In this document: piece after piece, positions 1-64,000 of the stretch
How positions within the stretch are numbered: the first letter of the stretch is position 1
How the letters are laid out: each line of letters starts with the position of its first letter
Assembly: GCF_964204865.1 (NCBI RefSeq)
Contig: NC_135264.1
Coordinates: forward strand, 9,982,001 to 10,046,000
Length of the DNA stretch: 64,000 nucleotides
Reading direction: 5' to 3'
From: Styela clava
Lineage: Eukaryota
Notes under the pieces: model-generated
The model's input: the letters and a program-made list of their open reading frames with translations, nothing else
Database searches by the model: none
What the model was told of the DNA's origin: nothing
Translations under genes and position numbers: made by a program

Positions 1-604
1 TAAACGACGTATATATTCCTGTTAAATCTACGGGCACGAAGCAAACGGTCATCAGTCAATTAACATTTCCCAGTATATTTTGTCAGTGATGTTTTTTCTT
101 GGTAAAAAATCTACAGACCCGACATAATTTGACTCCATGGTTCTTCATTGGTCATCTTGTTTCCTGTCTCCTGACAAGTAAAATGACCTTACTATAAAGA
201 TGCACTCTGGGACTTTGGCATTTCTCTATTCTCGGAAATAAATTTGTTGATACCAAGAAGCTTGTGCAAAAACTATGTAGTATTTTTTTGGCAGCAACTA
301 GAGTATACTTGGCCATTATGGAATAAAAAATACGTAGCTCATAAAGAAATGTAAACTCTTTTTCATTATGATTTCGTATTCTTTCAGAAATCTATATATT
401 TCAAGTTTTAAAAATAGGAAGAAGTGTTCTGAGACTAGTTTTAGGATTTGAAGCTGAAATAAGCAAATAAAGATTATCAACACGGGAATTCGGGTTCGCG
501 CTTCAAAAAGCGAAAGCGTTTCCAACTGTTTAGCTTTACCTTAATATTACAAAAGTATCATCATAAAAACTGCCAACTACATTGAACATTTCTTTCAATA
601 ACAG

Positions 605-3600
605 GCAAAAAATGGCGCGAGATGTCAGTCGAAGAGAAAAGTCCCTACGTCGGAGAAGCTGAGAAATTGAGACTTAAACATATGGAGGAACATCCTGACT
701 ATAAATACAGACCAAGAAGACGAAAGGTTTGTCACTCATCGTTTTTTTTATATATACCATTATTCAATTTCCACCCGAATGCCATTCAATGAAGTGTATT
801 AAGCAGGTGCACATTAAAAGACTTTATACATTAATAATATACAAGCACTGGTATACTAGCTATATTATTACGCTCCATGAACGATGTTTTGGATAATTTG
901 TGTCACGTGATTCCGATCAGATCATTTAATTAGATAAAGTCATTAAAATTACTGATCTCATCATATAAGCGACCATAAAGCGATTCTGATAATGCTCTGA
1001 TGCGTCTTCTGCGAAAGACCGTCAATATGTAACTGGAGTATTTCCTAGATGGGTTTATTTCCTGATAGTATCATTTGCTCCAATTGTATTTAACCCTTTG
1101 TCTTCTAATCGATGACTTACAGGCAAGTACGTGTTAGTGTAATCCAGTTTGAACCGCTAGAGTGTGTGTGTATACGGTTAATTTTGATATTGCCATTGCC
1201 AGAATATTGTGTGCGGCTTGATTGGACTGATTATCCTGAGCGATTTCCGAAAGATATAATATAATAACGGTATAGTGTAGCCATTAATAAGCTAGAAAGA
1301 ATGCCGATATACAAAATTAAAGAATCATTCGATGTCTCTTAGAATAAAATGATTCAAAGCATAAATCACTTTTTTCAACAACGATAAAGAGTCGAAAAGG
1401 TTCTAACCAACTCCCAATCAGGACTGCGGTTGATATTTTGACTACGACTCCGGTTTATGAAAAATTCTACTTGATTGAAATATTCAAATTGCGACTCAGT
1501 TTGCAAGCTTTTTTAGTCTTGATTGAATTTTTTTTCTTAATTTTTGAATATTTCGTTAGCAGGAACAGAAGGCCAAGAAAGGAAAAGAGGATTCAGTCCT
1601 AGATAAACAGCTGGATGCAAATGGAATTCCAGTAGAAAGGTATTTAAAATTTAACTTCTCATTTTCAAAATTGAACACCGATTCGCCTTTATACTATTGT
1701 ACCTATATGGCTATTGTAGACTTCGTCCGCTAAGCGAACGATAATTTATAGGGGTTATAATGGTTAATCGAATTTGGATTGCTAACTGTTATAATTAATT
1801 TTGGTCTATTGCCGTCATCCTGAAAGTATTGACATATATACATTGAATTCAAATAGAAATTATTTTGCCTCGAATTTATCACCTCATTTTGTGAATACCA
1901 ATTAATGTAAAAATCTCAAAATACTGCTGGTAATCGTAATAAAGCAGTGAAAGAATAAAATTACAAAATTTCTATGATCTGCCATTGAATACTATTCAAT
2001 TTTTCGTTTGTAGGAATGAAATCATGTTAATATTCGTGGTTAACGCTCCGAATTTACAATTTCGGCGGTTATCCGGTCAAATATGTCTGGTTAACGGGTA
2101 CAACGTTTTGGCAAAAATTCCCAACCCAGTTAATTCACTTTTTCAACGCAACGAAAAAAAATATACTTCTTGGTGACAGATTTTCGAAGATAGGATTAGG
2201 ATAAATAAGACTTGATGACGTGTTCTGAGTTAAGATAGATACTAAACTTTAAGATTTAGAGAAAAATATTGCATACGTATATAAAATGGATGTTAATTTA
2301 ATAATGGCGCGAATGAAATCAACCCAGAAAGAAATGCAATCCCAAATAGGGTAATATTCGACATTAGAAATAAAGAAATATTTATTTGAATAGATTTTTC
2401 ATGCATGCACAAAAGTGTTATATTTCTGAATTTATTAAATATTATTAATGATTAATTATATACCGGCGTTAAACAAATATAACATTACAGTTTTGGGTTG
2501 AATTTTCATTCAAATAATTTTTGTTCCTAGTACTATGACACTGGAAAGAATGGGCGAAAAGAAATCTTTGGGGGGAATTGTGCAGTCTGGTCTCGGAGGT
2601 TTGTCGACTAAAAGTTATGAGTATACAGATACGATGCCAACCTTTTTTCCCTCGACTACCCTAGCTGGAAATAAACGAAGTAGTACAAACAACAACAACA
2701 GACATGATTCGAAAATGATCAAAACTGAGAATGGCGTTTCTTATAGCAGTGATACCCTGTTTTCGACAAAATTTGGGTCGAAGATATTAGGTAACAAATA
2801 CAATGAATTGGGAAAAGACACCCTGACTGGATCTACAGAATTGAGCTCGCATCTGGATGGATTGTCTTCGTTCAGGCGGAGGAAATCTACCAGAATTCCT
2901 AACGTTGTAATAGGTGGAGCCAATACCTACGATACCAGTCCCATCAATTCAGCCGGTGTCGGATATTCGCATTATGGATTGAACTATCAGACCGATTTTT
3001 CGGGCACGCCAGATTGCTCGTACGGTAAAGGACTTTCTAGCCTTCCATTGGCATCTTCAAGCACGTATCATCCGTTCCATGATTACATTATGACGTCATC
3101 ATCTCCGAATACTATTCCATCAGCTTATCAATCGTCAAATTATTACAACTCAAAACTTTCAAATTCGTATTTAAACAACGGATCATCCGCTTACTATTCA
3201 ACGTTAACAACACCTTCAGCGGAAAGTTATTATGCACGTACAAGTGATTATGCGTACGGTATACAAAATGGCGGACTACCAAGCCCTACTATGTCTCCAC
3301 CGTTTGACATGACAAGCTACAACCAATCAGAAGCGTACAGAAATTCTTCTATTGAAACGACTTCCCTTAGTGCTGTCGGTTCCGGGTTACAGTATAGATC
3401 AGGCAGTGGTAGCTTCTCTGATAGCACGCATTCACCGCATTATGATGATTTGAGAAACCCATTTCGCAACGCACCTTTCCAAAAACGTGACGACCAAACA
3501 TCAAGTTCAACCAGCCATTTAAATTCAGTCGTTTCACCAAATGCAGGATCAAGTTTTTGCATTGGGAATTCAAACCTTCTATTAAAAAATTCTAATTTTT

Positions 3601-4070
3601 ATCCAACTGGAAGCAAAAATAACAGTACCGGATACACCGGATTCATGAACAGCACCATAACCAACGTTACTACCAGCGTGCCCCCGACTCCGGATTCTTT
3701 ACCACAACATTCACCCACCGGATATCAAACCGATTGGAAACAAAGATCTTCCGATGGAGTATTTACTCTCAGTGATGCACCACCACCGCTTAATTCAACA
3801 ACAGATACCTTTTCTGCAACGAAGGAATCCAATTATGATCGTATGCAACAAAATAGCCTACAATTTTTCTCAAAAGGCAAGGGAACAGAAGCCCAGCCGC
3901 CTCCATTAGTTTCAGCAGACAATTCATCTTTTTACCATCAAACGAATGGTGTTGCAAACGGAGTTCCAAGCGTGCCGAATGCGTTTGCCAGTCAAATTCA
4001 GAGTTTCGTAGACTACACTGGATCGACTGATCAGCAACAGGACACGTACTCATCCTCGTATGCACCATAA
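605..4070 (+). CDS. SoxF: SoxF-group (Sox7/17/18-like) HMG-box transcription factor, 3' part; 5' exons lie upstream of the window
   Basis: Exon 605-726 encodes [41 protein letters not shown], the second half of a Sox HMG box; GKKWR, YRPRRRK and the intron within the Gly codon fit SoxF. Exon 1560-1639 ([12 protein letters not shown]...) and exon 2531-4070 (S/T/Y-rich tail with LPSPTMSP) join in consistent phase with GT-AG sites. Confidence 0.85.
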
Positions 4071-7000
4071 TATAAACATGTTAACGATTCCTTGGGACTC
4101 AATAGTGCAATGTTCTTACGCAACTAGTTGACAAGTTCATACATGCAAATTCAATAATTCAGCTTCTGAAATGGCTTATTTTTAAGAGCTAAATAAACTC
4201 GACATTTTTTCAGTTTGTGGCTGAAATAAAAAAAAAATAATGTCGACAATATGTTTTTTATTAAGCAAAAAAATATTTATTCAAGACTTATTTTCAGAAA
4301 TTCTTTATTCTTTTTTTTAATTTTATTTTTTGAAATGTCAGCTGTTTATTTTTATCACATTGCCATATTGTCAACATGAGACAAAATTGTAACAGCAATT
4401 TCACAAGGGTTGTTGAACTAGTTTTATAAGTTCATAAAGGTTTTTGATAATACAAATAATATAGAACTGTAATAACTATAATCTTCACAGAGGTGACTAG
4501 TATCATAGTAAATGAACTCTGAATAATAGTGGCTTTACAATTTTTTTCAAATTTGACAACAATGTCCATAACTTAGACTGCTAATCCGAATACCTGATGA
4601 TTGCAGGATCGCATCGAATATTTTTTCGAATCGAATCTCGACTACTTGGACGATATGTAATTGTATGCGACTTTTTTATTGTGATGTGTTCCAGACACAT
4701 AAATTACTGAATACATAGAATCCACTACCTAGACTATTCACTGTGTGTTCACACACAAAGAGGAACATGGTTTATTAATAACTCAATCGGACGAAAATAT
4801 CCATTTGTTAAAATTACCTTTTGCAAAAATAGCTTCAATAAAAACCCGAGGGATTCACTGCGGACCTTTGGCTGACAAAAAAAAAAGATGGCGGCGATTC
4901 GAAATTTTCGTTTGAACTGATTCGAATAATTTACTATTTGATTTGAAATACCCAGCCGTAATTATGACATGCAATCTTATAAAATATTCAGTTATTAACG
5001 GTAACACAATATGAAATGTTCTTATTTATATGTGTATACTTTTGCCCCTTTCAATGAAGACCCCGCATAACGCAACACTGATGAATTTCACGTTAGTCGT
5101 AATTGATCATATATTCAAACAGCAAGCACTGTACAAACAAGTTTTTAAGAGTAATTTTTATCCGTAGCAGTTCAATGCACGGAGTTACTGCTAATTTTTA
5201 TCCCACTGTTTGGCTGTGCTTTATACCAGTTCTCGTACGTTTTTTAATACATGTTTCTGTTTTCCGTTTTTTTGTTTTGTTCATTTTTAAGTGCAAATGC
5301 ATTGTTATTCGCTATATTCGAGAAAACACGAGATTACGTCGTAGAATAGATTTTATCATTTTTTTTAATTATTTGCATCATTCTGTTTTAATTTTTTCAT
5401 GTTTTCGCGTTCACTGCCGAAATGACCATTATTGGGCCAAAGTCAACATTATTATTCTTTTTGTATTCAAACCAATCATACATACAATATTACGAACTAT
5501 TTCTTTCAAAAAATGTGAAAAACATACTCGAAAATATAAATTTCACGTATTTTCAAGCATATTTTACATATTTTTTAATGAAAATATCGAAGTGCCATTT
5601 TGCAAGTACTGAAATTTTCATCGTTTTGCAGCATCAAAATATCGCTTTTTCGTTAAAGTAAATGTGTAATCAACATCATCTTTTATTCTGCCAGCACAAA
5701 AAATGTCTGAATTAAATAAAAATGAAATTCAAGACCAAATTGGTGCTTATTTGAAGAAAGTTAGAAGTCATAACGCAACCCTGAATTTGTTTGAAAAAAA
5801 TAATCTATTTTCCACCAAAATTTTTTTTGGGTAATACAATTTTGATTCAATGTTCTTTTGCCATTTGATTTCTTTTTTCTCTTCTTAAATGCATATTTTA
5901 GCAGAAATGAATTTGACTTTGCATCTTGCTAATAAATTTATGCTTAGAAATTCGTCATATTGTTGTTCTATCAGAATATCAGGAAAACTGGAAATTTTAC
6001 AGCAATAAAGCTACAACATAGTCGTCAAGCAACAGAGAACCATGCCCTATATCTGCAAAAAATGACGACTGGTTTCATTGATATACTTATTGTTTAGAAA
6101 GAGATGGTTTCAACTTTTGAATATCTTTTAGAAGGTCAGAATATATTGATCAATTATCTATTTTGATTTACTATAATAATTGTATTTTGCCATATCGTTG
6201 CCTGTTTGTTTTGAGCCTTGTTTAGAGCGAAAGTGAGAAAATTTCCATGAAAACATTTTATTAAAAAGTCTATTGCATTATTACGGCACGTCATCACGGT
6301 TAGATGGTATTTTTTTTAATATGGAACTGTATACTATATACTTTGCAGAAGAACGATCACCAGTACATAGTATAAAGCGATAAAATAACTTTGACTGGCT
6401 GAGATACACTGTGTTAATAAACGATTAACACCCAATGTCTCAGTTTTATACCTATTGTCCAGTACAGTCTTCAAATATCATTGAATATTATGCATTAAAA
6501 CAATTTCATCGAAGTGAAAATGTTTCTAAAAGTTTCTTAATTGAAGAGGTCACTTTGGGTTTTCTTTTACCCCTCCCTTCATCCACCCACAATATATATT
6601 TACATAGTTTTATATTCGAGAGTTAAAATTTTTGAAACCCGATCTTTTCGTCCCAATCAAGGAAGGCAATTTGCATAATTATAGAAGATAGAAGAAGAAC
6701 AAAACAGGACGTAAGTTCATCTTACAATAAGATTATCAATCACTGTCAGAATTTATACCGTGTGTTTAAGACAGGCCCAAAGAAAAATAACACACTAAAC
6801 ATGCGCTTTTTCCATGGTAAAAAGCATTTTCTTAAAAATTGCTTTAATTATACCAAGACAGTAATTATTGCAGTTATCGAAACCCCGTTTTGAAAGTGGA
6901 AAATGATAAAACATCATGGTGGATGAAACGAGTATCATTTGCTTGTCATTCAAAACAAATTGAAAGATACAGCGACGTAATGGTTTTCAGTGACGTCATA

Positions 7001-10000
7001 AAATATTTTCATACAAAAAGTTAAATCAGCAATACATTAGACATCTACCCAAATTTTATGCTAATTGAATACCTATACTTTCAATTAAAAAATCTGTGCA
7101 TGCAGAATATCTTTTGTTGTTTGAAAATTGAAAGCGTCAGGAAAACTCTATTCAATGATTCTTGTATGCAGCTCATGTTCATTCAAGAGATTGTTGAATA
7201 TGATGATGCAAGCGATTTCTAGAACAATTTAGAAGAATCAGTACTGAATGTATAATGTTGATAGGCTATGGTATTTTAAAATGCCTAATACCTATGTTTT
7301 GTTCATATACTTTTTACATTCTGCGTCTCCAGTTTTAAAATTTTCCACACTCCATACTTTACACACATAAATCTTCTTCATGTTTCAACGAATTCTTGTT
7401 CAGAGCCAATTTTCATAAAAGAAATTGAAAAAACTTCACTAATGCGTAGGGAAGTAAATCTTGTAACACGACTTTTAAGGGAGGGAATTTCGATGCCGGA
7501 AAGGGTAAAAACGTTCCTCGGTCTAAATTTGAATGGAATTTTCCTCCGATGCAATTTCAATACCAGGAAACTAAAAGTGACGCAGAAGTCAGGGAGCAAA
7601 CTTTTCCTTGTTCTAAAAGGAAAAAAGATATATATAGCAACCACATCATGTTAAAATGTTTTACTTCTAGTATACAAGGTTTTTTAATTTGCTAACGTGA
7701 CAATTTTCACTTCCATATTTTAAAGCTCTCTGACGTGTGTATAACGACTTGGAATTTTATACAATTGAAAACGTAAGCTTTAAAACGACCCTGCTTTTCT
7801 GTCAGTATAGAACTAGAAAACGAAATTGGACCTATGTATATCGATATTTATATATTCACATACAAAATATTATTCATTACAAATTAAAAAATAGAGGATT
7901 CATGAATCTCTTAAACGTTGGTTCGTCGTCTGCTTATTGTAGATAGCCATCTTTAAGTTTTAGAAGTTAAACTGACATGCGAAAAAAATAAAGATAATTA
8001 TACGTGTTTCACTTCGTTTAATCAGAGTATCCCATGTATGCACTAAGTAATTTTGGGTTTGTTTTCAACGGTGCAACTGTTGCTCGGATATATTATGATT
8101 GTGTTTATGGTGACATACACCCTTAATTCGGTTCCCTTTCCCAATTTTGTTTCAGTTGGCAAACGATTGACTTTTTATCTCTGAATAGAATTATTTGCTT
8201 TTGACCCCATTTCGTACCTTGATGAAACAGCACAGACATATGTGTTTTATCATTAGATAGAAGTAAAAAGCAATAAACAGGTTATAGTTTAGGTAAAAAA
8301 AAACTCCTTAACCCATCATCATTCTAAAATAACCTAAAATTGCATATTTAGCCAAGAATATAATTAGCATATTCAAATATACAATTAGTTTTGGAAGATT
8401 AAGGTTTATGCTTCAATTACAAATACTCATTGTTGATTTTTCCTGTTAATAATGCCAAACAATCCTACAGTCATAAAATAAAATACGAAATGGTGACCAT
8501 ACTCGTTGGACTACAATTGAGAAGTTTACAATTGCATATACATAAAGAATGCTATATAAAAGAATCTCAAGTATAACAAAAATAAATTTTATTAGTTTCA
8601 TTTTTTGTATATAATATAGTTCATGATCCACTTTAGAAGCTAAAACGATTCTCACAGAGAAAGCGCAGATTAGCTGTGCAGTTAGTGTTACTGAGAAATA
8701 TGTTTATTCAGCTAGCACGTCTATTTCAAATTTTTAAAAAGAATTGAAAATGGGTGTAGGGCACCTTCTAGCGGGACCGCCAAATTGCATTCTGAACACC
8801 TCAGAGCGCTGCAGATTTATAAAAGGTGAAAGAATTAGTAAAAATTGATTCACTTGTTTATAGTTTACTCGGCTGTTTAATTGTCCTTTTACTTTGGCTT
8901 TTTATTAGATTAGTTTATAAAACATAAATAACCAATATTCGTCACTGTAGCTAACAAGTGATTCTTATATTAATAACAGAACAAAAGTTGACTTATTACT
9001 CAAACCGTGTTAAATTTGGGTTGTGCAATCACCTTTGTAAATAACAACATAGTCTTTCGCATGTAGACTTAAATATTGCCAGATGGGCGATTACAAGCAT
9101 AGATAGTTTGGTGAACCTCGTTAACTGATTAAATCAATATTTACCTGCGGATGTTTTAGCAAATTCCTGATGACTTTGCGGATTTCATTAAATTAAAATA
9201 CAAAATCTTAACTGGAGTAGGGGTTACGGGTTATAATGAATACGGTTACTTAGTTCTGAGTCCTTTTGACGAGTATTTTAATTAGCGACTAGATTAAACA
9301 AAATGAAAAGTGAAAGTCCCAAGAAATTATTGAAATGCCATAGACTACTAGGAAAACATACAGAATTAAGGCCGTATCATAAGAACAAGCAACGATGCAG
9401 TTTAATTTTGTATGACCAGAAACGCCCATTGTTATCTCACTTATTGGAATTGTAAAAATTGTACGGACTTAACTTAGGGCAAAATACGGCTATGTGTTCA
9501 GATATGATTCGCCCAATTAACGTTAATGCCAAGTAACTTGGATGAAAACGGGATTCTATCTATTGTATTATTACAGAAAATCCTGGATATTACACATTTG
9601 ACTAAACCTTTACAGTATCTGAATAACTCGACAAGTTTTTTATTCTAAACTTTCAACTTTTTGCCTATAATACTTTTTTCCGGCACCGTTCGTATAACCC
9701 CCTTTGGCAAATATAACCCGAACCCAAATTTATCAACATTATTTACAGTAGTGTCACGGGAGTATATTTGTTAACAATTACGTAGCGTCGCGCCCTTCTT
9801 AAATTAGACAAAGTAACAATGTGTTGCTCAGAAACAATTGTTGAAATAGTTGTTAATCATTGAAATGATCAAGAGGAAACAGCAATGGCAGACGTTTAAA
9901 AAGTAGTAAATATTCTTAATAGACTATAAGCTCATGCTTGGAAATAGGGTGAAATGCAGAAGCGCTAAATTTAGATTATTTCAACAGCGAGGTATGTCTG

Positions 10001-10345
10001 CATGCAATAACCTCACTCGGACAATATTCTAATACTGAGAGATTAATTTTAGAGATAAACAGAAACGTATTATGTAACTTTTCGAGATGTTTCATTCTAT
10101 AGTTGCCAAGCATATAGGTATAAAGCATTTTGTGCGATCAAATAGTCAAATCAAAGTGCTTCAAGCGAAAAGTTTTGAATTAGGATGGGTAAAAATCTAT
10201 AGACCAGTAGCTAGAGTAAGCACATGAGGCGCAATTCACAGTGAAGATGGGCACGATGTACGATTTGTTTGAGCATTAGACTTATGCATTACTGCAACAG
10301 TATGTAGTATGCATGTCGTCTCCAATTTCCTACATGTTCAGTTAT

Positions 10346-10825
10346 TTACAAATCTCCGTGTGATGACGAAAGCGAAGAAGTTTCGCAAATGATAGATGAC
10401 GAAGGTGCTTTGACAATACTTCCATTTTCTGTACCAGAGGTTAGATTTCCGTTTCGAGGTTTTGGAATTGGAGCCGGCGAGGATTTCGCAATCTTTACTG
10501 GTTTGGACTCCACGAAACGCTCAGTTTCGGCTTCATCAATTACGCTGGTAGATTGCGTAGCTCCGTTATTTGAGAGACTGACACGCATCATCTTTTGTTT
10601 CTTGTACGTTTGTCTTTTCTCATGATCCGCCTCGATTTCCTTCATTTTTCTTGGTATTCTGCACTTACAAACGCAGCAAAATCCAACCGTAATAATGATA
10701 AGTCCAGTCAAAACCATTGCAACGATTTGCCAAAGTCGAAGACCCCAAAGCAAGACAGTTTCGCTGCCAATAGTTTCACGATTTCTCTTTGCTCGCATAT
10801 ACTCTTCATACGATCCCATAGTCAT
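10346..10825 (-). CDS. TMIE: TMIE-like single-pass membrane protein (159 aa)
   Basis: ETVLLWGLRLWQIVAMVLTGLIIITVGFCCVCKCRIPRKMKEIEA matches the TMIE core as I recall it (ETVVFWDMRLWH...CCVFNCRVPRTRKEIEA). Uninterrupted ORF with an in-frame TAA immediately before the ATG. Confidence 0.85.
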   Translation of the reverse strand: MTMGSYEEYMRAKRNRETIGSETVLLWGLRLWQIVAMVLTGLIIITVGFCCVCKCRIPRKMKEIEADHEKRQTYKKQKMMRVSLSNNGATQSTSVIDEAETERFVESKPVKIAKSSPAPIPKPRNGNLTSGTENGSIVKAPSSSIICETSSLSSSHGDL

Positions 10826-11347
10826 TTATTGCAACCGTGTAAAACGTCAACCACAGACTATATGTTAGCAAAAATCGAACTTGTTATTTGGCTAAAACAT
10901 CGATTTTATTGGTGTGAAATGGTTCTCGTGAATTAATATTGATTTACACTTGAAGAATGCCTAATTACCTTATGTAATATTGATTTATCATCTTATTAAC
11001 AATACCATGATATTTGTTGGGACTGTTCCAGAGTGTTTCACAAATGTTATTCAATAAGAAGCGCAATCTCGAGCTTGTTTCGAAACATCTTTTTGAAATA
11101 CTTCATAATACCAAACAGTCACATGTATAAGATAATACACCTGATTCCCCCAATAAATATTCATGTTATATCGGTAAGTATAAATATTATAAGCTGTGAT
11201 GTGTTGGTAACTTGGCATTACTTGTCATTTCAAAAATCATCCAATTTTATCTGATATATATTACAGCTTTTAAATTAACACTAATCAGTTTTCTAAAAGG
11301 AATGACATACAATATTGATAGATAGACCAATATAATATACAGACGCC

Positions 11348-14300
11348 ATGGAAGACGATGAATTACTCAAAAAACTTCGAAGAAAGATTCATACATATTT
11401 CTACATATTATTAATCGGAATGGTTTTATCTTTTTCGTCAATGGTCGCATTGCAAACTCTGCAGACAAGCATTAATATAGAAGGAAATGTTGGTAAGTGC
11501 TTATGCGGTTTTGCACCAAGTTGTTTGGTTCTCACTAAGATGAGTATAAGGCATACTATTGATGTGAATGTACTGTACTGTAGGGTTAAAATAAATCTAT
11601 GGTAAACCAAACATTTTGCGACGATATTAAATTGTATAAATCACATACTTGAGCAATTTTTATACCAATTAATATAATTATGAATTATATCATTTCAATT
11701 TTTTGATTTAAAAAGTTATGAAGTGTTGGAAAAATTGGTTCCAAATTAGGGTCTGAACAAGCAACCACTAATTTGCAGGTAGCTGCTATTGATCGGCATT
11801 AGAGCAGGATCTGCGGTGCTCACGTATAGTTGGATATCGCTTACTACGCACTTGACCAGCGCGCCTACATTACAATAGCAGATCAGTATTTTAATATAGC
11901 TCATACATCCTCTGTATATATTTTTTCCAGGTGCAATCGCCCTTACATCTGCCTACCTCGGATCAGTATTATATAGCATTTTTGTAGCTCCGATCACAAT
12001 GCGTAGGTTTGGACCTGGACTCAACCTTGTTTTGTCAGATCTTTCATATTTTATATACTGCATTTCTAATTTCTATCCAGGTAAGAGATCGTTTTACAAA
12101 AACTACAATTTTCATATCATAATTTATTATGCTTCTAAATATACACATATTTCTTCTCTCCTTTCAGAGATTTACATCCTTGTCCCAGGAGCCATCATAA
12201 GTTGTGTGGCAAGGGCTATGTTGCTGCCATCAACAGCTATTGCGTGTTTCCAACTTGCAGAGCAGTTTTGCAGATGTGCATCGCAATCTGAGGAAGTGTA
12301 TATAAATCGATTCCAAAGCAGATATGTTGGTATATTTAGCACCGTTTCGGTACGTCAAATCATTATCTTCTTCTAAAAAAGAGGCACATAAATCAACTAG
12401 TTTTGAACATTAGATATTTGAGTATGAAATGGCGAACATGGGCAAAGAGCTGTGTATATAGAAATCGGTACGGATGCTGGAAGCTCATACTGATTGTGAA
12501 GTTTGGGTTGTTATAGACGTGATGATCTTTGCGACAGGATGCTGTGCAATTGCGGATGTATTCATCGATGTCGCAAAAATTCACTAGATCTGAAGTTAGA
12601 CACAGAAATGGTGAATCAAGATACCCCTCGGGAGGAAGACAATAATAATTCTAAGATGAGTCACTTCAATGTGACGTCATTTACATTCATTCGAAAACTA
12701 AATAATCATTCTGTCAATTAGCAGATATAATAATTCTACATCGCAAGAATAATTGTAATTCTACGCCTATGAGACTAAGAACAGTTTTACAGTATCAACA
12801 TCGTTTCAGATCATTGGAAACGGAATATCATTTGCCGCGTTGTCAGGAGGTCAATCGAGTTCCAGTCCAACAACAGGCCCTGACGTAACTTCCGGACCTC
12901 TGAACACCACTGTATTTTGGGGCACTACAACACCATCACCTTTTGTAAACCACAGCCAGTATTATTACTGTGGTAAAAACGATTGCCAGGATCCTGCCGT
13001 TGTAAGCGAAAGCATACATCAATACGTTCCTCCAGATAAAAGAAGCACATATATTCTAGTTTCGACGGCGTCCGCCATATGTGTTATCGCGGTTATTATG
13101 CACGCTTTCATTTATCCCGGAATTGGGAAATTTGGAAACAAGTTACGCGATCTTGATAAACAAACTTCCCAAATAGTAAAGCCTAAGAAAACATCCAAAG
13201 GTACAAAAGTTCCAGGAGAGGGTAGCGAAGTGAAGGAAAATGGACATCTTTCGAGAGAGACAAATACACAAACAAACGGCACAGTTAAAGCAGGGCAAGA
13301 TAACTTCACTTTTGAACCAGATATGGAAAATAATAACAAGTTGGATGATCGTGAACAAAATACTAAGAATTCTTCAAACTATAGATCTAAAAGTGAACTT
13401 TCGGAAGAAGATATACAAGAGAATTTGTCAAAAACCAAGGTAAATTAAGTAAGTCATCATTTTTAACCAAATTTATTTGATAGTTTTGAGTAATATTCCA
13501 TAAAAAAATTGTGAAATCACTTTTCAAACGTATATACTAATACTGCATGCAATTGCGTTATTTATATATATATATTTCAAGCTTGGTTCGATTGAAATAG
13601 TGGTCGCCAAATGGACTTTTACTAGAATTTTGAAAGTTTATATTTAATAAAATTTAATTCTTTGAAACTACTTGAAGTATTTGAAAAATTAAACATAGAT
13701 TATGTTATTTATGTAACAAAATGACAATGAAACTATAGATAAAGCGACTAAACATCGTGCGTTATCGGCGTGAATGATCATTTTTGTGACCGGAATCTTC
13801 TTATTTTCAAATCAGAATCAAGATGGATATTTAACGACGCTTAAGAAAACCGGAAAGTTTCTTATTCGACCTCAAGCAATCTTGATTGGATTTACACCCA
13901 TAAGAAATGGATTATTGATAGGATTCATTTTTGCTGATGTTACAAGGGCTTATGCTTCGTGCGTTGCTGGTGTGCAAATGGTAAAGTTTCTTTGTACTTC
14001 ATTAATAGACCAAAAATTGAGCACGAAGAACGTCACCAGAATACCTCAAAATTCAATGAAATTTGGGAAGCGTTTAACCAGTTTATAAAAATATATATAC
14101 TTTAGATTTTTGGAACATATATTTTGTGTATTAGGCTACCCGACAATGACTTCTAAGCAATTGCTTGTATTACTGAAAAAAGTATCGTAACCAAATAGCA
14201 TTTTTCCAAAAAAAAATTTCAATTTCAATTTTTTTCAAGCATCAGATGGGGTTTTCATATTTTTTGTTTATTTAGACTGGTCTCATTGCTTTGACATTTG

Positions 14301-16377
14301 GTACAGTTGGTATCCCAATTGCTTTAGCCTACGGAAGTTTGGTTAAATATACAGGAAGAAATGTAATGATGGCGATTGGTGCCCTGTTCGAACTGTTAGC
14401 TTATATTGGATGTTACGTTTGGATTCCAAATCCTGACACAATAGTCGTTGTATTCTGTATTTTCATAGCAGATGGGATCGTGAACACTATACTAAAAATC
14501 AACATAACTGGTAAGACGAAGTATATTTTATTCTACCCCAAAACTTTTCGCTTTGCATATGTAGACGTGATAAATCATATATAATTATATAGGAACTAGC
14601 TATGAGCTATTTCACCACCATATAAATTATAACCCAACGTGCGGAAAACTTTCTCAGAAAAACTGTTTATATCGCGAAGATGAGCGCGTATGGTTCAGTT
14701 GCTACTCAATTAAGCAATAATCTTTATTAAAAGTTTGTTCACGTCGGAAAGTTCATGAACATCAGTATCAGAATTTCCATAATTGTTCCTGACTTTTGAA
14801 CAACCACTTTTATTTGTATTACAGTATTATACTCATCTGTGGTTTGCCAACACGGACATGTAGAGATAAGAGTACATAGTTTTTTTAGTCTCAAAAAGTA
14901 GTAAATAATATATGCTTGAAAATTTAAACATCAAAATTGTCTACAGTGGTTTACGATGAATACTTTCCCGGCGAATCACATATATCAGTCAACGTATGGA
15001 ACTTCTGGATGCAAGGCGCTGTTGGTTTACAATATGCACTGAGTACGTTCATGTGTATGGTTGATAAAATATACCTCGGAGTCGCATTTCTCTTTGTATC
15101 TGTGTTTTTTTACGGTGAGTAGTTTCTAAATATTATCTCTCTCTATCACTAAATCGCTAATATAACGTTTCCATGTAGTGGGAGTGAACAGTAAAGAGTT
15201 GGTTGGCTTTAGTCACCTGTAGTTTTAGGGGAGCTCCGGAGTATTCGTACCAAGATGGCGCACTACCTGAACATAGTATTGTACAAGGTTAGGGTTGTGC
15301 GTCATCTTAGTACGAATGCCTCCTGAGCGCCGTTTTAAGATCCACCTCGCAGGGTTAAGGGCAGTGGTGGGATTCAATTTTTTTGTCAGCCGGTTTCATC
15401 ACAAAAGTCATATTTTTCACCCGGTTCTATTACAAAATATCATTGACAGTAGCCAGTAATGCTGACCGGTTCGCTGATCCTATAAAATTCCGTGAGACGG
15501 TTCTATAAAACCGGTGCGAACCGGCTGAATCCCACTACTGGTTAAGGGTCGAGCAAGTTCAGCCGAACGAATCTATATCCTAGGTACATTAACGCGCGAT
15601 ATCGTCATAAAATGTCCGATATTGCTATTTGTGTAAAAGTGGTGGAATTTATTATTGAACATTAAGAGCGACCGAACAAACAAAAGTTCGCACGAAAGGC
15701 TTTGTCAACAAAGTGGAACATTATATTATATTCAGGCTATAAAATAATATGCTGCAATGCAATCTCTTATATTCGTTTCGAGTGTATCAATCATTGATTT
15801 AGGTAACAGATCAAAAAGACACAGAAAAATCTATTCCTATGCACAGTTTTAAAGAATCTGGGCGTTTGTAATTGGTGTTACTTTTTCGACATAAAACTTT
15901 CAAAACTGACTTTTTATTGCTTCTCGAAACTATATTCAATTTCAACACCCGACTAATCTCCAAAACAGGATTATAGTCAGTGGTGCTGGGGGAAATATTT
16001 TAAGAATGGATTATCTTTCGTATCGAACTCACTAACAACATGGCACACTTTACATAAATCTAACATAACTTTTGAAACGACAAATATAATGCTATAGTTG
16101 TCAGCAGCTGCAGTGCACGTAAGCCATTTGCTGCGGGCGTCCAACTTCCAAAACAAAAGACAGTAACGGGTTCACTGATATCACGATATTCTAGGAACGG
16201 GTTCGTACAAATCCACTAATAAAATCCCATAACCACTAATAAAAACCCCATAACATAAATTTAAACCATTTTTGTTTTATAGCAATCGCAGAAATTCGAC
16301 ATTCTGCCAAGAAACGTGCCAAAGAAGAAGAAAAAAAACAAGAAGATGAACCACAAGCATCATCAACGAAACTCTAA
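11348..16377 (+). CDS. UNC-93-like (UNC93A-type) MFS membrane protein, copy 1
   Basis: 8 exons: 11348-11492, 11931-12080, 12168-12349, 12810-13439, 13816-13980, 14276-14510, 14947-15114, 16283-16377. Motifs LQTLQTSIN, SNFYP, CGKNDC, DVTRAYASC are UNC-93 hallmarks. Ends SSTKL*. Confidence 0.88.
15230..15331. mobile_element. ~100 bp hairpin MITE, family copy A
   Basis: Arms ggagctccggagtattcgtaccaagatggcgcac / gtgcgtcatcttagtacgaatgcctcctgagcgcc; flanks gttttagg / gttttaag (7/8 TSD); second copy at 42494. Confidence 0.75.
15362..15540. mobile_element. hAT-superfamily MITE
   Basis: TIRs cagtggtgggattca / tgaatcccactactg, perfect 8-bp TSD gttaaggg (15354-15361 and 15541-15548), internal ccggt subterminal motifs. 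Confidence 0.9.
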
Positions 16378-17083
16378 ACTATAAAGTCCTCATGCGCAAC
16401 GAAAGTACGTGGAAAAGGATCATCCTGTCAAACGAGACGAACGTTAGAGTCAATGAGTTATTCTAAGGCTATAGCCATCAACAACTGTTTGGTTTCATAC
16501 CAATCATGCAATAGTGACTGAACTTTGCTGAATCAGAAAAAAATACGTTGTTGTTTTCCTATACACAACGCTTCTTCGAGCATATGGTTATAATTTGTGT
16601 TTCGAAATTAACTTGAAATGTATTACACGAAGTAGGTATGTGTATGCTTAGCGCAAATTGTTTTTCGTGCTTATACTGTTATTTGAATAAAATCGTATTG
16701 CTTTGCAAACGCTGAAATTTTACTAATGTTGGAATATTACAACCGTTGGAAGTATTGTAGTTTGGGTTAATATATTTGTACGTTTCTCTTTTGTCTAGTG
16801 TTGTATTCATGTTTTTATGTGAAAAGAGAAAATTATATTGAAGTATTGAGTTGTTAAGTTTAACAATTATGAAATTTGATGTCAGTATCATATATTTTAC
16901 ATTATTTGCAAATAATATACTTGATGTGAATTGTAAGTTCTATTATGACACTTTCAATTGGAAAAAGGGTGGTGCGGGTGCGTGCAGTAGGTTAATTATT
17001 TCATTCTACAGCGGATTGCTCACAATTAGCACAGGACGCCACTAATAACTTAGGTGCATCTGAACTATCGCGAATTGTCGATT

Positions 17084-20000
17084 ATGGAGAAGATTGGAAG
17101 CGATATTCAGCGCCTTCAAATTCGACGGCGAATTAATTTTTATTTTTATAGTCTTGTGCTTGGAACGGTTTTGTCATTTTCTGCTTTTGTCTCTCTACAC
17201 ACGTTGCAAACGAGTATTAATATTCAAGGAAAATTAGGTAAGGAGAAATGACATGTACTGTATACCAATGTCAGTAATATATGATAAGAAGGTGCCAATA
17301 ATTTCATTTTTGAAAAAAATGATTTATATGAATTTGCTATATCTTGATTGTGCGAAATATTAGGACTCGAGCTTGCTACAATGGCAAGTGAATTTACTCG
17401 TTTTTTTGCGGGAAATGCAAAATAGCACGCCAGTACATAATACATATCCGAAAATGACGCAACCGACGCACTCTTAAACTATTAAATTATTCTTCTCCTA
17501 TTTTGATGAATACATTACTAAAAATGGGAAAATTTATAAAGAAATCGTTTTAAAAGATAGTGCACAGAGGTTTTATGTCAGGCAGGAATCGAAAAGCAAT
17601 ATAGTCTTGTTCAGTGAAAAGAAAAGTCATCCATTATTTCGAATCGAGTCTCCTGCGACAGATATCCTACATGGACATGCGTGTGATTTCCTAAGTGATA
17701 AACACAACTATACACGGCGTCAATTTACTTTTTCACTCGGTTAAAGTAAAAATCAAACCAATGCGAAGTCTGATTGTACGAAGTTTATGTAAATATATAT
17801 ATATAGATTCTCCACAAACGAATAAAACATGGCCATCAATACTTTAGGATCTCTTGGTCTCACAGTGGTGTATTTCGGATCTGTTGTCTACAGTCTATTC
17901 GTTGCTCCGATAACGATGAAAAGATTTGGTCTTGGCCTCAATTTAGTGATCTCGGATCTCAGTTACTTGATCTACTGTGCCTCAAATTATTACCCAGGTA
18001 AGATTCCAATGTTGGTATACACTGTACAACGTATTCTACGCCTGTACAGTTTGTAGTACTAATCCGGTAACTAAACCCTTTTTCAGGAATTTACGTTTTG
18101 TTACCCGCATCCATCATAAGCTCAGTGGCACAATCCCTCCTACTCCCCGCGACATCAATTGCAGCTTTTCAGTTGGCCGAAAGATTTTATCAATGCAGTT
18201 CGCAGACAGAAGAGGTTTATATTAACCGCTTCCAAAGTCGGTTTGTCGGCCTGTTTAGTTCAGTATCGGTAAGTCCGATGAATTACTACGTACATTAGAA
18301 ATTCTACATTAAAAATTTTCTTGGAGGAGCAAGTTTTATTCACATTTCACATAAGATTGTGAAAAAATGCCTCTTCTTGCTATTCAATTAGTACCGCACT
18401 TAGCAATGAATACTTAATATTTCAGATAGTGGGCAACATTATATCCTTTGCTGCACTATCCGGAAGCAAATCCGGCTCGATAGAGGATGAAAATAGCAAC
18501 ATAACATTTTCTTCAGTCAATACAATAGAGGCGACTACCCCATCTCTTTCTCCAAATCGTAGCGGATATAACCATTGCGGAGTACAAGATTGTCAAGATC
18601 CCGAGATCATTGAAAATAACATAAACCAATACGTCCCCCCTGACAAAATAAGCACCTACATTCTTGTTTCGGCAGCCTGTGCAGTAAGCCTTGTTTCACT
18701 CATAATTCACGCGTGCGTCTATCCGGGGATCGGGAAATTCGGACGAAAATTACACAATCTTGATAGAGAAATAACGCAGTTCTTGAAGCCTAATGACGAA
18801 TCGAAAAGTATGGAGTTTACACTTGAAGATAGTTGTAATAACATAGTCACAGCCGCGGCGATGACCACGACAGAAAAAGTCGCCGAATCACAAATTTGTT
18901 CTTCTATAAACAAACAACCATACGCCGGTCAAGACATCTCCACCCTGAACACCGATACCGGCGATCTCAATGAGGTGTGTTGGCAAAAATCATTTTCATA
19001 TTCATTTTAAGATTGGATTAAGATTCATTAAAAAGATGAATAGGAGTACAACAAGCAATCAAATTTAAACTGCCCAACATATAAAAACTTTTCTTTACGA
19101 TTTACAAACTTCTAGAAAATAATTTTTCACTAGAATGTAGGCGATGGATATTGGGAAACATTAAAAGCAACTGCAAAGTTTTTCATCCGACCTCAGTCAA
19201 TTCTAATTGGGTTCACCCCCTTTCGAAATGGAATGATTATTGGATTTATGTTCTCCGACGTAACAAGAGCTTACGCCTCGTGTGTTGGTGGCGTAGAAAT
19301 GGTAAGTTTATGGAAAAGATGTTGAACTCCAAGAGCACATGCTATTAATGATAGAATGAACGGTACAGGTAATAAGATTTTCGAGGTCATATATTTGGGA
19401 ATTATTTATTCGTTCAACATCGTATTACGTCTCTTTTCAATATTAATATATGGTTTTCTAATAATAATTAAAATTGTGTGTTATATTGAAACATTCTGAG
19501 CTGATTGAGTTTATTACAATTGTAAAACGGTAAATAGGCCAATTGCAAAAAAGAGAAAAATGTTCGTGTATTTTTTGATAAAAAATAATATATATATATA
19601 TGTGTGAACAGGTTGGTCTTATAGCAATGGCGTTTGGGTCAGTTGGAATACTCGTAGGTCTGATTTACGGCCACGTAGTAAAGTATACAGGAAGGAATGT
19701 AATTATGCTGATAGGATTTCTGCTTGAAATGTCGGTTTACATTGGTTGCTATGTGTGGGTTCCTGACCCGAATACAATGTATTATGTGTTTCTAATGTTC
19801 ATTGGACATGGAACGGTAAACTCTCTGTTGTACATTTCTGTTAATGGTGAGTAATTTTGTTGGGTACTTAATACCTATATTCAGAAAAACGGTGGTGTTT
19901 CATTTCTCGTTAATCATTTGCCTCTCAGTGCAAGGTTGGGCACGATATATTATCACGAACCAATATTGGTATAAATTTTCTAAGGGAACGCAAGACGTTA

Positions 20001-20864
20001 TTTAAAGAATTTTATACGCATATAAGCACTGTTGGAAAATAAAAGTATTAATCGCATTATTTTTATTGACATTCATCACGGCAAAGAAATTGAGAATGCG
20101 TTGCAGTGCATGTGAATATTCCTTCTAGAAACAAATGTTCTATATAGACACGAACAAAACTTGCTTTTTTACCCCAAATTGCCACCATTTTCAGTTCAAT
20201 CGAGTCCAACTCTTTTTTAATTGTCCCGTGTTTATTCACTAATATATATATCATTATTCATGCAGTCGTTTACAATGAGTACTTTCCAACGGAATCCCAC
20301 ATAGCGTCAAATGTCTGGAACTTTTGGTTTCAAGGGGCAACAGGATTGCAGTTTGCATTGAGCACATTCATGTGTGTTGTGGATAAAATCTATCTCGGAA
20401 TGGTTTTTCTGACCTTTTCTATGCTAATGTACGGTAGGTATTCATTAGATAAAAATTTAATTTTTGAGGAATTCAATAAATAAAACTACGTCAATCGAAT
20501 AACAGAATTTACGAGTTGTAAAAATGCGAAAAAATGCAAGCATGTCCAAAAAATACCAGTAATCTGGAAATCGAGTTTCTAACTTTCTTTTAGCGGTGAA
20601 CAAACACGAGTCTCTTCGATTTCACATTCATCAAACGAAATTTTGACTTCCCGTCCTAAGCTCAATTTGAGGTTTCACCTTTTTATCAATCATGTCTCTC
20701 CTTTAGGCTGATTATGGACTATGGAATTGTAGGTCATTGTCGGTTTTACTAAATGGAACGCGTAATTTGTTTTTGTAGTCGCGGCTGAATTTCGCCACCG
20801 AAGGAGTATGAGACGGGAGAAAAGTGCTACAAATGAATCTTCGTGCAAAGTAACAAAACTTTGA
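17084..20864 (+). CDS. UNC-93-like MFS protein, copy 2
   Basis: Same 8-exon layout; LHTLQTSIN, SNYYP, CGVQDCQDP, DVTRAYASC; ends KVTKL*. Confidence 0.87.
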
Positions 20865-21426
20865 CTGAATATGACTTTGACTAAAGCGCTTTCAATGTTT
20901 TATCATTATTTGCAACATATAGCTTGTTGCTTTTTCCCTTATAAATATTACATTATACGATACATATATATTATACTTTAATCTTAATTTCATTTCGTTA
21001 AACAATGCATGAAATATAGTATTTGTCTTTGTATCATATAAATAAAAAATACATATCACTCTTTTTCTATAAGTACTTACCAGGTTTGCTCAAAAATCTA
21101 CCGAGAAAGCAGCTAATATTATACATTCAATGGCCCTTTTTTAACGATTAATAATATAAAACTATCGCTGAAAAAGGGGGTATGAAAATTCGCTTTGAAA
21201 AGGTTAATGGATTTCGTCAACGATACTTTGTCATATTTAATATTATTTGCGAAAAAACATAATAAAATTGTTAATACGAATAGTAAACTTCTTTGCATAC
21301 TATTTTTCCGGACGATAGTTCGGTCAGCGCATGGCATTTCTCACTTCCAATGGGGATAGATTGCGTCAAGCCGAACAGAGCATTATTTCAGCAGCTTGGA
21401 GTTAGAAAAGACGCACATCAGTTATT

Positions 21427-24400
21427 ATGGCGACGACGGATATCCAAGTGAAACAACGTAGAAAAATTCGCCGAAAGATAAATTTTTATTTTTACAGCCT
21501 CGTGTTGGGAACTGTATTGTCTTTTTCATCTGCGGTAGCTTTACAATCTCTCCAAACAAGTATTAATATAGAAGGAAATGTAGGTAAGTTGAGGTACAAA
21601 TACCAATCACATAATTACCATTTGAGGTAGATAGAATGAATATAAGGTGGGTATGAGTGGGAAGATAGCCAATCAAATAGCATCGTTTATGTGTGACTAC
21701 CTATGCTATTGCCATTAGCAGTTTTCGTCTGCGATATTCGGACAAACGGAAGCAGAGCTATGTAAAGAGCACTGTCCGCACGAGTACACAGATAAGCGTA
21801 TACGTGAGCTGATTAAAAAACGTACCAGAATCACAATTATTAGAAAACAGTTCCGTAAAACTGACTCAATAATTCAGGTTCTATCGCTCTCACCTCGGCT
21901 TACTTTGGATCTGTTGTCTACAGTCTATTCGTAGCTCCGATAACGATGAAAAGATTTGGTACTGGCCTCAATTTAGTGATCTCGGATGTCAGTTACTTGA
22001 TCTACTGTGCCTCAAATTATTACCCAGGTAAGATGTGCTATTCATGGTATCCAATGCTAAACCGTTTTTTCTAATATGAATCTGTACATTTGAGGATTGA
22101 AATAAATGCCAACGTAGTAAATATTTTCGTTGTTATATTGCACGAGCAACTTTACAGCAACCGTTTCTTCTTCCGAATACATTGAGCAAACATATTAAAC
22201 TCGTTTATTAGCTCATTTTTATTTAAAGGCTCAAGCCCACAATGGCATCTTTGATATGTAACATCGAATTGATTTTATTTTAACGTATTTCACTTTACCA
22301 CATATTTTAAATTTCAAACACATTTTATGGCTTACTTTCTATAATTATTTTTAGAGATTTATGTATTAGTACCGGGATCAATCGCAAGTTCAGTAGCGCG
22401 ATCTCTTCTACTCCCAGCAACATCAATCGCAGCTTTCCAATTAGCTGAGCAATTTTATCGGTGTGGTTCTCAAGCGGAAGAAGTTTATATTAACCGTTTC
22501 CAAAGTCGATACATCAGTCTTTTTAGTTCTGTATCGGTAAGTGTGTCTAAATTGTCACTGCTACCCGGAGTGTACAGTCGAGTTCAATTCTAGATTCTGA
22601 TTTTTAGACACGGAGTGGACCCTATGGGTTGTTTTGTTACTATGTTGTTGTTCTACTCTTTTTTATTTCCCTGTTAGTATATTTCTTCTATGGAAAAATA
22701 GATTTTCTCTTCAATTACAAGACCAATTGCTTTCAAAGGTTCAGCGGGTAAAGATTATTGTTGTCCGTCTTCGACTCACAGAATGGGGAACTATGCTCAT
22801 AATATGTTCCTATTCGGCTCTAGTTAACCAGAACCCACTCAATATACATCAGTGCAAAATTGTCCTTAAATATGTTTTTATTTGATTATTCCAGATTGTA
22901 GGCAACGCAATATCGTTTGCTGCTTTATCCGGAAGCAGACAAAATATTGAAAGTGATGAGATTGCTAACGTAACAATTGCATCAGAATATACCAAAATGA
23001 TATCAACTACAGCATCACAATTCGCAAACCGCAGCGAATATTACCACTGCGGAGTGAACGACTGTCAAGATCCCGAGATTGTGGAAGAAAACCTGAATCA
23101 ATATGTTCCTCCTGACAAAATAAGCACTTATATTCTTGTTTCGGCAGCTTGTGGAATCAACTTGATTTCATTCGTAATACACGCTTTCATTTACCCCGGG
23201 ATTGGAAAATTTGGACACAAACTCTACAACTTGGACAAAGAAATTTCTCTTTTTCTAAAACCAAATGCTTCGTCGACAAGTTTGCAGTTTGCAATCGATG
23301 ACGATGTTGATCAAAAAAATAACAATAAAGAAACAGACGTTCCCGCTATTTCCAACAAAAAAGAGAATTATGATAACCCAGCATTTGTCCTAGATTCACA
23401 AGATTTTACGACGGCAAAAAAAACCAACGATGAAACCAATTCTACTTCGAAGACCGATGCTGTTCATATTGATGAAAAGTCTATGGATAGTCATAATGAG
23501 GTATCAATCATATTACAATCATCAGCAAATTTTACTAAGTCATTAAAACATCATCAAACATAACCCTTGGGTTTCGCTAGTACAGTCCAGATGTTCCACA
23601 AGTTCACATTCAAATCCGTTAGACTACATTATTCAATGTATATTGTCCCCTTTTTGTCCCCAGATTTAAATCGAAGCGGGCGCGAGGCACCCTTAGATAC
23701 GTCGATGTAAGAATTTGGAATAGCATATAGAGATTAGAACTGACTACATATTGAATGTTGATTGGTTGGTCTGATTTGTGGAGTCTGACTCTAGTTTCGA
23801 CCGACAAGAGTTTTGCACGTGAAGTTCGTGAACCCAAGCTATCAATCTGACGATAGCCACCGGCAGTGCAGAATAGATAACTTACTAGTTTCCACCAATA
23901 TGCATACAGAATACAAATCTCAAGACTAGACTATCATTGAAAAGATATTGAGCAGTATACAAACAGCGAACCAATATTAAAAACGTGATCTCATGACTGA
24001 GGTCAAAACAGAAACTCAATCAGCTCAATACGAGTAATTATGTACGTTTCACGACTGAGAACTAAATAGCGTAACAAAGCGTATATTTTAATTTGATAAT
24101 GACAGGACGAAACATGTTCATGGGAGCTAAAGTTGTGTAATATGTTCCTACGAAAATTATTATTAGAATTTCGAGGAAAAAGTTACTTTGTTTGTCATAA
24201 TTTTAACTATAATTTGGGTAAATTTTGGGAGTTGATGCTATAAATATACCTTACAGCATTAAGTCATAACTAAAACACAATTACGCAATCACTTACACTC
24301 CTTTTTTTCTTCATATCTATGTCTGGCCATCTCCCAATATCATGCTCTTATGATTTCAACGTCTCGCGGCCAGATTGTGGATCTTAAATTTTGTACTATC

Positions 24401-26713
24401 CATTGATATATTTTAAGGTTTGTGAAATAGACATTTCTTGTCAAGCTACCAGTACCGTTATGAGTACTTCTCTATTACTCTAGAGTTCGATCTATTATAG
24501 GTACTAGATCTGATTTGTTGTATGCAACTTTCTCTCTGAGTTCTTTTCTAAAAAGATCTAGTTAGCCAAAATTGCCAGAACAGCATTGCATCAAAAAATA
24601 TACAGGGAATTTCCTTATACTGATCATGCACGACAAATTGTTGTATTTTGAAGTTTAATCAAACAGCAATTGCAAGGTGATCGCTGGCAAGTAGGCCAAA
24701 TGGTCATTTCGGGGTTATCCTGTCCATTTCGAACAAAGGCATAAATATATATAGATATAAATGAATAAAAGTTTGATTATTCGTACGGATGATAATTTAG
24801 ATTTCCAATTTAAAGGATCGTGATGGGTATTGGACAACATTAAAGAAAACTGGAAAGTTTTTTATTCGACCCCAATCAATGCTGATTGGCCTCACTCCAG
24901 TACGTAATGGGATGATTGTTGGATTCATATTTTCTGACATAACAAGAGCTTACGCTTCGTGTGTTGGCGGTGTGCAACTCGTAAGTTATTTATTATTATT
25001 ATCATGTTATCCATACTTTATCGTATTTACTACTCTGTATATACTAAAATATAAAAAAAAAAATGGAGACATTTTTTTTCAATGTTGGCAAAAGATTTGG
25101 TCCGCATAATTCTAAGAAAAATGAAATACCTATATATTAAAACCTTCTTGAAAACATTTTCAGTTTGCAGATACTTTAAATTGAAAGGGTTTGTTAAAGA
25201 GAGAATAAAATACAAATCTTATCACAACAACAATCCCATTTAAGATTATAGGACATGAAATGTACATATGGATCGTTTTGTTATTACGTTGTTGTTCTCC
25301 TTCTTCATTTCCTTGTTACGAAAAATTTCTCGCTTTTCTCATTAAATACTGGACCGATTGCCTTCAAATATTTAGTGGTTAAAGATGCATTTTTTGCTAG
25401 AAGGCTATTACTTTTATTTATTTCAAAGATTTCTGTGGGCTATATGGGATTTGTTTTTTGCGATGACGTCATCGAACGTAAAAGTTGCGCACCTTGTGGC
25501 GGTAGTCTACTGTGACAGATTGTATCCGCCTACAACTTCGTTTTGGCTTTCGTGTTTATATATTTGATTATCACTCTCTTGTTTTTTTCTAAGAGACTTT
25601 AATCTGATATATCATCCTTGGGTATACATATATTAAATGCCTGCGAGATGGTATATATATATTTCTATACAGACAGGACTTATCGCCATGACGTTTGGAT
25701 CAGCTGGAATTCCGGTGTCTCTACTCTACGGCCATTTAGTAAAATATACAGGACGAAACGCTATCATGATAGCAGGTTTTCTACTTGAAATGTCCGTTTA
25801 CATCGGTTGCTACTTATGGGTTCCGGATCCTGATACAATATATTTTGTGTTTTTCATATTTATTGGACACGGAACTGTGAACGCAATGTTGTATATAACA
25901 GTTAATGGTGAGTGAACTGTTAATGATATTTCAGATTTGTTCTACGACGATAGTGAGTCAGCAATTTGAGGAAAATGTATGAAAGAGCATGGGGACATTA
26001 CTCGAAGTCATTATCGGAAATTTGCTTTATTGCTGTGGTCAACATAAATGTTCTGGTGGACCTAATTCACTCTTTATCATTTTCTATGGCATGATTGTTT
26101 AATTTTTCTATGACTGATTCTTTGTTTTTACAGTTGTTTATAACGAATACTTCCCAACTGAATCCCACATAGCTACAAATGTATGGAACTTCTGGATTCA
26201 GGGAGCAACAGGATTACAGTTTGCGTTGAGCACGTTCATGTGTATGGTGGACAAAATATATCTTGGAATGGCTTTTCTGACATTTTCCATACTAATGTAC
26301 GGTGCGTATATCGTCACTTATATAGAATCATAAAACGAAGTACTGCAAAGAAAATAATCAAATCTACTGAATAAAACACCGCGAGTTCTATCTTAAATAA
26401 AATGTGCGACAATATTACAAAACAATGATTTCAGCGTCAAATTTTTCATAAGGCTTTTGTAAATATTTTCCCAAAATAAGGTGCATGAACTCACTAACGA
26501 AAGAGAAGGAATTCATTCTGAAGAAAAAATCATTTTCAAGTCCATATTAACTATTAGTTGGCGTAAACTCAAGGCAGGATGTTTGTTATTGGACAAGAAT
26601 TATTACTTTGTGTTGACTTTATTACAGGCGTTGCGGAGTTTCGGCACCGAAAGAATAAAACACAGGAAGAAAAACATGTCGAAGATACTGCTTGGAATGT
26701 AACTAAACTTTGA
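21427..26713 (+). CDS. UNC-93-like MFS protein, copy 3
   Basis: Same layout; LQSLQTSIN, CGVNDCQDP, DITRAYASC; ends NVTKL*. Confidence 0.87.
22606..22740 (+). repeat. Dispersed repeat family, truncated copy
   Basis: gacacggagtggaccctatgggttgttttgttactatgttgttg...gaccaattgcttt is shared with the 25250 and 42620 copies. Confidence 0.6.
25250..25510 (+). repeat. Dispersed ~260 bp repeat (also ~28895-29420, ~35383-35935, ~42620-42890; reverse at ~33380-33622 and ~40010-40262)
   Basis: Shared blocks ggacacgaa..tatggatcgttttgtta, actggaccgattgc, ttctgtgggct, tgacgtca, gtggcgg. Confidence 0.7.
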
Positions 26714-28025
26714 CCTGATCAAATAAGGAATTAGGTTTTTCATCCATTCCAGTGATAAATCATCTCATAAAATTTCCATGCCAGTTTATACGGGGTCCAA
26801 TACTTTTTTCTTTTACTTCTAAATGCTATGGCTTCATTCCAATTGAATAGAGTGTAGGCATTATTTTATTCAGAGCCAAATTTTTAACTAGCATTATGAA
26901 AATTATGAGCTATGTTTGGAACTACGTTACTTGTTTTGCGCGCAAGAGCATGCGACATATTTTTGATAAACCTCCAGAAACCAATAATTTATGTCCTAAC
27001 TACTTACTAATACTTTCAACTATGAGCGTGAAAACTAAATACGACAAAACCTCTGTGTAATTTGTAAATTTGGTAAGGCACAACGATGGAAAATAAGCCG
27101 CAAGTTTGGTGGTGAAATTATGGTTTATTTTCACGAGATCAAATTTTTGTTCTGGAATACGGCCCTTTGAGGTTTCTATACTTAAGTGTCTTTTGTTATC
27201 AAGATTTTATGGCAGATAATATGCAATCAATTTTTGCAGCAAACACGAACAAACGAAATTGAGCTTTATGAGACTCATGCATCGCATGACGAAGGTACTA
27301 AACTTGCAATAAAATACACAAAAATCAACTGTCTGGAATAATATTATGATTGATAGTTAGGAAAGTGCAATAGTGGCAATTGTTGTAGTTCTTATATTCC
27401 AACCATTGCTCGATGATTCGGAGATAGATTAGATTTGGATTCGAAACAATCATTATATATATATAATTAAGTTTCAAATATGAGACTGGTCAAGAAGGAA
27501 GTCTCGTCCGATTAGGGCATTAGGCTCTGAAAATCCAGTTTATACAAGTTTACAACGAGGTCTCATGACTTGGCAAATCTGGGATACGATTGGGTTAATG
27601 ATTAATCACTATAAATACACCGAAAACAGCTGGACCGTCTGTACTCGTGATGCATTGCAAATACAAATATAACCAGAACAAATTTTGCGCAATTAGTCAG
27701 ATAAATAGCGGGAAGAACAATTGAGGAAGGTCATCGCTATAACATAGTGAAATGAGTTTATCAGAAAACCCACTCAGGGAATATTTCAGGAAAATATGAA
27801 GTTACAAAATAGTTTAATTATCAATACAGAACGCCAAGAAATTGGAAATCAGAAAATTATGTAGGGAAAAAGAAGAGTTAGCTTCGACGTGACATCGTGT
27901 GGATCTACAGGAACTATATAGATTTCATAGGTATTATAACAATGAAATCTTGCTATTGCATATTCAGGATCTATAATTTATAAATGTCGTAAAAACCACA
28001 ACTCTGGTAACATCCATCGAAGCAC

Positions 28026-31000
28026 ATGGGTGAATCTAAAGAGAAACAGAACAGCAATGACTTGATTTTAAGAAAAGGAAGACGAAAGTTAAAAATCTTG
28101 TTTTATTGTCATGCAACTGGTGTACATTTGGCAATAGCGACGCTTGCAGCACTACAAACACTTCAGACGAGCATTAACATAAAAGATGACATAGGTGAGT
28201 ATTTTATCATAGCGGACTGAAGTAATATTTGCAAGTGAAATCTGAAGTGAAAAATTTGCAAGCATGGCATGTCCACTCTTTCTGGGGGAATTTACCAGTG
28301 ACCACTAAATTGAACAGAAACACGGTACTATAAGGAATTATGGCGGTGAATTGCGAAATACCTCTTGGTCGTTATGAGAACAGCTATATATATAGGCAAT
28401 AAATTACGCAAAACTAAATTTCTCGATAAAACTGTTTGCATTATTCTTTGTCTGGTGTGTACACTGACAGTGAACGAATGAGAGCTTACTGTCAAATAAG
28501 AACTAAGACTAGAAACTTCGTTTTCGAGAGATAAGTTCTGGAGAATACGATCCATTATAATATCTGAATATTTGTGAAAGGGTTTTCTTCATTTTTATAT
28601 TCCAGGCGCTATTTCATTGACTGCGGCGTATATAACATCCATATTTTTCGGAGTTTTCTGTGTCCCGGCAGTTCTACGTGTGTTCGGTCCTCATGTAGCT
28701 TTAGTGATGTCCGACGTTTGTTATTTACTATATTGTTTGGCAAATTTTTATCCAGGTGAGTGTCAGTTTTCCGTATTTCGATAACTCAAAATTAAAACGG
28801 AACGCTTTTGAACTACACTTATCAATGAACTAAACTGAAAATCGAGGATGTTAGACCCAAAATTCCAGACATCGTCAACGTCATCATTTTCATTGGACAC
28901 GAAAACGATTTGTTAAACTGTTGCTGTTAGTACTCTTTACAGTATGCTTGTTGTTGTGGTGAAAAATCGCCTTTTTCTACAACTACTAGACCAGTGGTTC
29001 TCATTTTTTTGTGGCCCACTTTTATTACACAGAAATTCTGTGACCCACTACCAAAAGAACAAACAATTCTTTCCGTAAAAATGGGCACTCCCACTTTCAT
29101 AATACAATTCAACTCAGTAGCAAAAAAAAAAAAAAACAGCACCATTATTCATTTCTACTACAGTCAGTAGTAACAAAAAGTTCAACAATTCATCAATAAT
29201 TCTAGCAAGTTTTGATGTTTGTGGCCTACCTGAACATGTTTCTGTGGCCCAGCAGTGGGCCATAGCCTCCTGGTTGAGAACCGGTGAACTAGACCAATCG
29301 CTTCAAAATATTGTTGTTGCCTAATTATTCCAAAATTTCTGTGGATTCATGGAATTCGTGTGATCATGACGTCAAAATTAAAAAATTGCGATCGCATTTG
29401 TACCATTTGGTGGTCAGACTACCGGTACCTTAAAATATTTGGTACTACTTGGCTTTCGTGTCTTTATATTTAACAACTGTTGTCTTGTTACTATTTAGAT
29501 TTGGTTGTCCTGACAATCGGAGGCATAATCAGCGGAATCGCTCGAGCACTTTATCTTCCAAGTTACACAATTCTCGTTATGCAAATCGCTTCACAATGTA
29601 TGCAATACTCAACAACGAAACAAGATGGATATTATTTCAATTATTTTCAAAGTCGATTTTATGGAATGGTTGAAGCTGCTTCGGTAAGATTGAAAACGGC
29701 AATATTTAATTGACAGTTTTTTTACTCACCACATAAAGGTAATTGTGTAATATATTTAAGAAGACATTCACCGTCAAATACCAGCTTTCTTTCAATCAGA
29801 TTTTTGAATTATTTTTAGCGTCTTCAGTTTATTGCGTGGTCGACCAACAAAGGTAACACCACATTATCGAATTAAAGGTTTAAAATTATTTTATATTACC
29901 CATTTGATTTCAGATAGTTGGAAACATTTTATCTTACGCAATCTTGTCAGGAACAAAATCCGACTCAGGTTCAGAAGAACTTACATCTGGTAACACTGCA
30001 ATTTCTCCTAACGTTACAACATCTGGCGATTTTTCAAACTCGTACCAATACTGTGGAGTATACGATTGTCAAGATCCAGAAGTTGTCGAGAACAATATAG
30101 ATCAGTATGTTCCCCCAGATCAAATGAGTGTATATATATTCTTAACTGTCGTTAGCAGCCTATCGGTTCTTTCAGTTATCATGCATTCTTTCATATATCC
30201 GGGTCTTGGAACTTTTAGTCATAAATTGACCAAAGTAAGAGAGCGAGTGACCAACAGTCTTGAAGAAAACACAACAAAATCCAATACTGATTTCAACATT
30301 GATGAAATCAGTGTGACATCAAACCACAACAAGAAAAATGACGCCAAATTTCAAATATATGAAAATGAAGGTTTCACAAACGACGAGATTAAAACAAACG
30401 GGAATGTGGCGGATAATGATGACACCAGTTCAATACAGTTGTCCGTGACTTCCATTGAAAGTGCAGAGGTACATGCTCTTAGTAGATTATTTATGGTTAC
30501 ATATATAATATTATAAAGTATGTGCTACCTCTAATTCAAAGTAAGATGATAAACTATTCAAAACTCAGAAATCTAACTTAAAATAAATATTTGATAAGAA
30601 CAGCCCAGTTGGATACATTTTGCAGCTCTATATTTAAATACTAAATGGAAGTATACTTGTCTAAGTTTTCAATAGTTCATATACCGCTTGATGGTGAAAC
30701 AATTGACTGTATATTTGAATATGGACGTCAGAAGGGGTACGTTTTTAGCATGTGAAACATAGGTTAATTAGGTAGTTCAATCAATGAATTGAAAAATCAT
30801 TCTCGGCTTTGGCGTAAGGGATGTTTTCATATGTTATTCAGTTAAGCTGAAACCACCTTTTATTTAGTATTCTAATATTAGTATTTTGGCTAGTATTCTG
30901 GAAATTATGGTTATTAAATTATGCAATTTTCCTGTTGGAAAAATTTCGATTTACAGACAAGTTATGAAAACTACTGGTCAACTCTAAAAGCAACGTTTTT

Positions 31001-32597
31001 GTTTCTCATTTATCCTCGCTCTCTGATGCTGAGTGCATCCGCATTGCATTTTGGAATGTTTCTTGGATTCTGTTTTGCTGATCTTACCAGAGCATACGCT
31101 TCTTGCGTCGCAGGAGTTGAAATGGTAAGCTTGTGCGTCAAGGATAGTGAGCATACAAATTTTTCCTACGCGGTAGAAATAGTGTTTCTATTGAAATTAT
31201 CCCATGCGGTCGAAATAGATTGGTGAGTCTTATAGCAAATGTTCTACCCAAATATCCAATGTACTGCTCACCAATATATTTAAGTTGCAAATATTCAAAA
31301 TACGTCCTATAATAATCTAAGCATTGTGAAGGTCCATATCATATAAACAATGGTAGGATTCAAAATTTTCACGAACCCCTGTAACTGCTCACGTTTGCTA
31401 TAAGTCTCTGATGCAAAACGTTAATGATATTATTGTTTATTTTAGACTGGCCTTTTTGCCATGACATTCGGAGCAGCGGGTATGGTGTCCGCTTTGTTAT
31501 ATGGAAGATTGAACTTCCCATACCGGCGATACGTTATTTATGCGGGATTGTCAGTGTTAGAATTATCGATGTACGTCGCTTGCTATTTATGGAATCCCAA
31601 TCCCGACACAATATGGATGGTTTATATGATGTTTATAGGATGTGGAATTGTAAAAGGAGCTTACAGACAAAATATTGTTGGTGAGAATTTAGAATTAAAT
31701 GAAGAAATTCGATCGCGATGTTTCAAACGTAATTTTTATCTATGTTATCTGCTTTGATGTTGTCATTGGAAACCTATTAGAACTGGCTGCTATTGCTCTA
31801 GCATTTTGTTATAAAACATATAGTTAAACAGTCAATTTTTTGGAAAAGTAAGAATAAGTTTTCAGTATAGAAGAATAAATTACAGATGTTCCCGGGTTAA
31901 AATATAGAATTACCATCGGAAGTCACGAACCATGGAGTTTATGTGATAAAACGAATCAAAACGTTTAAAATTTAATTGCAATAAAGATGTTAAAATTTAC
32001 TACTACAGAAACTTACACTGTACATTTTCTACACAACAAAGATCTCGCGCTCAGTGTTTACAATGTTTGGTTTATGGCGGGATTGGGAATTCAATATGGT
32101 TTGAGTACTTTTATGTGCGTTGAGACAAAACTGTACACACAATTAGGTATTTTTACAGCAGCAATAATACTTTTTGGTAAGTGGATCAGGTACACTATTA
32201 ATTTGATTTTTTATATCAAAGTTACCCCTAAAAAATGTCTGTATCCGAAAAACATACAGAAATGTTGGAAATGAAATTATAACAGGGGCTCGTACTGATC
32301 TAAAAAAACAAAAAAAAAATTTTTCAGCAAAAAAAATAAAAATAAATTGATTCCCTGTTTTAAAAATCGATACAACTATTTGGGCTCAAAAAATAAAAAA
32401 AATAGTTTTCATCATTGACAAATATAGCATTTGTTTGATGCGATTTCATAAAGCACAATCTACAATCCGCGGTTGTAAGTTGCACATATTCTAAAATAAC
32501 CCAATTTCAACGATTTCCAGTTTTAGTTGAATTCATCTACATGCGGGGCAATGGCGTAGAGAAAAATCAAAATAACGAGATTAAAACAAAACTATGA
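28026..32597 (+). CDS. UNC-93-like MFS protein, copy 4
   Basis: Same layout; LQTLQTSIN, CGVYDCQDP, DLTRAYASC; ends IKTKL*. Confidence 0.87.
28992..29286. mobile_element. hAT (Charlie-like) MITE in intron 2 of copy 4
   Basis: TIRs cagtggttctca / tgagaaccggtg; flanks tactagac / aactagac. Confidence 0.85.
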
Positions 32598-33379
32598 ATG
32601 TTGGAATCCTCGAATCTGCGAAGGAAAAAAAGAAACGCGCTGAGAAGAAAATCGCTGTCAACACAAACATCGTTTTAAGATTTTCTAATCATTCGTGGAA
32701 TGTTTTTGTTGTGTATATTTTTCATGTTCATGAAATGAACCCCACAATTTGCATATATTGCACGCTTCACCCGGCAATTTTATAGAAGACATTGACAAAA
32801 AGTCAATCGTATAAATGTTGTTTTATAAAACAAATGCTACAAAAGATGCAATAAAATCGATAAATTCTTACCTGCAATACTTGTATGTTTTTGAGTGTTT
32901 CTTTTCAAATCTTTCATTTTCCATCATAGGATATCTCTGTTGAATATCAGGTATATTTCAGCAATAAGTGGTGTGCGTTCATTGGTCTTCGAGTCAACTT
33001 CGACAATGCAGAGCATGCATTAGTAATATAATTAATAGTAATATAGATATTCTGGAAACAAGAACAATAAAGTTAGTACAAATATTTCATATTTGGGGCA
33101 GTTGAGACATGCTTACAATTGAATAACATTCGCCTGGGAATTCCAGCAGATAAAACAAATTTCGTTCCACAGTTACAGAGATAGAGATTTTACTGAAAAG
33201 ACCAAGAATAGAGTGCAAAATTTCTTTAAAGTTAAGGTCAGGCCATTTAGATCAGTAATCACTATAAATTAATTACAACAGTTTATCTGTGTTAAATTCG
33301 AACGGGCCACGGCTTGCGTTTGGATGGAATAAAGTATTTTTAAGTTCATGTCATTTTTCTAAACTTATATAATTGAAGA

Positions 33380-33622
33380 AAACAATTTTGGTGACGTCAT
33401 CGTAATAACACAAATTCCCTAGAGCCCACGAAAATTTTGTAAATAAATAAAAGTTAGCGTCTTCTAGCCAAAAATACAGTCTTCATTCACTGATAATTTC
33501 AAACCAATTCGTCAAGTGGTAAAAGAGGAAAGCGATATTTTTACAACGACCGTAACAACATCAACAAGAATTCTAAGAACAAGCATGATAACAAAATGAT
33601 CTGTATGTCCAGTTCATGTCTA
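33380..33622 (-). repeat. Dispersed repeat family copy, reverse orientation
   Basis: Reverse complements of the same blocks (gagcccacgaaa, ccaattcgtc, ataacaaaatgatc..gtccagttcatgtc). Confidence 0.65.
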
Positions 33623-33947
33623 ATAAGAAGATCCACTTCACAAAGTAGTGCATATAGGTTTGATACCTAACTCTTGGCAAACACCGAAAATATATACAAC
33701 AGACAACTATTACAAATGATATAAATTTGCAAAAACCATTGTACCCAACGTATAATACAAAAAGTAAACACTGTTGGGGAAAAAAGGAGTCAGGTACCAA
33801 TATCAAATATGTCATGTGTTGTCTAGCCAAACACATAGGGCATATGTATAAAGAGGCTTTATATATTATTTGCAAGCAGTTATTGCAGATGACTTCCTAG
33901 TCAACAGAAACAGTCAGATTAGAACACAACTACAGCAGCCCGTGTCC

Positions 33948-34024
33948 GGAAAATTCGCCGTAGGAAATCTCGCCGCAGAAAATTTCGTTGCATAGGAAAA
34001 CACGCTGCATAAAAAATCGCCGCA
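33948..34024 (+). repeat. Degenerate minisatellite, ~5 units of ~15-17 bp (ggaaaattcgccgca-like)
   Basis: ggaaaattcgccgta ggaaatctcgccgca gaaaatttcgttgcata ggaaaacacgctgcat aaaaaatcgccgca. Confidence 0.7.
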
Positions 34025-34499
34025 AAAGCATTTGAGAAGTAAATTATCCCAAATGTTATCTCGTCTCGATAATTCCAATATTCGACAATGTCTTGATATA
34101 TATACGTGACCCTCTTTCTGACCAACTTTTTAAAAGAGTTTTACACAAGGATTTCATTAGTGAATCATTTTTGGTCTCTTGTAAAAGTGTTTTGTAAACA
34201 TTTTCTTTCCTACTCAAGAAGATTGACATCATCCACTAGTTTTTTTTCTCAGAAGTGTATTCTGAGGAATCGCATGCTCGACTCAAAACATTAGCAACAT
34301 AAACTTCAATGTGATGGTTTTTTAAATATGGTCTTCTCAAGTGGTCTATGGTATTTATAACGGAAACGAGAGATAGGTTCAACATCACGTCGTGTGGAAC
34401 TGCGGTAACTATATAAATTTCATAGATATTATAATAATAAAATCACATTTAGCATCTATAATTTATAAACCACAACTCTGATAACATCCATTGAAACAC

Positions 34500-37400
34500 A
34501 TGGAAGAATCTAAAGAAAAACAGAACAGCAATGACTTGATTTTGAGAAAAGGAAGACGGAAGTTAAAAATCTTGTTTTATTGCCATGCAACTGGTGTACA
34601 TTTGGCGATAGCGACGCTTGTAGCGCTACAAACACTTCAGACGAGCATTAACATAAAAGATGACATAGGTGAGTATTTTATCATAGCGGACTGAAGTAAT
34701 ATTTGCAAGTGAAATCTGAAGTGAAAAATTTGCAAGCATGGCATGTCCACTCTTTCTGGGGGAATTTACCAGCAGTGACCACTAAATTGAACAGAAACAC
34801 TGGTATACTATAAGGAATTATGGCGGTGAATTGCGAAATACCTATTGGTCGTTATGAGAACAGCTATATATATAGGCAATGAATTACGCAAAACTAAATT
34901 TCTCGATAAAACTTTTTGCATTATTCTTTGTCTGGTGTGTACACTGACAGTGAACGAATGAGAGCTTACTGTCAAATAAGAACTAAGACTAGAAACTTCG
35001 TTTTCGAGAGATAAGTTCTGGAGAATACGATCCATTATAATATCTGAATATTTGTGAAAGGGTTTTCTTCATTTTGATATTCCAGGCGCTATTTCATTGA
35101 CTGCGGCGTATATAACATCCATATTTTTCGGAGTTTTCTGTGTCCCGGCAGTTCTACGTGTGTTCGGTCCTCATGTAGCTTTAGTGATGTCCGACGTTTG
35201 TTATTTACTATATTGTTTGGCAAATTTTTATCCAGGTGAGTGTCAATTTTCCGTATTTTTATTTAATCGATAACTCAGAATTAAAACGGAACACCTTTGA
35301 ACTACACTTATCAATGAACTAAACTGAAAATCGAGGATGTTAGACCCAAAATTCCAGACGTCGTCAACGTCATCATTCTTATTGGACACGAAAACGATTT
35401 GTTAAACTGTTGCTGTTAGCACTCTTTCCGGTATGCTTGTTGTGGTAAAAAAATCGCCTTTCTCTTCAACTACTAGACCAGTGGTTCTCATTTTTTTGTG
35501 GCCCACTTTTATTACACAAAGATTCTGTGACCCATTAGCTTTCTCATTTGAGGAAAAAACTACAAAAAGAACAAACTATGCTTTTCGTAAAAATGGGCAC
35601 TCCCACTTTCATAATTATATTCAGTAGCAAAAAAAACAGCACCATTATTCATTTCCACTACAGTCAAAGTTTAGAAATTCATCAATAACTCTAGCAAGTT
35701 TTGATAGGTTTGTGGCCTACCTGAACATGTTTCTGTGGCCCAGCAGTGGGCCATGGCCCCCTGGTTGAGAACCGGTATACTAGACCAATCGCTTCAAAAT
35801 ATTGTTGTTGCTCCAAAATTTTATTCCAAATGTTATTCCAAAATTTTTGTGGATTAAGCTAATGGAATTCGTCTGATCATGACGTCAAAATTAAAAATTG
35901 CGATCGCATTTGTACCATTTGGTGGTCAGACTACCGGTACCTTAAAATATTTGGTACTACTTGGCTTTCGTGTCTTTATATTTAACAACAGTGTCTTGTT
36001 ACTATTTAGATTTGGTTGTCCTGACAATCGGAGGCATAATCAGCGGAATCGCTCGAGCACTTTATCTTCCAAGTTACACAATTCTCGTTATGCAAATCGC
36101 TTCACAATGTATGGAATACTCAACAACGAAACAAGATGGATATTATTTCAATTATTTTCAAAGTCGATTTTATGGGATGGTTGAAGCTGCTTCGGTAAGA
36201 TTGAAAACGGCAATATTTAATTGACAGTTTTTTCTCACCACATAAAAGTAATTGGGTAATTTATTTAAGAAGACACCACGTTTAAATATCAGCTTTCTTT
36301 CAATCAGATTTTTAAATTTTTTTGAGCGACTTTAGTTTATTGCGTGGTCGACCAACATAGGTAACACCACATTATCGAATTAAAGGTTTAAAATTATTTT
36401 ATATTACCCATTTAATTTCAGATAGTTGGAAACATTTTGTCTTACGCAATCTTGTCAGGAACAAAATCCGACTCAAGTTCAGGAGAACTTACATCTGGTA
36501 ACACTACAATTTCTCCTAACGTTACAACACCTGGCGATTTTTCAAACTCGTACCAATACTGTGGAGTATACGATTGTCAAGATCCAGGAGTTGTCGAGAA
36601 CAATATAGATCAGTACGTTCCCCCAGATCAAATGAGTGTATATATATTCTTAACTGTCGTTAGCAGCCTATCGGTTCTTTCAGTTATCATGCATGCTTTC
36701 ATATATCCGGGTCTTGGAACTTTTAGTCATAAATTGACCAAAGTAAAAGAGCGCGTGACCAACAGTCTTGAAGAAAACACAACAAAATCTGACACTGATT
36801 TTAACGTTGATGAAATCAGTGCGACATCAAACAATAACCAGAAAAATGACGCAAAATTTCAAATATATGTAAATGAAGGTTTTACAAACGACGAGAATAA
36901 ATCAAACGGGAATGTGGCGGAATATGATGACACCAATTCAATACAGTTGTCCGTGACGTCCATTGAAAGTGCAGAGGTACATGTTCTCAGTAAATTACTT
37001 TTGATGACATATATAATATTATAAAGTATGTGCCATCTCTTATGTGAAGTAAGATGATAAACTATTCGAAAATCAGAAATCTAACCTACAATTAAAATTC
37101 GACAAGAACAGTCCAGTTAGTTACATCCTGCAGCTCTAGATTTAAATACTGAATGAAACTATCCCAGTCAAAGTTTTCAATTCCATATACTGCTTGATAG
37201 TGAAACAACTGACTGTATATTTGAATATAGAAATCAGAACGTTTACGTGAAACACACGTGAAACACAAGTTAGCACACACGTTAGCACGTGAAACACAAG
37301 TAAACTAAGTATGGTTCAAACAATGAATTAAAAAATCATTCTCGACTTTGCGTAAGGTAATGTTTTTATTACGCTATTCAGTTAATTAAGCTGAAATCAA

Positions 37401-39199
37401 TTTTTATTTAGTATTCTAAAAAAGATGATTATTAAAATTATGCAATTTTCCTGTTGGAAAAATTACGATTTACAGACAACAAGTCATGCAAACTACTGGT
37501 CGACTCTAAAAGCAACGTTTTTGTTTCTCATTTATCCTCGCTCTCTAATGTTGAGCGTATCTGCATTTCATTTTGGAATGTTTTTTGGATTCTGCTTTGC
37601 TGATCTTACCAGAGCGTATGCTTCTTGTGTCGCAGGAGTTGAAATGGTAAGATTGTGCGCCACGGATAGCGAGCATTCAAATTTTTCCCATGCGGTAAAA
37701 ACAGTATTTCTTTTGAGATTTTTCCATGCGGTCAAAATAGATTGGTGCATCTTATAGCAAATATCCTACCCAAATACCCAATGTACTGCTCACCAATATA
37801 TCCAAGTTGCAGATATTCAAAATACGTCCTATAAAAATCTAGGCATTGTGGAGGTCCATATAATATAAGGAAGAATGCAAAATTTTCGCGAACCCTTGTA
37901 ACTGCTCTCGTTTGCTATAAGTCTCTGATTCAAAATGTTAATGATATTATTGTTTATTTTAGACTGGCCTTTTTGCCATGACATTTGGAGCAGCGGGTAT
38001 GGTGTCCGCATTATTATATGGAAGACTGAACTTTCCATACCGGCGATACGTTATTTATGCGGGATTGTCAGTGTTAGAATTATCGATGTACGTTGCTTGC
38101 TATCTATGGAATCCTAATCCCGACACAATATGGATGGTTTATATGATGTTTATAGGATGTGGAATTGTTAAAGGAGCCTACAGACAAAATATTGTTGGTG
38201 AGTATTTACAATTAAATGACGAAATTCTATCGCGAAGTTTTAAACGGTATTTTTGTCTATGTCATCTGCTTTGATGCTGACATTGGAAGCCCATATTATA
38301 ACTTGTTGTTATAGGTCAACCATTTTGTTATAAAACACATAGTTCAAAAGTTTACAGATGATTTTTTTTTGGAAAAGTAGGAATAAGTTTTCAGTATGGA
38401 AGAATAAATTACAGATGTACCCGGGTTGAAATATAGAATTACCGTTGGAAATGCCTTAAAAGATCTAATTCTAAATGAAGTATTTTTTTCTGGATGCGTA
38501 TAAACCAAAAATGAAGTTCAAGTGATTAAAATTTAATTGCAGTAAAATGTTAAAATTTACTATTACAGAGACTTACACTGTACATTTTCTACACAACAAA
38601 GATCTCGCGCTTAGTGTTTACAATGTCTGGTTTACGGCGGGATTGGGAGTTCAATATGGTTTGAGTACTTTTATGTGCGTTGAGACAAAACTATACACAC
38701 AATTAGGTATTTTTACGGCAGCAATAATACTTTTTGGTAAGTGGATTTAGTTCAATGATATTTGATTTTTTATATCAAAAGTTATCCACTCCGACACAAT
38801 ATTCAATATAAGAATATTTATGAGTTGAAATATTAAATACAAATTCAAATATTGGATATTGAAATAACCTTAAATAAATGCTGTCGCTTCCTGCTTTTGC
38901 GAGCAACTGTGATATAAAAAAATGAAGAAAAAAACTGTCTGTACCAGAAAAAAATACAGAAATGTTGGAAATTAAATTATAACAGGGGCTCGTACTGACG
39001 TAAAAAAAATGGTTTTTGGCAAAGAAAACAATAAATTGATTCCTTGTTCTGAAAATCAATAAAAAAAAAAATTTTGTGCCTCTGTGACCATCATTTCATC
39101 TTATATTTATACGACTTTCCAGTTTTAGTTGAATTCATCTACATGCGGGGCGATGGTGTAAAGAAAAATGAAAAGAACGAGATTAAAACAAAACTATAA
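34500..39199 (+). CDS. UNC-93-like MFS protein, copy 5 (recent duplicate of copy 4)
   Basis: Exons nearly identical to copy 4 and introns alignable; ends IKTKL*. Confidence 0.87.
35479..35777. mobile_element. hAT (Charlie-like) MITE, paralogous insertion in copy 5
   Basis: Same element with perfect 8-bp TSD tactagac; the insertion predates the copy 4/5 duplication. Confidence 0.85.
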
Positions 39200-41034
39200 A
39201 TGTTGGAACCATCGAATTTGCGAATGAAAAAGGAAACGCACTGAGAAGAAAATCGCTGTCACCACTAACACCGTTTTATGATTTATACTAATCATCGTTC
39301 GACCGGAATAATGTTTATGCTGTGTAAATTTTTCATGTTCATAAAATAAATCTTACACTTCGCATATATTGCACGCTTCACACGGCAAGATTATAAAAGA
39401 CATTGACAATAAATGTTTAAAGTCAACATACGTGTCAGTTTGGATGTTGTTTTTAAAGAAAAATGCCACAAATAATGCAATAAAATCAATAAATTATTAC
39501 CTGCAATACTCACCAATTATATAGCGGATTACATATTCTGGAGTGTTTCTATTCAAGTCTCTCATTTTCCATCATATGATATCTGTGTTATGAGGTATGT
39601 TTCAGCAAAAAGTGATGTGATTGGTCTTTGAGTCAACTCCGACGACAATGCATTAGTAATATAATAATTAGTAATATAAATATTCTAAAAACAAAAACGA
39701 TAAAGTTAGCACAAAACGCTCCATATTTGGTGTAGTTTTACATGCTTTAGATTGAATACTATTTGCCTGTGAATCCCAGCAGATAAAACGAATATCGTTC
39801 TGAGTTTCAGAGCTAGGGATTTTACTGATGAGACCAACTATAGAGTGCATAGTCTCTCTAAAGTTAAGGTCATGCCATTCAGGTCAGTAATCACTATAAA
39901 TTAATTATAACAGTTTGTCAGTGTTGAAGTCGAAAGCAGGGTTTGTGTTTGGATAGAATGAAGTATATTTTCGTCCATGTCATCATTCTAAAACTTATAT
40001 TATTGATGGAAAACAATTTTAGTGAATTTTCACAATAAAACAAATTCACTAGAGTACACAAAATCTTTTGAAATAAATGAAAGTTATCGCCTTCTAGCCA
40101 AAATATAGTCTTCATGCAATGAAAATTTCAAAGCAATTGGTCAAGTGGTTAAAGAGGAAAGCGATTTTTTCACAATAATCATAACAACAACAACAACAAG
40201 AATTCTAACAACAACAACAGCATGATACCATAACAATCTGCATGACTATAGTTCGTGTCCTGTAAAGTTGTGTATCTTGGTTTGATAACTAACACTTAGC
40301 AAACATTAAATACATATTTTTTCTCGAGATTTGCGGTAACGAAGTAAATATATATACAACAGACAGCTACTACAAATACTGTACTGTAGATTTGTAAATA
40401 ACCGCCCCCAACGTGTAATACAAAAAGTTGGAAAAGGAAAGAGCTTAGAAACCAATATCAAATATATATATCTATTCAGGCAGATGTTTTTATTAGTAAT
40501 CTGTAAATGTATACGGCAGACCTCGGTAGTAAATATAATCCCGTCAATATTGGTATAACAAGTAATGTTGGGAGTACTCGCAACTCAAATTTCTCCCCGC
40601 GAATTGCATTAGTTTGTTGCAGTATATATCTAAAATTGATAGGGGAAGTACAGAGCAATAGATGTTAAATTTACCAATATTTCAAATTACTCAAATAACA
40701 ATATCAATCACGCCCTTCCTATTGTTTAATTACCGTACAAATAATACGACAGCAACTTGTCAAACTAACGGAGTTATGATATTTCGTTTAATTGTGTTAA
40801 TCATTGATACTAGATTTCTTCGAGTATAATAATTGTCTGCTGGTTAGTTGTCACAATAGGTGTGAGAGCATAGGTTTACCATTGGAATATATTAATCCAT
40901 TGCCTATCCAAGACCAAGATTCATTGTATTTTTCATAATAACTTAGTGTCTCTATTTATTAGAAGACTACTGTACTTATATAACACGTATTGGCAGTACC
41001 GCATTATCTCTAATTTCCTACATAAAAGACTCGA

Positions 41035-44000
41035 ATGGTCATGGATGGAGACGAGAAATTTGGAAATGAGAAAGTCCTAAGAAAAGCTAGGAAAAAAGTG
41101 AAGTTGTTATTCTACTGGAAGACAATTGGAATATTGTTAGCAATATCAGCAGTCGCAGCTTTACAAACCCTACAAACCAGCATCAATATTGAAGACGATA
41201 TCGGTATGTTTAAACTAAAGCAAAAACTTGAAGCCATAATTTGCTTGATTTATCTAAATCCCAACGAAGTACAGTAGTTCTTTTAGCTTTGCGACGCGAA
41301 GGTGTGCTATCACCGACCCAATCAACTTAAGCAAGACAAGATAATCATAAGTAAACAGCAGAGTCCTAAATTAACTGATATTCATTTTCAGGGGCCATCG
41401 CCTTGACAGCGGGGTATGTCGCTTCCATATTTTTCAGTCTCCTCTGCGTTCCAGCATTGCTGAGACTATCGGGGCCAAACGTAGCTCTGGTCGTCGGTGA
41501 CATTTGTTTCTTGATTTATTGCTTGACAAACTTTTACCCAGGTAAGTGATGCACATCATGCTTGTTTTTATGTGTGTACCTCCGCATTATATTGTTCGAA
41601 TGTGAGGAATGTCATTTCAAAATAGGCAACTACTGCGTGAATCTCGACTTTCCAAAATGGAAGTTTGTAATACTATAACCCAGTTATAAGTATGATATTT
41701 CACCGTTAAAGTTCATAAAACTGAAATACACTGCGGAAATTGATTTTTATCCGAAATGGTCCGATTGTCCATAGATTTAATGACTGGGGCTAGGGTAGTA
41801 ACAGACTGTATCAATAGTTTTAGAAAATTAGTATTGAAACCCGAAACCACAAGAAATTTATATTAAAAGTCTATTATCAAAAAATTTCAATCTCATAAAA
41901 CTTACGCGTTTCTAAAAATAAAATCTTGCAAAATTGCAGCACTATAATCGCCATTAGTGCGAAAAAAAGATACCAATTCGTTGCCAATACCTCAAACCCA
42001 TTGTGTTTCCAGAATTATACGTTTTAACATTCGGCGCAGTCATCAGTGGAATAGCTAGATCTGTTTTCTTCCCAACTTACACAATTCTGGTTATGGAAAT
42101 AGCATCAACATGTACTGAATTTTCAACATCAAAGCCAGAGAAATATTACTTCAACTACTTTCAGAGCAGATTTTATGGAATGCTGGAGAGTTCGTCAGTA
42201 AGCATTATATAAATATCGATCGTTCAGTAGAAATCTAAAGTACAGATATAAGAATTTCTCACAAAAATACCGCCACAGAAATATTGATACAAACAAAAAA
42301 CTTCATCTGTCCTCAATGAGTCCCACCCTGTTTTCATTGTACATAAATGTTATATTGTACATAAATTTTTAAACGACAACTATATTTAGCAAGTTTGTCT
42401 TCTTATGTTTTACACAGGTTCTAGTATTTGTGCGCTCAGTTTTATTTCAGACAAATGATACAATTTCCGCATTGTTATTCTCTAGAAATTTTCGGCGCTT
42501 CAGAAGTATGTTCACCAAGATGGCGCACAACCTGAACCCTAACCGGGTACTCATACTATGTTCAGGATGTGCGCCATCTTGGTGCACATACTTCTGGAGC
42601 TCCAAATTTTCTGATTTTTTGGGCACGAAATGGACTTATGGGTCGTTTTGTCATTATGTTGTTGTGGTTAGTATTTTTCTACTTTTGTGAAAAAAACCGC
42701 TTTTCTTCTGAAATACTGGACCAATTGCTTTGTAGTACTCTTCTTGTTGTAGCCAGAGGGCTATCTTTAATTAATTAATTAATTTAATTAATAAAATTCT
42801 GTGGGCTATATAGAATTCGTTTTTCACTTCGAAATTTGTGAGAGGACGTCATCAAAATAAAAAAATGCGCATGTGTGGCGGTTCCCATGGCCCCATATAT
42901 TTGAACAGTGCTCTCATGTTATTTAGATAATTGGCAACATCTTATCTTATGGAATTCTCTATGGTACAAAGTCTGCACCAGCCAACACCGAAGTATCCAC
43001 CACCCAAGAACCAAATACTACACAACAATCCAACACAACCTGGAATCCTACAGACCCTTATCAGTATTGCGGAGTCGATGATTGCCAGGATCCTACAGTT
43101 GTTAGCGAAAGCATCGACCAGTACGTTCCCCCAGATAAAACCAGCATCTATATTTTAATTTTCAGCGCAAGTGCACTAACAATAATATCCATACTGTTGC
43201 ACGCATTCGTGTATCCAGGATTGGGAGTGTTCAGTCACAAATTGGAGAAAGAGAAAGACAGAGTAACATCGAAAACGACAGAGCAAAAGTTTGAATCTTT
43301 AGATTCAAAGAAGAAAATTAGCGTTATATCCAATAGCATCATCGAAGAATTGGGAAACGATAACCCAGATTTTGTTTTCGGTGAGCTCGAACTCTATGAC
43401 GACAGTATTGACGGAGACACCAAAGATCCAGATAATTTGAATACATACGAAGCACAGAAGTCTATGATGGGTGAATCTAAAGATATCGGTGGTAAAGCAT
43501 CAGCAGAAACCATTGCGGTAAAAGCATTGAATAGTAAAGCATGAAATTTAATTCATCTGCGAAGTGATCCATTTAAAACAATTACAAAGGAGGGGAAAAA
43601 ATGAGTTTCTAAATTATACCACTAAATCGCCATCTTCAGAAACGCATTTGTAACAAAAATGTGTCACACATATTATTGCTTAGCTAAAATAATAACAAAA
43701 GTGCCAAAATAAAATAATTGGAAAAAATTACATAATTGTGTACCGTTGACTATTGATGAACAAGCTGCGGCAAAAGTTATATGATAAATATTGCTTGAAA
43801 ACCACACCCACAAATCAATTTCAGTTCTGTAATTCATTATCTACAAACCTACGCTGGGATGTAACCCTCAAACTATTCCGCCTATTACGTTATATTTGAT
43901 AGGTAACACAAAGCAAACCCAGTTACTGGAAAACTCTGAAAGCAACACTGTATTTTCTAATTTATCCACGATCACTGATGTTGAGCATGACAACACTACA

Positions 44001-46535
44001 CTTTGGAATGATGCTTGGATTCGTCTATGCTGATCTCACGCGAGCGTATGCATCATGTGTTGCTGGAGTTGAAATGGTGAGCTATTTAACAAAATTATAT
44101 AAACTGTTGAAATCTCACAATAATACAAAAATATCCACCGAAAGTCACTATAGCTTAGCAGTATGAATCTATACCATATGGTTTGAGATTATGTACATGT
44201 AATTGATTCATGAACGACATGAAATAATGTAAAATTTCAGAAGTTTACGAACATGAACCCTTTATCGAATTCACTAGAAAAAGGTTCCCTCCTTTAAATT
44301 TTGTACATAACTTTCGAAACCCCAAATATAACACTAGCCACCACTTGCTACGTGTCCCATTTGCTGCGGGCTTCTAACGTCCAAAACACAAAATAAAATT
44401 GGAATCATGTCATTCCGAGAAAGGGTACGCTCGAACTCTTAAAAACCCGATGAATTCCACCATCCAAGAACACTCGAAAGACTGATAGTTGCGTTTTTCT
44501 GCATCAATTGCTGATGATCTGCGTTTTTGTTAGACTTAATGGCAATGCGTTAAATAGATTTGATAAATTACCTAAATAAACTGAACGTTTAAACTCAAAA
44601 GCATATGTTGTATAAGCCGCGTGATATATGTTTCAATTTTTCTTATGTAGACGGGACTATTTGCCATGTCATTCGGAGCAGCAGGTATCCTGGCGGCTCT
44701 ACTGTACGGAAAGTTGAACTTTCCCCATCGACGACACATAATGTATGCAATATGTTGCATACTCGTGTTAGCTATGTACATCACATGCTACGTTTGGGAT
44801 CACGAGCCTAGCTCTACTTGGGTCTTGTACATAATTTTCATAGGATTTGGCGCAGTCAAGGGTTTGTTTAGACAAAATATTGTAGGTGAGTATATTCGTG
44901 ATATTTTACTGAGATCTCAATAATAATATATTCCTTAATTAAACTCAAAGACAAACGATGCAACGCGCAAAAAATATCTTACATATAGCAGACAAGCTTT
45001 AAAATCATAACAAGTCATAGATACGTAGCAGATATATCTATTCAGTCCAGAGTTGTGGAATCGGAGAAAATTTACAATCAACTTCGAGCTCAGAATTCAA
45101 ATCTAATTCTGATAACAAATGTTGGCGTATGCAAGTCCTTCATAAAAGACTGTTATGAACGCTTAGTAAAATATGAGCTTATAAAAATTTTGACTTTTAT
45201 TATTACAACTCGAAATATAAAATTCTCACTCGAAAATTAGACTTATGTAAAAATACGCCAAACTTTGACCCCGAGTCCACAGCTCTCATTCAGTCCCTCT
45301 AAAGATTTACAATCATCATTCATAACAAATCAACGTGCTATTTGACATTAGTGCCAAATCAAAATAAAATACTGCAATACATTTGAATACCCTTTCAAGC
45401 ATATTATTGTTTTCTGTATACAGAAGCCTACGCTTTACATTTCCCTGATAAGAGAGATGTCGCGTTCAGCGTTTACAACGTATGGTATACAGGCGGCTTG
45501 GCAATTCAATACGGATTCAGTACCTTTATGTGCGTTGAGGACAAATTATATACACAATTTGCATTGTATTTGACGAGTATCATATTATTTGGTAAGATTG
45601 ATATTTTATTATTATTAAGTTTGAATTTGTACTGCATCATTGATGACAAAAGAGGCAAGACACCCAATTTGAAGAAAATAATGGAATAGAGCAACAAGCT
45701 TCTTGATTTCGTTTTTAAAATGACATTTTAGACTAAATTAGTTCAGTGTGTTTTCATGGGCAATATCACTAGGGCGGACTAGGACTCCCATTCCTTATAT
45801 GGTCAACGATGTGACGTCATAGCGCGTCCTAGTTCATCACCGGGTCTTCGTCCTAGTATTCAAGGAGCTTATGCGTCATTTTCCGTTATAGCGACTTACG
45901 ATCTTTCTCGCAGATGACATTTTAGTGGACTTTTCAGGGTGTCCACCTGGGTTCAAATCTGTCAGTTATAAGGTCGGGCATGGCAAGATTACTCGATTAT
46001 CGATAAGTATATTACCTGCGACATGAGATATATTATAACATATACGTGACAAACTTTTTATGACAATAAACATTTAGAGTAAACTAAACGTTTAACGTTA
46101 CCGTTATCGCTCAATAACTTTTCAATTGCCCATAATGCACCTCAACTTTGAAATCTTGATTGCATGGAAACAGATCGCGGTTTCGTGTCATAGTCCGCCC
46201 CATGGTGCGACCGCCCGACTGCGTTTTAGTATGGCCCAGGTACCTTGCCATGCTAACTAATCTGAATGTTGGCATTACACAGTTAGAATGCTGTACGGCC
46301 CAAGATCAATCTACCAAAGCTCCGAAGTATTGAATATTGATTATATTGTATTTATATGATTATATTTTAAATATTCCAATAACATATTATTTGTAATACG
46401 AATTCCAAAAATAGTTTTTTAAACTGTATATCACTGATATATTTTCCAGTGGTGGTTGAAGTCGTTTATATGAGAAAAAGGGATGAATCCGGATCCGGAA
46501 AACACAAGGAAGAGATTTCCAAGACAAAACTGTGA
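41035..46535 (+). CDS. UNC-93-like MFS protein, copy 6
   Basis: Same layout; exon 4 from 42927 reads open through CGVDDCQDP...QYVPP; ends SKTKL*. Confidence 0.87.
42494..42603. mobile_element. ~110 bp hairpin MITE, family copy B (opposite orientation to copy A)
   Basis: ggcgcttcagaagtatgttcaccaagatggcgcac...gtgcgccatcttggtgcacatacttctggagctcc with perfect 8-bp TSD aaattttc. Confidence 0.8.
42620..42890 (+). repeat. Dispersed repeat family copy
   Basis: Same blocks as 25250-25510. Confidence 0.7.
45772..46200. mobile_element. Possible MITE in the last intron of copy 6
   Basis: Inverted termini gggcggactaggac / gtcatagtccgccc (13/14); no clean TSD. Confidence 0.45.
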
Positions 46536-46864
46536 TAATTTCAATATCTTGTCGAAAGTGTCACAATTCAAACGCGCATTTCACTTCACAGCAGACCTTA
46601 AGCGGAGCATTGGGGAAAGACGGCGTGCAAGATAATTTCTGCGGAACTACGCACTTTGACGCACATTAAATCTATCTCAATGCACATGTTCATCTAATAA
46701 CGAGAATTTGCGTATTCACTGCTTAATTTTATAATATCAGTGCAATAAAATACAATTAGAAATGTTCATGTATTATCATATTATGCCAGTACGGACATAG
46801 TATAAAATACTTGACGTTGCTCAATGAGTTGTCGTATAGTCAACAACAAGTATATAAAGTAATT

Positions 46865-47581
46865 TCAAATATCAATCTCACAAATAGCTCGCCTTTGTCT
46901 ATCACAATTAGTGTCATCTAGCTTTAGGTGTTCTAGCCACAAGGTACAGCAGTTTCCAGAACGATGGTCCGAAGGCTCTCGTGGGGCCCACAGTGAGCTT
47001 GTGGAAGACAAAACATCTCCGGTACTCCATACAAAAACTCCTTCATTATCAATATCATTGAGGCCAATCCAAAACGACGATTTTTCTTCTGTAATTTTGT
47101 CGAAAATTCTTCTGCGAGTATTTACATCGAGAATTCCCTTTGTCAGCAACCTGCCGCCCTTATTTTGGCACATGATTTCAGCTTCGTACCAATTCATTTG
47201 ATTCGCAGAAAAGAAAAATGCCATATCTCCAAAAACGACCAATCCGCTAGCTTTCCACAACACCGCCTGCTTTCTCTCCAGTTGCCTTATTCGTTCTTCG
47301 TAAGCCAAAATCGCGTCAGTGGAGATTTCAGCACTTCTACCTGGAGGCCCTTTGTCCCCTTTAGGACCGACGTCACCCAGATTTCCTTTGGGGCCGATAG
47401 GTCCGCGTTTGCCAGGCCTCCCTGGTTTACTGGCTGAACCAGGTATTTCCAAAATATACCCTGACCCATTGGGCCTTTCTTCAAGCCTACAACATTGGTT
47501 AGCGGAAGATACGTGTATTATAAGACACAACAATACGATAAAAAGACTTTGATTGACTCGCTGCGTACGCGGCTGCATCAT
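46865..47581 (-). CDS. Collectin (signal peptide, Cys-Cys, ~10 Gly-X-Y triplets, coiled-coil neck, C-type lectin domain), intronless CDS
   Basis: Hydrophobic N-terminus; GRPGKRGPIGPKGNLGDVGPKGDKGPPG; neck YEERIRQLERKQ; CTLD motifs FWIGLND..EG.F.W, EPS and the canonical cysteines. Confidence 0.92.
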   Translation of the reverse strand: MMQPRTQRVNQSLFIVLLCLIIHVSSANQCCRLEERPNGSGYILEIPGSASKPGRPGKRGPIGPKGNLGDVGPKGDKGPPGRSAEISTDAILAYEERIRQLERKQAVLWKASGLVVFGDMAFFFSANQMNWYEAEIMCQNKGGRLLTKGILDVNTRRRIFDKITEEKSSFWIGLNDIDNEGVFVWSTGDVLSSTSSLWAPREPSDHRSGNCCTLWLEHLKLDDTNCDRQRRAICEIDI

Positions 47582-49399
47582 TTATAACTTGTGATAACAG
47601 CATGTGATTAACTGTAATAAAAGATGCTTACGGGCTAAAAATAAAAAACTCACGAGTCAAACGTTTTTTAAATGTCTCTAGGCGTACAAATTTTACAGAA
47701 TATTAAATAGTTTATCGAAGTAGACTTATATAGTGAAAATTACGCGTGATCAGCGACACTTTATATCTAATATGACCGAAATTTTTAAAATTGCAGACAT
47801 TTGTTACCGAAAGTACTTACTCTGAGCACTTAATTACTAGTCGAATTTTATGGTGTATAAAAGGCTTGTTTTGACAAATATTCATCATAATGCTCGCATG
47901 ATCCATATACAAAAATTAATTCATATATATAATTTGCTGACTTTGGTATACAATAGAAATATGAACAACTTGATTGTTAGATTCTGTCATATAAATCGTC
48001 TTTGTCTTCGTGGTCAGATTGTTTTACACGCATTTCGTTATTACTGACTACTGAATATTGCTCCTATTTGTATTGGTCTAATGCACAAAGTAATATAATA
48101 TCGAAAAGGCAAGACCGTTGCACATATCCTAGTACGCACAACAAAATGATCCGCAACAGACGTAGTATCATTTCTACACGCCGATAAACCATTTAAGTAT
48201 AAAAAGCAACCATAACTGAATGGCCTGTATAAACCACACAACATCATTACAAGTATGCCAAAAATTGTACGCAAACAAGTACGCATAAAATTGTATATGA
48301 AATAGGTGATATAATTCTGTCTTGTTTTGAAAATGAATGGGCGCGATCGTCAAAGTAGCAGAGGTTATTCAGGTATACGACATGAAAGCCTAAGAACATC
48401 ACGTGCGACGTAAATATACTTCTTTCGGCTCTATACATTACTATTTCGCTGAGCAGCCAGCCACTGCTAGGAGAGAACCCCAACTGTTTGGATGTACAAA
48501 GAAATGTCCCACAACAGATGAGGTTTGATGGAAAAGCTAAGGGTATTAATGTTCAACAAGTCGATAATGCTTTGACAATATGGCGGTGGAATAAAGTTGC
48601 ATCCAATATCGAAAAATAATCATGTTATGTTCATAAGATTGTTGAGTCTGGGCATTGTCGCATTGTTAGGATGAAATCCCACATGAAAAAAAGTGTATGC
48701 ACGATCTTGATGCTTGATCGATCTATGTTATAAATTTACCGAAACAAATTCTTTTATATCGCTATGCAAAATATGTCATATTAGTACAATATTTGAATAC
48801 ACCATGCCTCAACAAAACGTGGTGCGCATACACATATATATGTATATTGTGATTCTGTGAATACATAGAAATTTGTGCAATTTGGATGAGAATGTCTAAG
48901 AGCGCAGCGAATCATACATTTATGTTGTAGGTACAGTACAATCCAAACCGCTGACTGGATTGCAAATGCCAATGCCCGGGCATGTTTATCTTTATTTGTG
49001 CCGAGTCATCGCAGTTTACCGACACGATTTAGCCGATGTGAACGCGCATGAAGTATAGAGATAATGAAGTCACTTTCACAAACAACGTACGTAAAGTGCA
49101 AGCTCATCGTACAATTCAAATAGAAAAATAAATTGTGCAGAAAATGTTCAACCGCTCGCAGCAGCCGATTGCATTGTAGAAATACACTCAGATATCGCCG
49201 TGTATAGCAAAAATGAATAGAATAGGCTAAACCCCGACCTCGAAGTTTTAAAAAAATAACTCCGCTTCGACAGCTGTTTGGAAACTCCGAGTAAATCAAA
49301 TTTTGGCCACAAAAACTTCGCAGCCTATTTTTAAATATTTACTGGGAACGCTCACTTAAGTTCACGCTTTTTAGTACCTGTCGGAATTTTGATTACTAC

Positions 49400-50152
49400 T
49401 GTGGCGTACCAAAATTGATATCACCACTCAGGTTCTTTCTGCCAGCTTCTTGGACGTTGTAATTGCTATAGATGTCGATCACAAAATAATCTTCTTGCGG
49501 TTCCAAATACAGCAGAGTAACTAAGTTAACTAACTAGATTAATTATACACCTGTAAAAACTTAATACAACCAAATACTCCAATAAGAAATACAATAAACA
49601 AATAAAAACATGAAAAACACAGTACAAATACCGTAGGATACATACGAAACCAAAAGATACGGAATTGGTCTATGACGTCACAGTCATGAACTATTTACTT
49701 ATAATGGGATACTAAAAACCGGGTAAAACATACCTAGATATACAAGAATAACTAGTATGACACTAAAGATACAACACAAATCCTATCTTATCGACAAACA
49801 CGTAATAGACATTGAAATACGCATAGAAATACGGAAATCACACAGGAAATAAACTGCGAAGATAGACTAGTTACGGAAGTGTTAAATACAAGCTAACTAG
49901 TGAACAGAGCTATGCCAAACTGGAGAAATAGTAAACCTGTACTACTAATATCATTTTACAACAAGAATTACATAGATTTACGGCATTAAAACACTATAAT
50001 AATAACCTAATATACAGAGAAATATCTACACTGCCGGCAGCCTGACAAACCAGCTGAAAGAGAAAGTTACACAGCTGCTCACTAGTGACTCAAGTGGTAA
50101 GAATAAATATGGGCGAACAGAATAAAACAGGGTTATAGACGTGGTCGTCTCA
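49400..50152. mobile_element. Probable solo LTR (753 bp)
   Basis: Starts TGTGGCG and ends CGTCTCA (TG...CA, imperfect inverted ends); 4-bp direct repeat CTAC on both sides; strong A-rich strand skew. Confidence 0.55.
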
Positions 50153-51674
50153 CTACCATTGAAAGTCTGAAATTCCGACTTTCGACTTCGGTAATTTTGA
50201 AAATATGATTTCGGCTCCGGCTACAATAAAAACATGCCTAACTCCGCTTCTACAACCATGGGTATAGGTAAAACGTTGGGAAGCGGAAGAATGGAATGCT
50301 AGATCACCTTCCATATTGCGCCATCAAAATTATCCAAGGGGAGGCTTTCTATGGGCAGGCACAAAGTTAATAGCAAGCGAGTTAACAAGTTGTATAGGAG
50401 AAATTGATCTCGAAATATGTGATGTAATCATTGATGCAATGTTTTCAAGTTATTGATGTACAGACCATGACGAAATTGACCACAATAATTCGAGTCATTG
50501 CAACCTCAATTTGTTAGCTTACTTCCGGAGCTGAAATATTTTCCCGATGCCTTCGGAATGGCGCAACTATGATTTGGCAGAATCTTCTCATCAGTTAATC
50601 ATCGACATACGAATTTTAGTTGTTTTAGCCTAATGTAAATATTGCAACAGTGTCGAGACGGTGTGCTCTTTTACATCACATCGGTATCTTACGTTAAATA
50701 GGGTCATGAAAAACAAAGAGTTTTTGTGAACAAAATGGGACATCCCCATCTTCCGCTCAGGACGTCTTGCGCAACATATATTTCATCAACAGAAATACTA
50801 AAACAAAAAACAATGTGCACCTTGTTAAATTGATCAGAAGCGGTATAAGTTGGTCGAGTATATATGACATTGAAATAGGTGTAAAGATATATAAGTTAGG
50901 TTACGCAGTAGTAATTGACTGGAAAGAAGGTTAAGGGGATGCGTCTCGGGTGAGGTAATATATATTTCCAGCATAGACACTGCAACGATTCAAACTCAAT
51001 TATCGTTCAAAATAAGGCAAAAGTTAAGAATAGGGCGTCACTTTAAGGCGTATTTAAGATTTTTTAAATAAATTATGAAACAATTATAGAAATACTCGGA
51101 TCAGAATTCATGCATATACGACCTTATTTTGAGAAGAAATCAATCTCAAAATGGACCACTACTAAAAAAAACTATATGGAACGGTTATAAAGTATATGCA
51201 GATACCTAAAGATAACGAATTTAAAAGATGAGATAAAAATTAGCAACAACATCATATTATGAATTATATTGCGTCGCGTGAATCCTGTACAGCAAGACAA
51301 AGGCAAATATTGGCTTTATAACAATCAAAAACGGTTTATTGGTTTGCAAATGAATTACAACATTGTACTGTATTAATTTTAACAGGTATCGATTACTTGA
51401 GTTAAATTTTTGAACAAAATGAGTGTTGATAATTGTAAGCAAACCTATGTAATTGTTATTATATAAAGATATATACTGGAATGTAAAACTTTATTTTGTC
51501 TTTTGAATTTGACAGTACTCGCTCTGAATGACGTGACTTTGTCTATTGGTAGAAAAAGTTGAAACAATTTTCTCCAGCATGAATCTCAAGAAAACTTTAC
51601 TATTAATTCTCTTTGCAGCCAATTTTGACTTATTTTAACCTTAGACATCGAATATTAAATCACACAACTGCGTG

Positions 51675-54600
51675 ATGGATTATTCGGTAAAAGAGGCCAG
51701 GAAAAAGATTCGTCATTTGTTTTATTGGAAAACATCTGGAGTAATATTAGCTATATCTTCACTCGCTGCGTTGCAAACTCTTCAGACAAGTATAAATATC
51801 GAAGGAAATGTCGGTAAGAGAAACATACAAGCCCCATTGTGTAATATAAGAATTTTATTTAAAGATAAATTAAGCACATGCTTTGTAAAAGAGATTTTAT
51901 TATACTCGTAGTACTGTTGTGTGGTAAATACCCCAAAAGTAAGGAAAACGACTAAAACAATAGTGCATCTAGGGATGGCCAAAACCGAATGCATTTTAAG
52001 AAAATATTTTCGAATATTTTACATTTTAAATTGGGGGCAAGTTCGTGTGGAAAAGTACGTAAATCACTATATCTTTATGTTGATCATATCTAAAATGACG
52101 TAAATATGACGGTCAACGTTTCATCTGTGTTGTAAATTTCAAATTTGAATATTCTAAATTATTCCTAGATTCAAATTTGATTCGTTTTGCAAGTAGGTAT
52201 AAGATAAGGTAACTGATAGTATTTTTCACACACCACTTACAAATCTTTATCGATGAATTTGACCATAATTAAATATTTTGTGATACAAAAATAATAACAG
52301 TACAGGGAATAAAAATAAATACAAGATATGTACTTTGTTTCAGGATCTATATCACTGACTGCAGGCTACATCACATCAATATTATTTAGTGTATTCTGCT
52401 GTCCTATCATAATCAAACGTCTGGGGTCGAATGTTGGAATAGTCGTCGCAGATGCATGCTATTTGGTCTACTGTTTATCGAATTTTTATCCTGGTACGTT
52501 ACTAAGCTTTCAAAAATATCTCACGTGTATGCTAGATCGATGCTCGATCGTGAATTGAATAATAAGACTTCAGTAACTATGGAAACATAAATTACTATCT
52601 CAGTATATGTATTTATTATCTTCAAATGCAGGGGGGAACCAGCTTTTTCATAATTCACACTCAGGAATAAGTCATGTGCCAATAAATAATTTCGTCAAAG
52701 AACGAGTCAACAATATCGGAATACTGGTAAATTATTAAATGTATTAGGACTCAAAGATCAAGCTGTAATGACGATTGATAAACTGCTGTTTTGGAAAAAT
52801 ATCTATAACTAATTCAATCAACAATAAATAACACGCTGAGAAAATTGAGATATGCTGATACATTGTTCTTTTTAGAACTTGGGGTTCTAACATTCGGAGC
52901 CGTGGTGAGCGGTGTGGCAAGATCATTGTATTTTCCAACTTATACAATCTTGATAATTCAACTTGCAACTACAAGTACCGATATCGGACCACAAAAATCG
53001 GATGGATATTATTTTGACCTGTTTCAGAGCAGATTCTACACGAGTGTGGAAAGCGTATCTGTGAGTTTATCAATAAGTTTAATCGTAAACAACATCGAAA
53101 ATGGCACTTTATGCCAGCAAAAGTCATTTGGTGAACGTTTTGATTTGACTGTAGACTGAGAAGCGATCAGCGTAATACTAAATACTTAAGCAGCGCGTCA
53201 AAACAAACAAAAATACAAAGGACGGTGCTAGTCCATGATTTTTCGATAAAGAGTTATTGTACTGACCTGATAACTCGCATTTAAGAAGTTCTTTTTTTAT
53301 TCGTAGATTATCGGGAATGGCTTGTCCTACTCCATTCTGTACGGCATATCTGCAGCAATCAGTTCCGGCAGCGATGAAACTGCAATAGTACCGAATGTAA
53401 CAGCCACACCAAACATAACAACGTCAGTAGCCTTAGTCGACCCATACAGATACTGTGGCGTTAACGACTGCCAGGATCCTTCCGTTGTCAGCGAAAGTAT
53501 AGATCAGTACGTACCTCCAGCAAAAATCAGCGTTATCGTGCTCATTACAGTTGCAAGTTCCCTCTGTATATCTGCAGTTTTAATACACGCTTTGATCTAT
53601 CCTGGTATCGGCTCATTCAGTCACAAACTCGAGCAAATTAAAGAACTTGTCGTCAACAGCAATGACGTCAGCATTCACGTTTCAAACGTAACGACTGACA
53701 TCTCACTTCAAGGCGATGTCGCCGATAATAACAATAACGACACGGACAAAAAGGTTTTGGATACAGTGACTTGCTATCAAAATTCCAGCTTCAGTGATGA
53801 CGAAAAAGACATTTCGCTTAATGGATATACAATTCCTTCACCAGAAGAAAAGAAAAAAATTGACAGTTCTTCTATAACTCTGTCCGAAGATAACGTCCCT
53901 AATGAGACTAAAAATCAGCAAGATGTCGAACGTCCGGCGGATAATGATAAGAAGGTGTGTATGATAAATCCAAATGTTGCCAACATCCACTCTATATAAC
54001 TTGAATCTTGATTAAGATAGAGCTATAAATTAGCAGCTTTTATTAGGCGAACTTTCCTATTATTCTCTCGTCAAATTAATTTTGTTTCTACGTTAACCAG
54101 GAAGAAAAAGTTGAAAAGAGCTATTTGGAAATACTGAAAGCAACAGGAGTGTTTCTAATTCATCCCCAATCATTAATGCTGAGTATTTCAGTTCTCCACC
54201 ACGGAATGATGCTTGGATTTGTTTTCGCTGACATGACTAGAGCTTACGCCTCATGCGTTGCAGGAGTTGAAACGGTAAGTAAGAGAAGCCATAAAACAAA
54301 AACATGTACTTTCTTGGCGCCCCGTTGAGTAGAAATATGATTTTACCGAAACTGAATTCATAATGATTCAAGATGATATTGCCATGAGCCAGTATATAAA
54401 ATACTTGAAGAGAGCATTCAATTAATTTTTCAGAAGCAAAAATACAAAAAGTTTTTATATTTCATAAATTTAGAATTGTATGCAGATCAATACAAAAATC
54501 TAAAAGAAATTGTTTATATAAAAAATAATAACGAGTGCGCCGAAAACGCGTCATTTAAGACTGAGGGGGTTGTCATAAATGATTTCTGTTTATATATATA

Positions 54601-55894
54601 TACAGGGTGGGCCAAAATTTTATTTTTACAAATTGTAAATGTGAAAATGGTAACATTTTCTTGGCCCACCCTATATACTCACAGCTGCTTAAATCTGCTT
54701 TATTCACGTTTAACAACTTTTTAGACGGGACTTTTCGCTATTGTTTTTGGCGCACCGGCAATGTTATCTGCAAACATATATGGAAAGCTGATCTTCCCTC
54801 ATAGACGATATGTTTTATACGGAGCATCATGTGGACTCGAATTTCTTTTGTATGTTGGCTGTTATATGTGGGTGCCAGATCCGGATACTATTTGGCTTGT
54901 TTATCTTCTCTTTGCTGGATTTGGACTAGTGAATGGAATATTTCGTCAAAATATTGTAGGTAAGTACCGTATCGTTAAAAGCACATTTTTTAGAAAAACG
55001 ACACCATTTGGTACAATTATTCCAAATCATGCGCTGTTCTGATTTTCTATTTTTACTAGCAAAGAATAAATATTTATCACGTAGAAGTTATTATTGAGAT
55101 GTATAATTACTGAATGAGTTGCATTCAATCATCTTACCAGAATTCACAGTATGTATTTATAATTTCAGCGGTATTCAATATTCATTTCTCGGACAATAAA
55201 GACGTGGCTTTCAGCGTCTTTAACGTTTGGTTCATGGGTGGGTTAGGAGTGCAGTATGGCCTCAGTACTTTTATGTGTGTCGAAGACAAGCTATATACTC
55301 AAGTAGCTGTGCTGGTTCTTGGGGTTGTATTATTTGGTAAGTACATGCATCCAAGTAGCTTTATTAACAATTATTCTTATATGAATATGGGTGGCTGTTA
55401 CCACATAATATGATACAAAATGGCGGATTTGTCCGCGACTGCACAGTATCTGGCGTGTAGCAATACCACGCATACAGTTTAATTTATGAAATGTTACGTT
55501 GGTTAGTGCTCGTCAACGTAGAATTAGGTAAATGTACGCCATTGGTAATAAATCTAGAATATAAACACAATAATATTACAGAATTTGGAAATAACCAAGA
55601 TATTATTAATATGAGCACAACAAAAACACATAGATATATGAGGGCTACAAAAATATTGAACACAAGGGATACCATGTATTTTAATGAGATATATTTGTGA
55701 ACAAAGTTTATCGCTCGTAACATAATATTTATTGTAGATTTTTTAACAACTATAAAAATTACGACGGTCATAACTACCTATATTTTATTACTTTTACAGT
55801 CGTTACGGAGTTGATTTACACGACGGGAAAGAAAAATTCGAACACACAACAAGATGTGGAAAATACATACGTCGAAAAGAGAACTAAATTGTGA
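51675..55894 (+). CDS. UNC-93-like MFS protein, copy 7
   Basis: Same layout; LQTLQTSIN, CGVNDCQDP, DMTRAYASC; ends KRTKL*. Confidence 0.87.
54603..54673. mobile_element. Tc1/mariner-type mini-MITE
   Basis: TA-cagggtgggccaa ... ttggcccacccta-TA. Confidence 0.7.
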
Positions 55895-56136
55895 AATTTA
55901 AAACCGATGGGTCAACCTTTAACGGGTATTTCATATACGCCTACACTTGAAAAAAGGCTCAGTGATCAAAAATTTAGCATGATCAGTGTACTGAACTACA
56001 GCTGGAACAACATTCCAAAAATCTGAATAAAAAGTGGAATTCTAAGGCCATTAAAAAGTAAATAACTCTCGTCCACTTTCAAAAAACGTTTCAAGTCTAT
56101 TATACAGAATATAATACTTGGTATTATTGTTTTAGA

Positions 56137-59100
56137 TTATTCCAGTGGTTTTGCCATTTCAAGTATTGCCTGCCTAACAACAGAGTGTTTTTGTAATGTC
56201 TCCTTTGCCACTTTGACCGAACAGTCCATTTTAGCTAAAACAATTGCAAGAGGTACGACCTAAAAATATAATTTTGATACTCATTATAATAAAGCAGTTA
56301 TCTCATCAACAAGACAGACGTGATGAAATACGTGTATTTGGTTTACCTTGTCTTTCCTGGCTGCAAATATATAATGCTCAGCAACAGTTTTGTTACGTCT
56401 TTCTTCAGTAACAACGTTTGTTTCGTAAATCGATTTCAGTAAAGAGTTTGTAGCTTTCTCGTGACTAACGCCATGACACATTTTCTGCGATCGTTAAATT
56501 TGTGAAAAAATCATATATATGAAAAAAAACTAATAAAAGTCAATAATACATTTTTGCTTCAACTTGAAATATTTTCACAAACACGCTTGTACTGCGTCGG
56601 AATGCTTGAAAAATGAACACTTTATCAGATGGGCGATTCAGGAATTGTTCTTTTAAAAAATGGCAGAGTTGACTTAAATATATTCAATAAGACAATAAGA
56701 TAATTAATATGTATTTTCTTTGTTTTTTAGCATTTTTGAAAATATTTATTTGATTTTCATCAAATTTATTTCATTTGTTGTTGTTTTGTTTAAAATTATC
56801 ATTTATTTCTGAAATAATACACACAGGAAGTTGCTCAAAGTGTGGAAAGCCCCTTATAAATAGAAACAGGGGAGTGGGTTGAAAAAGAGGTACATAATCC
56901 ATTTGTTTTACAAATCCAAAGAACAAAAACCTCTTTACCTTGATAATTTCAATTGCTCTATAATAAAGTTTATTATTGCTGACTTTCACATCACACATGT
57001 AATTCATAAAAACCTGGAATGATACAAAAAATTGCATAAATGGTAAACTATTATAAACATGCCAAAATCATCCAATATACCTTGCCCAATAAGACATGCC
57101 CTCCAGTAGACGTGGCATTGACCAGCCATTTCAGGCAACAACTATAGAGAGATTCCTCAAGAGCTTCTCTGCATGTCACACTCCAATAAGTGAGTGCCGT
57201 CTTGTCATACTCGGGGAAAGTTACTCGTAGAATATCATCGAAATACTTGTTCTGCAAATAGTAGTGTTAATGTATAAGCAAAAGAACTATTAAACCGCCC
57301 AACTAAATAATAGATTACACCAATCACTTACCATATCCGTTTCACATATCTTCTCGGCTGTAGGGTTCTCCAACAAAACTGCCACAATTTTGTTTTTTCC
57401 TTTGAGGTTTATGAGAACATCGCCCAAGTCTATGAAATATATATATAATAAATGCAAAATTATACTGTTAAATTGAGAAAATTTGGACTCTCTAATAAAT
57501 TAGGTGCCGTTGGTACCACCATATTTCTGTGCAACTTCCAAGTAGTTTTTTTGATATTCGGTAACCGCGCTAGACTTAACTCAAAGGCCAGTCTTCCTTT
57601 TCTTTACCACTGAATGAACATGTTTGACCTACCTTGGCACACATAGCCAAATGTGTTAATTTTTTATTTGAAACATGAAAACGAAAAAACGTAAATAGAT
57701 ACCGTTATTTAATATTGACGTCATGATCGGGTCATCTTGTGATTGAATGAAGACGATTACTGCGTCATTGCCAACGTCTTGAGATTTATACATTTTGATA
57801 AAATCGTTCACGCCAAGTTGAAAGTATTTCTCCTAATTGAGGGAAAATAAGGTGTTATGACCGAAAATACGCAATGCGTCAATATTGACTAGAGAACTAT
57901 GAAAAAAATGGAACAATTCGCAACACATAGATGAAAACACCGTCTGACCTGCTGTCCAAAATTTTCTATTCCGAGAAAATCGTATCCTCCGTGAACGAAT
58001 CCACGAACGTCATCAACACCTGGCGGAAAGCAAGTAAAAGGGTTGAAAATATGATTGTACTTATGTAAAATATTAAATACTTGAACCTACTTGATCCAAA
58101 TGTAGGCGGGCATTCTGTAGAATCAATAAGCGGTACCACACCCATCCAACCGGACGCTACATAGCGGATTTTTGCATCTGCTGTCAACGCAACTCCACCT
58201 CGTTGCACTAGGGCTGACATGACATTAGCAGTTGTTTTATAGAAATTTCTAAAAAAAGTATAAAGTATTTGTATAAATCTTCTAATAGTGAATTAGTGCC
58301 CAAGATCGCATTCTATCACGTAACCAACTTCAAGGTAATCTTTAGGAATCCTATTAATATTAAATACATATTTTTGTCATTTTTTAGTTTTTGATAAATT
58401 AAAATTTATCTGGAAATCAATCTAGAATTTTTTTCAACTTAACTTGCCTGCAAACTTCTTCATAGAGTTTTAATATACTTGTGACGTTCCCACAACTTCT
58501 GGTGTTCGATGTGTCTTTTCCAATATCATTCAGGGCAGACAAAAAGATTGTTTCCAATATCACCTTGGTTGCAGTACCTCCCTTCATACGAGATGATCCC
58601 GTTATAGCTTCCCCCTTAAAGATGAATTGATTTATCGCATCAATATTTATTTATAAGAGGTTATCATAATCATACTCACCCCTAACACTGGGTTGATAAC
58701 AAAACCCTTTCCTTCAAGAGAGACGACGTTTAAATCAGATGCAACTAAAGGTAAAAATGTGTTAAAAATACTGTTACCAGATCATTTAGCCGTTTCACAA
58801 ATTTATATTTGATTTTAAGCATTCAAAATTTAAACATTACCGGTTCTCAAGGTTTTATCCCAGCCAACAATTTCGACATCTCTGAAAGAAGTGGGACAAA
58901 ATGAAAACTTTCATACAAACAATTCTGTCATAGCTTTCTGATTAAATTACCTACCTTGCCATGTTGAGGGGGTTAAAACCCAACAAAACCGGTATGAATT
59001 TATCTAAGTGTTTCATACAGTAATCAAGTTGTCCTCCGACGAATGGAGCTGAAATTCCACAAGTAATGCCAAAGTAGATAACCTTTTTCTTGTTGTGGCA

Positions 59101-62100
59101 AATCTAGTTTATGTAAGCATATGAAACAAATTTTTATAGTGCTAACTGAGGTAAACATAGGGAATTGGATCTACATAGTATTCCTGTAAAGTGACATCGA
59201 AAAAAACGAAAAATAACCTCACCTCTAACAGCGATTGCACCCCAGCATTGGGATCGTCTTCTGGCGCCTCTTGTGACGTGAGTATCGACCTATTACCAAA
59301 ATGAATATTGAGGCCAAATCGTCATAAAATAATGACTAATAACTTACGTTAATAACTTACTTGTTTCCACCAGCGATCGAGTAATAGAATGGCCTCCCCT
59401 TCGAAAGTTTGCTCGTTAGTTTGTTACATACTTTCTGAATGAAAAGCCAATAAATATATTCATATTTAGTTTATCCTAATTCAATTTTAACTATATTTTG
59501 GGTTGTTTATTCTACTTACAATCCCATTGCGACTTCACAATTTCATGTAATTATTATTCAGACCTGAATACTAGACATGACCGTCACTGTAATGGTTTAT
59601 AATTCCATTTGTTGCATAAAGTTCCCGAGAATTGAATTAAGTTTGAAATGCTGCTTTAATATGGGATTTGGCCTAATTCGATGTGAATGCTCAACAAATG
59701 AATTATAAAAGTGGCCAAACCTAATTTCCGAGATCTTGGGTATATATACAACGTTCAATGTATTCAAAACCACAAAAATGCTTCGGATGGTCATAAACTC
59801 GTAAAATTCTAAATTATGATAAAATAAGTGTTGCTTGAACATTCATATTCGTACTCACGGATATGAGATATCCTAATCGTCCTGAAGTTCCACATCCTGC
59901 AAGTACAATAGCTATGTCCTCTGGAGGAAAATTTCGAAGGAACTCCTCAACCAAACTAGTTACTCCACTGATGCTCTCCAAGACTCGTTCGGAAAACAAC
60001 CCCTATAGAAAACAAGCGGCTATTATGAGTGGGACATCGTTTATGTTATTGTATCAACCTAAATCTTAAATTCAAAATTTTAAAGTTTGGATAATTGGCT
60101 TTTTAAAAACAATGTAACGATAAAAGAAAGATGAGTGGGGAGAATTGTTACTTATTCATGGCGTTAACCAGCTTCCGGAAAAGCCATTTCATTTTAGATG
60201 AAGAAAAAAACAAGCTAAAGCACCTCAAAATCTCGAGCGATCTACAAGTTCTAAAGTGTAGTAGTATCCAATTATGGAATATTATCCGTTTTAGCACCTT
60301 TGCCATTTTTATAAATGCGGTTGAGGTTATAACCAATGCGACATGTAACGCAAAAACTGACTATGCAATATAAGGAATATCGTCAAAAAATAGGAAATAT
60401 TTTTGTAAATTGTTTTGTTTGCTGCCGTGGTTCGAATTATAAGTAGCATTTTATTCTATCGCAAAAGGGTTAGCAAATATAATGCTCAATTACTATCGTC
60501 TTCAGCAAAAATTGTAATGCCACCACACTAAGGGGAAATACGAAAAGTGGCGTACGTCGTATAAAGATGTTTATTCAGTTCGGCCGAAATATTTGCAATT
60601 AGTGAAGAAAAAGGAGTACAGATTTCAATATAGCCTACTGTATTTACAATTTATGCTATATACCCTGGGTCAAATTGATCCCAAGTATTGATTTAAATTC
60701 AGGGGTCTCAAACTCGCGGCCCGCGGGCCAATTGCGGACCGCAGGATGATAGTTTGTGGCCCCCGCCTTGGTATTAAAGTTTAATGTTAGTGCGGCCCGC
60801 AAGTCACTTAACTCAGTTAGCATGATTAATGCTTTTAATATAATAGCGTTTCCCAAACTGTGTTCCGCGGAACACTAATGTTCCGCGAGCATCTCCCGAG
60901 TGTTGCGTGGAAAAGGAATCAAAAATACATCTAAATTGGTCGCCATGGCGATCTGAAAATCATGAAGTTGTTGCCCAACTGACCGTTTAAAATCGCGTCA
61001 CCGTCGGCCTAAAGTGGACTAACTAAGTTGGTGCCATTTTCGTTAACCGTCGGTTTAGCTTTTTGACTGTTAACTTTGGTTTTGTTAAAGACATAAATAA
61101 AAGCAAAAGGTCAACCGTTCTTCCTCCATCTCTACCTGGTTTTACTTTGAAATGCTGAAAGTTTGTCGCGCATTTGCAACTCGCCACGGCGAAACCATTA
61201 GGAACCGCTACATTGCACCGTTTTTCTTTATCAATTTAACCCTTTCATTTTTTGGTGTTCCGCGAGGAGATATAAAAAGTGTAAATGTTCCGTGGCCGAA
61301 AAAGGGAAACTCTCACGTAGGACAAATCAAAATATTTTATCATCTATCCCCTGAAGAAATTTGTGGTGCGGTAACCTACCAGTACCATACCTGTAAGCCT
61401 GATATTGAATCGCGGGACCGCCGGAAATAATTTAAAAACAGTGTTCCATGATATTGGACGTCACAATCACTAACGCTTAGGTTTATCTTGATACATTGTA
61501 ACCATGTTTCCCATGTAGCGAAACACCACTGTCCATCGGCTAAATGCTTGATTGAAACATCAGCGCAACAGTTATTACATAATGGAATTTTATAATTTCG
61601 CATATTCCTAAACGTGTCGTTGGAAGTGAAGTTTCAGTAAACAGAGGTTGGTGATGAGCACAGACAATTTTAAAAAAAATGGGAAATTCAAATATGCAAT
61701 ATTTCTTTGTTGACACAGTTAAAGTTGCAGAGCACAAGGAATACAATTTAAACGAGTTGCTAAGCTTTTATTTTGGAAAACCTGATGCGGCCCGGACTCA
61801 TCCAGACTCTGCCCCAGCGGCCCACAAGTAAATTGAGTTTGAGACCTCTGATAAATGTTTTCTGATTGAATAAGATTCCACTGCCGCATGTGCCCGCACC
61901 CAAACTATATTTTGAATGGCTTCACTTTGTAGTGAATTTTCATTAATTCGCCTATTCAAAAAATTCTAATTACAAGATATAAATCCCACTCGTGCTTTAC
62001 ACACAAAGGGTACAAGTGTGCAATTTCAGTCCGTTGCCGTCCAAGCAAAATATGAAAACCAGATGTAATTAAAACTTTACCTCTGTATTTACACCAGAAA

Positions 62101-62209
62101 ATATCTCCGAATCAGTCAGCCGCAGAAGTTCAACCATTTCTGCAGGAGTACTAACGTCTATTTTTTCTGTAATTTCATTGCTGCGTTCAGTGAAAGGAGT
62201 GTTGTCCAT
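56137..62209 (-). CDS. GCKR: Glucokinase regulatory protein-like (GCKR / MurQ-related, two SIS domains), ~600 aa, 16 coding exons
   Basis: Exon 1 62081-62209 (MDNTPFTERSNEITEKID), exon 2 59859-60002 (GCGTSGRLG), then YSIAGG, QEAPEDD, GITCGISAPFVGGQLDYCM, LLGFNP, ITGSSRMKGGTATK, DSTECPPTFG, KWLVNATSTGGHVLLGK, VSNNKLYYRA. Stop at 56137-56139. All junctions are phase-consistent. Confidence 0.92.
60700..61850. mobile_element. Non-autonomous hAT (Charlie-like) element in GCKR intron 1
   Basis: TIRs caggggtctcaaactc / gagtttgagacctctg with repeated gcggccc subterminal motifs; TSD degraded. Confidence 0.8.
60844..61314. mobile_element. Second hAT-type MITE nested inside the previous element
   Basis: Left end tagcgtttcccaaactgtgttccgcggaacac; right end gttccgtggccgaaaaagggaaactct; repeated gttccgcg motifs. 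Confidence 0.6.
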
Positions 62210-64000
62210 TTTGATTTAAACTACAATTCTGTCTAATACTGCAGTGTACTGAAAACGGCGTCGACTATCGAAGACGACTTAAGTTAATGGTTCACTTGTG
62301 CATTCTAGTTGCGCAATCGCCCAATTATTCAAAGGTCGAAATAAACTTCGAAATTACAGTGCTGCTGACATTGGCAACTGTCGTCGATTTGGCCAAACGG
62401 TGCGCAACGCATTTCATGTTATCCGGAGTCTTGAATAAATATAGAAAGAACAAACATTCTCTTTGAACTAACGGTGACATGGAGTCGGACAATCATAAAA
62501 TTAGTTGAAAACAGACATCTAGTTCCTAGTGTAAACATGCGGTAGGGGCTAGGGGAACAAGTCCTATTTTTTGATTTCAAAATGTACCGAGATCCGCATT
62601 CAAAACTTCACAATTATTTGGGTCCGGTGTTTTCAGAAATTATATTTCGGCATCCTCAAACACGCACTTCCTCGATCGGCTAATGATTATATATATCAGC
62701 TAATCGAGATTGTATATTATGGTGTTATAGTTCTTTTCGTATATATTCAAAACAATAAAAGTCATTTTATAAAATGAAACTTTAAAAGTGAGGCTAATGA
62801 TCCAAAATAAAGAATTAAGTGCGGTTCGAATCAAATACTCAAAAGGTCCGGATTCGGACCGCCAGTTGAGTGGCCCTGCTATACACAACAAATTTCGGAA
62901 AAGGGAGATTTGGGTTTAGAAGTCCGCTAGGTTGACTTTTCCACCTCCATTCTCAAACTCAATTTTAAAAAACACGACTTTGCTTTATTATTGATACCCC
63001 ACAATAACCCTTATTAGTTTTAGCTTCGTTTTGTCCGCATCGGACTATTTTATACTTTACATACCTGTTATAGTTATAAAGGAGTCTAAACATGGCGATA
63101 TGCCAAATCCACCAATGAAGTTTTTTTTATCATTTTCAATCAAATATTATTTATAACCACATATTTGGTATAATCAAGATCAACACGAAACATTTTTGTG
63201 AACAAGACTAGTTTGACTGAAAACCAGATCGAATTGAACTGACCTGGTTCAAACCTGAAGCAAGATGCTATCGAAGTCTTTTCTGTTAAAACATTAACTT
63301 AATGAACACTGGTACAATTTGCTTGGCACAAAATATCACATTGAAAGTTGTGGAAACTATAGAAGTTTCCATCAAAACCCAAGCCTTTACTATTGAACAA
63401 GACATTTAAAAGGTTCTTCAGAGGGCTTTTATTAAGTTTCGGACATATATGCACAACAAACAGTTTTATAATCAATCAAATTAACCTATTATCAACACCA
63501 TATATACAACAGTAAGAACAAAATACGGACATGACTTAAAACACCCACAGTTTGACAAACTTTACAACAAAATCCATAAAAATTTGTAAGTTTCTCAAAT
63601 ACAGACGAAAAGGATGAAGTTATATTTATTAGGTACTTGTCCCATCTCGAGCTTATAATTAGAACTTGTTTTAAATGAATAATAATAATTAGGTTTGACA
63701 AATGGTTCACCGAATAAATAAAAACAATTAAACAAAAAAACACAAACAAAAGTTGGGGTCTCCCTCTCATGCCCATAAACATCAATTATGTACGGTATGT
63801 CCTGTTAAAAAGTAATGAGTGATGACTTCTGATAGAACTTAATTAGTGAACATGAACTCGAGATCATAGGTAGACTGGTCAGGATGACAGGTCTTGACAA
63901 CTTGGTTAGTCAAATCTTGTTCCTGTAAAATAGAAGTTCATACAGAGTTTTATGTGATGACAGACACTTTTGACAAGATTAAAAATTAAATACTAAAAAA

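Follow-up and report, generated by a model that had tools for sequence, protein, structure and literature searches.

A tandem array of seven UNC93A-type genes next to a collectin-like gene and a GKRP gene in Styela clava, probably as chance neighbours

The question raised by this locus is whether transporter-like genes, a lectin gene and a relative of a bacterial amino-sugar enzyme that stand side by side in an ascidian genome act together on amino sugars. The window analysed is a stretch of 64,000 nucleotides of Styela clava DNA, and its positions 11348..62209 hold seven UNC93A-like genes, a collectin-like gene and a gene for GKRP (GCKR), all contiguous (Table 1). The earlier note on this DNA had put forward a unit that binds, imports and processes GlcNAc or MurNAc, with chance co-location as its alternative. 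Our working hypothesis, which we hold with moderate confidence, is that the tandem array of seven intact UNC93A-type genes, the collectin gene and the gene for a GKRP etherase are chance neighbours, with the array encoding predicted PDZ-anchored carriers that have likely moved away from the substrates of their family.

Table 1. Positions of the genes and of the transcript overlap in the window
Feature	Position	Strand	Details
UNC93A-like copy 1	11348..16377	+	8 exons, 589 aa, C-terminal -STKL; = NCBI protein P0012; 3 spliced joints in X1
UNC93A-like copy 2	17084..20864	+	8 exons, 563 aa, C-terminal -VTKL; contig piece and 1 joint in X1
UNC93A-like copy 3	21427..26713	+	8 exons, 582 aa, C-terminal -VTKL; = P0010; exon 7-8 join in X4
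UNC93A-like copy 4	28026..32597	+	8 exons, 568 aa, C-terminal -KTKL; joints in X1 and X7, possibly from copy 5
UNC93A-like copy 5	34500..39199	+	8 exons, 569 aa, C-terminal -KTKL; = P0001
UNC93A-like copy 6	41035..46535	+	8 exons, 585 aa, C-terminal -KTKL; = P0002
Collectin-like gene	46865..47581	-	intronless, 238 aa; 746-nt contig in X1 with 0 differences, pieces in X2 and X6
UNC93A-like copy 7	51675..55894	+	8 exons, 597 aa, C-terminal -RTKL; = P0005; 7/7 introns spliced in X1
GKRP/GCKR	56137..62209	-	16 exons, 599 aa; = P0014; 4 spliced joints in 4/4 runs
Tail-to-tail overlap of copy 7 and GKRP	55668..56486	not assigned	spliced contigs X2 record 13, X4 record 16, X1 record 5

The array copies were located by repeat search and tblastn, and all seven share the same eight-exon structure, with GT-AG introns, identical intron phases and one terminal stop. 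Copies 1, 3, 5, 6 and 7, along with GKRP, are letter-for-letter identical to NCBI Styela clava proteins, those of the array being labelled 'unc-93 homolog A-like'; the NCBI protein compared with copy 2 (P0006) ends after exon 6. The reading frames are intact and under purifying selection. Copies 4 and 5 are 94% identical (dN/dS ~0.20), and copy 4 is, judging by its sequence, a recent duplicate with copy 5. The collectin gene sits between the stop of copy 6 (46535) and the start of copy 7 (51675), and exactly 242 bp separate the end of GKRP from the copy 7 stop, so that the arrangement described in the earlier note, seven UNC-93 genes with a lectin inside the array and GCKR at 242 bp, is confirmed by the gene models. 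No protein motif was recognized by eye in the 20 other ORFs of at least 85 aa between positions 11348 and 62209, and no further array copies were found beyond the window, over 20 kb on its upstream side and 30 kb on its downstream side. A Sox gene, TMIE and an ornithine-decarboxylase-like (ODC) gene also lie in the neighbourhood.

Transcript evidence came from the X runs, unlabelled contig sets whose RNA origin is guessed and whose contigs carry no strand. Run X1 holds contigs from all three gene types. Among the joints listed, those of copy 7 come from X1 only and those of GKRP from each of the four runs; absent contig cover was not treated as evidence, and nothing was inferred from it. Spliced GKRP contigs continue 441-469 nt beyond the GKRP stop, across the last exon of copy 7, and one contig leads from the last acceptor of copy 7 to the last two exons of GKRP. 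We note this overlap of the GKRP 3' end with copy 7 as an observation in its own right; it could couple the two genes.

The assignment of the array products to a family required full-length proteins, as an exon-by-exon Pfam scan returned no UNC-93 match. A predicted model of copy 1 (mean pLDDT 55, pTM 0.60) contains 12 long helices; its best two matches in a Foldseek search were to UNC93B1 in TLR3 complexes (E 1.5e-8), and the best matches in the ESM Atlas were to UNC-93, with a score of 0.99. The previous description of these genes as UNC-93 transporters is thus upheld by the fold search and the ESM Atlas as regards family, for copies that are divergent and of which, among the six scanned, copy 6 alone exceeds the Pfam UNC-93 cut-off (24.2 vs 22.9 bits). 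The array products resemble UNC93A/UNC-93 (PF05978; TC 2.A.1.58.2) in their 12-helix major facilitator superfamily (MFS) fold, in a cysteine pair, in LQxSxN and RAYxSC-type motifs and in tree placement, but differ in belonging to an ascidian expansion, in a long polar central loop, in the loss of the TM4 Trp and TM10 motif, and in a uniform -TKL terminus. The cysteine pair lies in the TM5-6 loop as CGxxDC in 7/7 copies, and 120 of 148 relatives, supplied by a HMMER search of representatives, have the CGxxxC type. The TM4 Trp is present in 0/7 array copies, in contrast with 90% of 79 canonical rows and 94% of 49 other rows of the ascidian clade, and all seven have also lost the TM10 D-A-x-W-Q-T-Q motif. 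Across the conserved alignment columns, 35 of 73 are retained in every copy; among the 29 that are polar or aromatic, 14 are retained and 13 are lost in all seven, and the lost group contains the TM4 Trp and the TM10 Gln that canonical UNC93A has in common with an MFSD11-like gene. On these residue states the array copies are a divergent subfamily and not canonical UNC93A orthologues, and their substrates have likely drifted from those of the UNC93A family.

All seven copies end in -TKL, a terminus found in two of the 148 relatives, and its uniformity is noted here. We dropped a peroxisomal reading of this tail because, on general knowledge, the array products are 12-helix membrane proteins. 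They are instead predicted to be carriers anchored through PDZ interactions by way of -TKL; as 12-helix MFS proteins they would be held at an epithelial membrane by this tail.

Searches of the S. clava genome returned at least 49 gene-like UNC93A matches at a minimum of 26 sites on 11 contigs, both figures being lower bounds, and a word-based homologue search with the seven-protein alignment matched six Styela clusters only. The array copies nest with support of 99/97 in a clade that makes up 56 of the 136 rows of one tree; 17 members of this clade were looked up, 13 were named, and all 13 are ascidian. Protein P0031, encoded on another contig (C5), is sister to copies 4-7 (support 97/96) and passes the Pfam UNC-93 cut-off. 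In AU tests, the seven copies as a single clade were not rejected (p 0.058), and a grouping of the array with the MFSD11-like gene was rejected (p 0.012). The latter gene stands apart, on contig C13, and is called MFSD11-like on the basis of its motifs. We infer that the array arose by duplication in place, as part of an UNC93A expansion across ascidians on which our literature search found no paper.

The amino-sugar links claimed for the wider family hold. Ngt1 of Candida carries PF05978, NOPE1 of plants is described as an NGT1 orthologue with GlcNAc transport, and an intronic variant of human UNC93A explains an admixture signal for N-acetylglucosaminylasparagine; a footnote marks the variant as falling short of significance in the underlying GWAS. 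Ngt1 shares the Pfam family of the array, and the array does not group with the MFSD11-like gene. UNC93A and MFSD11 are both placed in TC family 2.A.1.58, which presumably also includes Ngt1. Human UNC93A is reportedly a sodium-dependent GlcNAc carrier, a report that our literature search did not find. One alternative to our working hypothesis is that transport of GlcNAc or its conjugates, inherited from UNC93A, persists in some of the array copies, and that their linkage with GKRP and the lectin is accidental or goes no further than antisense coupling between copy 7 and GKRP. The human association with GlcNAc-Asn, the common TC family, the 14 retained columns and the 3' overlap all fit this view, but the 13 columns lost in every copy, TM4 Trp and TM10 Gln included, argue against it, as do better candidates elsewhere in the genome: unlinked genes on contig C8, which retain both the TM4 Trp and the TM10 motif, and the gene on C13. 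We regard it as unlikely.

Alternatively, the array products may act as accessory subunits rather than solute carriers, regulating two-pore potassium channels in the manner of fly UNC93A or, like UNC93B1 with Toll-like receptors (TLRs), assisting receptor trafficking; the neighbours would again be incidental. The fly UNC93A protein CG4928 co-localized with TASK channels and transported none of the six sugars assayed, UNC93B1 in complex with TLR3 heads the fold matches, and the loss of conserved residues would fit a loss of transport. However, the six sugars did not include GlcNAc or MurNAc, no gene for a partner channel or receptor was seen in the window, and a large, fast-evolving expansion on the UNC93A side suits substrate diversification; we therefore think this explanation improbable too.

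The case for an enzyme activity is better for GKRP. Its introns include one of the GC-AG type, and its SIS-SIS-lid layout is recovered with SIS_N, SIS_2 and the lid all above the Pfam cut-off. GKRP is single copy, 15 of 15 genome matches falling at this locus, and shows full-length homology to frog GKRP (E 1.5e-113). Glu126 aligns with MurQ Glu114 and Glu324 with MurQ Glu83, the two residues that we take to be catalytic in E. coli MurQ. Neither residue is given in PMC12680351. Since vertebrate GKRPs also retain both, the two glutamates alone do not show activity. The Styela protein has in addition an N-x-K-L motif in its lid and the MurQ-type ECPPT(F/Y)G loop, features common to a sponge and two other GKRPs, whereas around the second glutamate vertebrate GKRP has ECVPT or ECIHT, together with an LLFFEY-type stretch that Styela GKRP does not retain. 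A search with exon 9 retrieved bacterial MurQ structures and, at E values up to 0.1, no vertebrate GKRP. A 2026 preprint gives etherase activity as 1493 per M per s for lancelet GKRP, 703 for the chordate ancestor and 3140 for E. coli MurQ, and its main text does not report tunicate etherase activity; Ciona GKRP is described as not inhibiting Ciona glucokinase. Styela GKRP resembles MurQ and the lancelet and Naegleria GKRP etherases in its fused two-SIS and lid structure, both glutamates, ECPPTFG, GTSGR and GSSRMK motifs, and single locus. From both MurQ glutamates, the MurQ-type loop and the etherase measured in lancelet, it follows that Styela GKRP is probably an active MurNAc-6P etherase. 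The proposal that this GCKR is MurQ-like and may be read as an etherase is, accordingly, likely to be right, given the glutamate pair, the loop, the exon 9 matches and the lancelet assay.

The lectin fares less well. The collectin-like protein has, from N- to C-terminus, a hydrophobic stretch, a cysteine pair, 10 Gly-X-Y triplets, a neck and a C-type lectin domain (Lectin_C, 61.6 bits); the Pfam Collagen score of 24.3 falls below the cut-off of 27.2 because the repeat is short. This order of cysteines, collagen, neck and lectin is that of MBL, SP-D and CL-L1, and SP-D and MBP-A are among the solved structures matched. Unlike these collectins and the MBL-like family of Styela, the gene has one coding exon, 10 triplets and EPS, and its sugar site reads EPS..G-N-C in place of the EPN..E-D-C of its paralogues, so that Gly and Asn occupy the places of the downstream Glu and of Asp; LDD is present. 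The protein thus lacks the full calcium site 2 set E-P-N..E..N-D, whose ligand roles we assume from MBP-A. A change from WND to LDD was considered as a sign of decay and rejected because LDD is common in the paralogues; the missing Glu is diagnostic. The claim of an EPN/EPS-type lectin is therefore correct as to EPS and not as to a canonical sugar site, the following Glu being missing and two ligands lost. There are 121 lectin or collagen matches genome-wide, and a published count for S. clava is 25 MBL genes; the gene would belong to a scattered group of several intronless collectin-like genes, and its sugar site appears weakened or altered.

If the three gene types acted as a unit, their linkage might be expected elsewhere. 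In a Ciona-Styela table of best BLAST hits, GKRP corresponds to KY.Chr7.1056, copy 7 to Chr1.2216, copy 5 to Chr11.366 and TMIE to Chr14.1117, and none of 15 Styela UNC93A-like rows maps to Ciona Chr7 among the 9,073 of 18,203 pairs listed; because the table covers that part of the pairs, an unlisted UNC93A-like gene beside KY.Chr7.1056 is possible. Sox and ODC motifs were absent among the same 9,073 listed pairs. No named non-Styela tunicate GKRP was among the matches returned, and the neighbours named for vertebrate GCKR include FNDC4, IFT172, ZNF512 and others, with no UNC93 (PMC3613411). The proposed synteny of UNC93, GCKR and collectin was thus neither seen among the listed Ciona pairs nor reported in vertebrates. 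Within Styela, the genes for NAGK, NagA and two GNPDA enzymes lie 1.27, 3.5, 4.1 and 2.6 Mb, respectively, from the nearest UNC93A-like match, none of the four being on C19 or within 1 Mb of such a match. E. coli murQ adjoins the PTS importer gene murP, a link with no conserved counterpart found in Styela, and fungal GlcNAc clusters and bacterial mur and nag operons share with this locus only the idea of a transporter beside an amino-sugar enzyme; in Styela, the kinase, the deacetylase and the deaminases are encoded on three contigs other than this one. Assuming 16,000-24,000 genes, direct adjacency is expected by chance at ~0.2-0.3% for a single named gene and at 1.1-1.6% when all five of the tested pathway genes are counted, and reaches 10-15% only if ~50 genes are counted as amino-sugar related. 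These low odds speak against our working hypothesis, as do the GlcNAc-Asn association of human UNC93A, the overlap of the GKRP and copy 7 3' ends, the AU result for the seven copies as a single clade and the 35 columns retained in every copy.

These results bear on the reading of the locus as an amino-sugar module kept together by selection, where microbial glycans would be bound by the collectin, GlcNAc or MurNAc imported by the array and the imported sugar processed by the GKRP etherase. The contiguity of the three gene types, their contigs in X1, a probably active GKRP and the low odds of adjacency favour it; against it stand the linkage not seen in Ciona, the kinase required between import and etherase on another contig, the degenerate lectin site and the nested relative P0031 on C5, so that we consider it very unlikely. 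Secreted lectins, moreover, bind surfaces and not free sugar for import. Equally doubtful is a bacterial-wall salvage unit in which re-tuned, PDZ-anchored carriers of the UNC93A type would import MurNAc or GlcNAc from digested bacteria and be linked, their genes overlapping at the 3' ends, to an active MurNAc-6P etherase; if true, no MurNAc transporter would have been known from an animal before, and a chordate would have an operon-like cluster. The claim that the three gene types form an amino-sugar unit is weakened by the unlinked pathway genes, the lost residues, the lectin site and the linkage not seen among the listed Ciona pairs, and the chance co-location that the earlier note allowed for is likely the better account.

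The neighbourhood is thus probably ordinary, and it is interesting to consider what its members may do separately. MurNAc freed from ingested bacteria would be phosphorylated, probably by NAGK, and the phosphorylated sugar cleaved by GKRP to GlcNAc-6P and D-lactate; NagA/AMDHD2 and GNPDA would complete the route. The genes for these partners lie on other contigs, the usual situation in animals. For lancelet, the enzyme part of this route is already described in the 2026 preprint. This filter-feeding chordate appears to possess a complete MurNAc route of NAGK, GKRP etherase, NagA and GNPDA, which would explain a role for GKRP before the vertebrates and before glucokinase inhibition. UNC93A itself is an orphan carrier, and the ascidian expansion, with dozens of genes in which conserved residues are altered, offers a natural panel for substrate discovery.

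Repeat searching within the window (GC 30–39%, zero N) and tblastn with copy 1 recovered seven homologous genes, all on the plus strand and spaced at 4–10 kb. Each copy models with eight exons, GT-AG introns and one terminal stop, and five of the seven are identical to proteins that NCBI lists under the name 'unc-93 homolog A-like [Styela clava]'. The gene models and NCBI matches thus bear out the earlier note in its seven UNC-93-type transporter genes with a lectin inside the array, and in placing the end of GCKR (here GKRP) 242 bp from the copy 7 stop. Pairwise identity between copies is 37–70%, except for copies 4 and 5 (94%); dN/dS is about 0.20 for copies 4 and 5 and about 0.18 for copies 2 and 3, the four further pairs tried all being saturated. 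Among contigs from presumed RNA runs, set X1 shows copy 7 with each of its seven introns spliced, and splice joints for copies 1, 2, 3 and 4/5 are also present. Intron 2 of copy 1 (87 bp) is in frame and stop-free, so a form that retained it would carry 29 extra residues at the exon 2–3 junction.

The remaining neighbours in the window are a Sox gene, a TMIE-like gene, which lies head to head with copy 1 across a 522 bp gap (best Ciona hit KY.Chr14.1117), and an ornithine-decarboxylase-like gene, which lies immediately upstream of GKRP, shares its strand and has its likely last exon within the window. Introns and spacers carry short high-copy repeats, some of them paired in inverted orientation, such as a 47-bp hairpin at 42491–42606, and their very deep contig cover suggests that they are MITE- or SINE-like.

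Features of the window and related loci in the Styela clava genome (window positions unless a contig, C, or fetched locus, L, is named)
Feature	Position	Strand	Basis or content
Sox-type gene, 3' part	586-792 and 2502-4070	+	HMG box end and long Ser-rich last exon
TMIE-like gene, single ORF	10346-10825	-	Pfam TMIE, 70.8 bits
UNC93A-like copies 1-7	11348-55894	+	
Copy 1 intron 2	12081-12167	+	
Short high-copy repeats	15240-15545, 25250-25540, 40037-40202, 42491-42732, 49450-50055, 60700-61800		
Collectin	46865-47581	-	
GKRP	56137-62209	-	
GKRP intron 8 donor	58447-58448	-	GC
Ornithine-decarboxylase-like gene	63839-63922 and L010:1000-5750	-	Pfam Orn_Arg_deC_N, Orn_DAP_Arg_deC
UNC93A-like tandem array, 5 genes	C19:11.02-11.08 Mb		own-genome search
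UNC93A-like tandem array, 3 genes	C19:11.63-11.65 Mb		own-genome search
UNC93A-like tandem array, 4 genes	C14:14.07-14.12 Mb		own-genome search
Canonical UNC93A genes, two or three	C8:9859000-9886000		TM4 Trp and D-A-V-W-Q-T-Q intact
MFSD11-like gene, single	C13:16016400-16045250	-	Pfam UNC-93, six-frame search
NAGK and both GNPDA genes	L045 C8:23.57 Mb, L048 C2:21.85 Mb, L049 C8:12.53 Mb		

Pfam support for UNC-93 membership is weak, one of six scanned copies exceeding the cut-off. A predicted model of one copy, at a modest pLDDT of 55, has 12 long helices and UNC93B1 as its top two structural matches, and the ESM Atlas agrees with this placement. A profile search for relatives gave 148 beyond the copies among its best 150 matches. 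In a FastTree tree of 128 relatives of 400–700 aa, the seven copies and the MFSD11-like outgroup, the copies sit inside a clade of 56 rows; 17 members were looked up, and all 13 that were named are ascidian (Styela, Ciona, Clavelina, Phallusia). With IQ-TREE (25 rows), support for the ascidian clade was 99/97, and P0031, a relative encoded on contig C5, was sister to copies 4–7 (97/96); a single clade of all seven copies is not rejected by the AU test (P=0.058). Grouping of the array with the MFSD11-like gene was rejected (P=0.012); this gene is the sole locus hit in a six-frame search with the Pfam UNC-93 model. At least 49 gene-like UNC93A matches, spread over 26 sites and 11 contigs, were found in the Styela genome, so the array is one among many.

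GlcNAc transport by human UNC93A has reportedly been described; the literature search did not recover the report, and we give it little weight. The published evidence on UNC93 substrates, as far as the available portions of the sources go, cuts both ways. Ngt1 bears PF05978 (10.1101/2025.04.14.648653), NOPE1 is called an Ngt1 ortholog (PMC7151181), and human UNC93A, MFSD11 and UNC93B1 have TC 2.A.1.58 in common (PMC5627054). Better support for the amino-sugar idea than Ngt1 comes from a variant in human UNC93A that accounts for an admixture signal for N-acetylglucosaminylasparagine, marked in a footnote as non-significant in the GWAS (PMC10351197, Table 2), yet this concerns canonical UNC93A. 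The fly protein transported none of six sugars, a set without GlcNAc, and co-localized with TASK channels (PMC7591606). The family link to GlcNAc transporters cited in the earlier note is supported for Ngt1 and NOPE1.

Across 79 rows outside the ascidian clade, 73 columns are at least 70% conserved; 35 are retained by all seven copies and 21 by none. Losses common to all seven include the TM10 D-A-x-W-Q-T-Q motif and the TM4 Trp, the latter being found in the MFSD11-like gene, in 90% of the outside rows and in 94% of the remaining ascidian-clade rows. From MFS anatomy, the lost residues may shape the substrate site. The canonical genes on C8, the best Styela matches to a fish UNC93A, retain both features and are the strongest candidates in Styela for handling the ancestral UNC93A substrate. 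The tails of the seven copies vary except for a shared -TKL end, which 2 of the 148 relatives also have; [ST]-x-hydrophobic ends occur in 24 of 148, against 3.8% expected from composition. We take -TKL to be a class I PDZ motif, which is typical of scaffolded epithelial carriers; the seven tails, being copies of common ancestry, are not independent observations.

GKRP (NCBI protein P0014) has 16 exons and all three GKRP domains, is single-copy (15 of 15 genome matches fall on the window locus) and gives spliced contigs in all four runs, from three studies, guessed to be RNA. The exon join across intron 8, with its GC donor, is backed by X4 and X6 contig pieces. Its Glu126 and Glu324 align with E. 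coli MurQ Glu114 and Glu83, which we take to be catalytic. Matches to exon 9 (E up to 0.1) included three MurQ chains but not a single vertebrate GKRP, because it retains ECPPTFG, against ECVPT in frog and ECIHT in mammals. In the available part of a 2026 preprint (10.64898/2026.05.08.723886), etherase activity was 1493 per M per s for lancelet GKRP, 703 for the chordate ancestor and 3140 for E. coli MurQ, whereas that of rat GKRP was undetectable; a tunicate value may stand in its supplement. Inhibition was absent from the Ciona GKRP–glucokinase pair, according to the part seen of a companion preprint (10.64898/2026.05.05.723016). The MurQ glutamates, the ECPPTFG loop, the lancelet and ancestral activities and the Ciona result together make it likely that Styela GKRP is an active etherase. 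The Styela genome also contains NAGK (E 1e-81 against the human protein), a NagA-like gene (exon matches, under the whole-protein cut-off) and two GNPDA genes, so that the route from MurNAc to fructose-6P looks complete, with NAGK presumably phosphorylating MurNAc. For NAGK and each GNPDA gene the coding sequence is one continuous reading frame, suggesting intron loss or retroposition.

The collectin, a single minus-strand exon between copies 6 and 7 with a near full-length contig in runs guessed to be RNA, has a hydrophobic N-terminus, Cys pair, 10 Gly-X-Y triplets, neck and lectin domain. This layout and the EPS reading of the sugar site were confirmed, but E-D-C gives way to G-N-C: the site is EPS..G-N-C against EPN..E-D-C in MRC2 domain 2, which makes canonical calcium-dependent GlcNAc binding doubtful. 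Seven of nine fetched paralogs were aligned, two with EPN..E-D-C, one each with EPN..Q-D-C and EPN..G-D-C, and three of QPD type. At least 121 lectin or collagen matches occur in the genome (150 of 295 candidates scored), the closest of those scored lying on C13, C8 and C18 as long uninterrupted frames, and an expanded Styela family of 25 MBL genes is reported (PMC7540406, seen in part). Beyond GKRP, genes 19–33 of Styela contig 000066F in the portion available of PMC9953650 Table S3 include, besides three HD-domain genes (SAMHD1-like by eye), a further three of short-collagen, lectin-like type, so that both tandem arrays and genes of the collectin kind are common locally.

A selected amino-sugar module, as the earlier note envisaged, now appears very improbable. 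NAGK (C8), NagA (C9) and the GNPDA genes (C2 and C8) lie 1.27–4.1 Mb from any UNC93A-like match, and the collectin site is altered. In Table S3 (9,073 of 18,203 Styela–Ciona best-hit pairs covered), GKRP pairs with KY.Chr7.1056; none of 15 UNC93A-like rows among those listed, one non-homologous row excluded, has a Chr7 partner, their six Ciona genes lying on Chr1, 4, 6, 9 and 11, and none of three listed Chr7 neighbours (1050, 1053, 1066) is UNC93-like (PMC9953650). Nor is an UNC93 gene named in the vertebrate GCKR neighbourhoods of the part seen of PMC3613411, so the proposed synteny found no support within these sources. A second gene of GKRP's Table S3 contig pairs with Chr7.1178, a hint that the array arrived later, beside an already resident GKRP. 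The odds of chance adjacency, 0.2–0.3% per named gene and 1.1–1.6% for five tested genes, count against a chance reading; they rise to 10–15% with 50 eligible genes, and are not decisive because the pairing was chosen post hoc in a very large scan. GKRP contigs (runs guessed to be RNA) extend over the last exon of copy 7, an overlap that could permit antisense coupling, yet is expected given the 242-bp gap.

Array, collectin and GKRP are therefore most likely chance neighbours. The fuller account, in which a chance assembly combines a likely etherase with predicted PDZ-anchored transporters whose substrates have probably drifted, is the one we favour with reasonable, though far from complete, confidence. 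The genes are real and each already annotated singly, and the probable etherase, the sound part of the amino-sugar idea, is largely anticipated in print. The new details are the expansion of UNC93A in ascidians, the loss of conserved family residues and the uniform -TKL tail, on none of which the literature search found a paper.
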